Assembly (NCBI RefSeq): GCF_004010195.1
Contig: NC_057749.1
Location: forward strand, 11,038,841-11,102,840
Length of the DNA stretch: 64,000 nt
Direction: 5' to 3'
Source: Chiloscyllium plagiosum
Taxonomy: Eukaryota
Shown here: positions 1 through 64,000 of the stretch, piece after piece
Layout: each line of letters opens with the position of its first letter
Numbering within the stretch: position 1 is the first letter of the stretch
The notes under the pieces: generated by a model
The model's input: the letters and a program-made list of their open reading frames with translations, nothing else
Databases searched by the model: none
Told to the model about the DNA's origin: nothing
Translations under genes and position numbers: made by a program

Positions 1-1490
1 GAGGGAGCCAGTCAATGTGGTATATTTGGACTTGGAGAAAATGTCTGACAAAGCCCTGCATAAGAGATAGATTGTGTAAGATTAAAGTGCATGGGATTCA
101 GAGAAGTGTATTGAGATGGTTCGGAGGAAACAGTAATAGTTAATGGGTCCTTTTCAAATTGACCAACAGTAATTAGTGGGGTGCCACAGGAATCAGTGCT
201 CCGACCCTAGCCAATCACGATATATATTAATGATTTGAACGAGGGAACAAAATGGAACATGTCAAAGGTAGCAGATGACACCAATTTGAGGGAGAGTGAA
301 CTTTGACGGGGATGCAGGGGTCCTTCAGCATGATTGGACAGGTTGGGCAAATGCAGGATAATTTGGATAAGTGTGAGCAAAAACAAGAAGGCAGAATTAC
401 TGCCTGAATGGCTATAAATTGGGAGAAGGGAGTCTGCAGTGGGACCTGGGTATCCTTGGGTACCAGTTGCTGAAGGTAAGCATGCAGGTGCAGCAAGCAG
501 TGAAGAAGCCAAATGGTTTGTTGGCCTTCGTTGCAAGTGGTTTCAAGTACAGGAGCAGTGATGTGTTGTTGGAGTTATACTGGGCCTTGGTGAGGCCACA
601 CCTAGAATATTGTGCTCAGTTTTAGTCTCCTTTTCTTGCTCTCGTGGAAATGCAGCAAAGGTTTACCAGGCTGATTTCAGGGATGGTGTGACTGATGTAT
701 GAGGAGACATTGACGAGATTAGGATTGTTTTTGCTGGAGTTCAGATCAGTGAGGTGAGACCTCAAAGAGACTGCGCAAATTCGAACAGGACGAGACCAGT
801 TAGATGCAGGGAGAATGTTCCTGATGGTGAGTGCCTCCAGAACAAATGATCACAGTGTGAGGACAGTTGGGGTGCACCATTTCTTCACCCAAAGAGTGGT
901 GAGGCTGGAATTCATTACTACAGGAAGTAGTTGATGCCAAAACATTGACACCTGGAGTACTGTGTGCAGTTCTGGTCTCCAAATTTGAGGAAAGACATTC
1001 TGGCTATTGAGGGAGTGCAGCGTAGGTTCACGAGGTCAATTCCTGGAATGGCAGGATTACCTTATGCTGAAAGACTGGAGCGATGAGTTTCGAAGACTGA
1101 GAGGGGATCTGATTGAGACGTATAAGATTATGAAAGGATTGGACACTCTGGCAGTAGGAAACATATTTCCACTGATGGGTGAGTGCCGAATCAGAGGACA
1201 CAGCTTGAAAATACAGGGTAGACCATTTAGGACAGAGCTCAGGAGAAACTTCTTCACCCAGAGAGTGGTGGCTGTGTGGAATGCTCTGCCACAGGGGGCA
1301 GTGGAGGCCCACTCTCTGGATTCATTTAAGAAGGAGTTGGATAGAGCTCTCAAAGATAGTGGAATCAAGGGTTATGGAGATAAGGCAGGAACAGGATACT
1401 GATTAGGAATGATCAGCCATGATTATATTGAATGGCGGTGCAGGCTCGAAGGGCTGAATGGCCTACTCCTGCACCTATTGTCTATTGTCT
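1..1490 (+). mobile_element. CR1 LINE ORF2 3' fragments (older copy followed by a younger 3' end)
   Basis: RT C-terminal motifs (ADDT, LVRPHLEYCAQF, RRLRGDLIETYK, RRNFFTQRVV) and a ctattgt-repeat tail near 1475-1490. Confidence 0.9.
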
Positions 1491-1786
1491 ACTCAGAGAG
1501 TAGTAAGGGTATGAAATGCTTTGCCTACATCGGTAGCATATTCGCCAAGTTTAAGTGCATTCAAATCGTCATTGGACAGGCAAATGGACGTACATGGAAT
1601 AGTGTAGGTGGGATGGGCTTCAGATTAGTATGACAGGGCGGCGCAACATCGATGTTCTAAAAGGTTTACTAGGATGTTGCCGGGTATGGGGGATTTTAGC
1701 TATGAAGAAAGGTTGGACAGACTGGGTTTAATTTCATTGGAACTCAGGAGGTTGAGAGGCTACCTGATAGAAGTTTATAAGGATGC

Positions 1787-2422
1787 ACGTTTTCTCGCTA
1801 AGCTGGAAGGTTTGTTTTCAGACGTTTCGTCACCATACTAGGTAACATCATCAGTGAGTCTCCGGTGAAGCACTGGTGTTATGTCCCACTTTCTATTTAT
1901 ATATTTAGGTTTCTTTGGGTTGGTGATGTCATTTTTGTGTTGATGATGTCATTTCCTGTGTTGGTGGTGTCATTTCCGGTTCCTTTTTCTCAGAGGGTGA
2001 TAGATGGGGTCCAAATCGATGTGTTTGTTGATAGAGTTCCAGTTGGAATGCCATGCTTCTAGGAATTCTCGTGCGTGTCTCTGTTTGGCTTGTCCTAGGA
2101 TTGATGTGTTGTCCCAGTCAAAGTGGTGTCCTTCCTCATCTGTATGTAAGGATACTAGTGATAGTGGGTCATGTCTTTTTGTGGCTATTTGATGTTCATA
2201 TACCCTGGTGGCTAGTTTTCTGCCTGTTTGTCCAATGTAGTTACAGTTTGTTACAGTTCTTACAAGGTATTTTATAAATGACGTTCACCTTGCTTGTTGA
2301 TGTATAGGGTTTTTTAAGTTCATTAGCTGCTGTTTAGTGTGTTGGTGGGTTTGTGGGTTACCATGATGTCAAGAGAACTGAGTAGTTTGGTAGTCATTTC
2401 TGAGAAGTCTTTGATGTAGTTT
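1787..2422 (-). mobile_element. Penelope-like element 3' part, inserted in a CR1 fragment (about 1660-2800)
   Basis: Minus strand encodes decayed GIY-YIG-like text (KPTNTL, YKIPCKNC, REFLEAWHS) followed by a hammerhead-bearing terminal region. CR1 sequence resumes on both sides. Confidence 0.85.
1818..1857 (-). ncRNA. Minimal type I hammerhead ribozyme motif (intact core)
   Basis: UCA-CUGAUGA-U-GUUACC(uaguau)GGUGAC-GAAAC-GUC-UGA: both core boxes, a 6-bp stem II, palindromic ACGU stem III and a 3-bp stem I. Confidence 0.82.
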
Positions 2423-3046
2423 ATAAGAAGATTATAAGATTGTGAATGGTACAGATAGAGCGGAAAATATGAGGCTTTTTCCCGGGTGAAGGGGTCAATT
2501 ACTAGGAGACACAGGTTCAAGATGCAAGGGGTGGTGGTAGGGGGTGGATGTTAACAAGAGATGTGTGAGGCATGTTTTTCATACAAAGGGTTGTGAGTGC
2601 CTGGAATGCGCTGCCAGAGGTGGTAGTAGAAGCAGGCACAGCAGCAGCAATCAAGAAACACCTAGATGAATACACAAATAGGAAGGAAATAGAGGCATAC
2701 GGATCCTATAAGTGAGGATAGTTTTAGTATGGAATGGCAAAATGTGTCTGAGAAGGCTTATAGGGATGAAGAGCCTGTTTCTGTGCTATATTGTTCTTTT
2801 TTTCAATGTGCCAAGAATCTAAAGCTTTCTCCTGTTTACCATTCTTTCCAGCCATGCATTTGCCTGCCACGTTCAATAAATCTGTCTCTATTGTTCTCTG
2901 AGAGAAAATTCCAAAGATAAATACCCTCAGAGGAAAAAAATACTTCATTTCTCTATCTTAAATAGGAGACTCTTTATTCTTTAAACTGAACGCCCAGATC
3001 TAATTTCTCCAGTCAAGGAAACATGCTCAGCATCTAATTTGTCGAG

Positions 3047-3829
3047 TGTTAGAACATGGAGGAGAACCCCTCTGTTAATAAACTCACCTCGCCTCATAAT
3101 CTGTTAAAATATATGAGTGACAGAGAATTCCCAAATTCTACTACTTAAAGAAAATAATATCAATTTATACTTAACTCTAAAAATTAACATTAAACGATAA
3201 CTGTTCACAACTCTAAGCCCTCATTTTCTTTTATCTGCTTATTACTTGCCTCCAACTTTAAAACAATATACTGTTCCAACAACACTTATTAAAATTACAT
3301 CAATGTAATTTCAAAACCACATAGCCGCTGTCTTCTGCGGTGTCTGTCTTCTTCCAGCTGAAGACCTCCCTGGGTCATCTTCTTTCTTTTTACGGTGAAG
3401 ATGTTTCATATGAAAAAGGTGCCTTTGATAGACAGTGTTTCAATCTTTTGAGTTTCTCTCTCTCTTTCTCTCAATGGTAGTTACTTTCTTGATGTCTGTT
3501 ACTCTGTCTGACTTTCAAAATGCCTGCTTCTTTTTTGAATCCCCAACATGGCACATCTCATTGGTTCGATATTGGCAAAACAATAAATTCAAACTCAATT
3601 CGGTTTTAGTATCCTGAGACATAATTTAAACTGATTGGTTAAATTCGAATTGTTGTCAAAACAGCAATCAACTCAGGTATCAATTTCACAGCCAAATATT
3701 ACATATTTTCAATTTTCAGTACACTCTGAGACTGCTAGATAGTCATACGACAGGTATTTGTAAGCTCTCAGTGCAAAATGGCACTCACTCTTTTCTAAAG
3801 GCACAGTACACACCCTCAACCTCATAACA
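3047..3829 (-). mobile_element. Solo LTR
   Basis: TGTTA...TAACA termini and a degenerate 4-bp TSD (cgag/taag). Its reverse complement resembles the solo LTR at 33366-34084. It interrupts a CR1 fragment. Confidence 0.75.
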
Positions 3830-5496
3830 TAAGCCCACTAAAAATGATATGATTTAAATAAGATTACCTCTCATTCTTATAAATTCCAATGAGTACAGGC
3901 CCAATCTGCTCCACTCTTTCATAAGGCAACCCTTTCACCATAAGACTCAGCTCAATTAACTTTTCAGTGCACCTAAAATGAGTTTAGTTCTACACAGAAG
4001 TGTGGTGACCGAAGTAAACTGTTAGTATTAACATGAGGTCAATCACGAGGAGTGTAGCCAGCCATACTATAAGACCACAAGACCATAAGAAATTGGTACA
4101 GGAGTGGCTGTTCAGCGCCTCAAACTTGCTCCACCATTTAATACTCAGGGCTGATCCACTTTTTTACCCATAGATAACCCCTGATTACCCCTTCTGATCA
4201 AGAATCTGTCTATCTTAGCCTTAAATGTACACAAGAATTCTGCTCCCATAGTTCTCTATGCCAAGGAGTTCCAAAGACTCTCAACCCTCTGAAAAAATAG
4301 ATTCCTCCTCATCTCAGTCTTAAATTCTTAATTCTGAGACTATTCCATCGTAGGAATTCACGATTTTGAACAACCCTATCAAATATTTTCTTAATCTTCC
4401 CTGCTTGAAGGAGAAGAACTTCTGAAATCACACTGTACAACTCAAGTCCTTCATCTCAGGTACCATCTTAGCAAACATCTTCTGCACTCTCTCCAAAGCC
4501 TAAAGTATGGTGCCTAGATTTTAAAACAGTTTTTCATCCAAGACTTAATCCATATTTCATAAATATTATGCTTAACTATTCTTTTTATTCTGTTCCTTCA
4601 TAAATAAAGCCAATGAAGCCGTACTATTTTTAAACAATCTTTTCAATTTGTTTTGCATCCTCAAAGCTATGTGCACACATACTCTGGTATCTCTGCTCCT
4701 ACGCTCCTTTAAAATTGTATCATTTACTTTAAACTACCAATCCTTATTATAATTGCCAACATTGAATTTTACCTGCCATTTGTCTATTATAGTACATCCT
4801 CTCCTGAAGTGTGCCATCCTCTACTGTTTCTACAACATTTGAGTTTTGGTGTCATATGTAAAATTTAAAAGTAAACCCTATTTATCAAGTCCATGTCATT
4901 AATATATATCTTAAAAAAGCATTGGGTCAAATATCAACCCTTGGAGTATACCACGAGTATTTCTCGTGACTCTGAAAAAAATGTGTTCCCCAGTATTCCT
5001 TGCCTCCTCTTTTAAAATCCAATTATACATCTGTTCTGTCACTATCTTTTTTAATCCAATTTTGTTAACTCATTTTTATATAGCACTTAATCCATTGTCT
5101 TTTAGAAATCCACTCTTCTTTCTACATTATATTTTCATCACTCTTTTCCATTTGCTGGAAAATGCCCTTAATTGCTTTCTCAAAATTAACGCTGCTATAA
5201 ACTCAAAGCTGCTCCAAATAGAAGATACATTGAAATGAGATGTCATACTCCTCTGTCGTGTGCCATTCTCACACATCAACCGTCTCTCACCCATGTCTAC
5301 ACCATAATTTCTGACATCTACTATGCACACGTTAACCCCTCTTCCTGCCATCCATTTTGCCCTCAAGAAAAAAATGCTGTAGTGTTTCAGCACTAATCAA
5401 ATAGCTAAAATAGTGACATTTTGTTTTCTGGTTGCCATTTTTTATAGGTCTTTTTGCGTTTGCAATTTGAAGCTCCTCTTTATCAATCTTACAACC

Positions 5497-5755
5497 CGCC
5501 TCAGGCAACTGTCTGTGTGGAGTATGCACATTCTCCCTGTGTCTGCGTGGGTTTCCTCTGGGTGCTCCGGTTTCCTCCCACAGTCCAAAAATGTGCAGGT
5601 TAGGTGAATTGGCCATGCTAAATTGCCCGTAGTGTTAGGTGAAGGGGTAAATGTAGGGGAATGCTTATGGGTGGGTTGCTCTTTGGAGGATCGGTGTGGA
5701 CTTGTTGGGTCGAAGGGCTTGTTTCCACACTGTAAGTAATCTAATCTAATCTAAT
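5497..5755 (+). mobile_element. HE1-type V-SINE, 5'-truncated
   Basis: V-SINE core (gtctgcgtgggtttcctctgggtgctccggtttcctcccacagtccaaa) and (aatct)n tail. Confidence 0.9.
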
Positions 5756-7571
5756 ATATGGAACGTTAAGCATGCATCTTAGCATCCACATTTCAAAGGC
5801 CTTCATTTCCTTCCACAGATCTTTGTTGATTGCTTATGTTCTAAGGCATCAAAAAAATGACTAGAATGTCACATCTTATAAGATATTTTTCTTGTTACAA
5901 GCTTGAATTTTTTTTGTTGTTGACACATCCTTCATCCTCACAAATTTACTTTTGGCTTTCTGTATTCTTCTTCTGACTTCAGCTTTGTGTATTATCTTTC
6001 ACAATAGGGTTGTCTTTCACCTCGTTTTCTACCCAGTCAAAACTGTACTTTACCATATCATTATCTGCCATTTGCACCATACAAAATATTACTACAACCA
6101 ACTATATTCTCCAAGTCCACCTCTTTGTTTTCTGAGATATTTGATCTGGGATATCCTCAGCCACACTTTCATATCTCCCCAGTTCCAGCTGCCTTTTGCT
6201 TATTAGCCTGTGGAACCTCAGCACACACAACATCCATTCACTCTTAATCTCTCCCTTGCTCTCCCTCTATGTCCTTCACCACTTTTATCTATTTTAACTA
6301 CTCCATGATAATCATTGTACTTCCTTGCTTGTTCTCCTCAGCTCCAAATTCTCTATCACTCATGCTTTTTTTAGCATCTTGTTCTCCAAGCATGCTGAAT
6401 TGACTCCCTGCACCATCATTCACTTCAAGAATGAAATCAAGAAAGCTCATCAACCATTCCTTCCTCTTACAATATACATTTTTAACATGAAAGCTACATA
6501 TTACCTAACTATATTTTCTGATGTTCTCAATTTTCTCCTATTCCCCTGAATCTCAACAACATCATGCATTTTGGCCCCATGTTTCCCAAGTAAATTCTCA
6601 TCATTGCAATGACCTACCTATAAAGCATGTAAGATAATAATATTCACTGTACCTTGGTACACATGGCAGTAATAATTATTTAAACAATTCAATTAAATCA
6701 AATCAAATGCTGATGGTATTAATGACAAAACAAAGAGATGGCTGTCCATGTTCAGCAATAAAGTATAGTTAATAATCAAGGGATTCCATCCTTAAATGTA
6801 CAAAATTATTTTTAGTTAAATACATGATCTTCACGTAAAACATAAAAAAGGTAACTTAGATGCCATGTTACTGTGAATTAAGATCAATGCATACATTTAA
6901 AACCTAATTGGATTCACAAGAACGTTCAGATTAAAGAACTTATGTTTCATACAGAAATACTCTTCTTTACAGTTCACTGTTTTATAATTTACTAATATTC
7001 ATACTGTGAATATCAAATATTGTATGTTATTAGTTATATGCTGTTAACTACAAAAATGGACCAACCAATTGATGCATAATTTAGCCAATGATCATCTTGT
7101 TAAAACAAACTATGCAAAGGTATTAAATTTTAATTTTGGCTGTAAATAATGATTGAAGCTGTGTGATTACAATGTGCATTTGGGTGACAAAAAAAATGAG
7201 CATTTGTCTGTTGTTGCACAATTCCCAGTCTATGAATGACCTTCACTGAGTCACTGATAAATGGCTGCAGTGAACATGCTCAAAATTAAATTTGCCAAGC
7301 AATTAAATTTGTGGTTTAATATGTAAGTCAGTAATAAACCAAAACCAATTCAAGAAAATAGAGAAAACAATTAATCAATATTACCTTTAATGAACGTAAA
7401 GAAACTGCAATATTTCTTAATGAATGAAATGTATAAAGGTGAAATGCAGAAAGGTTTGTGAAAATATTCTGTACCTACAAATAAGAAAGGTTTCTGTACT
7501 TCAACAAAGTGAGCACTTATGCCTTTGAGAGTAACCAGTGCTTCCAATTAATAAAAATCTCTGGTTCTTAC

Positions 7572-7633
7572 CTAGAAATGTTGTTAAAGCTGAGGAAAAA
7601 TCTTTGGAGTCTAGGTAATGTGTCTGCATCTCT
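7572..7633 (-). CDS. LRRC49: LRRC49 internal coding exon (62 nt), RDADTLPRLQRFFLSFNNIS(S/R)
   Basis: Minus strand reads tctttttctctttatag|AGA GAT...TCT AG|gtaaga. It continues in frame from the 144-nt exon and resembles recalled LRRC49 (RDVDNLPCLQHLFLSFNNISS). Confidence 0.93.
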
Positions 7634-9284
7634 CTATAAAGAGAAAAAGAACAGGGAGTCGTCAATAATAATGTCCTTAATATCCCAGCAGCCTTTGAAC
7701 GGGATCCTGCAGCTCCATTTACTGCAGTCTTGTCATTGGTTTTTGCTTGCAGTGAGCTGAAGCTTCCTGCTTGTGGAAAAGCACTGCAGGAGAATGTTAG
7801 CCTACAGAGACCTACTCAGGCTGATGAGCTGATGCACTTGCCAGGTAAAGGGTAGGGAAGCAGCTACTATGTATTGTGTGGGCTGTCAGGAGGAGCAACC
7901 TGCTTCATCAGCATTTCAGATGCATAAGGAACTAGTGCAAGCAAAGCACTGATTTGCTTTCAAAGCTGCCACTCATAAGAAGCAAGCTATTGTTTCTCTA
8001 TAATTACTCCAAAGAATGACAGAAATAACTCCTTTAGGTTCTATATATGAATAATTTGTGTTAGTAAAGCAAATGTTTCTGCAAGGAGCATAAATGATCG
8101 TAACAGGTGATCTACACAAAATAACATATACATACAGAAACCAAGTAACACAAGATTACACATGATACAAATAAATTCTGCAAAGATGAGTGCACAAGAT
8201 TTCTTTTGGAAATCAGATTGACTGGATTCCTGAGAAAGGGTTCCAGCAAAGTGAGACTTAGACCCATCTCTAAATACACTGTGAGTGTAATCTTCAATGC
8301 CCAGCAGTAAAATTCCAGTAATGCTGCATCACCAAAGTAATTAAGCATTTTAAGGGCTGAAATACCCAGAAGATATATGGTTGCTGCCTTGTAAGCCACA
8401 GTGCAGACCAAGATCTTTAATACACAGAATTTGTAGGACAGACCATTTTGAAAAGCTGCGCTATGCTAGTACTTATGTTCCACAGAAAGCCAAGTAAGCA
8501 GCAGTCCAGGAAAGTCTCCCGAAACTGAGATAAAAGTTACCACCCTTGATATCAAAACAATATTTGATTGAGATTACATCAAAGAGTTCTAAAAATGGCA
8601 CAACGAGAATCATGGGGAAATCTCACTGCTGGTTGTTGTCATACCTAGCACAAAGAAAGATGATTATGGTGACTGGAGGTCTCGGTATGAATTTCTCATA
8701 ATAGTGCTCTCAATCCAACTATCATCAGCTGCCTTGACAATAGCCTCCTGTTAATGATAAAATCAGAAGCGGAAATGTATGCTATTGATTGCACAGTATG
8801 AACCACTATTTGTGACTTCTCGGTTACTGAAATAGCCTATGTTCAGGTAAGACCTAGACAATATCCAAGCTTGGACTTATACATAGCAAGTAACATTAGT
8901 GACACAAGTGCAAATCAATGTCTATCTCTTACAGGAGATAATTTAATCATCATCTCTTGACTTTCAAAGTATTACCATCACTTAATTCCCACTATCAAAA
9001 TCCAGGAGTTTACTATTCACCAGAAACTGAACTGGACCAGCCTTTAGATACACTGTGGCTACAAAACCAGGTTAGAGGATAAGAACTTCTGTAGCTATTA
9101 ATGCACCCCCAGTCTCCCACAATGTCTGTCCACCATCTGCAAGGCTCAAGTCAGAACACATTGGTATACTCCCCACTTGCTGGATTGAGTGCCGCTCCAA
9201 CAACGCTCAAGACATTAACCGGGACAAAGCAGTTGCTTGACTGGAATTCCATCCATCAGTGACATACAATAGCAACAATTAGAG

Positions 9285-9578
9285 TAGCACTGGTTAGCAT
9301 TGCAGCCTCACAGCACCAGGGTCCCAGGTTCAATCCCAGCCTCGGGTGAACTGTGTGGAGTTTGCACATTCTCCCAGTGTCTGCGTATATTTCCTCCGGG
9401 TGCTCTGGTTTCCTCCCACAGTCCAAAGATGTACAGGTCAGGTGAATTGGCCATGCTAAATTGCCCATAATGTTAGGTGCATTAGTCAAGGGGAAATGGG
9501 TCTGGGTGGGTTGCTCTTCGGAGGGTCGGTGTGGACTGGTTGGGCTGAAGGGCCTGTTTCCACACCATAGGGAATCTA
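9285..9578 (+). mobile_element. HE1-type V-SINE
   Basis: tRNA-like head (tggttagcattgcagcctcacagc...ggttcaatccc), V core and gaagggcctgtttccacac tail. Confidence 0.9.
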
Positions 9579-9923
9579 TGCTACAAGATAACACTGCAGC
9601 AATTCACCAATGCTTTTGTATCCAAATCCATGATCTCTACCAGCTGAAAGTACAAGGGCAGCAGGTATGTGGGAACACTACTACTGCAAGTTCCCTCCAA
9701 ACCACTCACCATTCTTACTTGGAAATATATTGCTGCTTGCCCACTGTCGTTGAGTCAAAACTCAGGAACTCCCTTCCAGTATCCCCCCTAATTTTCTTTA
9801 TGGCTACATGAGCTATCAAGATCAGCACTCAGCAGTGATCTCTGGAACCAGAATTCATGCTACAATTCGCATACTGACGCCAATCACTGTGCACAGAACT
9901 TGGATTGGCTACACACACATGCA

Positions 9924-10022
9924 TCTGGATCAGTGGTGCTGGAAGAGTACAGCAATTCAGGCAGCATCCGAAAAGCTTCGAAATCGACGTTTCGGGCAAA
10001 AGCCCTTCATCAGGAATAAAAG
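9924..10022 (-). mobile_element. 99-bp non-coding PLE-derived insertion carrying a hammerhead motif (9984-10015)
   Basis: 10-bp TSD cacacatgca (9914-9923 / 10023-10032). Minus strand reads CUGAUGA-A-GGGC(uuuu)GCCC-GAAAC-GUC. It is near-identical to the terminus of the coding PLE at about 39368-39465. Confidence 0.82.
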
Positions 10023-11144
10023 CACACATGCAGTCACGCAATGTAGACAGAACTTTTCCGCTACTAACAACATTGTGGGTATCATTCTGCCCCGAATACA
10101 GCAACCTTTTAAGAAGGCAACTAAACTTCTCCAGGTCAATTAGGAATGGGTAATAAGTGCTGGTCTAGGTAGCAAAACCCACAATGAACATAAGAATATT
10201 AAAAAAAATTAGTGGCTGCAGAGAGTAGCATTTAGACAATCTGTGAACAATCATGTTTTCTGGTTTTAATAATCACTTGACCAAACTAACTTTTGAGATA
10301 ATTTTCCACAGAATTATGTATTGATTTTCACGTTTGGAGGGTTGTGAAGTTTGAATGTAAGTAATATTTACACCACACAAATGCTACTAATGACCATATC
10401 AAAAAAGCAAGACTGAACAGTTTTCTGACAAGGGCATTACCATCGCTGGAACTCCCATTATCAACATCCTAGGAATTACCATTGACTAGAAACTGAAGTG
10501 AACCAGCTACATAACCAGTGGTTATGAGACTAAGTCAAAGGCTAGTAATTCTGTACCATACACAACGTACACTGCAACAACTGAGATGAATGCTCACATA
10601 CTGTTTGGAAATTTGGGCTCGAAAGTGGGCAGAACCATGTCTAGCTTAAATTTTGATTTGCATTTCTATGTGGCATACGTTAAGGAGGGAGTGATTATAG
10701 TTCTAGCTTCATTTCAGCTTTTGAGTTCTGAGAGTGTTACTGGATTGTATGAAGTTTGGTCAAACATTTTAAAATGAGGCCTTTAAAAAAATCCCTTGGT
10801 GTGAATTGTCCAGTTTTTCAGAAAACAAGAGGAGAAGAAAGAAAACTGGGCTGTAGCCTAGCAACAAGGTGTCCTTTGACAAAGGGAAACAGACATAACT
10901 AAAGTTCCTTTTGGAAAAACACACAGAAACATCAATCAATGATTCTGCAGGTTTCTTCCAGATAGAAGCAGGACATTCAGAGAGAAAAAACTCAAAAGGT
11001 CAGCTGTGCAGTATAGCAGTGAGCAAAGTAGTTAAGGCAGAAGTAAAGAAGCCCATAATAACTTAAGAGTCAGAGTCATGCAGATGTACAGTAAAGAAAC
11101 AGACTCTTCGTCCAACCCGTCCATGCCGACTAGATATCTTATAT

Positions 11145-14100
11145 TAATAATGGGGGATGGAAAGGGACAATGCAGGGAACCCCTGTGGCCATTCCCCTCA
11201 ATAACAAGTATACAGTTTTGGTTACTGTTAGAGAGCGAAATAACAGGGATAAGTCATGAGGTACAGGTCTCTGGCAGAGAGTCTGTTCCTGTTGCTCAGA
11301 AGGGAAGGGGGGGAGAGGAGCAGAGCATTAGTCATGTGGGGGACTCTATAGTTAGGAGACTGATATGAGGTTCTGTGAGAAAGAGAGAGACTCACGGTTG
11401 GTGTGTTGCACTCCCAGGTGCCAGGGTTTGTGATGTCTCGGATTGTGTTTTCGGGATCCTTGAGGGGGAGGGAAAGGGGGAGCAGCCCCAAGATGTGGTC
11501 CACATAGGCACTAAGGACATAGGTAGGAAAAGGAATGGGGATTTAAGGCAAAAATTCAGGGAGCTGGGGTGGATGCTTAGAGCGAGAACAAACAGAGCTG
11601 TTATCTCAGGTTTGTTACTCGTGCCACGTGTGAGCAAGGCAAGGAAGAGGGAGAGGGAGGAGTTGAACACGTAGCTACACAGATGGTGCAGGAGGGAGGA
11701 TTTCAGATACCTGGATAACTGGGGTTCATTTTGGGGTAGATGGGACCTCTACAAACAAAATGGACTACACCTGAACCACAGTGATACCAATATCCTGGGG
11801 GGAAATTTGCAAATGCTCTTCGGGAGGGTTTAAACTGATTTAGCAGGGAGTTGGGAAGCTAAATTGTAGTCCCAGTGCCCAGGAGGTTGACAGTAGTGAG
11901 GTCAGAAATACGGTTTCAAGGTCAGAAGAGTGCACTGACAAGCATGAAAGTGGTTTGAAGTGAGTCTACATCAAAACCCAGGAGCATCTGGAATAAGGTG
12001 GGTGAACCTGCAGAATGTGTTGCTGACTGGGACTTCGATGCTGTGGCCATTTTGGAGACATGGATAGAGCAGGACAGGAATGGTTTTAGCAGGTTCCGGG
12101 ATTTACATGTTTTAGTAAGAATAGAGAAGATGGTAAAAGCGGGGAGGTGTAGCATTGTTAGTCAAGGACAGTATTACAGTGGCAGAAAGGAGTTTTGAGG
12201 ACTCGTCTACTGAGGCAGTATGGGCTGAGGTTAGAAAGAGGAAAGGAGAGGTCACCCTGTTGGGAATTTTCTATTGGCATCCAAATAGAAAGGATAGCAA
12301 AGATGATTCTGGATAGGAGCAAAAGTAACTGAGTAGTTGTTATGGGGTACTTCACCTTTCCAAATATTGATTGGAAATACTATAGTTTGAGTCCTTTAGA
12401 TGGGTCAGTTTTTGTCCAATGTGTGCAGAAGGGTTTCCTGACACAGTATGTAGACAGGCCAACAAGGGATGAGGCCACATTGGATTTAGTATTGGGTAAT
12501 GAACCGGGCCAGATGTTACATTTGGAGATAGGTGAGTACGTTGGTGATAGTGACCACAATTTAATTACGTTTACTTTGAGGATGGAAAGGCATAGGTGTA
12601 TACCACAGGGCAAGAGTTATAGCTGGGGGAAAGGCAATTATGATGTGATTAGACAAGATTTAGGATGCACAGGATGGGGAAGGAAACTGCAGGGGGTGGG
12701 CACAATCAAAATGTGGAGCTTATTCAAGAAACAGCTACTGTGTGTCATTGATAAATATGTACCTGTCAGGCAGGGAGGAAGTGGTCGAGCAAGGGAACCG
12801 TGGTTTACTAAAGAAGTTGAATCTCATGTCAAGAGGAAGAAGAAGGTTTATATAAGGATGAGACATAAAGGTCAGTTAGGGTGCTAAAGAGTTACAAGTT
12901 AGCCAGGAAAAATCTAAAGAGACAGCTAAGAAGAGCCAGGAGGGGACATGAGAAGTCGTCAGCAGAAAGGATCAAGGTAAACCCTAAAGCTTTCTATAGA
13001 TATATCAGGAATAATAGACTGACTAGAATAAGATTAGAGCCAATCAAGGACAGTAGTGGTAAGTTGTGCGTGGAGTCCAAGGAGATATGAGAAGTGCAAA
13101 ATGAATATTTTTCATCAATATCCACACTGGAAAAAGACAATGTTGTCGAGGAGAATACTGAAAACCAGGCTACTAGACTAGATGGGATTGAGGTTCAGAA
13201 GGAGGAGGTGTTGACAACTCTGGAAAGTATACTCCACACCCACCTGATGAAGGAGCAGCGCTTGAAAGCTAGTGTTTCCAAATAAACCTGTTGAATTATA
13301 ACCTGGTGTTGTGTGATTTTTAACTGTGTACACCCCAGTCCAACGCTGGCACCTCCAGTCAGGAAAGTGTGAAAATAGATAAGTCCCATGGGCTGGATGC
13401 GATTTATCTGAGGATTCTCTGGGAAGCCAGGGAGAAGATTGCCGAGCCTTTGGCTTTGATCTTTATATCGTCATTGTGTACATGAATAGTGCCAGAAGAT
13501 TGGAGGACAGCAAATGTTGTCCCCTTGTTCAAGAAGGACAGTAGAGACAACCCTGGTAATTATAGACCAGTGAGCCTTATTTCGGTTGTGGGTACAGTGT
13601 TAGAAATAGTTATAAGAGATAGGATTTATAATCATCTAGAATGGAATAATTTGTTTAGGCATAGTCAATGCAGTTTTGTGAAGGGTAGGTCATGTCTCAC
13701 AAACCTTATTGAGCTCTTTGAGAAGGTGATGAAACAGGTGGATGAGGGTAAAGCGGTTGATGCAGTGTATATGGATTTCAGTAAGACATTTGATACGTTT
13801 CCCCATAGCAGGCTATTCCACAAAATATAGAGGGTGATTTAGAGGTTTGGATCAGAAATTGGCTCGCTGAAAGAAGACAGAGAGTGGTGGTTGATGGGAA
13901 ATGCTAATCATGAGGGCGTAGAAGGATGGATTAGTAAATTTGCAGATGACACTACAGTTGGTGGAGTTGTGGATAGTGCCAAAGGATGTTGCAGGCTACA
14001 GAGGGATATAGATGAGCTGCAGAGCTGGGCTGAGAGGCAAATGGAGTTTAATGCAGAAAAGTGTGAGGTGATTCATTTTGTATTCCTGTTGCTCCTCCCA

Positions 14101-14832
14101 GAGAACTGGGCTAACGCTAAGATTCTTGGTAGTATAGATGAGCAGAGAGATCTTGGTGCCGATGTACATAGATCCCTGACAGTTGCTACCCAGGTTGATA
14201 GTGCTGTTAAGAAAGCATACGGTGTGTTAGCTTTTATTGGTAGAGGGATTGAGTTTCGGTGACATGAGGTCATGTTGCAGCTGTACAAAACTCTGGTGCA
14301 GCTGCACTTGGAATATTGCATATAGTTCTGGTCACCACATTGTAGGAAGGATTTGGAAGCTTTGGAAAAGGATCAGAGGAGATTTACTCGGATGTTACCT
14401 GGTATAGAGGGAAGGTCTTATGAGGAAAGGCTGAGGACCTTGAGGCTATTTTTGTTAGAGAGAAGAAGGTTGAGAGGTGACTTAATTGAGACATATAAGA
14501 TAATCAGAAGGTTAGATAGAGTGGACAGAGAGAGCTTTTGTCCTCGGATAGTGATGGCTAGCATGAGGGGATATAGCTTTAAATTGAGGGGTGATAGATA
14601 GAGGACAAGTGTCAGAGGTAGTTTCTTTACTCAAAGAGTAGTAGGGGCGTGGAACACCGTGCCTGCAACATTAGTAGACTCGCCACGTTTATGGCATTTA
14701 AATGGTCATTGGATAAACATATGGATGAAAATAGAATTGTGTAGGTTAGATGGGCTTCAGATTGGTTTCACAGGTCAGTGCAACATCGAGGGCCGAAGGG
14801 CCTGTACTGCGCCGTAATGTTCTATGTTCTAT
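11145..14832 (+). mobile_element. Near full-length decayed CR1 LINE (esterase ORF1, APE-RT ORF2)
   Basis: ORF1 motifs GDSIVR, LPGARV, VVHIGT. APE motifs FPNIDW, LDLVLGNE, GDSDH. RT motifs NYRPVSL, YMDFSK, FADD. It has a (tgttcta)n tail and many stops and frameshifts. Confidence 0.93.
13231..13361 (+). mobile_element. 131-bp PLE-terminus insertion with hammerhead motif (13241-13274, stem II weakened)
   Basis: TSD ggaaagt(a/g)t at 13222-13230 / 13362-13370. Motif reads CAC-CUGAUGA-A-GGAGC(agc)GCUU-GAAAGC-UA-GUG. Confidence 0.8.
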
Positions 14833-14834
14833 AA

Positions 14835-17595
14835 AACTCGTCCGATTTGCCAGCACTTGGTCCATATTCTCTAAGCCTTCATATTCATACACCCATCCAG
14901 ATGCCTTTTCAATGTTGGAATTGTACCAGCCTCCACCACTTCCTCTGGCAGTTCATTCCATCCACTGCGGAAAAAAGTTGCCTCTTAGGTCTGTTTTAAA
15001 TCTTTCTCCTCTCATCTTAAACCTGCTCCCACTAGTTCTGGACTCCCCCACCCCAGGGAAAGACCTTGTCTATTTACCTTATCCATGGCCCTCATGATTT
15101 TATAAACCTCTATAAGGTCACCCCCTCAGCCTCCGATGCTCCAGGGAAAACAGCCCCAGCCTATTCAGCCTCTCCTTGTAGCTGAAATCCTCCAACCCTG
15201 GCAAAATCCTTGTAAATCTTTTCTGAACCATTTCAAGTTTCACAACATCCTTCTGATAGGAGGGAGACCAGAATTGAAAACAGTATTCCAAAAGTGGCCT
15301 AACCAATGTCCTGTAAGCTGCAACATGACCTCCCAACTCTTATACTCACACTGATCAATAAAGGAAACCATATCAAACACTTTCTTCACTATCACATCTA
15401 TTTGCAACCCCACTTTCAAGGAACAATGAACCTTCACTCCAAGGTCTCTTCATTCAGCAACACTCCCTAGGGCCTTACCATTATGTGTGTAAGTGCTGCC
15501 CTGATTTGTCTTTTCAAAATGCAGCACCTCATATTTATCTAAATTAAACTCCATCTATCACTCCTCAGCCCATTGGCCCACCTGATCAAGATCCTATTGT
15601 AATCTGAGGTAAACTTCTTTGCTCTCCACTACACCTCCAATTTTTGGAGTCATCTGAAAACTTACTAACTATACCTCCTATGTTCATATCCAAATCATTT
15701 ATATAAATGATGAAAAGCAGTGGACCCTGTACCAATCCTCATTGCACACCACTGGTCACAGGTCTCCAGTTGAAAAAACAACCCTCCACCACCATCCTCT
15801 GTCTTCTACCTTGAGCCAGTTCTGTGTCCAAATGGCTAGTTCTCTCTGTATTCCATGTGATCTAACCCTGCTAAGCAGTCTACCATGAGAAATCTTGTCA
15901 AACGACTTGCTGAAGTCCATATAAATCATGTCTATTGCTCTGTCTTCATCAATCCTCTTCGTTACTACTTTAAAAAACTCAATCAAGTTAGTGAGACATG
16001 GTTTTGCACGCACAAAGCCATGTTAACTATCACTAATTAGTCTTTGCCTTTCCAAATACATGTAAATCCTGTCCCTCAGCATTCCTTTCGACAACTTGCC
16101 CACCACCAATATCAGGCTCACCAGCCTAGAGTTGCCTGGTTTTCCCTTACCATCTTTCTTAAATAGTGGCACCACGTTAGCCAACCTCCAGTCTTCCAGC
16201 ACCTTACCTGTGACTATCAATAATTCAAATATCTTAGCAAGGGGCTCAGCAATCACTTCTCTAGCTTCCCATAGAGTTCTAGGGTATACCTGATCAGGTC
16301 CTGGGTATTTATCCACTTCTATGCGTTTCAAGACATCCAGCACATCCTCCTGTGTAATGTGAGCATTTTTCAAAATGTCACCATCTATTTCTCCTCATTC
16401 TATAACTTCTATGTCCTTTTCCACAGTAAATACTGATTTAGTATCTCCCCCATTTTCTGCGGCTCCACACGCAGGCTGCCTTGCTGATCATTTAGGGGTC
16501 CTATTCTATCTCTAATTCCCCTTCTATCTTGGGCGGCACAGTGGCACAGTGGTTAGCACTGCTGCTTCACACCGCCAGAGACCTGGGTTCCCACCTCAGG
16601 TAACTGTCTGTTTGCACATTCTCCCTGTGTCTGCGTGGGTTTCCTCCGGGTGCTCCGGTTTCCTCCCACAGTCCAAAAATGTGCAGGTTAGGTGATGATA
16701 CAAATATCTCAGCAAGGGGCCCAGCAATCACTTCCCTAGTAACCCACAGAGTTCTAGGGTGCATCAGATCAGGTCCTGAGGATTTATCCACCGTTATGTA
16801 TTTTAAGACATCCAGCACCTCCTCCTCTGTAATATGGACATTTTTTTCAAGATGTCACCATCTATTTCCCTACATTTTATACCTTCCATGTCCTTCTCCA
16901 CAGTAAGCACTGATGCAAAATATTTGTTTAGTATCTCCCCTATCACCTGCGCTTCCACACACAGACTACTTTGCTGATGTTTGAGACCCTATTCTTTCCC
17001 TTGTTACCCCTTTGTCCTTAAGGTATTTATAAAATCCCTTTGGATTCTCCTTAACTCTATTTGACAAAGCAATCACATGTCCCCTTTTTACCCTCCTGGT
17101 TTCCCTCTTAAGTATACTCCCTACTGCCTTTATACTCTTTTAAGGATACACTCGATCATTGCTGTCTATACCTGACATATGGTTCCTTCTTTTTCTTAAG
17201 CAAAACCTCAATTTCCCTAGTCATCCAACATTCACTATACCTACCATCCTTATCTTTCATCCTAACAGGAATATACTGTCTCTGAACTCTCATTATCTAA
17301 TTTTTGAAAGCTTCCCATTTTCCAGCCATTCCTTTATCTGTGAATATCTGCCCCCAATCAATGTCTGAAAGTTTTTGCCTAATACCATCAAAACTGGCCT
17401 TCCTCCAATTTAGAACTTTAACTTTTAGATCTGCTCTATCCTTCTCCAAGACTATTTTAAAACTAATAGAATTGAGTCATTGGCCCCAAAGTGCTCCCCA
17501 ACTGACACACCTCAGTTACCTGCCTTGCCTTTTTTCCCAAGAGCAGGTCAAGTTTTGCACCTTCTCTAGTAGGCACACCCATGTACTGAATCAGA
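14835..17595 (-). mobile_element. CR1 LINE ORF2 (two overlapping copies), tail-to-tail with the preceding CR1
   Basis: Minus-strand ORF fragments (PGPDQVYPRTL, DWRLANVVPLFKK, YMDFSKSFD, LVRPLLEYC). Segment ~16220-16530 recurs in diverged form at ~16697-17020. Confidence 0.9.
16531..16694 (+). mobile_element. HE1-type V-SINE, 3'-truncated
   Basis: gggcggcacagtggcacagtggttagcactgctgc head and V core; no tail. Confidence 0.88.
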
Positions 17596-17596
17596 A

Positions 17597-17945
17597 AGTA
17601 GAACATTATTTCAATGAGCCACCACACACTGCAGCACAGAGGAACTACGAAGAGCAGAGGAAAATCACCTACCCAGTGTACTCAAAAAGAACGGGTTCCC
17701 AATTAACACAGTCGCCGATTTCTGAGCAACAAACCCAAATAAGCAGGTAAAGCATGTCCAGAAACCCTAGCCACTCTCCCCTACATCAAAGACATCTCGG
17801 AAATGACTGCCAGACTAGTCCGACCCCTTGGCATCATGGTAGCCCACATCACACTAAAACGGCAGCAAATGAATTTGAAACACCCTATACAGACAAGCAA
17901 AATTAATGCCATTTACAAAATACCTTGCAAGAACTGTAACAGACA
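17597..17945 (+). mobile_element. Penelope-like element internal fragment
   Basis: LPYIKDISEMTARL and YKIPCKNC motifs, as in the other PLE copies in the window. Confidence 0.8.
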
Positions 17946-18656
17946 GTTCATCCATGCCTGGTATCAGCTCAGTGAGCCTTCTCTGGAATGCCTCCAATGC
18001 CAGTATATTAATTCTTTAGATAAGGTGCCCAAAGCTTTTCACAGTATTCCAGCTGTGGACTGACTAGCACCTTGTACAGTTTTAGCAAAACTTCCATTCT
18101 TTTATATTCCACTCCTTTGGAAATAAAAGCATGCATTCCATTGCCTTCCCTATTGCCCACTGAACTTGAACGCTAGTTTTTTGTGATTCATGGATGAGGA
18201 CTCCCAAATCCCTTTATAGTATTCTGAATTCTTTCTCCATTTAAAAACAGTAAGCTCCTCTATTCTTCTTGCCAAAATGCATTACCTCAAATTTTCCTAC
18301 ACTATATTCCATCTACTAAGTTTTTGCCCACTGCTTAACATGACAATATCCCTCTGCAGAACATGTATCGTCCTCAGGATTTGCCTACTCAGCTATTTTT
18401 GTATCATCCACAAATGTGGCTACAGCACATTCACTTTCCTCATCCAATATTGTAAATAATGTTGTCACTGTACTGATCCCTGTGGCACTCTATTAGTTAC
18501 GGATAGCCACGCAATTTTTGAGAAGATTTCTATTGAATTATGGAATGGCGATTGAGTTAAATTTAGATAAATGTGAGGTGTTGCATTTTGATAACATAAT
18601 CCAGGGTAGAACTTAGTAGGGTTCTGGGGAGCATTGTTGAGAGACCTAGGGATGCA

Positions 18657-19682
18657 ATTTTGGAGAAGATTTGTAGACCAGATTGTGGATCAGATTGTAA
18701 GTTGCTTGCTAAACTGGTACATTTGTTCTTAGACACTTCATCAACATGCTAGGTAACAGTATCAGTAAGCCTCCAATGAAGCGCTGGTGTTCTGTCCTGC
18801 CTGCTTTTTGCCCGTCTTGGCCTGTTGTGCTGAGTGATATCACTTCTGTTTTCTTTTCTGAGAGGTTGATAAGTGGGGTCCAAATCAATATGGTTGTTAA
18901 TGGAGTTCCGGTTTGAATGCCAGGCCTCTAAGAATTTTAGTGCGTGTCTTTGTTTAGCCTATCCCAGGATGGATGTTTTGTCGCAGCCAAACTGGTGTCC
19001 TTCTTCATCTGTGTATATGGATACGAATGATGGTTGGTCATGCTAGTTGGTGGCTAGTTGGTGGCTAGTTGGTGCTCATGTATCCTGGTAGTGAGTTTCC
19101 TCCCCGTCAGTCCAATGTAATGTTTGTTGCAGTTCTTGTATATGACATTCATTCTGTGCAAACTGCAATACAGTCTTCTACAGTTTGTGTTGCAGTTCCT
19201 CTGCTAGTCTGTATGTCCGCCGATTCCTAAACAACAGACCTAAACAAGAAGGTACAACACACCCAGGGACTCTTGCCACCCTGCTTTACATTAAAGACAT
19301 CTCAGAGATGATGACCAGACTACTCCGGCCGGTGGCAGCATGTTAGCTCACAAACCTACCACCACACGAAAACATCTCCTGATGAATTTAAAGGACCCCC
19401 CCCACCCCCCTCCCCTACCAACAACTAGTAGAACAGTCATCATATACAAAATATCCTGCAAGGACTGCAACAAACATTACACTGGACAGACAGGCAGGAA
19501 ACTAGCCACCAAGATACATGAGCGTCAACTAGATCACCCACCACAACAGACCAAGACACATAAATAGCAGGCAGGACAGAACACCAGCGCTTCATTGGAA
19601 GCTCACTGATGATGTTACTTAACATGATGACAAAACGTCTGAGAACAAATCTACCTGCTCAGCAAGGAAATGTACAACCTGA
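18657..19682. mobile_element. Penelope-like element with inverted terminal arms; degenerate hammerheads at ~18728-18770 (-) and 19602-19643 (+)
   Basis: The left part (~18657-19150) is an inverted copy of the GIY-YIG/3' region found at ~19440-19682. The plus strand encodes YKISCKDCNKHYTGQTGRKLATKIHE. Confidence 0.82.
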
Positions 19683-19769
19683 CAGGTAGCTATGCTGAAA
19701 ATGCTTCCTTAAGCCAACTATTTTCTATTAATTAGCTAATGACCACTCAGCAGCTCTCTGGAGACAGAA

Positions 19770-22700
19770 ATGGTACAGGCAGACAGTGCAAAGATTTCTT
19801 ATGACCGTTCCCCTCAATAATAAGTATGTCATTTTGAATACTGTTGAGGGGGATGACTTAGCAGGGGAAAGCCATAGTGGCCATGTCTCTGACACTGAGC
19901 CTGGCTCTGTGGTTCAGAAGGGAAGGGGGAGAATAGAAAACCTTTAGTGGTAGGAGACTCAAATAGTTAGAGAAACGGACAGGAGATTCTGTGGTTGCGA
20001 ACAGGACTCTTGGAAGGCATGTTGCCTCCTTGGTGCCAGGGTCCGGAACTCTCTGATCGAGTCTACAAGATTCTAAAGGGGGAGCGGGAGCTGCTAGAAT
20101 TCATGGTGCATATTGGCACCAATGACATAGCTAGAAAAAGGGATGAGGATCTAAAAAGTGATTTCAGGGAGTTAGGTTGGAAGGTAAAAAGCAGGACAAG
20201 CAGAGTAGTAATCTCAGGACTACTAACAGTGCCACATGCTATGAAGCAAGGAACAGGGAACAGGGCTAGTGCAGGAGGGAAGGCTTCAGATACATAGATC
20301 ATCGTGGTACCTTCTGGGGAAGATGGGACCTCTACATGAAGGACGGGTTGCACTTAAACTGGAGGGGCACCAATGCCCGGGGCGGGAGATTTGCTAAAGC
20401 ACTTCGGTAGGGTTTAAGCTAGTTTGGAATGGGGAATGGGAACCAGAGCTACAGATCAGAGGAAAAGGCAGTTGTTGAATGGGCAAAAATTGAATGCAGA
20501 GAATCTGTCAGGAAGGATACACAGTTGATAGAGCAAAGAGATGGGTTAAAGTGTGTCTGTTTCAATGCAAGGAGTGTCAGGAATAAGAGTGATGAACTTA
20601 GAGCATGGATCAGTACTTGGAACTATGATGTTGTGGCCTTACAGAGACATGGATTTCACAGGGGCAGGAATGGTTGCTGGATATTCCAGAGTTTAGATCT
20701 TTTAAAAAGAATTGGGAGCATGGTAAAAGAGGAGGGGGAGTAGCATTGTTAATTAGAGAGTGCATCACAGCTGCAGAAAAGAAGGTTGTTGAGGAGGGTT
20801 TGTCTACTGAGTCAGTACAGGTGGAAGTCAGTAACAGGAAAGGAGCAGTCACTTTATTGGTGTTTTTGAAAGACTCCCCAATAGCAGCAGAGAGACGGAA
20901 TAATAGACTGCACAGCAGATCTTAGAAAGGTGCAGATGTAATAGAGTTCTTGCTGTGGTGATTTCAACTTCTCCAATATTGACTGGAACGTCGTTAGTGC
21001 AGATGGTCTTTTGTCACGTATGTCCAGGAAGGATTCCTGACTCAATATGCAGATAGGCTGACTAGGGAGGGAGGCCATATTGGATTTGGTGCTAGGCAAC
21101 AAGCCAGACCAGGTGTCAGATCTCTCAGTGGGACAGCATTTCGGTGACAGTGACCATAACTGCCTCACCTTTACCATAGCCATAGAGAGGGATAGGAACA
21201 GACAGTATGGGAAGGTGTTTAATTGGGTGAGAGGAAATTATATTGCTATTAGACAGGAACTGCGGAGTATAAATTGGGAACAATTGTTCTATGGGAAATG
21301 CACAACAGAAATGTGAAGGCTGTTTAAAGAGCACTTGTTGCGAGTGTAAGATAACTGTGTCCCACTAAGACAGATAAGAAATGGTAAGGTGAAGGAGCCT
21401 TGGTTGACAAGAGAAGATGAGCTTCTCGTCAAGAGGAAGGAGGAAGTTTACTTAAGGTTGAAGGAGCAAGGATCTGGCACAGCTCTAGAGGATTACAGGA
21501 TAGGTAGGAAAGAACTCAAAAGTGGACTGAGGAGAGCCAGGAAGGGGGCACAAAAAAGCCTTTGAAGGATTAGGGAAAACCCAAAGGCGTTCTACACCTA
21601 TGTGAGGAATAAGAGAATGATCAGACAGAGGGTAGGGCCAATCAGGGATAGTGGTGGGAACTTATGCCTGGAGCGTGAAGAGGTAGGGGTGGCCCTAAAT
21701 GAGTTTTCTGCTTCAGTATTCACTAGAGAGAGGGACCTTGCTGATTGTGAGAAAACCATGGACCAGGTTAATAGTATTGAACAGATTAATATTGAGAAAG
21801 TGGATGTGCTGGAAATTCTGGGAAGTATCAAGATAGATAAGTCCTGAGGGCCAGACCAGATTCATCCAAGGTTACTACCGGAAGCAAGGAATGAGATTGC
21901 TGCACCTCTGGCGATGATCTTTGCATCCTCACTCTTCACAGGAGTAATACCGGATGATTAGAGGGAGGCGAATGTCATTCCCTCTGTTCAAGAAAGGGAA
22001 TGGGGAAATCCCTGGGAATTATAGACCAGTCAGTTTTACATCTGTGGTTAGTAAGGTACTGGAAAGGATTCTGAGAGATAGGATTTATGACTATTTGGAA
22101 AAACATTGTTGGATTAAAGATCAGCAACTTCGCCTTGTGAAGGGCACATCATGCCTCACAAGCCTTATTGAGTTCTTTGAGAAAATGACAAGACAAGTTG
22201 ACGAAGGTCGAGAAGTGGATGTGGTGTATATGGATTTCAATAAGGCATTTGGTAAGGTTCCTCATGGTCGGCTCATTCAGAAAGTTAGGTGGTATGGGAT
22301 TCAGGGAAATTTGGCTGTCTGGATACATAATTAGCTGGCTAAAAGGAGACATCGAGTGGTAGTGGATGGAAAGTATTCCACCTGGAGGTCAGTGATCAGT
22401 GGGGTCTTGCAGGGATGCAGAGCTGGGCTGAGAAGTGGTAGATGGAATTCAACCTGGATAAATGCAAAGTGTAAAACTTTGGAAGGTCGAATTTGAATGC
22501 TGAATACACAGTTAAAGACAGGATTCTTGGCAGCATGATGGAACAGCGGGATCTTGGAGTCCACATCCAACTTTGGATCCCTCAAGGTTGCCACCCAAGT
22601 TGCTAGGGTTATTAAGAAGGCATATGGTGGTTTGGCTTTCATTAACAGGGGGACTGAGATCAAGGGCTGCGAGGTTTTGTTGCAGCTCTATAAAATCCTG

Positions 22701-23232
22701 GTTAGACCACACTTGGAATATTGTGTCCAGTTCTGGTCACCCATTATAGGAAGGATGTAAATGCTTTAGAGAGGGTGCAGAGGAGATTTACCAAGATGCT
22801 GCCTGGATTGGAGGGCTTGCCTTATGAAGAGATGTTGAGTGAGCTAGGGCTTTTCACACTGGAGAGAAGAAGGAAGATCGGTGACTTGCTAGAGGTGTAC
22901 AAAGTAATGACAGGCATAGATAGAGTAGATAGCCAGAGACTTTTCCCAGGGCAGAAATGTCTATCATGAGGGGTCATAATGTTATGTTGACTAGAGGAAG
23001 GTATAGGGGAGATGTCAGAGGTAGGTTCTTTACGCAGAGAGTGGTGGGTGCGTGGAATGCACTGCCAGCGATGGTAGTAGAGTCAGAGACATTAGGGACA
23101 TTTAAGCAACTGCTGAACTAGCACATGGGCGGCAGTAAATTGAGGGATGTGTAGATTAGGCTGATCTTAGATTAAGATAAATGCTTGGCACAACATCGTG
23201 GGCCAAAGAGTCTGTACTGTTCTAAGTTCTAA
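19770..23232 (+). mobile_element. Near full-length decayed CR1 LINE (esterase ORF1, APE-RT ORF2)
   Basis: Motifs VHIGTNDI, VVISGLL, NARS, GDSDH, NYRPVSF, YMDFNKAF, LVRPHLEYCVQFWSP and a gttcta tail. Confidence 0.93.
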
Positions 23233-25979
23233 TCCTCTCTTCATGCTAATATACTATCTCCAACACATGGATTCTTATCATATTAAGTAGCCTTTAGTGT
23301 AGTACTTCTGAAAATTCAAATATATTACATTCATGGCTCCCTCTTTATCTATTTCTATAATTACCTCCTCAGAGAATTCTAATAGGTTTACCAGGCATGA
23401 CTTCCCCTTTGCAAAGCTCTGCTGACTCTGCTTGATCATATTATGTACTTCTAAGTGCTGTGCTACTATCTTCTTTATGATAGACTCTAAGATTTTTCCA
23501 AGAACAGATGTTAAACTAACTGGCCTGCAGTTCCAAAAAAATTGTGGATGATGTAAATCAGCAACAAAACCAGAAATTGCTCAGCAGACCTGGCAACATC
23601 TGTGAAATCAGAGTTAATGTCTTGGGTATGAAGACCCTTCCTTAGAAGTCAGCTGCCAAACCTTCTAAGCTTTTCCAGCAATTTCACTTATATTTTTTTC
23701 TGCAGTTACCTATGTTTCTTTTCACCTCCTTCCCTTTCTAAATAAAGGGGTTTACATTGGCGGTTTTCCAAGCCTTTAGGACTTCTCCAGATATAAGGAT
23801 TCCTGGGAGTTTGTGAGCTGTGATAGCAATTTGGTCTCATGAAGAGACATTAACTAAAACGTTAGGACTGGAGCAGGAATGTTTTGCTGCAATTATACAA
23901 GTCTGGGTGAAACCATGCCTGGAAGATTATGCACAGCTTTAGTCTTCTTAACTGAGGATGTTGTTGCTATAGAGGGAGTGCAACAAAGGTTTACCAGACT
24001 GATTCCTGGGAATGCAGGTATGAGGGAGGTTGAATCAGTTAGGATTATATTTGCTGGAGTTCAAAAGAATTAAGGGGGAATTCTAACAGGATGCTTCCTA
24101 TGACAGGGGAGTACAGATCAGGGGTCACAAATATAAGGATATGAGGTAAACCATTCAGGACGAAAAGGAAGAGGAAAATTTCTTCACCAAGAGACTGGTG
24201 AGCCTGTGGAATTCGCTGCTACAGAAAGTAGTCAAGGCCAAAGTATCCTATGATTTCAGGAAGAACTTAGATATAGCACTTGGGATGAAAAGGATCAAAG
24301 CATATGAGGGAAAAGTGGAAAGGCTGTTGAGTTGTATGACCAGCAATGATCATAATGAATGGCAGAGCAGGCTTGCAAGGCTGAATGGCTTACTCCTGCC
24401 CCTATTTTCCATGTTGGACCATAAGATATAGGAACTGAACTAGGCCATTGAGCCCATTAAGTCTGCTCCACTGTTCAATAATGACCGATATGCTTCTCAA
24501 TCTTATTTTCCTGCACTCTCCCTGTAACCCTTGATCCCCTTATCAGTCAAGAACCTATCCATCTGTCTTAAATATACTCAATGCATTAGACATGACAGAC
24601 CTATGAAGAAATGAGTTACACAGATTAACCACCCTCTGGTTGAACAAATTCCTTCTCATCTCATTTGTGAAGGGTCATCCCTTCACTCTGGGGTTGTGCC
24701 CTCAGGTCCTTGTATCTCCTACTAGTGGAAACATTTTCATTTCTACTCTATCCAAGCCTCTCTATATTCTGTAAGTTTCAATCAGATCCCCCAGCATCCT
24801 AAACACCACCAAGTATAGGCCCAGTGACCTCAACTGTTCCTCAAATGACGAGCCTTCAACCCTGGGATCATTCTTGCAAACATCCTCTGGACACCCTTCA
24901 ACACCATCACATCCTTTCAGATTTAGGGCTCAAACTGCTCACAATATTCCAAATGTAGCCTGACCAGAGCTTTATACCTCAGCACTACACCTCTGCTCTT
25001 GTATTTTAGCACTCTTGAAATGAATACTAGCTTTGCATTTGCCTTCCTAATTGCCAACTGAACCTGCACATTAACCTTAATGGAATCCTGAATTAGGATT
25101 GCCAAGTCCTTTCGTGTTTCAAATTTTTGAAGCCTTTTCAGTTTATAAAATAGTCTGCGCTTCTATTTTTCCTAGCAAAGTGCATAACTCCATACATTCC
25201 TATATTGTATCCCATCTGTCACTTTTTTGCCCACTTGCCTAACCTGTCCAATTCCTTCTGCATCCTCAAAACTACCTGTTTCTCCACCCATCTTTATGTC
25301 ATCTGCAAACTTAGCAACAGTGCCCTCAGTTCCTTCATTTAGATTGTTAATGCATATTGTGAATAGTTGTGGTCCCAACACTGAACCCTGCAGAATTCCA
25401 CTGTTCACTGGCTGCCATCCTGAAAGAGATCCCTTTATTGATTCTCTCTACCACTCAGCCAATCCTCCATCCATGTCAGTATCTTGCCCCTAACACCATA
25501 GATTCTTATCTTTCTTTGCTGTTCCCTATTTTTCCCTTTCAGTTCCTCAACTCTTTCCACACAGATTCTACACTTTCTGATTCAATACCACTTCTTGCTA
25601 TTGAGTTAATTTAATTTCTTACAAACAAGGCAACTCTGCTCCATCAACCTGTCCTTTCAATATGACTTGTATTCTTGGATATTGTAGTCCCCAGTCCTGA
25701 TCCCCTTGCAACCTTATCTCTGTGATACCCAAAACATAGTACCCTCAATTTCAATCTGCGCTACAAGTTCATTTGCCTTGTTTCGTATACTGTGTGCATT
25801 TAAGTACAACATCCTCTGTCCTACACTGACTGCCAACTTTCTCATAGTTGCCTGCTTGTCTGCTGTGCCTGAAGCTAGATTCCCAAGCCTTTCCATACTC
25901 TTTGTTCAATTAAGTGTTCTGGAACCTTTAATAACTCGTGCTGAGACCTCCCCTCCTTTATCGTTTCCCATTCTTCTCC

Positions 25980-26278
25980 ACACAGTGGCTCAGTGGTTAG
26001 CACTGCAGCCTCACAGCACCAGGGACCCGAGTTTGAATCCCACCTCGGGTGACTGCCTGTGTGGTGTTTGCACATTCTCCCCGTGTTTGCATGGGTTTCC
26101 TCCGGGTGCTCTGGTTTCCTCCCACAATCCAAAGATGTGCAGGCCAGGTGAATTGGCTGTGCTAAATTGCCCATAATGTTAGATGCATTAGTCAGTGGTA
26201 AATATAGGGTAGGGGAATTGGTCTGGACGGTTCAGACGGTCGTTGTGGACTTGTTTCCATACTGTAAGTAATCTAATC
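25980..26278 (+). mobile_element. HE1-type V-SINE
   Basis: tRNA-like head, V core and taatctaatc tail. Confidence 0.9.
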
Positions 26279-27048
26279 ACACAATTGAACCCATCCTACC
26301 CCCTCACTATTTTGTTTAAAGCGCTACCACAGTCCTAAGAAAGTAATTCATCAGGAGTTTGATCCCAACATGATTCAGGTGGAGCTCATCCCATCGGAAC
26401 AGCTCCCTCTTCTCAGTACTGATGCCAATATCCCAAGAATTCAAATGAATTTCTCCCATGCCAACCTTTGAGCCATATGTTTACCACTTTAATCTTGTTG
26501 TCCCTGTGCTAATTTCCTTGTGGGTCAGATAATAATCCAGAGGTTATTATCTTTTTATTTTGCTTTTCAATTTAGCTTTTAGCTGCTCATATTCCTGCAG
26601 CTGAACATCATTCTTTTTTCTACCTGTATTACTGCTATTTATATGGAGCATAATAACTGGATTTTTCCCTTCCCAGTCCACGTTTCTCTGCAGCCCAAAT
26701 GAGATATCCTGATCTCAGGCAGCAAGCAGGGAACACAGTCTTCAGGACTCTTGATCCTGCCATGGAAGACAGTGACTAATTCCCTAACTACACCATCCCC
26801 AATTACAACTACCTTTGTTTTTCTCCCCCTCATAAATGGCTCCCTGTACAATGGTGCTACTGTCAGGTTGCTCATCCTCCCTACAGCCCCCACTCTCACC
26901 CACACAGGGAGCAAGAATCTCAACCCTGAGGCTCCTTCAGAACTTCCTTTCAGATCCTCTACCTGTCTCGCTTATAGTCATACTTTCCTAGTCTCTGAAC
27001 ATTGACTGAAATTGTTTTATTTATTCTCAGGATGAGGGCATTGCTGGT

Positions 27049-27352
27049 TAGATTAGATTAGATTAGATTACAGTGTGGAAACAGGCCCTTCGGCCCAACA
27101 AGTCCACACCGACCCGCCGAAGCGAAACCCACCCATACCCCTACATTTACCCCTTACCTAACACTACGGGCAATTTAGTATGGCCAATTCACCTGACCCT
27201 GCACGGGAGGAAACCGGAGCACCCGGAGGAAACCCACGCAGACACGGGGAGAACGTGCAAACTCCACACAGTCAGTCGCCTGAGGCGGGAATTGAACCCG
27301 GGTCTCTGGCGTTGTGAGGCAGCAGTGCTAACCACTGTGCCACCGTGCCGCC
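27049..27352 (-). mobile_element. HE1-type V-SINE, full length and CpG-rich (young), nested in the tail of a second SINE
   Basis: Begins with (ttaga)n on the plus strand and ends ...ccactgtgccaccgtgccgccc. Confidence 0.92.
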
Positions 27353-27650
27353 CATTTATTGCCCATCCCTAATTGCCAATTAGGAGCAGCTAAGAGTCAA
27401 CCGCATTTCTGTGGGTCTGGAGTCACATGCAGTCCAGACCAGGTAAGGATGGCAATTTCTCTCCCTAAAAGACATGAGTGAACCAGATGGTTTTTTCCCC
27501 CAACAATTGACAATGGTTTCATGGTCGTTTTTAGACTGCTAATTCCATATTTTTATTGAAATTAAATTCCACCATCTGTCTTGGTGGAACCTCAGTACAT
27601 TGTCTAAAATCTCTGGATTAACAGTCCCCTGATAATACCACTAGGCCATC
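27353..27650 (-). mobile_element. Second tRNA-derived SINE family (SacSINE1/DeuSINE-like)
   Basis: Reverse complement of the ccttacctggtctggcct...gtgactc...gcaattagggatg core and tail seen at 45310-45600 and 49250-49430. The family name is from memory. Confidence 0.6.
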
Positions 27651-30470
27651 AAATCCCTTAATGGGTGTGGCTGTCCCTTGAAACAAAGTGGCCAGGTAAT
27701 TCTCCCCATCCCTGTTGAGTCACAGTGTTTGAAGCTCTGAGCTGGAGCTCCTCAAGTTCCTCAAGCAACAACATTTGCTACAGATGTGATCCCTACAAAT
27801 TACAATAGGGTCTACCAGGTCCCACATTATGCAGTTACGACATATTGCCTGGTCTGGTATCTCTATTTTAATTACATACTTCTTAATTTGATTTTTAAAC
27901 ATTTTTACTGGTCTTTTACTTTGTAGCCTATAAATATTTCTCTTATTTACCTTCAATCTGAAAGCAATCTATAATACAGTCAACTTTGTAGCTGTCACCA
28001 ACCAATGAATTTACAGTTTATCTGTGATGTTGTTCTTTTTTGCTGGTCCCTGATCGTAGGTTTCAATTTATCTTGTTAAAAAAATCCTTACAACTACAGG
28101 CCCAAAGAAAAATTTAAAAAATCACTTCTCCTCTGCACCAAATTCTCATGTTGCCTCCAAATTCTCTGAAGTATACACTCACTCAGGCTGCCTCTCACTG
28201 GATGTGATCTCTCGTTCTTGACCTTGTGAAGCTTATTGATGCTCTATGTATCAAGCCAGATTTTGCTCTGGGATATAACTTGTCCAGTATGACAATCAAC
28301 TGGGTCTTGATACAATTTACCAAAGCTCCTTCAACTGTATATTATAGACTTGCAATCTGTACCATCTAGAAGCCTAAGGGCAGCAGATGCATGAGAACAT
28401 CACCACCTGCAAGTTCCCCTCCATGTTCCCCTCCAAACATATACCATCTTGAAACTATATTACTGGATCAAAATCTTAGAAATTGTCTCCTAATTTTGCA
28501 CCTACAGACCAAAGACTACACCACCCTTAGGAAGCAGCACACCACCACCCTAACAAGGGCAATATATAGCATAGCTAGCAACACCCACATCCTTTAATAA
28601 AAAGGAAATTGCTTTCAATACTTCTCAATCCAAGTGATTCATAATTTATAGAGAAACTCAGCAGATCTGGTGGCATCTGTAGACAGAAAAAACAAAGTTA
28701 ATGTTTCAAGTCCAGTAACACTGCATCCCTTCTAGGACACTTTGTCAAATGCGTTTTGAGACACAAAAACGGTGCCATTTATAGCACTCTTTTAATCGTT
28801 CCGGTCAGTTTTACAGAACATTTAGCTCACTTCGACTGGACAGTTAGTTTGCAATGCAAAGTGATGCCAACAGTGTGTGTTCAATTTAAGCACCAGCTAA
28901 GGTTACCAAAAAGGTCCATCTTTCTCAACCTCTCCCATTGCCTGAGTTGTAGTGACCCTCAGGTTAAACTACCACCAGATGTCTCTCTCTCTCGAATGAG
29001 AGAGCAGTCCTATGGTCCGGTACGACCATGGCAACTTCACAGAGTACTTTCAAAGTAGTGGATCCTGTTGGCAAGTGGAGGGAGTGGAGGGAGTGGGAGT
29101 TCCCTATCAGCTGACAGCAGCAACCAGAGCAATAGCACCACACTCGCACTACTGTACAGCAAGAAGGGTCAAAGTGCAGTAAAGCAGTAGTAATAAGGGA
29201 CTGTATAGTCAGGGGCACAGCTAGGCATTTCTGTTGCTGAAAAAGAAATTCCAGGGTAGTATATTGCCATCCTGGTGCCCAGGGTCAAAGATTTCTCTCA
29301 TGCATGCATCATTCTGAAAAGGGAGGGTATACAGCCAGAGGTCAAGGTACATTTGGGACTAATGACATGGGCAGGAATAGTGACGAGGTCCTACAAGAGG
29401 AGTTAGGTAGTAAGTTGGACCTATTGAGTTGCAATTTTGGGATTACTCCCAGTACCACATGCAAGCTAGGCTAGGGATAGAAAAATAGTAGAGTTAAATA
29501 CATGGCTAAAGAGCTCGAAAAAGCTGGAGTGGGAGGGAGGGCTTCAGATATGCAGCTCATCAGAATCTCTTCCAGAGCAGGTGGGACCTGTACAAGGAGG
29601 ATGAGTTGCATCTAAACTGGAGGGACATCAATATTCTGGGAAGAGGTTTGCTAGTTTCACTCAGGAGGGCTTAAACTATGCAGCAGGGGGCTGGGAACCA
29701 GAGCAGTAGGTCAGCAAGTAAAATGACTGAGGAGGAGTTAGAAACCAAGGCCATCAAGGCTAAGAGGGAAAACAAATGGTGACAAGTTACTGAATACGGC
29801 AGGATTGGTGGTCTAAAGTGTATTTGCTTTATCGAAAGGAGTGTCACAGGTAAGGCAAAATGAACTTAAAGCTTGGATTAGTACATATGGCTATGATGTT
29901 GTGGCTATTACAGAGACTTGGTTAAGAGAAGGACAAGACTGCTAGCTTAATGTTCGGGGGTTTAGATATTTCAGGTGAGATAGAGAGATGTAAAAGATCT
30001 GGGGGAGTTGTAATATTGATTAGGGAGAATATTGTAATGAGAGAGGACACCTTGGATGTTCATCCAGCGAGGCCATATGGGTATAGCTCAGGAACAGGAA
30101 GAGAGCAATCACTTTGATGGGGTTGTACCATGGGCCAGCAGGAAACTGAGGAACAACTATGTGGGTAGATTATGGAAAATTGTAAAAATAACAAAGTTGT
30201 TTTGGTGGGTAATTTTAACTCCCCCCATCTTGACTGGCACTCTGTTATTGCCAAAGGCTTAAATGGAGGGGAAGGAATTTGTTAGGTGCATCTTCCAGGG
30301 GGGTTTCTCGAAGCCATTGGAAAATAGTCCAACTAGAGAAGGGTCATACGAAACCTAGTATCAGGGAATGGCCCCAGTCACATAGAGTCATAGTCATAGA
30401 GATGTACAGCATGGAAACAGACCCTTCGGTCCAACCCGTCCACGCCGACCAGATATCCCAACCAAATCTA

Positions 30471-31032
30471 CTGGGACCTTGGGTTCATGTCACATTACAG
30501 GTGACCACCATTGCACTACACACGCACACAGACACTCCTACACACACAGACACACACACTCCCACACTCACACAGGCATCCTCTCAGAGACTTAGACCAC
30601 TCTACACTCATGCACACACTTTTTAGATTAGAATCAATCTAAACATCATAGCATAGACAGAGAACACAGGGGGCTAACACCTCCAACATATTGTCTAGCT
30701 AACATCAATTGTTACAGCTAACCTAAGAATGCAACTTTTTTAAAAAAGGTTTTGTGATTTACACATGAAAGAAGTGAAACTATCATGGTATTCAAACAGA
30801 TGAAAGACTCAACAGACAATCAAGGTATTTTTCATTGTATAGTTTCAGTTACATCACACTGTGAACTTTTGCTATAAATTCTGTGCCTTACAATTGTGTC
30901 CTCCACTACCACCTGATGAAGGAGCGGCGCTCCGAAAGCTAGTGTGCTTCCAATTAAACCTGTTGGACTATAACCTGGTGTTGTGTGATTTTTAACTTTG
31001 TACACCCCAGTCCAACACCGGCATCTCCAAAT
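30471..31032 (+). mobile_element. Penelope-like element 3' end (CA-rich UTR) with hammerhead
   Basis: DLGFMSHY (end of the endonuclease ORF), a (CA)-rich tract at ~30515-30620, and a terminal repeat shared with 13231-13361 and 31936-32195. Confidence 0.8.
30910..30944 (+). ncRNA. Minimal type I hammerhead ribozyme motif (intact core, AGCU stem III)
   Basis: CAC-CUGAUGA-A-GGAGC(ggc)GCUCC-GAAAGC-UA-GUG. Confidence 0.78.
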
Positions 31033-31935
31033 CAATCGAGTCCCACCTGCCAGCACCTGGCCCATATCCCTCCATCCCTCCAAACCCTTCCTATTCATAT
31101 ACCCATCCAAATGCCTCTTAAATGTTGCAATTGTACCAGCCTCCACCACTTCCTCTGGCAGCTCATTCCATACTCGTACCACCCTCTGCATGAAAAGGTT
31201 GCCCCTTAGGTCTCTTTTATATCTTTCCCCTCTCACCCTAAACTTATGCCCTCTAGTTCTGGACTCCCTGACCCCAGGGAAAAGACTTTGTCTATTTACC
31301 CTATCCATGTCCCTCTTAATTTTGTAAACCTCTATAAGGTCATCCCTCAGCCTCCGACGGTCCAGGGAAAAGAGTCCCAGCCTGATCGTGTGGGGGAGCA
31401 TTTTGGGAACAGTGACCATAATTCCAAATGTTTTAGGGATGGATAAGGATAAGAGTAGTCCTTGGGTGAAAGTAATAAACTGGGGTTAGGCTAACTACAA
31501 GAATATTAAGCTGGAGTGGTGAATGTGGATTGGGGGTTTGAGGATAAATCCACACCTGTCAAGTGGGAATCTTTTAAAAGCCAGTTCATTAGAGTTCAGG
31601 ACCAACATGTTCCTGTGAAAATGAAGTCTAAGGAACCTTGGAATGACAAGAGAATTTGACAGCTTAGTCAAAAAGAAAAAGGAGGCATACATGAGCTTTA
31701 GGAAATTGAAGACAGACAGAGCCCTTGAAGAATATAAAAAAATAGGAAAGAACTTAAGCAAGGAATTAGAAGGGCTGAAAGGGTCCATGAAATGTTCTTG
31801 GTAAACAGGATGAAGGAAAAATCTCAAGAAGTACCAAGCAAAACAGTCGGTCCATTCAAGGACAAAGGAGGTAAGCCAGAGGAAGTGGATGAAATGCTCA
31901 ATGAATACTTTGCATCCATATTCATAAAGATGAGG

Positions 31936-32195
31936 TTAAAAATCACCCAACATCAGGTTATAGTCCAACAGGTTTAATTGGAAGCACACTAGCTTCCGGA
32001 GTGACGCTCCTTCATCAGGTGATTGTGGAAGGCTTGATCGTAACACAGAATTTACGATCGAGCCCTCCACAATCACCTGATGAAGGAGCATCACTCCGGA
32101 AGCTAGTGTGCTTCCAATTAAACCTGTTGGACTATAACCTGGTGTTGCGTGATTTTTAACTTTGTATGCCCCAGTCCAACACCGGCATCTCCAAA
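31936..32195. mobile_element. 260-bp fold-back PLE derivative (109-bp arms, 8-nt loop)
   Basis: Arms at 31935-32043 / 32052-32160. TSD tcataaagatgagg at 31922-31935 / 32196-32209. Each arm has a hammerhead motif with GAAA changed to GGAA. Confidence 0.88.
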
Positions 32196-32697
32196 TCATA
32201 AAGATGAGGACATGGTGAATGTCAGGTCTCGGGAGGGGTATGTCGATATTCGAGGGCATGTTGATACAAAAAAGGTGTTAGGTATGTTGAAAAGCATTAA
32301 GGTAGAAAAGTCCCGAATTGATGGGTTCTATCCTAGAATACTAAGGAAAGTAAGGCAGGAAGTTTCTGGGGCCTTGTATGAAATCTTTGTATTCTCTTTA
32401 TAGGCGAGGTTCTAGAGGACTGAAGAATAGCCAATATTGTTCCTTTGTTTAAGAAGGGCACCAGGGATAATTCAGGAAATTACAGGTTGGTGAGCCTTAT
32501 GACAGTGGCAGGGAAATATTGGAGAAGATTCTTAGGGACAGGATTTACCAAAATTTATAAAAACATAGACTTAGTAGTGATAAGAAGCATGACCTTGTGT
32601 GGGGGAAGTCATATCTTACAAACTTAATTAGTTTTTTAAGGAAGTGACAATGATTGTTGAGGGCAGTAGATGTTGTCTGCATGGACTTTAGTAAGGC

Positions 32698-33255
32698 GTT
32701 GTGGTTCTGTTCGCCGAGCTGGGAATTTGTGTTGCAGACGTTTCGTCCCCTGTCTAGGTAACATCCTCAGTGCTTGGGAGCCTCCTGTGAAGCGCTTCTG
32801 TGATCTTTCCTCCGGCACTTGTAGTTGTTTGAATCTGCCGCTTCCGGTTGTCAGTTCCAGCTGTCCGCTGCAGTGGCTAGTATATTGGGTCCAGGTCGAT
32901 GTACTTGTTGAGTGAATTAGTGGATGATTACTATTATAGGACAAGCCAAACAGAGAACAGCCAGGGAATTCCTAGAGGCATGGCACTCATCCACTGATTC
33001 AATCAACAAGCACATCGACCTGGACCCAATATACCGACCACTGCAACGGACAGCTGGAACTGACAACCGGAAGCGGCAGATTCAAACCACTACAAATGCC
33101 GGAGGAAAGATCACAGAAGTGCTTCACAGGAGGCTCCCAAGCACCGAGGGTGTCACCTAGACAGGGGACGAAACGGCTGCAACACAAATTCCCAGCTCGG
33201 TGAACAGAACCACAACAACGAGCACCCAAGCTACAAATCTTCGCACAAACTTTGA
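32698..33255. mobile_element. 558-bp fold-back PLE derivative (~230-bp arms) inserted in the CR1 MDFSKAFD codons
   Basis: 13-bp TSD actttagtaaggc (32685-32697 / 33256-33268). Arms at 32698-32927 / 32987-33216. Encodes a REFLEAWHS endonuclease tail. Confidence 0.9.
32734..32773 (-). ncRNA. Minimal type I hammerhead ribozyme motif (intact core)
   Basis: GCA-CUGAGGA-U-GUUACC(uagaca)GGGGAC-GAAAC-GUC-UGC, with one mismatch in stem II. The mirror copy at 33141-33180 has three core substitutions. Confidence 0.8.
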
Positions 33256-33365
33256 ACTTTAGTAAGGCCTTTGATAAGATCCTTTCTGGTAGGCTGATAT
33301 AGAAACTAAGTAACATGGAATCTGTAGTGAGCTGGTAAGATGAATACAGAACTGGCTTGGTCATA

Positions 33366-34084
33366 TGTTATGAAGTTGTAGGTATACTGTACCTTTAAGA
33401 GAGTTGAAAGGCTGGCAAGGACTTAGCAAGAACACAGAATACTGAAAAATATAAAATGTAACATTTGGTCGACCAGCTACAATAGAAAAGAAACAAATTC
33501 AAATTCGGCCAATCAGTTTAAATTATGCCCCAAGATACCAAGCTCCAGGCAAGTTTGAATTTAGTATTTTGACAATATTAAAACAAATGAAACAATCCAA
33601 TGTTTCAGGGTATAAATATCAGACATTTTGAACAGTTAGTCAGAGCGGCAAAGAGCAGTCAGCACCAACAAGTACAGATTGCCAGCAGAACTGCTCTCCA
33701 AGAGGTTTCTTTATCTATCACAGACTTGTGAAGCAGAAGCACTAAGAAGCAGAAAAGGAGACAGAAAAATTTACAGAGGAAACTCGGCAAAGCTAACCGG
33801 TTTTGAAATGTGATTTTTTTCTGTAAATCTTAATTGGGATTTTTTTATTGGACTAGTATTGTAGAGGGGTAGGTAAAAGATAGGTTTAAGAGAAAGGAGT
33901 TGTAAATAGTTGTTGGTTAATATTCTCTGTTAGACTTAAAGAATAAAGTTGTTAATTTTTACTTTAAATAGGGACTTTTGGGATAGTTCTTTGCCTCTCA
34001 AATTTTAACAGATTAAAGCACAGGGTGAATCTTTTTTCTGTTGCTGGTTTAAATTAGCAGAGGGGTTTACCCCGTGTCACAACA
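33366..34084 (+). mobile_element. Solo LTR (719 bp)
   Basis: TGTTATGA...TCACAACA termini and a perfect 4-bp TSD cata (33362-33365 / 34085-34088). TATAAAT near 33611 and AATAAA near 33942. The host CR1 rejoins across it. Confidence 0.9.
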
Positions 34085-34964
34085 CATAGAAAACAGAGAT
34101 TAGCGGTGGCAAGATATTTTCTGACTGAGGTTTTGTGTTCTGCAGAGTTCAATGCTGGGACCCCTCTTTGTAATGTATTTATATAAATGATCTAGAGGAC
34201 AATGCGGGTGAACTGATTATAAGTTTAAAGCCAACATAAAGATTGGGGGAGCTGCAGATAGTGGAAAGGATTGACAGGATATAGCAGAATAGACTAGAGA
34301 CTTGGGCAGAGAAATGGCAGGTGGAATTTAATCCAGACAAATGTAAGGTGATGCATTTTGGAGTACCTAATGCAGTAAACGGCAGAACTTGTAGAAGTAT
34401 TAATATACAGAGAGACTTAGGCTTACATGTCCACAGATACCTGGAAGTGGCAACACAAGTTGCTAAGGGGGTCACAAAGGCGAATGACATGCTTGCCTTC
34501 GTTGGTCAGGGCATAGAGTACAAAAATAGACAAGTCACGTTCAGAATTCTGTATCAAATTTTGATTGCCACACTACCAGAACAATGTGGAAGTTTTGGAG
34601 ACAGTACAGAAATTGTTTACCAGGAATGTTGCCTGGTTTGGTGGGTATTAGCTATGAGGAGAGATCGGACAAACTTGGCTTGTCTTTACTTGAATGTCAG
34701 AGACTGAGGGCAACCTGATAGAATTTCACAAAATTATGAGAGGCAAAGATAGAATGGATAGTCAGAGTCCTTTTTTCCCCAAGGGTAGAAATGTCAATTA
34801 CGAGGGCACATAGGTTTAAGGTGAAAGGGCGAACATTTAAAGCAGATATGAGAAGCAAGATTTTTTATACAGTGGTGGTAGGTGTCTGGAATCTGCCGCG
34901 AGAGGAGGTGGTAGAAGCAGATACAATAGAAATGTTTAGTAACTATCTTGACAGAGTAGACAAG

Positions 34965-36422
34965 GAATACAAAAGAGAAAGTGCTAGAAAAGCTAAAAGG
35001 TCTTAAAATTGATAAATCTCCTGACCCTGATGGGTTACATTCTAGAGTTCTGAGGGAGGTGGCTGAGGAAATAGCGGAGGCGTTGGTTGAGATCTTTCAA
35101 AAGTCACTGGAGTCCGGGAAAGTCCCAGATGATTGGAAGATCACTGTTGTAACCCCCTTGTTCAAGAAAGGATCAAGGCAAAAGATGGAAAATTATAGGC
35201 CAATTAGTCTAACCTCGGTTGTTGGTAAAATTCTAGAATCCATCATTAAGGATGAGGTTGCTAAATTCTTGGAAGAGCAGGGTCGGATTAGAACAAGTCA
35301 ACATGGATTTAGTAAGGGGAGGTCGGCCTGACAAGCCTGTTGAAGTTCTTTGAAGAGGTGACAAGTAGGTTAGACCGGGGAAACCCAGTGGATGTGGTCT
35401 ACCTAGACTTCCAAAAGGCCTTTGATAAGGTGCCACATGGGAGGCTGCTGAGCAAGGTGAGGGCCCATGGTGTTCAAGGTGAGCTACTGTTATGGATAGA
35501 GGATTGGCTGTCTGACAGGATGCAGAGAGTTGGGATAAAAGGTTCTTTTTCAGAATGGCAGCTGGTGACAAGCAGTGTCCCGCAGAGTTCAATGTTGGGG
35601 CCGCAGCTGTTCACATTATATATTAATGATCTGGATGTAGGGACTGGGGGCATTCTAGCTAAGTTTGCCGACGATACAAAGTTAGGTGGACAGGCAGGTA
35701 GTACTGAGGAAGTGGGGAGGCTGCAGAAGGATCTAGACAGTTTGGAGGAGTGGTCCAGGAAATGGTTGATGGAATTCAATGTGAGCAAATGCGAGGTCTT
35801 GCACTTTGGGAAAAAGAATAGAAGCATGGATTACTTTCTAAACGGTGTGAAAATTCATAAAGCCAAAGTACAGAGGGATCTGGGAGTGCCAGTTGAGGAT
35901 TCTCTAAAGGTAANNNNNNNNNNNNNNNNNNNNNNNNNNNNNNNNNNNNNNNNNNNNNNNNNNNNNNNNNNNNNNNNNNNNNNNNNNNNNNNNNNNNNNN
36001 NNNNNNNNNNNNNNNNNNNNNNNNNNNNNNNNNNNNNNNNNNNNNNNNNNNNNNNNNNNNNNNNNNNNNNNNNNNNNNNNNNNNNNNNNNNNNNNNNNNN
36101 NNNNNNNNNNNNNNNNNNNNNNNNNNNNNNNNNNNNNNNNNNNNNNNNNNNNNNNNNNNNNNNNNNNNNNNCATTTCTTCAGCCAGAGAGTGGTGGGCCT
36201 GTGGAATTCAATGCCACAGAGTGCAGTGGAGGCTGGGACGCTAAATGTCTTCAAGGCAGAAATTGATAAATTCTTGATGTCACAAGGAATTACGGGCAAC
36301 GGGGAGAATGCGGGTAAGTGGTGTTGAAATGCCCATCAGCCATGATTGAATGGTGGAGTGGACTCGATGGGCCGAATGGCCTTACTTCCACTCCTAAATC
36401 TTATGGCCTTATGGTCTTATGG
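34965..36422 (+). mobile_element. Younger 5'-truncated CR1 RT segment (contains assembly gap 35914-36171)
   Basis: Long open RT frames (NYRPISLTSVVGK, YLDFQKAFDKV, FADD) and a (cttatgg)n tail. Confidence 0.93.
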
Positions 36423-36884
36423 AATAGAGGAATATAAATTGCGTAAAACAAGAGATTTTTAGTATAGAAAGGCATAATGTGTTGACATATTGATGGGCCA
36501 AAGGGTTTGTTCCTGTGCTGTACTGTTCTTTGTTCTCAGTGAAAAATGACATGCTTTTAATAAATTTGTGCTAGTTGTTCTGGAATAACCTTCACATTTA
36601 CAAGACTCTGTAAAATATGAATTTGAACTTGAAGATTGTTCCCACTAATGGCAAGACTATTAACTTCTTGCATTATCACTTAGTTATTACTTTTTCAATA
36701 ATTTTTTATATTTCAGCATCTGTGGAGAGAGTTATCATTTCTGGTCCAGTAACCCTTCTTCAGAAAAAAAGTAATTGGAACCTATTACATAACATATACA
36801 GAACAGATTTAAATTTTCTGAAACAAATCTATGTTTGCATTTTTACTCCATGAGTCTCATCTCATTCCTTCTTCTTAACACAAA

Positions 36885-37670
36885 TACATGTGAGTCTATT
36901 CATTTTGATCAAAGAAATAGAAAGGTAACTTATTATCTAAGTGGAAAGAAACTTTAGAGTGTTTCAGTGCAGAGGAATCTGGGTGCCCTCATGAATGAAT
37001 CACAGAAAATTAGCATGCAGGCACAAGAGGTAATAAAGAAGGCAAATGGAGTGTTGACATTTATTGCAAAAAGAATAGAGTATAAAAGTAGGAACGTATT
37101 GCTACAACTGTACATGGTATCAGTGAGACTGCACTTGGACTATTATGTATAATTTTGGTCCCCTTATTTGAGGTAGTTGCATTAGAGGCATTTCAGAGAA
37201 GATTCACTAGATTGATTCCAGAGATGATAGGTTTGTCTTATGAAGACAGAGTTAGTAGGATAGATCTATAATTGTCAAGAACTTAGAAGAATGACAGGAA
37301 ATTTAACTGACATATAAGGTATGAAACGGTATTAACAAAGTAGAAGTCTGGAAGGTATTTCCTGTCTGGGGCAATCTAGAATGAGAGGTCATAGTGATTA
37401 GGATAGCAGATTTCAAACAGAGATGAGGAGAAATTATTTCTTTCAAAGTGTTGTGAACCTGTGGAATTCACTACTCCAGAGTGCAGTTAATAGTGTGGCA
37501 TTGAGTAAATTTAAGGTGATTGTTAATTAGTAAAGGGTTGAAGGTATATGGGGAGTAGACAGGTAAGTGGAGTTGAGGATGAGATGAGATTAAGCATGAC
37601 AGCATTGAATGGGTTAGTAAGCTCAACAGTCTGATTTGCCTGGCCCTGCTCCTAGTTCTTCTGTTATGTG
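36885..37670 (+). mobile_element. Old CR1 3' fragment
   Basis: QRNLG..., IEYKS and VRLHLDYYV remnants. Confidence 0.8.
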
Positions 37671-37746
37671 CAGCATTTTAACATATCCTTTGAAAATGTT
37701 TTCTCTTTTGAACTAGTCTGGCTTCTTTTCAAAAGCGTCTAGAGTA

Positions 37747-37975
37747 TAGGTTGTTCTGGTATTATGTGTGTTTCAACAACACAAATTGGCTATAGTGCAA
37801 CTGACAAATTGAGGATGCTGTTTGGATAACACAAACTTTCAGCTGTTTGGTATAGCAATTTTCCATAGCAATCTTCTACAGCGTGATTTTCTATAGTGGT
37901 TTTCAATAGCACTATTTTCTATAGTGCAAGATTGCAGAGAAACGCAACTGTTGTGTTATTCCAGAATGGACTCCC
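37747..37975. mobile_element. Degenerate MITE, related to 40747-40942
   Basis: Similar left terminus after a TA, and internal short ttttctatag repeats. Confidence 0.5.
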
Positions 37976-39332
37976 ATTTGCTTCATTTACCTTCTTTGGT
38001 AGCAAGTTCAGTTTCCTAATTACTTTCTGAGGAAGAAACTTCCCTTTATTTTCTTATCAGATTTAGTAGTAATTATCTTCTGTTGATGGACCTTTGTTTG
38101 AATTTTCCCCACACGTGCCAACGTTTTCATCGTATCTCTCCTGTCTAACTTAGTTGAAACAGTAAAGACCTTATCAAGTCATTCCAAACTTTTAATGTCT
38201 TAGTTCTAGAACTAGTCTTGACAATCTTTCTGACACATTTCTAAAAGATGACATCAAATTTTGCAAGAAGAATGTAAAATTCCTCAGTAAAAATGGTTTT
38301 AAAATGCAAAAGGAAATAAATCCATAATATTTTGTTTAACTGGTAAGCCAGGAAATATTTTCTTTTCATTTTTAATGGTTTCCTTCATCATCATTAGAAG
38401 TCAATGAAAAAGATCCTTCAAAGGTCTCATTCCAATCTTTCCCTATATTTGCAACAACAATGTAGAAGTAATTTAATAGAATGGTTTTCCCAGTAAGATA
38501 ATATACACTTACCAAGATACTATAAGTTTCACTATCATTGCATTCCTCCCCAGTGGCCTCAGGGTGTGATTCAAAACCTAAACTTTCAAGGGCTGCACAA
38601 CTATTCAGCAGACAACAGCAACACGCATTCATATAAGCACCAAAGAACCATAATCAGACAGATAGTGACACTGAAACAAGGGAACAAATGAGGAATGCTT
38701 GAAAAGCTTGGCAGAAGTAAATTTTGAGGAAAGCCTCGAAAGCAGGAAAGGGTGTTCAGTCTGAGAGATTATGAAACAATCCAAGTTATTCTGAAAGATC
38801 CACCACCTGCTGCAAAACATTCCCACTTTCAGTAGGAGCAGAGAATCCATTCTTATAAAAAGTATAATAAATAAAGCAAACAAGCACAATGAAACTTGCA
38901 AAGAAATTTAAGGCTTGTGTAACAAAGTATTTGAACTCGGTACATGATAAATTGAAATCATACAACTTGAAACACCAGTTATAACAAAGTTGCCAAGCTA
39001 CTTTCTCCACCAGAATAGGAAATCTAATTAAAGGAATGCCTGAGATAAGTTAAAATTCTGGACTGGTAACTCCATGTTGGCTAAACTTGTATCAGCTTGA
39101 TAAATAGCTACACCATCAATTGAAACAGAGTGCTGCAATGAAAAAGCACTGGCAAGACATTATTCGACAGGAGATGTCTCGGTGAAACTTAAAGCATGGT
39201 TGAATGGTGCAATGATCCTGAAGAGGATACCTGCCTGCTTATCCATCTATTTTCCAAGTTAAAATTGCAAAGGCTGTATAGGTGCTTCAAGATTTTCATT
39301 GCAGCGATAACATGGCAGACTGTATCACACTC

Positions 39333-40337
39333 AGGTAAAAACAATGACTGTAGATGCTGGAAACCAGATTCTGGAATATGGTGCTGGAAGAGCACATCAG
39401 TTCAGGCAGCATCCAAGGAGCAGTGAAATCGACGTTTCGGGCAAAAGGCCTTCATCAGGAATAAAGGCAGTGAGCCTGAAGCGTGGAGAGATAAGCTAGA
39501 GGAGGGTGGGGGTNNNNNNNNNNNNNNNNNNNNNNNNNNNNNNNNNNNNNNNNNNNNNNNNNNNNNNNNNNNNNNNNNNNNNNNNNNNNNNNNNNNNNNN
39601 NNNNNNNNNNNNNNNNNNNNNNNNNNNNNNNNNNNNNNNNNNNNNNNNNNNNNNNNNNNNNNNNNNNNNNNNNNNNNNNNNNNNNNNNNNNNNNNNNNNN
39701 NNNNNNNNNNNNNNNNNNNNNNNNNNNNNNNNNNNNNNNNNNNNNNNNNNNNNNNNNNNNNNNNNNNNNNNNNNNNNNNNNNNNNNNNNNNNNNNNNNNN
39801 NNNNNNNNNNNNNNNNNNNNNNNNNNNNNNNNNNNNNNNNNNNNNNNNNNNNNNNNNNNNNNNNNNNNNNNNNNNNNNNNNNNNNNNGGTGCCAGGATGG
39901 GAGGGTGGGTTGTAGGGGGTCGTGGACCTGACCAGGTTGTCACGAAGTGAACGGTCTTTGCGGAAGGCGGAAAGGTGTGGGGAGGGAAATATATCCCTGG
40001 TGGTGGTGGGGTCTGTTTGGAGGTGGTGGAAATGTCGGCGGATGATTTGGTTTATGCGAAGGTTGGTAGGGTGGAAGGTGAGCACCAGGAGCGTTCTGTC
40101 CTTGTTATGGTTGGAGGGGTGGGGTCTGAGGGCGGAGGTGCGGGATGTGGACGAGATGCATTGGAGGGCATCTTTAACCACGTGGGAAGGGAAATTGCGG
40201 TCTCTAAAGAAGGAGGCCATCTGATGTGTTCTGTGGTAGAACTGGTCCTCTTGGGAGCAGATACGGCGGAGGCGGAGGAATTGGTAATACGGGATGGCAT
40301 TTTTGCAAGAGGTAGGGTGGGAAGAGGTGTAATCCAT
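39333..40337 (-). mobile_element. Penelope-like element, RT C-terminus/linker plus 3' terminus with hammerhead at 39429-39460 (gap 39514-39887)
   Basis: DYTSSHP...NAIPYYQFLRLRRICS...LVLTFHP...AFRKDRSLRDNLVRS, then CUGAUGA-A-GGCC(uuuu)GCCC-GAAAC-GUC. Confidence 0.88.
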
Positions 40338-40371
40338 CCATTTTGTGGAGGTGCCAGAGTTGAACTGGGAT

Positions 40372-40525
40372 GGATAAGGTCAGAAGTCACATGACACCAA
40401 GTTGTAGTCCAACAGGTTTATTTGAAATCACAATTTGAATTTTCATCTGATGAAGGAACAGCACTCTGATTTCAAATAAATCTGGTGGACTATAACCTGG
40501 TGCCATGTGACTTCTGACCTTGTCC
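40372..40525. mobile_element. Short fold-back PLE derivative with partly deleted hammerhead
   Basis: Arms of ~57 bp (ggataaggtcagaagtcacatg...gaaatca / tgatttc...gaccttgtcc) around ctgatgaaggaacagcactc. Confidence 0.7.
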
Positions 40526-40746
40526 TTCACCCAAAGACAGAGCACTAAGCAGAAAAATATTATGATTTTTTTTCCAAAGCTTATTCCTATAATTTTTCAA
40601 TGAGTTTTACTTTATAGGGTCAAGCCACTGTGAGATGTGAACAAATTTAAGACAGTTTTTCAGTTATTTGTCACTGTGTTTTCCTTTTTTTGGCATCGAG
40701 TGCACTTCCAGGCAATAACTGGGTTGCATAGGGGCCTTTTTAGCTA

Positions 40747-40942
40747 CAGTTCATTCTCCTATAATATGCGTTTTGTTAATGCAAATTCACTGTAACGCAA
40801 TTGATGAGTTGGGAACACTAAAGTGCAAACTTTTAAAACATGTGCTGACTGTAACGTGATTACATCGCCAACATTTTAAGAGCTTTTTTTAAAGCACGAC
40901 TTTTCCATAACACAGAGCTGTACATTATAGAAGAACTACCTG
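40747..40942. mobile_element. Tc1/mariner-type MITE
   Basis: TA|cagttcattctcctataat ... attatagaagaactacctg|TA: imperfect TIRs with a TA duplication. Confidence 0.7.
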
Positions 40943-41554
40943 TATCTCAAAACTCTTCCTAATACAAATTTATGGAGAGACCTCCTATGATTCAACTCAT
41001 CATAATTTTACTGTTGGTTGAGGCAAGGAACATTCCAGACAAAATTAACTTAGGTCAGAAAGTAGAGAACAATTGTGTGAAAGATAAACTCAGTAAATCG
41101 ATCACCTGGAACATAGAATATTGAGGTCAGTGATAGACACTGTGATATGGAAGGAATATTGGAAATACAAAAAGTCATCGGATTCAAAACATTAACTCTA
41201 TTTCTCTCTCCACAGAAGTTGCCAGACCTGCTGAGTTTCTGCTTCTATATCAGTAACATGATTGGCTCCAGAGTATAGCAACCAGAAAAAAGTGGCGGAA
41301 TATCTTATAGGAAGAATATATGAGTGAAGAGAAAAGAGATGGTCATATGCAAAAGCCTATGTGTTAGGAATACCAAGCAGAAAAATTAAGTTGACCCTGT
41401 GGAAGGTTGCAAGTAACATAATGAACATCATTCAAATGAAGAATAATTCAAGTACTACGACACTGTTCCTCTTTGGAGGTGGAAAGCAAATTGTCTTATA
41501 GAAATTTAAATGGGGATGTGAGAATAAGGAAATTATCTTTATGGGAATTGTTTT

Positions 41555-41886
41555 TAGAAAAGTACAGCACAGAACTGCCCTTTGGCCCACAATGTTGTAA
41601 CGAGGTTTAGTCCTAATATAAAAGATAATAAGTTAACCTACGCACCCCCAAATCACTGCTATCCACGTGCATGTCCAGCAGTCGCTAAATGTCCCTAAAG
41701 ACTCTGCTTCCACCACCACCGCTGGCAATGCATTCCATGCATTCACAACTCTGCGTAAAGAACCTACCTCTATACCTTTCTGCTAATATCTTAAAACTAT
41801 GACCCCTCGTACCAGTCAATCCTGCCCTGGGGAAAAGTCTATAGCTATTGACTCTATCTATTCCTCTCATTATCTTGTATATCTCA
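41555..41886 (-). mobile_element. CR1 3' end
   Basis: EIYKIMRGIDRV...FFTQ on the minus strand plus the family 3' UTR. Confidence 0.88.
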
Positions 41887-41997
41887 ACAACCAAAGATAA
41901 TGTATGAAAATTTCATACTCTTAATAAAGAGCGCTGGCAAATGTAATCCATGATTCCTTTATGTTCAGTATTTTAGGAAAACCAAAAGTAAATTTAC

Positions 41998-42141
41998 CAC
42001 AGATTCAATGCGATTCCGTCTGAGATTTAGTTCTGTCAGTGAATCAAGACCACTCATGTTTTCAACATGAACGATGAAATTACCCGCAAGGTTAAGCACT
42101 CGAAGTTCAGTTAAATGATTGATATTTTCCATCCTACAGAT
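41998..42141 (-). CDS. LRRC49: LRRC49 internal coding exon (144 nt), ICRMENINHLTELRVLNLAGNFIVHVENMSGLDSLTELNLRRNRIESV
   Basis: Minus strand reads tctttgtctttgtttacag|ATC...GTG|gtaaat. It has 48 codons with no stop, two LRR units and phase 0-0, and resembles recalled LRRC49 (ITKIENINHLCELRVLNLARNFLSHVDNLNGLDSLTELNLRHNQITFV). Confidence 0.95.
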
Positions 42142-42422
42142 CTGTAAACAAAGACAAAGACAATCTTAATATTAACACTGATTTTTACATTTTGCAAAAA
42201 TATTTAAAACTGAAAGTAAAATGCTTGCTTTTCCACAGAAAGAAAAATGTGAAACATTATAAAAGAAACCAGAACCATTGGTGCATTGCCAATCTGAAAA
42301 TGTAAAAAAACTGAACATGAAAACAATCACAAGAGTTGGTTTTTCAATCCCGTATCTTATTTCAAAACTGATCAGATTACTCAACGTGCTATGAATTCAT
42401 GTTCATTAATTCAGGTCTAACT

Positions 42423-42593
42423 TGGAAGCAGAATCATTAGGGAAATATAAGTGACTGCTGGACAGGCACATAGAAAGCAGTGAGTTAAGGGGTGCGTAGG
42501 TTAAGTTATTATATTTTACATTAGGATTAAACCTCGGCACAACATCGTGGGCCAAATGGCCTGTTCTGTGCTGTACTTTTCTATATTCTATGT
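42423..42593 (+). mobile_element. CR1 3' tail, same subfamily as 41555-41886 in inverted orientation
   Basis: Direct reverse-complement match to 41555-41712. Confidence 0.88.
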
Positions 42594-43149
42594 TAAACAA
42601 TGGTGTGTATAATACAAGACAAAACAAAGCTCTTAGTCCTTAATGAAACATCTCAATATTCTAGCAGGTATCAAACTTTCAAAGGCATCCATCAGGCCAG
42701 GCCCAAAGGTAACAGACTTTAAGTTTACTTGATTCCTCATAAAGTCAATCAGCCAAAAATCAATTTTCCACTTACAGCATTGGCTTTTCCACATAGGAAT
42801 CAACCTCTGCATAAAGAGGTTGTATCTCAACAGACTCTCTGAAAAGCAATCACTTTTTTCGCTATTTCACTGATCAAATTGAATACCTGTGAACTTGCAC
42901 CATTATACTTGCTGCCGAAAAGAATCTATTATTTCTCATGTCCATGCTAGCCTCAGCAACACCCCCAACAGGAAACAAACTCATGCGCAGAGGACATCCA
43001 GTTGTACTTTACTAATATCCTTCTTAACTCTTCTGTTATTGCTAAATTATCAAATTACAGAAATGTTCTCCTGTTGAAGTAATTGGTTTTAGTCTTCACA
43101 TCAAATGCTGTTCACAAGTTCTATTCAACTCTTCTCCACTGGCAACAGT

Positions 43150-43812
43150 TTGAGACTAAACCAAACTGTTTGTCACCTTAGTGCCATATCTGATACACAA
43201 GGCGAATGAGGCCTAACCTCCCCCGACACACCATCACTTTGTCCATTTGCAATTATGTAACAATTGCCTGTCTTCATCCCTGTCTCAGCCCAACTGCTGC
43301 CAAAAGCCTCATTAAGATCTTTGTTAACTGTAGACTTGATAATTCCAATGCATTCCTATCTAGACTCCCATATTCCACTCCCATAACCTCATCTCAAACT
43401 CTGCTGCCCATGTCCGAACTCATAACAAGTTCTGATCACTTAACAATCTCACAATTTGTATTGGCTTGCAGTAAAGCGATGTCTTGATTCTAAAATTCTC
43501 TTTCTTATTTTCAAATTCCTATCTCTGTAGTCTCTTCCAACTCCACAGCCCTCTAAGATATATGGACTAACCAGGTTCTGGCCTGTTATGCACTCCAAAT
43601 TATAATTGCTGCACATTCAAGGCTGTGCCTTCAAGAACCAAAGCTGAAGTCCCCTCCGTTAAGCTCTCTATCTTGTTTTCCTCGTTCTAAGGCATTTCCT
43701 GAAACCACTTCTTTGGTTGTCTTACTTAATATCTTCTTACATGGCTAGCAATCATATTTTGCTCACTAATGATCCTGTGAAGCACTATGGGACATGTTAT
43801 TGCATTAAATAT
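43150..43812 (+). mobile_element. L2-like LINE 3' fragment
   Basis: CRLDNSNAFL (RLDY-N motif) and a cctgtgaagcactatgggacatgtt tail. Confidence 0.65.
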
Positions 43813-43846
43813 GAACTTTCGCTCAATAATGACACTTGTACCATAC

Positions 43847-43913
43847 CTGATTTGCATGCAGGTCCAAAACATCAAGATCAGTGAGACTCTCCAGATTAGA
43901 AATGTTCTTGATT
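43847..43913 (-). CDS. LRRC49: LRRC49 internal coding exon (67 nt), (R)IKNISNLESLTDLDVLDLHANQ
   Basis: Minus strand reads ttgtttctgttgtactacag|A ATC AAG ... AAT CAG|gtatgg. The peptide fits the LRR consensus and closely resembles vertebrate LRRC49 as I recall it (IKKISNLENLKSLDVLDLHGNQ). It ends in phase 0 and joins the next exon in frame. Confidence 0.93.
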
Positions 43914-45714
43914 CTGTAGTACAACAGAAACAAATTTAGAAATCATTTTCCAGGGAAAATTGAGAAAATACAAACTCCACACATTTCCATTAGACACAAT
44001 TATAGAGAATTTTACAGCTTTCTACCCCTCTTCGGCTGAAGCACTGATTCTTATTGGTGTTCGGTCCTTGTTGCTAGTTACCCTTTAGCGTCAACCTTAT
44101 ATGCCAATGCAGTGAAAACAATTTGCATCATTGACAGATCAGCTAAGAAACTCCAGGAGATTCTGAACAGTTCAGAATGGAGAAAAAAAGCAACTCAAGT
44201 TGTCCAAGCTACAACAGAACCAGAAATACACCCAGCAAGGTAACTCACCAGATAGACAAGTTCAACGTGGAGTAATAGCACAATTTACTACATTAAAGGC
44301 AGTAAATAAAACATACAGTAACTGTTATTCACTGCTTCCCTGAAGCCTAAGAAGCTGACAGTTTTTGACTTTATCGCAAGATAGTCTAAGCAAAGAGCAA
44401 TCACTACATCATATATTAACTACCCTGAAATATGAAACTGGATATAGGAAGGTAGAACTTTACAGAAGATCACAAAGATGGGCATCAGATAGAGTGGTAG
44501 ATAGAGATAGAAATTGTGACTGAAGTGCTCGTTTAAGAAGGACTCCACTTCAAAGGATACTGGCACTAGTGCTGAGACAGGAAGAAACTGTACCTAATGG
44601 ATGTTCTCCTGAACTAGGATAGGAACCATTTCCCAGCAAAAAAGATGAAAGGATAGTGGCATTGGTTTTAAATTAATATGTAGGAATTAACAGGAAACAT
44701 CAGCATTCTAACTTAACAAATGACGATTATGCCAATTTTGAACTCTGCCTCTAAAGTGAATCAAGGCAGAATCATTGAATATTTTTCGACATAAGTGCAC
44801 AGATTCTTGTTGTGCAGGGAATCAAAGGTTATTGGAGTAAATGGGATGTGGAATTCAAAACACAAACAAATCAGCCATGATCTTATCAAACTGCGGAACT
44901 GGTTTGAAGGGTCGAATGACCTACTTCTGATCCTAACTCATGTAGGATTTATTTGCTGACAACAACAGTTCAAACAATCCAACAACTGTACACATGCACA
45001 CACCTGTGTAGTACTGTGCAGATTTTCAAAAATTAAAATTCCATTTTAATTTAAACTTCATTTAATTACTCTTAGATGTCACTTCAGTCATCTTTCGGTA
45101 TTTAATACTTTCAAAAAGTATAGTTATGAGAGGTATCACTGCTGGTATGTATGCCCCTGGGTGTCAGCAAGGGGAACCATTCACATTTATGCAAATTAAT
45201 AAAGGAAATTAATGGTGGGATAAAAATTTTCAATAGCAGTGAGCAGTATTCTTAACAAAACTGGGGTGCTGAATACAACCACGTTTTGGGAGGAACCACA
45301 TATAGAGGGAAGCAGTGGCAATGTCACTGGACCAGTAATCCAGAGGACATGGGTTCAAATCCCACCATGGAGCTACTAATATCTGAATTCAATTAATATA
45401 TCTGCAATTCAAAGCTTGTCCAAATGATGATCATGAAACTAGTAAAATACTATATGGTTTATTAACGCCTTTAGGCCAAGCTTACCTGGTCTGGTCTACA
45501 CATATCTCCAGACTCACAGCAATGTGATTGACTATTACATCCTTTGAAATGGCCCAGCAGTCCACTCAGTTGAACTGAACTACTACAAAGTCTAAGAAAA
45601 GGCATGAAGCTGAATGGACCATCCAGCATCAACCTAAGCAGCGAAAGCAATAACAGTAAAATTAGCCCTGTCAAACTTGCAAAGCCCTCCTCACTAACAC
45701 CTGGGAGGTTGTAC

Positions 45715-46378
45715 AATCTCTTAAGGTAAACTTGCAGGTTGAGCTAGTAGTTAGGAAGGCAAATCCAATGTTGCCATTCATCTCAAGAGGACTAGAATAT
45801 AAAAGCAAGGATATACTTTTGAGGCTTTATAAGGCTCTGGTGAGACCACATTTAGAGTATAGTCAGCAATTTTGGGACCCATACCTCAGGAAAGACAACT
45901 GGCTGTGGAGCAGGTCTAGAGGGGTTCACAAGAATGACCCCAGAAATGAAAAGGCTTAACATATGAGGAATGTTTGAAGACTCTGGGACTATACTCGATG
46001 GAGTTTGGAAGGATCACAGAATACTGAATGGCCTTGCCAGAGTGGACATTGGGAAGGTGTTTCCATTGGCAGGAGAGATGAGGACCAGAGGGCACAGCCT
46101 TAGGGTAAAGGGAAGACCCTTTAGAATGGAGATAAGGAGAAACTTCTTTAGCCAGAGAGTGGTAAATCTGTGGAATTCATTTCCACAGAAGGTTATGGAG
46201 GCCAGGTCATTGAGTATATTTAAAATGGAGATAGATAAGTTCTTGACTGCCAAGGAGATCAAAGGTTACAGGGAGAAAGTGGGAAAATGGGGTTGAGAAA
46301 CCTATCAGCCATGACTGAATGGCAGAGCAGACTCGATGGGCCGAATGGCCTAATTTCTGCTCCTATGCCATATGGTCT
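45715..46378 (+). mobile_element. CR1 3' fragment
   Basis: LVRPHLEYSQQFW, RTRGHSLRV and RRNFFSQRVVNLWNS. Confidence 0.9.
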
Positions 46379-46379
46379 A

Positions 46380-48990
46380 AGTTGGGAGAGCCACCCGATA
46401 AACTTGTCAAGCAACAGCATGGCATAGCCATATTCATGGAAACATACCCTACAGGCACCACAGTGTTTTGCCCCACTAGCAAGCCAAGCTTACCAGAATT
46501 GGTGGAACAGTGTTATCCATTCATGAGGTAGTTGCATTGGGAATCCTCAACATTGACTCCAGACCTCATGAAGTCTAGAAACCTCCTGCTGATTTCACAC
46601 TTATAGTACCCATACAATTGTAATCCTCCGCGTTGAATACTAATTGTAAGAAACACAAAGGGTGGCAATGAAAGGGAATAAAGTCCCCAGCCAGGGTACA
46701 ATGTCTATCAGTAGTGAGGTTTCAGCAGCACCACTATTGGCTAAACTGTTCAAGTCCTAAAGGATACAGGCTGCTCGACTGGATCTTTAGCAGCTGGAGA
46801 AGGAACCAACAAGAGGGAGAAACGTACATGATGTGTCCTCACAAATCTAACTGTCAGAGAAGCATCTGTCCGTGACAATATCGGCAGGTCTGAACACCAA
46901 ACAGTTCTTGTAGAGACAAATTCCATTCTTCACATTGAGGATATCTTCAGTGTCATGTGGTACTGTCATCATGCTAAATGCAATGGGTTTTGCTCTAGCA
47001 ACTCAAAACGGAGCAACCACGAGGCACTATGGGCCATCAGCAGCAGCAGCAGAATTGCATCTCAATCATAATCTGCAATTGCAGGGCCCACTACCATTTC
47101 CATTCTAATGTTACAAACAAGCCAGGTGGAATGACTCTGGTTCAATGAAGAGTGCAAGAAGTAGCAGCACTAAAAGCAACACCGGATTACTTATAGAGTG
47201 ATAGAGTCATACAGTATGGAAACAGACCCTTCAAAACGCTAGACTGGGCAAGCGATTCTGTAACAACAGATTATATATAAGGTTTGTAGCCTTGCTGCAA
47301 AATTTTATGAATGGTGGCGGACAATTAAACAACAAACTGGAAAAGAAGACACAACAAATATCTCCATCCTGGAAGATGAGGAGCCCAAAACTTCAATAAG
47401 AAGACAAGGCTGAAACATACGCATCCATCGTCAGTCAGATGTGCCAAAGGGATGATCCAGATCAGCCTCTATTGAGGTCCCGATCATCACAGAAACCAGA
47501 TTTCAGTCAATTTAATTCACTCCATATAATATCAGAAAGGGCATGAAGGCACTGGACAAAGGCAAGGCAACTGACTCTCACAACAATCCTACGACTGTAC
47601 TGAAGACTTGATTCCAAAACTAACCATGCCCATGTCAAGCTGTTCCATTACAGAAACAACATTGACATCTACCCAAAAACATGGAAATTTGTTGGGGTGA
47701 GTCCTGTTCACAAAAAGAGGGACAAATCCAAATCAGCCAATTGTCATCCGATCAGTCTACCCTCCATCATCAGCAAAGTGATGGAAGTGCCAATTGGTGA
47801 TGCTCAGTTTGGTTTCTTCTCAGGGCCATGTAGCTTCTGATCTCATTCCAGCCTTGGGCCAAACATTGAAAAAAGAGCAGTACATCAGATATGAAATGAG
47901 AGTGACTGCCCTCAACAAGGCAGCATTAGACTGAGTGAAGTATCAAGGAGCCCTAACAGAACTGGAATTAATGAGAATCCAAGGAAAAGCTCTGCACTTG
48001 CACAAGAATCATGCCTAGAATAAAGTAAGCTAGGCAATCATCTCAGTCTCAGGACATCTCTACAGGAGCTTCTCAGGGGGAGTGAGCTAGGCCCATCTAC
48101 TTTCAGCTGCTTCATCAATGACCTTCCAACATCATAACGTCAGAAGTGGAGATGTTTGCTGATGACTGCACAATATTCAACATCATTTGTGACTCGGAGA
48201 AAATGAGGACTGCAGAAGCTGGAGATCAGAGTTGAAGAGTATGCTGCTGGAAAAGCACAGGCGGTCACGCAGCATCCAATGAACGGGAGAATCGATATTT
48301 CGAGCATAAGCCCATCATCAGGAATTTCATGCTCCCTGACTGGCTGTGCTTTTCCAGCATGAAGGGCTTATGCTTGTCGATTCTCCTGCTCCTTGGATGC
48401 TGCCTGACCTGCTGTGCTTTTCCAACACCACACTCTTCAACCATTCATGACTCCTCAAACACTCAAGCAGACAATTCTCAAATACAACAGAACTGAACAA
48501 TATCAAAGTCTGGACTGACAAACGACAAATACCTTGCATGGCACACAAGGGCCAAGCAATGATCACTGTTTTGCTGGAAAACACAACATCTGCAGTCCTC
48601 ACTTTCCCCAAGCAATGATCACCTTTAACAAGAGAGCATCTAATCATTGCCCCTTGACATTCAACAACAACGGAATCCCCCATCAAAATTCTCATGATTA
48701 CTATTGCCCAGACACTGAAGTGGAAAAAAACACAAATACTGTAGCTACAAGAGCAGGTCAGAAGCTAGGAATTCTGCAGTGTGAGACTCAACTCCTGCCT
48801 CCCAAAGCCTGTATGCCACTGTCAAGGCATAAAGCAGGACTGAAATGGAATACTCTCCATTTTTATGAACAAATGAAGATCTAACAATACTCAAGGAGTT
48901 TGAAATAATTCAGAGCAAAGCAGCTTGCTTGATTGACACCTAATGCACCACAACGAGCGTCCCCTTCATCAATAGTGAACAGTTTCAGAG
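46380..48990 (+). mobile_element. Decayed LINE ORF2 of the second lineage, with small nested insertions
   Basis: APE and RT remnants (PISLPSIISKVME, FADD-like gtttgctgatgac at ~48155). Homologous to the reverse complement of 59430-61830. Confidence 0.7.
48196..48441. mobile_element. Fold-back PLE derivative with hammerhead variant at 48292-48323 (-)
   Basis: Inverted gctggaaaagcacag / ctgtgcttttcca arms. Motif reads CUGAUGA-U-GGGC(uuau)GCUC-GAAAU-AUC. Confidence 0.72.
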
Positions 48991-49925
48991 TCACTGAACA
49001 AAGTTGGGACTGAGGATGTTTGCCATGCTGTTGGGAAAGTTTTTAACTAATTCTACAAGAGTATGGGAATGGGGATACAATATTGACAAATGATACTGCA
49101 CCAGGATGCTAAGAGAGACAAATGTCATTAAAATTGAGAATAGTAATTGGCAACCCCACACCGCTTGTGAAAAGCATAAAAGATGGTGGGAGTTTTTCGT
49201 GCATTTGTCACCCAATTATAAGATTCCACCATTTGTTTCTCTCTCCACAGATACCATCTGGTTCATTAATGTCCTTTAGGGGAGGAAACTGTCTCCTTAC
49301 CTGGTCTGGCCTCCATGTGACTTCACACCAATAACAATGTGGTTAACTCTTAACTGCCTTCTGGGCAATTAGGGATGAGGAATAAATGTTGGCCTCGCCA
49401 GCGATGCCCACATCGCATGCATGAATGAAAAAATTAATAGGCAGAGTCAGGTGATGGGAGAAAGTAATAAAGTCTAAATCAGGGTTGCATTTCATGTATG
49501 TGAATGCAGGGAGAACAGTTAATAAAACTGGGGAGTTCCAGGCACAGATTACAATTATGGTTGCAGGAACAGAGACTCAGCTGAAGAAAGGACTGGTTTG
49601 CATATTAAATATTCCTGATTATAAGGTGCTCAAAAAAGATAAGAAAGGGGAAAAAGATGGGTTGACATTGTAGGTTAAGGACAGCAACTGGAGAAAGAAG
49701 ATGCTTCACAGTGTGCAAGGACAGAATCAATTTGGCAAGAACAAAGGAATAAAAAGTGTACAATTACATTGCCTGTGTAATCAATAGATCACCAATTAGT
49801 GGAAAGGTGGAGGGAACAAGTGTTCAATGAAGTTACAGAAAGCTGTAAGCATCATAAAGTATTCATAATAGGGGACATTAATACCCACATATAGAGTGGG
49901 ATAGTGGTGATATAAGGGGCAGTGA

Positions 49926-50289
49926 GCAGTAAGTGTTCCTAGATTGTGTACAGGAGAACTTCCTATAACAATTTGTGTCATATTAAACAAGAAGGGAGGC
50001 ACTGCTAGACCTGGTTCTTGGGGATAAGGGTCACCAAGTAGGATAAGTCACAAGATGGGAAAACATTTGGGAGTTTTTGCCTATTGAATTTGGCTCTCTT
50101 CTACTTGATTAGGAGCTATGCCATTTTATAATGATCTCTAACTCCCAAATGTTTTCCCATCTTGTGACTTATCCTACTTGGTGACCCTTATCCCCAAGAA
50201 CCAGGTCTAGCAGTGCCTCCCTTCTTGTTTAATATGACACAAATTGCTATAGGAAGTTCTCCTGTACACAATCTAGGAACACTTACTGC
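49926..50289. repeat. Inverted duplication: 150-bp arms with a 64-bp spacer, inside an old CR1 (~49440-51235)
   Basis: 49926-50075 is the reverse complement of 50140-50289, with one mismatch seen. Confidence 0.95.
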
Positions 50290-51494
50290 AGGATAGACTG
50301 GAACCAAGGGTATCAGGAAAACAATATCTGAGCAATGCTACCTTCAAAGAAAAGATGGTCCGGGCAAACTCAAGGTGTATTCCTGCAAAACAGAAAAGGT
50401 AGGATAAACTAATTCTGAACTTGCTGCATGAAAAAAAGAGTACAGAAAATAATTATGGAAAATCGGTGCTAATGGCAGATGTCAGATTGTAAATACTTTT
50501 GAGAACTAAGTTAAATACAGAAGGTTGAAAAGGAGTATGTGAGAAGCAAAGATAGATTATGAAAAAATAGCAGCAAATGTAAAAGGAAATCACAAAGTAT
50601 TCTATGAGCATATAAACAATAAAAAGAGTGGTAAAAGGAAAAGTGGGCTGAACAGGAAGTAACAGGGGGATTTACAAATGGAAAGCAAGAAGCCATGGCT
50701 GGGGTGTTAAGTTAATATTTTGCATCTGCTGTTATCTACAAAGTAGATGCTGCCCAGGGCATGGTGACAGAGGACAACACTCAATCACTAGAAGACTTTA
50801 AAATTTATAAGGAGGTAGTTTCCATAAGTTCTGACAAGATTACAGTGCTTGTCCACAAATCCCTGAAAGTGACGATACAGGTCATTAGGAGAGTTAAGAA
50901 GGCATACTAGATGCTTGCGCTTATCAGTCAAGTTATAGAATTGAAGAGCAGGGAGATTTTGATGGAGCTACTCTGTCGGAAGGATGTGATTGCACTGGGT
51001 GGGTGCACAGGAGATTTGCAAGGATGTTACCAGGGATGGATTAAGGTTAGAATTTCAGCTAAGAAGAGGGGTTGGATAAGCTTGAGTTATTTTCTTTGGA
51101 GCTGAGAAAGGTTAGGTGGTCCTGATTGAGGTGTATAAAATTTTGAGAGGAATCAACAGGGTGAATAGAAAGCAGCTGTTTCTCTAAATCAAAGGGTGGA
51201 ATAACAAGAGGGGGACATACTTTTAAAGCGAAGTGAATCTCTTCATATTCTGTATTATCATGGTAATGATCCATGTAGAGACAAATAAAATTGTGAGCGC
51301 AAAAAACAAAAAGATTTAAAAATAAATAGCTGGGTTCAGGTCTCATTAGAGATTGCACATAAATTGATTAATGGGAAACATGGGTGATTCATGGTGGTGA
51401 ATAATAGATGAAAATTATCACAGGTAATTTTGGTAGAGAAAATAAATCTGTTCAGGTGTAAGAGCACTTCTGGATGTAAAAAAGAGCTAGGTTC

Positions 51495-52660
51495 AGGGGT
51501 CTGTGGCAGAGTTGTAGTGTGATTTTGAGCCAGACGGCCTGGACTAAAGTTGCACATGTTCCAGAGGTGTGCCTTAACATCCCTGAAGAAGTTGATTTAA
51601 GAAAAAAAAGTGCTGTGTTCTCTGACCCAACAGGCTTTGCATGTAAATTGATAATTTAGTAGTAACACAGATGATTTGACTTTGCGACAAGGATAAAGGG
51701 AAAACACAATACAGGTGACTTGGTGTAGGGAAAAAAAGAACATTGAAAGCACTTTTAAATATTTTTTAAAAATCTACGTTCAAGGAGGGGTTCATGTAAC
51801 AATGGTAATGCCCATACCTCTGGCCTAGAAGATCAATGTTCAAATCCCACATGCCTAAAAGTTGTGTCATTACATATCTGAACAAGCTGATTAAAATGAT
51901 AGGCGCTTGTGGTGCCTGATTTCTAGGCTAGGGGGCTTGGGTTCAGGTACCACCTGCTCTACAGGTGTATAATAATATCTCTGAACAGGCTGATTGCAAA
52001 ATAACTAAAGGTCTTGCTGTAAATCTCATTTATAGCCACTCAAATTGTTCCCAAGAAGATGCTCCCCTTTCTTTTATCCCTTTGCTTACGCCTTTTCCAG
52101 CTTTGCAGTGGGATTCAATGCCATCACCTCTCATAAAGATTGTGGTACTGACCGGATGCAGGAAGAACTTTTCCCCTGGTTGAGGAGTCTAGAACCAGGG
52201 GTGACACTCTCAGGATGAAAGGTAGGTAATTTATGACTGAGATGAGGAAAAATATCCTCATTTCAGGTTTAGTGAACTAATAGAATTTTTTTAAAAGAGC
52301 TTGATTCTAGGGATTTTGTGGTGTGGTGGCAGTGTCCTTACCTTTGGATCAGGAGATCCAAGTTCAAGTGCCACTTGCTCCAGAGGTACATAATAACATA
52401 TTTCAATCCAGGTTTATTTAAAAAATTAAACATTAAAAGAGATGGGTTCTTGTAGGGCTTGTGTAGAGATGTGATAGTGTTCCTACCTCTGACCCAGGGG
52501 GCCAAGGTTCAAGACTCAGCTAACTCCCGAGGTATGTAAAACACGTCTGAATAGGTTAATTAGAAAATAAATCGCAACTGCTGAGTCAGAAGGTCAGGGT
52601 TCAAGTTCCACCTGCTCCAGTGGTGTCATAACACAACTGAACGGGTTAATTAAAACTATT
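51495..52660 (+). repeat. Cluster of about six diverged ~100-120-bp tRNA-like (A/B-box) repeats
   Basis: Recurring unit ...ggttcaagtcccacctgctccagaggtgtgt.ataacatctctgaacaggttgatt-A-rich. Confidence 0.75.
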
Positions 52661-52977
52661 AAGAGTTGGGTTAAAACCATAGGAAATAGGAATAGAAGGT
52701 AGTCCATTCAGCCACTCAAATCTGCTCTGTGGTTCAATAGGATCCAACATTTTTCATATCCACTTTCCTGCCCTTACCCCATAACCCTTGATTCCCTGAT
52801 TGATCTTAGTAAGTCCCTTGTACTTCCCCCTTTGTCCAATTCTATAATGTAAGTTTAGCTATCTGGTTGGGATTGTAACAGTGCAATGTTGTTTCTAGAT
52901 GGTGGTACTTAGATAAAATACCTAACTGGTTACTTGTCAAGCATACAGAAGCCTTGACAATAAAAATGCTCCATAAA

Positions 52978-53317
52978 TGAAATAGAAGTGGAGTGATTGA
53001 ACGGTGTCAGCTAAGTGGATACTATAGAATATGAGTTCCCTGAATGGGGCTGTTAAGCTGGTCTAATCAGGGAATCCTAGTTGACAGATGTAAACAGGAG
53101 TGTCAAGAAAAAAAAGAGAGAAAAAAAGGCTTCAGAGGTTCTGTTCACTCTAAGAGCTGGCTCTGAAAAAAAAAGAAAAAACAAATAAACAGGAGTGTCA
53201 ATGGTTCTGCACAATCTACGATTGGCTCTGTGCTAGTTGGGTCAGTGCCATGCATTAAGCGTACATAAATAAAGGTTTACTAGGTGACGGGACACCGGCC
53301 TATGCGGAGTTATTTCA
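52978..53317 (+). mobile_element. Probable solo LTR (340 bp)
   Basis: TGAAATA...TATTTCA terminal inverted repeat and AATAAA near 53268. Contains an internal duplication of taaacaggagtgtcaa with A-rich inserts. No clear TSD. Confidence 0.55.
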
Positions 53318-53769
53318 GGAAGCATTAGTCCCTGTTTTGGTTGTGAAACAGTTTACATATCTTCTTAACTGAAGGTCCTTTAACAGTTAGTTAGGCTTGT
53401 GTTATAGAGATTTTCAACTACTTCTGACTCCTTATCAAGTCCCCTAAACAAACCATATCTAGTCCAGTTACCTATCCAGTAGTACAGCTTAGAGCAGCAC
53501 TTCCCATCATGAAGTCTACTTTTCTCTGTCTTGGATACACATTGGCTTTCCCAACAACTTGTCATTTTTGAATTCTTCTTCAGAGATATTTAAACCATTC
53601 CAAGTGACCCACTGAAAACCTTGCAACTAGCCTTATCTTCATATCCAGGCAGAATTGCATGTAACAAATATTTAGGAATAGCCAAATGGATCAGCCCTTT
53701 GGAACTGAAAGTTACATTCTCAAAGAATGCTGGCTTCTACAGTACAAAGAAATGCTTAAAAAGGTAAGG

Positions 53770-56700
53770 GTTATCACGGCTCCCATACCAACATCACCTA
53801 GCATCAACTGCTATCTTAAAAGGTTTTTCTGAAATTTGCAGAATGTCAGATTATTAAGATCATGATTGAATTTGACAATTACACAGTAAGACAATTATGG
53901 ACTCTCAAAACATACTTAAGAAGGCAGCCCACACGTAACTTTGCTGTTTGTTTCAGTAAGTGTACAGTGAAGATAACCTGGAGTAAATTAGCTAGATTGA
54001 CTACCAGGTTTTAAAACAGACAAACATTTATTCACAAAATTATGGAATGAAACACAAAGAACAGACTATAGAATACCCACAGAACTCAGTCTATCTAGAC
54101 TTAATTATGTTGTTCTAAAAATAGACAACAGTTCCAATAAACAGAGTAAAACTGAAACAAAGGCTTACAGGTTGAAGTTAGAAGGGAAGAAGGAAAGAGA
54201 GTCCAGCAGCCTGTTTCACATGCACACATCCTGCTGTACTGAACTAAAAAACAAGAATTCAGCTTTCAGGACTGACCACTTCCCCTTTCTTTATACTAGG
54301 TTACTTCTAAAACATGAAAGCTATGGCCTAAAATCTCATATGTTTACATATAAACAAAAAAGTCTCTCAGTAAACCCTTTCATCTCTGTACCAAACCAGT
54401 CGCCTCAGAGCCCAAACTGTTTTATGACCCCGCTGAAAAAAAATCAAGGACAGCATCCTTAAGAAGGACCAGCTTTGTGACACCTCCCCCCCTTAAGAAA
54501 ATGAACCATCAATATCCAAAGATGGCTTTTTTTTTATACCCTCAAAAAAAATTGGTTAGTACTCGAAAATACACATACACACTACACTGACAAAAAAAAA
54601 AATGCAAACATGCACAACCACATTCAAATTCAGGCCATGGTATACCCCCGCCACCGAATGCCTCCATATCTCATTCGAGTCTTTACAACGCATCGGTAAT
54701 CACGTTTTTATAACCTGCCACATACACAATTGTCAAACTGAATGGCTGCAACATCAAGATCCATCTAAACAGTCTGGCATTCTTGTCCTTAAGTTTCTCC
54801 ACAAACGTCAATGGGTTATGATCAGTGTATACAAACATCTCTGATGCGTTGCTGGTAATATAGATACTGAAATATTGTAATGTCAACACCAGCTCTTTCT
54901 GAAGAGTCGAATATCTCTGTTGATGAATGTTCAACTTTCTGGAAAAATACCCATTGGATCTTCCTATCCCTTCATCATCCTCCTGCAACAGCATTGCACC
55001 AGCACCAACATCCACATCAGTGGCATCAATTGCCACATTGAAAGGCTTTGCGTAATCAGGTGTGGCTAATACTGGGGCAGTGATTAACACAGTTTTTAGG
55101 CTGTAAAATGCCTAAAACTTCTGAAACTTCTTGCTCTCTTTTAACAATTCAGTGAGTGGAGAAGCTACACTGCTAAAATTTGGCACAATCCCAGGAACAG
55201 TAGTACTGCTCTTTTTGTCGACAGTGTGGGAAATTCCCCAATTACTTTCGTTTTCGCATCCCGTGGGGCCATTTGTCCATGTCCAATAACATGGCCCAGG
55301 AAGGTGACTTGGGCTTTGGCAAATTCATTTTTAGCTAGGTTTACCACCAAGCCTGCCTTCCGAAGTCAATCGAACAAGTCCGATAAATGCTGTAAATGTT
55401 CCTTCCATGAGTGACTAAAAAATCACCAGGTCATCAACATATACCACACAGATGGGCAATCCGGCCATGACATTATTAATTATTCTCTGAAATGTGGCTA
55501 GAGCGTTTTTCATATCAAATGGCATAACTTTGAACTGATATAGTTCATCTGACATTACAAAAGCTGAAACTGCCTTTGCTGTTTCTGACAAAGGTACCTG
55601 CCAGTAGCCTCTGAGCAAGTCCAACTTAGAAATCTAAGTTGCTTGTCCCGCCTTTTCGATACAGTCTTCTAACCATGGAATTGGACATGCATCAGTCTTT
55701 GTAACAGCATTGACTTTTTGATAGTCCACACATAACCGCTGGGTACCATCTGGCTTTGGCACCATGACTATGGGTGAGCTCCAGTCACTGTAACTCACTT
55801 CGATTATGCCATCTTGGGGCATGGGTTTTATCTCCTTCTGAACCTGTGCCAACTTTAGAGGGTTATGCCTATAAGGATGTTGCTTACTCGGAACAGCATC
55901 TCCTATATCTAAATCATGCACAATTAGGTTAGTACTTCCCAGTTGATTTCCGCATATCTCCCCATGTGATAGTATTAACTCTTTTAGGTCATTTCGATTT
56001 TCTTGTGGAAGGTAACTTAATAATTTATCCCATTTTTGATAACTTCCTCATTGTCCAATTCAGAATCCTCTGAACTTGGTTCTTCCTTCTGTGCTGTAAT
56101 CATTAACACCTTCTCTTCTTGCTTTCCTTCCCTGTCAAAATATTTTTTGAGTATATTCACATGACCCACTCTGAGATTCCTTCCTAACTGGAGTCCCTAT
56201 CAAGTAGTTCACCTCACTCAATTTCCTCTCAATTTGATATGGTCCACTAAACCTTGTTTTAAAGGTTCACCTATTAGTGGAATTAACACCAATACCTTAT
56301 CCCCAGTGGCAAAATTGTGAATTTTTGATTTCTTATCCACTTTTTGTTTCGTTGTATGCTGCAATACTTTTAAATGTTGTCTAGCCAACTCCCCAGTTCT
56401 ATTTAGTCGTTCTCTAAAATTTGACACATTGTCCAAATGGGTGGTCTCTGAATTCTGACTTGTTTATTTCTCCTTAATCAACTTTACTTCATGCCCAAAC
56501 ATTAATTCCAATGGACCGAATTTGGTCGATTCATTTGGTGCATCTCTGATTGCAAAAAGCACAAGTGAAACTCCCTAATCCCAATCATCCGGATAGTCCT
56601 GACCATAAACCCTTAACATGGTCTTTAATGTTTAATGCCATCTTTCTTGTGCTTCCTGTGATTCTGGATGGAACGCAGTAGCTTTGAATTGTTTTATTTC

Positions 56701-58147
56701 CAAGCTATCATAGTCTCCTTGAATAGTTTGGATGTGAAGTTTGACCTGTGATCTGACTGGCTCTCTTTTAGTAGTCCGTACCTAGAAAAACATTTGAGTG
56801 ATTCTTCTCCAATCCTTTTAGCTGTGATATTGCATAATGGGACTGCCTCGACAAGTCTAGTCGATACATCCATTATTGTTAATAAATACTTATTCACACT
56901 TTTTTGTTTGAGGTAGGGGGCCTACACAATCAATCAAGACTCTTGTGAAAGGTTCCTCAAATGCTGGAATAGATATTAAAGGTGGTTTTATTACTGCCTG
57001 TGGGTTTTCCAATTAGCTGACACGTTGACACATCTGGCAAAATTCAACTACATCTTTGTACAGTCCAGGCCAGTAAAAATGTCTTTGCATTTTAGTCTGT
57101 GCTTTCCTCACCCCAAAATGACCTCAAGTGGTTGCTCATGCGTCACTCGCAGCATCTCCTTTCCATACCCTACAGGCAAAACAATCTGATGAACATCTAC
57201 CCATTTCTCATCTGCTTAAATATGTGATGGTCTCCAATTCCTCATTAAGACATCATTTGATAAATAATAACACAGAGGGATGCATTCACTCTCCTCTTCT
57301 GTATATGCCTTTTGATTCAACTGCTTTAAGTTCTCATCTTTCTGCTGTAACTTAATAAGCTTAGCAGAGCTAAAGATACCTGCATGCTTACCTATTTGCT
57401 CCTATTTTGTCTCACTTATCTAATCAAAAAAAAGTATTTGATAATGCTATTTCAGCTTCCTTACCTGTGCCTTTTGACCTCTCCTGCTTCAGCTTGTGAC
57501 TCTGTGATCTCATTACTACACAATCAGGGAAGATTCCCAAATAAGACTCCTGTAGTGCTTCAGATGGTTGAGTCTCCACTGGCTTTTCAACTAGAGTAGG
57601 CAGCACGCCTATCAGTGTGCTACATCATTTGCAAGGACAAACAGTATTCCAGGAGCTGAGAGTTTGTCCACCACTCCTACCACAAATTCTTCACTCTTTT
57701 CTGGACACTCGAGCCTCACTTTAAATAATTGAGCACTTTTTGTCTCACCATGGATTCCCGTTACCAGTACCTTTTCTGGCAATAGTCCTTCAGGAGTATA
57801 TATATCCTCAACCTTCCGCATCTCAGACTGAGAGGATTCTGTGTCTTTTAATATAACCTATTTGCCTGCTACTCCTGGCCTATGTGAATAAACTTTATGC
57901 ATGCATGTATATGTTTTTAAGCAGACCTGGCACTTCATCCTTAATCAACCTCTGATGCAGCTTTCTAGCTTCCACTGTACTTTCTGTTACCATGCCAACA
58001 AAGCTCCCAGGCTTGTCCTGTTTCCTACATCTGACTCTCTCCTAGCCCACCAACACTGTGATTTCATGTGGTTCGCTTTATTACTTTGAAAACACCGGAG
58101 CTTTTTACCTTCTTTGTCCCCTTCAAGGGTTTCCTATTTAGTGAGTT
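53770..58147 (-). mobile_element. Decayed Ty3/Gypsy LTR retrotransposon of Gmr1-like type (gag-PR-IN-RT-RH, PPT, 3' LTR ~53770-54482)
   Basis: On the minus strand: zinc-knuckle remnant ~58050-58100; integrase HHCC/core ~56200-57150; RT (WSSPIVMVPKPDG, GYWQVPL, YVDD) 55165-55921; RNase H 54683-55090; PPT AAGGGGGGGAGG at 54494-54483 followed directly by TG. Confidence 0.88.
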
Positions 58148-59343
58148 TTGAGAAGATTCGTAGCTCAGGTTGAGATTCTGGATACAGGTTTGCCCGCTGA
58201 TTTGAAAGATTCATTTTCATCACCATTTGTGCACTTTCTATTTATATGTTTGAGTTTCCTTGGGTTGGTGATGACATTTCCTGTGGTGACATCATTTCCT
58301 ATGGTGATGTCATTTCCTGTACTTTTTCTCAGGGGGTGGTAATTGGGATCCAAGTCAATGTGTTTGTTGATAGAGTTCTGTTTGGCGTGTCCTAGGATGG
58401 ATGTGTTGCCCCAGTTGAAGATGACACCTTTGGCATCACTAAACAAAACAAATTTGAGGAAACCTTCAAGACCAACAATAATACCCTTACTGGCATAAAA
58501 TTCACAACAGCGGAGGAAAACAACAACAAACTGCCATTCCTAGATGTCGCAGTAGAGCGCAACAGCCAATGAGAAACTTCAAACCAGCATCTACAGGAAA
58601 ACAACACATAAGGACCAAATATTGAACTACAGAAGCAATCATCTGAACATCCACAAACGATGCTGCATTAGAACACTATTTCAATGAGCCACCACACACT
58701 GCAGCACAGAGGGGCTATGAAAAGTAGAGGAAAATCACCTACACAGTGTATTAAAAAAGAATGGGTACCCAATGAACACAGTCTGCCAATTTCTCAGCAA
58801 CAGACCCTAACAAGCAGACAAAACACAGAAACCCTAGTCACTCTCCCCTACATCAAAGACATTTTGGAAGTGCCAGACTACTCAGACCCCTTGACCTCAC
58901 GCTAGCCCACAAAGCCACCAACACACTAAAACAGCGGCCAATGAACTTGAAAGACCCTATACAGACAACATGCAAAACTAATGTCATTTATAAAATATCT
59001 TGCAAGAACTGTAACAAACACTACATTGGACAAACAGGCAGCAAACTAGCCACCAGGATACATGAATGTTAACTAGCCACAAAACGACATGACCCACTCT
59101 CACTAGTATCCTTACATACAAATGAGGAAGGACACCACTTTGACTGGGACAACACATCCATCCTAGGACAAGCCAAACAGAGATACACATGAGAATTCCT
59201 GGGCGCATGGCATTCCAACTGGAACTCTATCAACAAACACATTGACTTGGATCCCATTTACTACCCCCTGAGAAAAAGAACAGGTAATGACATCACCAAC
59301 CCAAGGAAACTCAAACATATAAAGAGAAAGTGGGCTACACCAC
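58148..59343 (+). mobile_element. Penelope-like element (RT C-terminus and GIY-YIG) with inverted 5' arm, inserted in the Gypsy gag
   Basis: GIKFT-EEN--LPFLDV, LPYIKD and YKISCKNCNKHYIGQT motifs. 58148-58425 is an inverted terminal copy. Gag-like text appears to resume at ~59345-59430. Confidence 0.85.
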
Positions 59344-59434
59344 GTGAGGATTTCTTTTTATCCCAATTTCTATCCCTCATGGACTGAAATTGATTCTGGA
59401 AGCCAGGCTGTGTTTTATGGACCAGTTTATGGAT

Positions 59435-61830
59435 AGTACACACTGCTGCTACTGCAACTGAGCGTCGTTAATGGAGGGAGTGGAAGTGATAACAATCAAG
59501 CAGATCGCTTTCTCTTGGATAGTGTCAAGTGTCTTAAGCATTCTTGGAGCTGCACCCATTCAGGCAAGTAGGAAGTATTTCAACACATTCCTGCCTTGTA
59601 GACAATGGACATGCTCTGGGGAGTCAGGAGGTGAGTTACTCGCCACAACCTTCCTGTCTTCTGACCTGCTATTGCAGCCACTGTTTATGTGGTGAGTCCA
59701 GAGTCAATGGTAACCCTAAGAATGTTGACAGTATGAGATTCGTTGATGGTGACACTAGTGAATGTCAAGGGCAATGGTTAGATTGTCTCTTATTGGAGAT
59801 GGTCATTGCCTGGCATTTGTCTGGTGTGAATGTTACTTGCCAATTGTCAGCCCAAGCCTGGATATTGTCCTGATCTTGTTGTATTTCAACATGTACTACT
59901 CTAGTACTGAGAAGAACAAGGTAATTGATGAAGCATCTGAAAATGGTTGGGCCAATGACACCACCAATGAACTCCTGCAGAGACTTCCTAGCCCTGGGAT
60001 GACAGACCTCCAACAACCACAATCATCTTCCTAGGTGTCAGGGATGACTCCAACCAGCAGAGAGTTTGCTCCCGGTTATCCATTAATTCCAGTTTTGCTA
60101 GGACACCTTGATGGTAAACTCGGTCAAATGCAGCCTTGACGTCAAGAGCTGGCACTCTCACCTCACCTCCAGAATTCAACTCTTTTGTCCATGTTTGAAC
60201 CAGCCTGTAGTGGGCTCAGGAGATGAGTGACCCTGGTGGAACCAAAATTGGGCACTATTGATGAGACCATCACTTTACTGATGATCAAGTGTAGACTGAT
60301 GTGTATTGGCTAGAATGTGTCCTGCTTTCTGTGTGCGGGACGTATCTGGGCAATCTTCCACATTGTCAGGTAGATGCCAGTGTTCTAACTGTACTGGAAC
60401 AGCTTGGCTAGGGGAGTGGCAAGTTCTGCAGCACAAGTCTTAAGTACTATTGCTGGATGTTGTCAGCACCCATAACCTTTGCAGTACCCAGTTTCTACAA
60501 CCGTTTCTTGACATCACATGGAGTGAATCAAATTGGCTGAAGACTGGTAACTGTAATGCTGGGGATACTGGAGGAGGCTGTAGATAGCTATGAATGCTTC
60601 AGCCTTATCTTTTGCACTGATGTATTGGGCTCTTCCATCATTGAGAATGGAGATTCTTGTGGAACATGCTCCTTCTGCAGTGAATTGTTTAATTGTCCAT
60701 CAAGATTCACAACTGGACGTGGCTGGGCTCCAGAGTTTAGATCTGATCTAATGGTTATGGGATTACTTAGCTCTATCACTTGCTACTTATGTTGTTTGGC
60801 ATGCAAGTAGTCCCTGTTTGGCAGCTTCATTTTTAGATCTGCCTGGTGCTGCTTCTAGCATACCCTCCTGCATTCTCAACTGAACCAGGGTTGATCCCCT
60901 GGCTTGGATGGTAATGGTTGAGTCAGGGATCTGGACTCTAAGGTTGCAGATTGCATTATGGTACAATTCTGCTGCTGTTGATGGCCCACAGCACTTTGTG
61001 TATGCCCAGCTTTGAGTTGCCAGATAAAGTCTGTCCATTTAGCATGATGATAATGTCATAACATGATAGTGGTTATTCTCAATGTGAAGGTGGGACTTCA
61101 TCTCTATAAGGACTGTGCAGCGGTCACTCTAATTGATACTGACATAGACAGATGCCAGCAACTTGGTAATGATGATGAGGTCAAGTATGTTTTTCCCTCT
61201 TGTTGGTTCCCTCACCATCTGATCCAGTTCAGCCATTATGTCCTTGAGGACCTGACCAGCTTGATCAACAGTAGTGCTGTTGCCAAGCCACTCTTGGTGG
61301 ACATTGAAATCCGCCAGCCAGACTGCATTTTACACTCTTGCCACCCTCAGCCCTGCAAGTGGTGTTCAATAATGGTGGAGTATTGTTACATCAGTGGAAG
61401 ACTGTATGTTGTAATCATCAGAAGGTTGCCTTGTCAGTGTTTAACCTGGAGCCATGTGACTCCATGCGATCCAGAATCAATGTTGCGGATTCCCAGGGCA
61501 ACTCTCTCCAGACTGTACACTACTGTACTGCCAACTCTGCTGGGTTTGTCCTACTAATGAGACAGGACATATCCAGGGATGGTGATGGTGGAATCTGGAC
61601 ATTGTCTATAAGGAATGATTCTGTGAGTATGACTATGTCAGGCTATTGTTTGACTGTTCTGTGAGACAGTTCTCCCAATTTTGACACTGGCCCCCAAATC
61701 TCAGTAAGGAGGACCTTGCATGGCTATTTCTGCGGTTGTCTTTTCCAGTGCCTTACTCTGTCCAGTTTCATTTCTTTGTTGAGACAGCAGTGATTGATAT
61801 AACTGAGTGGCTTGCTAGACCATTCCAGAT
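59435..61830 (-). mobile_element. Decayed LINE ORF2 of the second lineage
   Basis: ALDVKAAFDRVYHQGVLAKL and WADNWQVTFTPDKCQ. Confidence 0.8.
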
Positions 61831-61849
61831 GGCATGAAAAGCATGTCAC

Positions 61850-64000
61850 AGAGAAATAGAGACGCACAGCATGGAAACAAATCCTTTGGTGCAACTCACC
61901 CATACTCACCAGATACCCTAAACCAAAGCAGTCCTATTTTCCAGCATTTGGACCACATCCCTCTAAACTCTTCCGATTCATGTTGTACTTGGAACTATGA
62001 TGTTGTGGGCATTAGAAATTGGATATCACAGGAGCAGGAATGGTTGTTGGATGCTCCAGGATTTAGACGGTTCAAAAGGAATGGTGGAGTAGCAAATAGT
62101 TGAGTGGACTGTCAGAGAATACAGCAGAATACAGACAGATTGGAGATTTGGCAGAGAAGTGGCAGGTGGAGTTCAATCCAGGCAAATGCAAAGTGATGCA
62201 TTTTGGAAGATCGAATTCCAGAGCGAACTATACAGCAAATGGAAGAGCCTGGAGAAAACTGATGTCCAGAGAGACCTGGGTGTTCAGGTCCATTGTTCCC
62301 TGAAGGTGGCAATGCAGGTCATTCCCTCAACGTTTCCCCTCTCAATTTGAATTCGTGACTCCTAGTAATCGAGTCCCCCATGCTCGGAAAAAGCTTCTTA
62401 CTATCCACCCTGCCAATACCTTTTATGATTTTGTAGACCTCAATCAGGTCCCCCATCAACCTCTGTCTTTCTAATGGAAATAATCCTAATCTGCTCAATC
62501 TCTCTTCATAGCTAGTGCCCTCCATGCCAGGCAACATCCTAGTGAACCTCTTCTGCACCCTCTCCAAAGCATCCACATCCTTTTGGTAATGTGGCGACCA
62601 GAACTGTACGCAGTTTTGCAAATGTGGCCGAACTAAAGTCTTATACAGCTGTCACATGACCTGCCAATTCTTGTACTCAATACCCTGTCCAATGAAGGAA
62701 AGCATGCTCTTCTAAAGAAGACAGAAGGTAGTCGTAGATGGACAGTATTCAGCCTGGAGCTTGGTGGCCAATGGTAGTCTGCAGGAATCTGTTATGGGTC
62801 TCTGCTCTTTGTGATTTTGATAAATGACTTGGGTGAGGAAGTGGAAAAGTGGGTTAGTGACTTTGCTGATGACACGAACGTTGGTGGAATGGTGAATAGT
62901 GTGGAGGGCTGTTGTAGGTTGCAGTGGGACATTGACATGATGCAGAATTGTGCTGAGAAGTGGCAGATGGAATTCAAGTCAATATCAAGTGATTCATTTT
63001 GGAAGGTCAAATTTGAATGCAGAATACAGAGTTAAAGGCAGGATTCTTTTTCAGAGGGATTTTGGTGTCCAAGTCCATAGATTCCCTCAAAGTTTCCAGC
63101 CAAGTTTAAAGGGTTGTTAAGAAGACACTTGATGTGTTGGCTTTCATTAGCAGGGGGGATTGAGTTTAAGAGCTGTGATGTAATGCTGCAGCTCTATAGA
63201 ACCCTGGTTAGACCACACTTGGAATATTGTGTTCAGTTCTGGTCATCTCATTATAGGGAGGATGTGGAAGCTTTAGAGAGGGTGGAGAGGAGATTTACTG
63301 AGATGCTGCCTGGATGGAGGGCATGTCTTATGAAGAACGATTGAGGGAGATAGGGCTTTTCTCATTGGAGTGAAGAAGGGTGAGAGGTGACGTGATAGAG
63401 GTGTACAAGATGATGAGAGGCATAGATAGAGTGAATGGTCAGAGGCTTTTTCCCAGGGTGGAAATGGCTATCACGGGGGGCATAATTTAAGTGACTGTAG
63501 GAAGATGTAGGGGAGATGTCAGAGGTTGGTTCTTTACACAGAGAGTGTTGGGTGCGTGAAATGCATTGCCAGCAATAGTAGTAGAGTCAGATACATTAGG
63601 GACATTTAAGCAACTCTTGGATGGGCACATAGACGATCATAAATTGAAGGATATGTAGGTTAGTTTGATCTTAGAGTAGGATAAAAGATCAGCACAATAT
63701 CAAGGGCCGAAGGGCCTGTACTATGTTGTATTATTTTATGTTCTACATTCATGTACCCCTCCAGACACCTTTTAAATGTTGTTATTGTACCAGTCTCCAC
63801 AACACCTCTGGAAGCTCGTTCCATACACGCACCATCCTCTGCATGAAAATTATTGCCTTTTGGGTCCCTTGTAAATCCTTCATCTCTGACTTTGTGTTTT
63901 GGACTCCCCCCCCACCTAGGGAAATGACCTTGGCTATCCACCTTACCCATACCACTCATGATTTTATAAACCTCTATAAGGTCATCCCTCAGCCTCCAAC
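61850..64000. mobile_element. Mosaic of CR1 fragments in alternating orientation (62322-62712 minus, 62713-63745 plus, 63745-64000 minus)
   Basis: FADD, LVRPHLEYCVQFWS and ERVQKRFTRMLPG motifs on both strands. Confidence 0.88.

Follow-up and report, generated by a model that had tools for sequence, protein, structure and literature searches.

Minimal Hammerheads of Penelope-like Elements

Minimal hammerhead ribozymes (min-HHRs) in the terminal repeats of Penelope-like elements (PLEs) were described by Cervera & De la Pena in 2014 (PMC4209133), and the kind of element discussed here has thus been known since then. As set out in that source, the metazoan motifs have a type I layout without a helix III hairpin, a palindromic ANNU at 15.2-16.2, one unpaired base bulged between A9 and G10.1, and a G10.1-C11.1 pair. 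A genome carries several consensus families, mostly as single motifs in truncated elements, with opposite-strand pairs 100-700 bp apart. The motifs analyzed here are alike in all these respects; their host is a shark, while the vertebrates named in that source include fishes, coelacanth, Xenopus, turtle, and snakes. The same source gives poor cleavage in vitro for PLE min-HHRs and efficient hammerheads in PLEs of fungi, plants, and protists.

A second close system is Poseidon PAc of Anolis carolinensis (Frangieh et al. 2024, PMC11167929), in which the hammerhead and the beginning of the reading frame overlap and, downstream of the hammerhead, insertions stop at either of two sites separated by about 30-40 nt. 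According to that report, PAc RNA was cleaved in a C3/G8-dependent manner, ribozyme mutants had no effect on in vitro insertion, and RNA-seq gave no reads ending at the cut site. PLE insertions at large, as surveyed by Craig et al. 2021 (PMC8557442), are heavily 5'-truncated and form partial tandems (pseudo-LTRs), with an inverted 5'-truncated copy adjoining the 5' end and a 30-40 bp tail; non-autonomous forms have the 3' end in common with autonomous ones and insert head-to-tail. The elements described below resemble these. In that survey the newly described Naiad and Chlamys clades are without canonical hammerheads, whereas the elements found here carry hammerheads, as do Penelope/Poseidon, Neptune, and Nematis. 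Finally, animal non-LTR retrozymes (PMC7229834; Li, Clavereau & Pollet 2026 preprint) are short non-coding hammerhead units arranged head-to-tail.

Against this background, the hammerhead motifs in the LRRC49 introns of the shark are genuine, but belong to worn tail ends of PLEs and of short non-coding derivatives. The reading that we favor, with a probability of about 0.88, is that they are min-HHRs of PLE terminal repeats and that the copies at this locus are dead-on-arrival relics, present as 5'-truncated tails or head-to-head pairs. The first-pass annotation had likewise attributed them to the minimal type I hammerheads of PLEs, and this stands: one family lies after an ORF with a reverse transcriptase (RT) domain and a GIY-YIG motif, the 3' region of a second is common to a GIY-YIG element, and an insertion signature is present in all three.

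Core-Intact Motifs in the Window

The window, that is, the whole 64-kb stretch analyzed, was searched on both strands with the regular expression CTGANGA-N6-30-GAAA-NN-TH. Eight matches were obtained, seven of them with a palindromic ANNU, and these seven were the very sites at which full core boxes had been annotated earlier: 1821-1854(-), 9986-10013(-), 13244-13271(+), 30913-30941(+), 32737-32770(-), 39431-39458(-), and 48294-48321(-). The eighth, at 49010-49042(+), has AGUU and a stem II of 1 bp and looks like a chance match. Over 300 first-order Markov shuffles, the mean was 1.45 matches, with 0.30 palindromic (maxima 5 and 3), compared with the observed 8 and 7; this excess reflects repeat copies and not seven independent events. 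The LRRC49 setting was correct as well, with exons located on the minus strand (43933-43844, 42144-41998, and 7633-7565) and the motifs in introns of the gene; the 34-kb intron separating the latter two exons contains five of the seven.

The three published traits lie outside the search pattern, and they recur in the intact copies: the palindromic ANNU and the single unpaired base between A9 and G10.1 in all seven, and the G10.1-C11.1 pair in six, the copy at 13244 having G.U. The first-pass annotation had also stated that stem II pairs in each family; the pairing is complete in four of the seven copies, with a mismatch or shortening in those at 13244, 32737, and 39431. Similarly, the self-complementary stem III 4-mer that it reported is present throughout, but AUAU, listed there as one of the variants, occurs in one copy (48294-48321) whose exact core is unique in the genome; it is a product of CpG decay of ACGU in that copy, neither a family nor a selected variant. 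The contiguous helix I measures 2-3 bp, which is less than in the min-HHRs of Schistosoma (4-5 bp) and near the length in D. virilis (2 bp; PMC4209133).

Neither at gathering score nor at E<=10 did the Rfam models find a hammerhead in the window, so that the check proposed with the original annotation came out negative. The Rfam hammerhead families are canonical type I/III models; their catalytic core boxes are like those of the motifs here, which however lack helix III and have a very short helix I, and this difference presumably accounts for the miss.

Three Families with a Common Insertion Signature

At least three families had been proposed from stem II, namely A (GUUACC/GGUGAC), B (GGGC/GCCC), and C (GGAGC/GCUCC, with AGCU and a CUA triplet), and each does have a distinct stem II and the PLE insertion signature. 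Stem II of families B and C is 4-5 bp long, versus 7-8 bp in the min-HHRs of PMC4209133. By the insertion criteria taken from PMC8557442 and PMC11167929, all three show PLE hallmarks: copies are truncated on the 5' side, form head-to-head inverted pairs, and terminate at either of two 3' ends that differ by 30-40 nt. The position of the hammerhead is fixed, some 75-125 nt ahead of the 3' end, and the ends, counted from the hammerhead start, have a bimodal distribution (A, +74-81 and +107-111; B, about +90-97 and +125-127; C, +83-88 and +115-121). Published PLE work suggests that the reverse transcriptase of the element would begin copying at either of two internal sites downstream of the hammerhead, which would explain both the alternative 3' ends and the presence of the motif in every tail fragment.

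Six head-to-head pairs lie within the window, and they hold the damaged hammerheads annotated near 18728, 19602, 31987, 32074, 33141, and 40447, each of which was found with core changes. The family A pair 18659-19136(-) and 19215-19702(+) has a damaged motif in each arm, at 18722-18773(-) with CUGAUAC and GAAG and at 19598-19652(+) with AAAA instead of GAAA. In the family C pair 31935-32054(-) and 32052-32198(+), both motifs (31986-32029(-) and 32065-32119(+)) have GGAA instead of GAAA, a change thus common to the two arms. The pair at 32698..33251 belongs to a family A-like subfamily; its minus arm carries the core-intact 32737-32770 with an A.G mismatch in stem II, and its plus arm a damaged copy at 33141-33180(+) with CCGAGGG and GGC. 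A decayed family C pair at 40346..40523 has lost the 3' half of its hammerhead, including the 3' core (about 40444-40470). In the pair at 48200..48431, from an older B-like subfamily (about 77% identity to B), the minus arm contains the AUAU copy and the plus arm begins inside the hammerhead. The sixth pair, which the earlier list omitted, is of family A and consists of 58142-58389(-), with a badly decayed hammerhead at about 58220-58253(-), and 58569-59343(+), which ends 22 nt short of the hammerhead; its ORF was traced by tblastn over 58420-59339.

Across the 3.56-Gb genome, 18,175 exact family B cores and 979 exact family C cores were counted, plus 4,395 within two mismatches, while the reverse-read control gave 0 in each case. 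The dense multi-family ribozyme load suspected from the window is thereby borne out, and copy numbers exceed the approximately 4,000 of coelacanth and 9,000 of Xenopus tropicalis (PMC4209133).

Family A and Its Reverse Transcriptase ORF

From sequence comparison, the family A copies are identified as the putative terminal region of an autonomous PLE. The fragment 1781..2419(-) contains the C-terminus of the ORF with GIY-YIG (tblastn 2418-1868), followed by the intact hammerhead 1821-1854 and the short 3' end, 73 nt past the hammerhead start; another ORF fragment, 17604..17941(+), stops before the hammerhead. The GIY-YIG motif of the reverse transcriptase ORF precedes the family A hammerhead by about 330 nt, and at 11 of the 30 loci found with an ORF piece, the RIHEH motif is followed on its own strand, after 296-346 nt, by a regex-complete hammerhead. 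A single 341-aa frame contains both YVDD and the GIY-YIG motif. The ORF scores 32.8 bits against RVT_1 (cut-off 29.6), and its GIY-YIG Pfam match is under the cut-off (18.2 vs 22.6); in the Atlas, the closest clusters consist of GIY-YIG/HTH_animal/RVT_1 proteins (score 0.95). A first look across the genome gave 73,776 candidates for the ORF piece.

As in Poseidon PAc, the motif and the coding region overlap. Family A ATG codons sit within the CUGAUGA box, at the stem II junction, and the cut site follows after 28 nt (26 bp in PAc; PMC11167929), and at one locus (L065) the frame is open right through the hammerhead. The two sequences are nevertheless unrelated, and the family A ORF is known here from partial pieces.

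One pair of helix I, compared across 44 family A copies, is U-A in 32, C-G in 9, and G-C in 1; overall, 87.6% of cells pair, a share that falls to 55% or less on sliding the 3' partners. The covariation test proposed earlier thus yielded a two-sided change at a single pair of helix I, which differs between two subfamilies of family A, the sole instance found. Selection on structure had been argued from the motifs at this locus; the copies in the window are dead truncated relics, and conservation among them says little about selection.

Family B and Its Relation to Retrozymes

In the window, family B is represented by a solo fragment at 9924..10024(-), which spans -11 to +89 from the hammerhead start, contains the intact 9986-10013, and has the short 3' end, and by a copy with a tail at 39332..39511(-), which spans -54 to +127, meets an N run (39514-39887) on its 5' side, and has one mismatch in stem II of the hammerhead 39431-39458 (GGCC/GCCC). 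Both are sense to LRRC49. Most family B copies are such solo fragments of 100-180 nt. The 3' part of the family is common to a GIY-YIG-encoding element: locus L007 has a GIY-YIG ORF (Pfam 25.5 bits, cut-off 22.6) followed by sequence 88.7% identical to positions 181-355 of the B unit, and the C-terminus of this ORF is also found upstream of B-type hammerheads at L005, L008, and L065.

The non-coding family B unit is about 481 nt long and is inserted head-to-tail. In 13 of 14 long copies, exceeding one unit in length, the 3' end is joined directly to unit position 1, and the preceding unit is 5'-truncated to a varying extent, with its hammerhead retained in two. It is conceivable, though doubtful, that family B is a retrozyme, whose unit would be transcribed as multimers, self-cut, circularized, and copied by a PLE RT through a rolling circle into head-to-tail concatemers. 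The identical junctions fit this scheme, as does the lack of a long ORF, the frame from the hammerhead ATG closing after 17 codons. Like the non-LTR retrozymes, it is a short unit, and it is related to a PLE terminal region. Furthermore, non-LTR retrozymes have been proposed to be non-autonomous PLE derivatives and were present in the sole cartilaginous fish sampled, with a mean consensus of 363 bp (preprint 10.64898/2026.07.22.740005), and multicopy head-to-tail insertions are reported for non-autonomous PLEs (PMC8557442). However, the latter source treats partial tandems as normal in any PLE, making circular RNA unnecessary, and runs of more than two successive hammerheads were not found in any B copy. 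The 5' ends are not piled up at the cleavage site (1/39 at +30), the unit RNA shows no unusual degree of structure (z = -0.21), and retrozymes as described in PMC7229834 have canonical type I hammerheads with helix III, not minimal ones. Such a scheme refines the PLE explanation for family B alone and does not replace it.

Cleavage or Another Role for the Motif

On the PLE explanation, the hammerhead would act on multimeric or read-through transcripts of the source elements: following published work, two copies may pair through the palindromic ANNU to form helix III, and each RNA would be cut after the GUC/CUA triplet. The copies in the window are most likely inactive, as stem II is weak in three of the seven, the contiguous helix I amounts to 2-3 bp, and tandem partners are lacking throughout. 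Free-energy folding favors a rival hairpin in which part of the CUGAUGA box is paired with the ACGUC end. Poly(A) single-cell RNA reads, a library type ill-suited to this question, gave no site of molecule starts or ends.

An unlikely reading is that the hammerhead-like sequence is retained for a role other than cleavage, as a translation start region, an RT-binding structure, or a promoter-proximal element. The family A ATGs within the CUGAUGA box and the frame open across the motif would agree with it, and so would PAc, with its ORF starting at stem II and its insertion in vitro unchanged by ribozyme mutants (PMC11167929). The 5' ends of short copies also bunch just upstream of the motif (B, 9/39 at -5 to +1; C, 20/44 at -14 to +4), which would fit an RNA 5' end there. 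Nevertheless, the non-coding families B and C, in which the motif is not the start of any ORF, still have all the core boxes, the bulged base, and the palindrome, and the family A helix I pair changed on both sides; the C3/G8-dependent cleavage of PAc RNA (PMC11167929) and the efficient hammerheads of fungal, plant, and protist PLEs (PMC4209133) also speak for cleavage.

Family C and the Host Gene

Family C occurs as a solo fragment inside a LINE copy, at 13227..13357(+) (-17 to +116), with intact core boxes at 13244-13271 and a weakened stem II (GCUU for GCUCC), and as a longer copy with a tail at 30617..31040(+) (-296 to +127), which holds the intact 30913-30941 (AGCU, CUA triplet). An adjoining ORF was looked for and none was found; the family is non-coding where seen, and its parent element was not found. 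It has an ATTAAA signal, and poly(T) loose ends in 393 + 284 RNA reads, summed over genomic family C copies, place the poly(A) about 17 nt beyond it.

This signal, together with the sense orientation to LRRC49 of five of the seven intact motifs, could suggest that copies affect the LRRC49 pre-mRNA, for instance by serving as intronic ribozymes or expression-tuning polyadenylation sites. Such a takeover by the host is very improbable, since nothing sets the copies apart from the other members of families that number in the thousands, CpG transitions have eroded them, stem II is weakened in three, and the three family C copies, solo or long, whose signal region can be read in the window lie antisense to LRRC49. 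That the motifs are chance matches to a short descriptor, as 49010-49042 seems to be and as about 1.45 per window should be, is refuted by the seven palindromic matches against 0.30 expected, by the genome-wide core counts with their empty reverse-read controls, and by the fixed position inside repeat families.

The hairpin formed by the inverted pair at 40346..40523 gave a sub-threshold Rfam match to MIR5070 (48 bits vs a gathering score of 100).

Hammerhead Motifs and Their Anatomy

A search of both strands of the window for CTGANGA and, 6-30 nt further on, GAAA followed by any two bases, a T, and any base but G gave eight matches, seven of which carry a self-complementary ANNU: 1821-1854(-), 9986-10013(-), 13244-13271(+), 30913-30941(+), 32737-32770(-), 39431-39458(-), and 48294-48321(-). 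The eighth (49010-49042, +) has AGUU and a stem II that is nearly absent. In 300 first-order Markov shuffles of the window, the means were 1.45 matches and 0.30 palindromic matches, versus the eight and seven observed. The seven sites are those reported as intact by the first-pass annotation, which is therefore borne out in position, core boxes, and palindrome. The six damaged copies that it listed are likewise all present with broken boxes, and a seventh, in a badly decayed state, was detected around 58220-58253(-). Taken together, the identity of the motifs as minimal type I hammerheads of Penelope-like elements (PLEs) is near certain.

All seven sites have the boxes CUGANGA ... GAAA ... UH in type I order and one unpaired base after A9, while G10.1-C11.1 closes helix II in six of them, with a G.U pair at 13244. 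Helix III has no hairpin, and a palindromic A15.1-N-N-U16.1 is found instead, which is ACGU in family A (stem II GUUACC/GGUGAC) and family B (GGGC/GCCC) and AGCU in family C (GGAGC/GCUCC, with a CUA triplet). The bulged base after A9, the G10.1-C11.1 pair, and the palindrome were kept although the search pattern did not demand them; all three are named as traits of PLE minimal hammerheads in the part of PMC4209133 available to us. The contiguous helix I measures 3 bp in families A and C and 2 bp in family B, and the published consensus, in the same part of that paper, has 4-5 bp. Stem II had been said to pair in each family, which is true of all three family cores and of four window copies, where it is fully paired, but not of 13244, 32737, and 39431, where it is mismatched or shortened.

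The Rfam hammerhead models, named by the first-pass annotation as a check, did not recognize the motifs: no hammerhead was returned for the window at the gathering score, and the six matches obtained at E ≤ 10 include none. Protein-based annotation reported none either, as had been anticipated. Because PLE minimal hammerheads are reported by neither route, Rfam-based ribozyme censuses undercount.

Genomic Load and Selection on Structure

In the 3.56-Gb genome, the 28-nt core of family B has 18,175 exact copies and the 29-nt core of family C has 979, and the 34-nt core of family A has 4,395 copies at up to two mismatches, with reverse-read controls of 0 for each. The dense, multi-family load proposed from the window alone thus extends genome-wide, one shark genome carrying minimal hammerhead motifs by the tens of thousands. 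Publications on the general phenomenon go back to 2014, and the window motifs belong to the class of Cervera and De la Pena (PMC4209133), as far as the portion of that paper available to us describes it, with a shark as the host and a high copy number.

A further palindrome, AUAU, had been counted among the signs of selection on structure. It is limited to one decayed window copy whose exact core occurs nowhere else in the genome; ACAU and AUGU intermediates are among the 12 additional copies that differ by one mismatch at most, as CpG decay on both strands predicts. The variant is therefore not a selected one, and it was rejected as a fourth family.

Covariation was examined in 44 family A copies. 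Overall, 87.6% of cells are paired, compared with at most 55% when the partners are slid, and the three inner helix I pairs are paired in 95% and a possible outer helix in 86%. One helix I pair was exchanged on both sides (U-A 32, C-G 9, G-C 1) and splits two subfamilies. Changes on both sides amount to 12 cells versus 5.6 ± 1.8 in shuffles, a type of score that is inflated by the kinship of copies, and they probably reflect only one or two events.

Family A and Its Open Reading Frame

Upstream of the family A hammerhead is an ORF with the motif VIYKIPCKDCNKHYIGQTGRKLATRIHEH. In 11 of 30 loci fetched with a piece of this ORF, a pattern-complete hammerhead occurs on the same strand, 296-346 nt downstream of RIHEH, and CpG-decayed hammerheads are present in many of the others. 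The organization typical of PLEs, one ORF in which a GIY-YIG endonuclease lies C-terminal to a reverse transcriptase, was found in this family: YVDD and the GIY-YIG motif share a single 341-aa frame in one copy, and RVT_1 scores 32.8 bits (cut-off 29.6) in another, whereas the Pfam GIY-YIG score of 18.2 bits is below the cut-off of 22.6. The closest Atlas clusters are animal GIY-YIG/HTH_animal/RVT_1 proteins (score 0.95). Judged from its sequence, family A is the terminal part of an autonomous PLE.

Genome-wide, 73,776 first-look candidates were counted for the ORF piece, and tblastn placed A-type fragments in the window at 2418-1868(-), 17576-17952(+), 19155-18833(-), 19215-19531(+), 32930-33064(+), 58446-58234(-), and 58420-59339(+). 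In one fetched locus (L065), the reading frame stays open across the hammerhead, recalling PAc, the Poseidon element of Anolis, whose ORF begins at stem II according to the portion of PMC11167929 available to us.

Family B: Coding Relative and Noncoding Unit

Family B has a coding relative, a putative PLE. At locus L007, a piece of ORF that scores 25.5 bits on Pfam GIY-YIG (cut-off 22.6) and shares 50% identity with the family A motif is followed by sequence 88.7% identical to positions 181-355 of the noncoding family B unit. The C-terminus of an ORF of this type is also directly upstream of B-type hammerheads in L005, L008, and L065. "Open frames" longer than 1,000 aa in the search tables were rejected as intact genes, being runs of N.

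The noncoding unit is about 481 nt long and is arranged head-to-tail. Of the 14 long copies, 13 have a junction at which three or four bases separate the B 3′ end, with its tail, from unit position 1; the preceding unit is variably 5′-truncated and includes its hammerhead in two copies. Because the first 169 nt are shared with the head of a longer element, of which 3,449 of 5,001 bases, in its interior, read as N, the unit is probably an internal-deletion derivative of that element. The window and the fetched loci thereby provide a worked example in which an autonomous PLE, a noncoding derivative, and fragments are tied together by common 3′ ends.

The head-to-tail noncoding arrangement fits both the nonautonomous PLEs of PMC8557442 and the animal retrozymes of preprint 10.64898/2026.07.22.740005, in the portions of these two sources available to us. 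A rather unlikely reading is that family B, with its 18,175 or more identical cores, is a vertebrate retrozyme-like element with a minimal, dimer-dependent hammerhead: a PLE reduced by internal deletion to about 481 nt and copied from RNA in multimeric or circular form. Non-LTR retrozymes are short noncoding hammerhead units in tandem repeats that are expressed as small circular RNA. The B unit is noncoding and head-to-tail, with at most two successive hammerheads seen in a copy, and these are of the minimal, noncanonical form. The unit RNA folds no more stably than shuffled sequences (z = -0.21), so that a rod-like RNA is unsupported. Under the retrozyme-like reading, the very numerous solo B copies of 100-130 nt would have arisen as run-off cDNAs and not by random truncation. 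They would span from internal reverse-transcription starts (+90 or +127 from the hammerhead start) to a defined 5′ terminus of the RNA, located a few bases before the motif, where snap-back would yield the head-to-head pairs.

One further locus, L068 (G000:C30:45581361-45581580), is a B concatemer with a clean flank junction and a deletion that removes the hammerhead, beginning within CUGA and extending 2 nt beyond the cleavage site.

Family C

Family C is noncoding where it was seen, and the ATG frame of its hammerhead stops at the CUA triplet. At least one copy extends 532 nt upstream of the hammerhead; tblastn with the family A and B ORF pieces detected no ORF beside it, and its parent element was not found. 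The family occurs very often as head-to-head inverted pairs with the junction about 10 nt upstream of the hammerhead. Two inverted tails of this kind (pair 40346-40523) form the hairpin that matched the Rfam model MIR5070 at 40383-40514 (48 bits, gathering score 100, E = 3e-6), and a microRNA precursor was accordingly rejected for this subthreshold match, the strongest that Rfam gave.

An ATTAAA signal lies 57 nt from the hammerhead start, as seen in the minus-strand copy at L004:413-415, and its equivalent is found at about +57 in the window copies 13227-13357 and 30617-31040. Poly(T) loose ends on 393 and 284 RNA reads over family C indicate that poly(A) is added about 17 nt after this signal, so gene-internal copies in sense orientation could terminate transcripts prematurely. 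In the window, the solo and long copies of this family are antisense to LRRC49.

Copy Ends and Insertion Architecture

The copies of all three families share sequence around each core, start at variable 5′ positions, and have two alternative 3′ ends, counted from the hammerhead start: +74 to +81 or +107 to +111 in family A, about +90 to +97 or +125 to +127 in family B, and +83 to +88 or +115 to +121 in family C. Heavy 5′ truncation and an optional "tail" of 30-40 bp are hallmarks of PLE insertions in the portion of PMC8557442 available to us, and the PAc tail is attributed to two internal reverse-transcription start sites in that of PMC11167929. The insertion architecture of PLEs, which also comprises partial tandems (pLTRs) and a neighboring inverted copy with a truncated 5′ end, was accordingly recognized in the variable 5′ ends, the bimodal 3′ ends, the head-to-tail B junction, and the six head-to-head pairs present among the roughly 18 pieces of families A, B, and C in the window.

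In a small 279-kb sample picked via exact cores, the 5′ ends of short copies are neither evenly spread nor at the cleavage site, and they cluster just upstream of the hammerhead, at -5 to +1 in 9 of 39 B copies and at -14 to +4 in 20 of 44 C copies. DNA contigs have loose ends and joints at the same upstream place (L004:1532-1533). This cluster could mark where an RNA begins or where snap-back takes place.

RNA Reads and Proposed Mechanism

Poly(A) single-cell RNA reads with the same species label numbered about 13 million, of which 3,382 aligned to a 3-kb locus with B and C copies. Most of these are 90-95% alike, which indicates that they stem from many copies; over family B they cover both strands. 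No accumulation of molecule ends at this locus was reported in these reads, a library unsuited to show cleavage, and a two-copy cofold of the hammerheads gave no double hammerhead in a run that was uninformative, its output having no marked strand break.

By analogy with characterized elements, two element copies would pair via ANNU, building helix III, and the paired hammerheads would cut multimeric or read-through element RNA, while reverse transcription would begin at internal sites downstream of the hammerhead. Dimeric PLE hammerheads have reportedly been described by Lunse and colleagues. The odds of a role in cleavage in vivo are put at about even, given the low activity published for PLE minimal hammerheads in the available portion of PMC4209133 and the dispensability of the PAc hammerhead for insertion in vitro in that of PMC11167929.

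Host Gene and Other Window Content

Mapping with a shark LRRC49 protein placed exons on the minus strand at 43933-43844, 42144-41998, and 7633-7565. The ORF at 41968-42165(-) passes LRR_8 and matches LRRC49 of several sharks at 96-100% identity along 49 residues. The 34-kb intron between the latter two exons mapped above holds five of the seven motifs, in agreement with the intronic setting previously described, and two lie beyond the outermost mapped exons, where the next exon was not found. Five of the seven are sense to LRRC49, the biology of which is unchanged on present evidence.

Among 365 window ORFs, the relevant Pfam matches are one LRR exon and transposon fragments. The latter comprise LTR-type retrotransposon fragments at 54683-56921(-), with RT_RNaseH at 74 bits, RVT_1 at 43.7 bits, and an integrase core at 25.6 bits (below cut-off), and LINE fragments with Exo_endo_phos_2/RVT_1 matches at 12333-13830, 21948-22334, 23278-23580, 25175-25447, and 34960-35331. 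The family C insertion 13227-13357 splits the LINE copy at 12.3-13.9 kb, and the family B copy 39332-39511 runs into a stretch of N. Such stretches (35914-36171 and 39514-39887, and also in the fetched loci L002, L008, L066, and L079) abut or replace element interiors. Finally, 15-nt T-arm-like hairpins at 27286-27300(-) and 45350-45364(+), which matched the 3′ end of the tmRNA model (E = 0.31 and 4.3), may be remnants of tRNA-derived SINEs.
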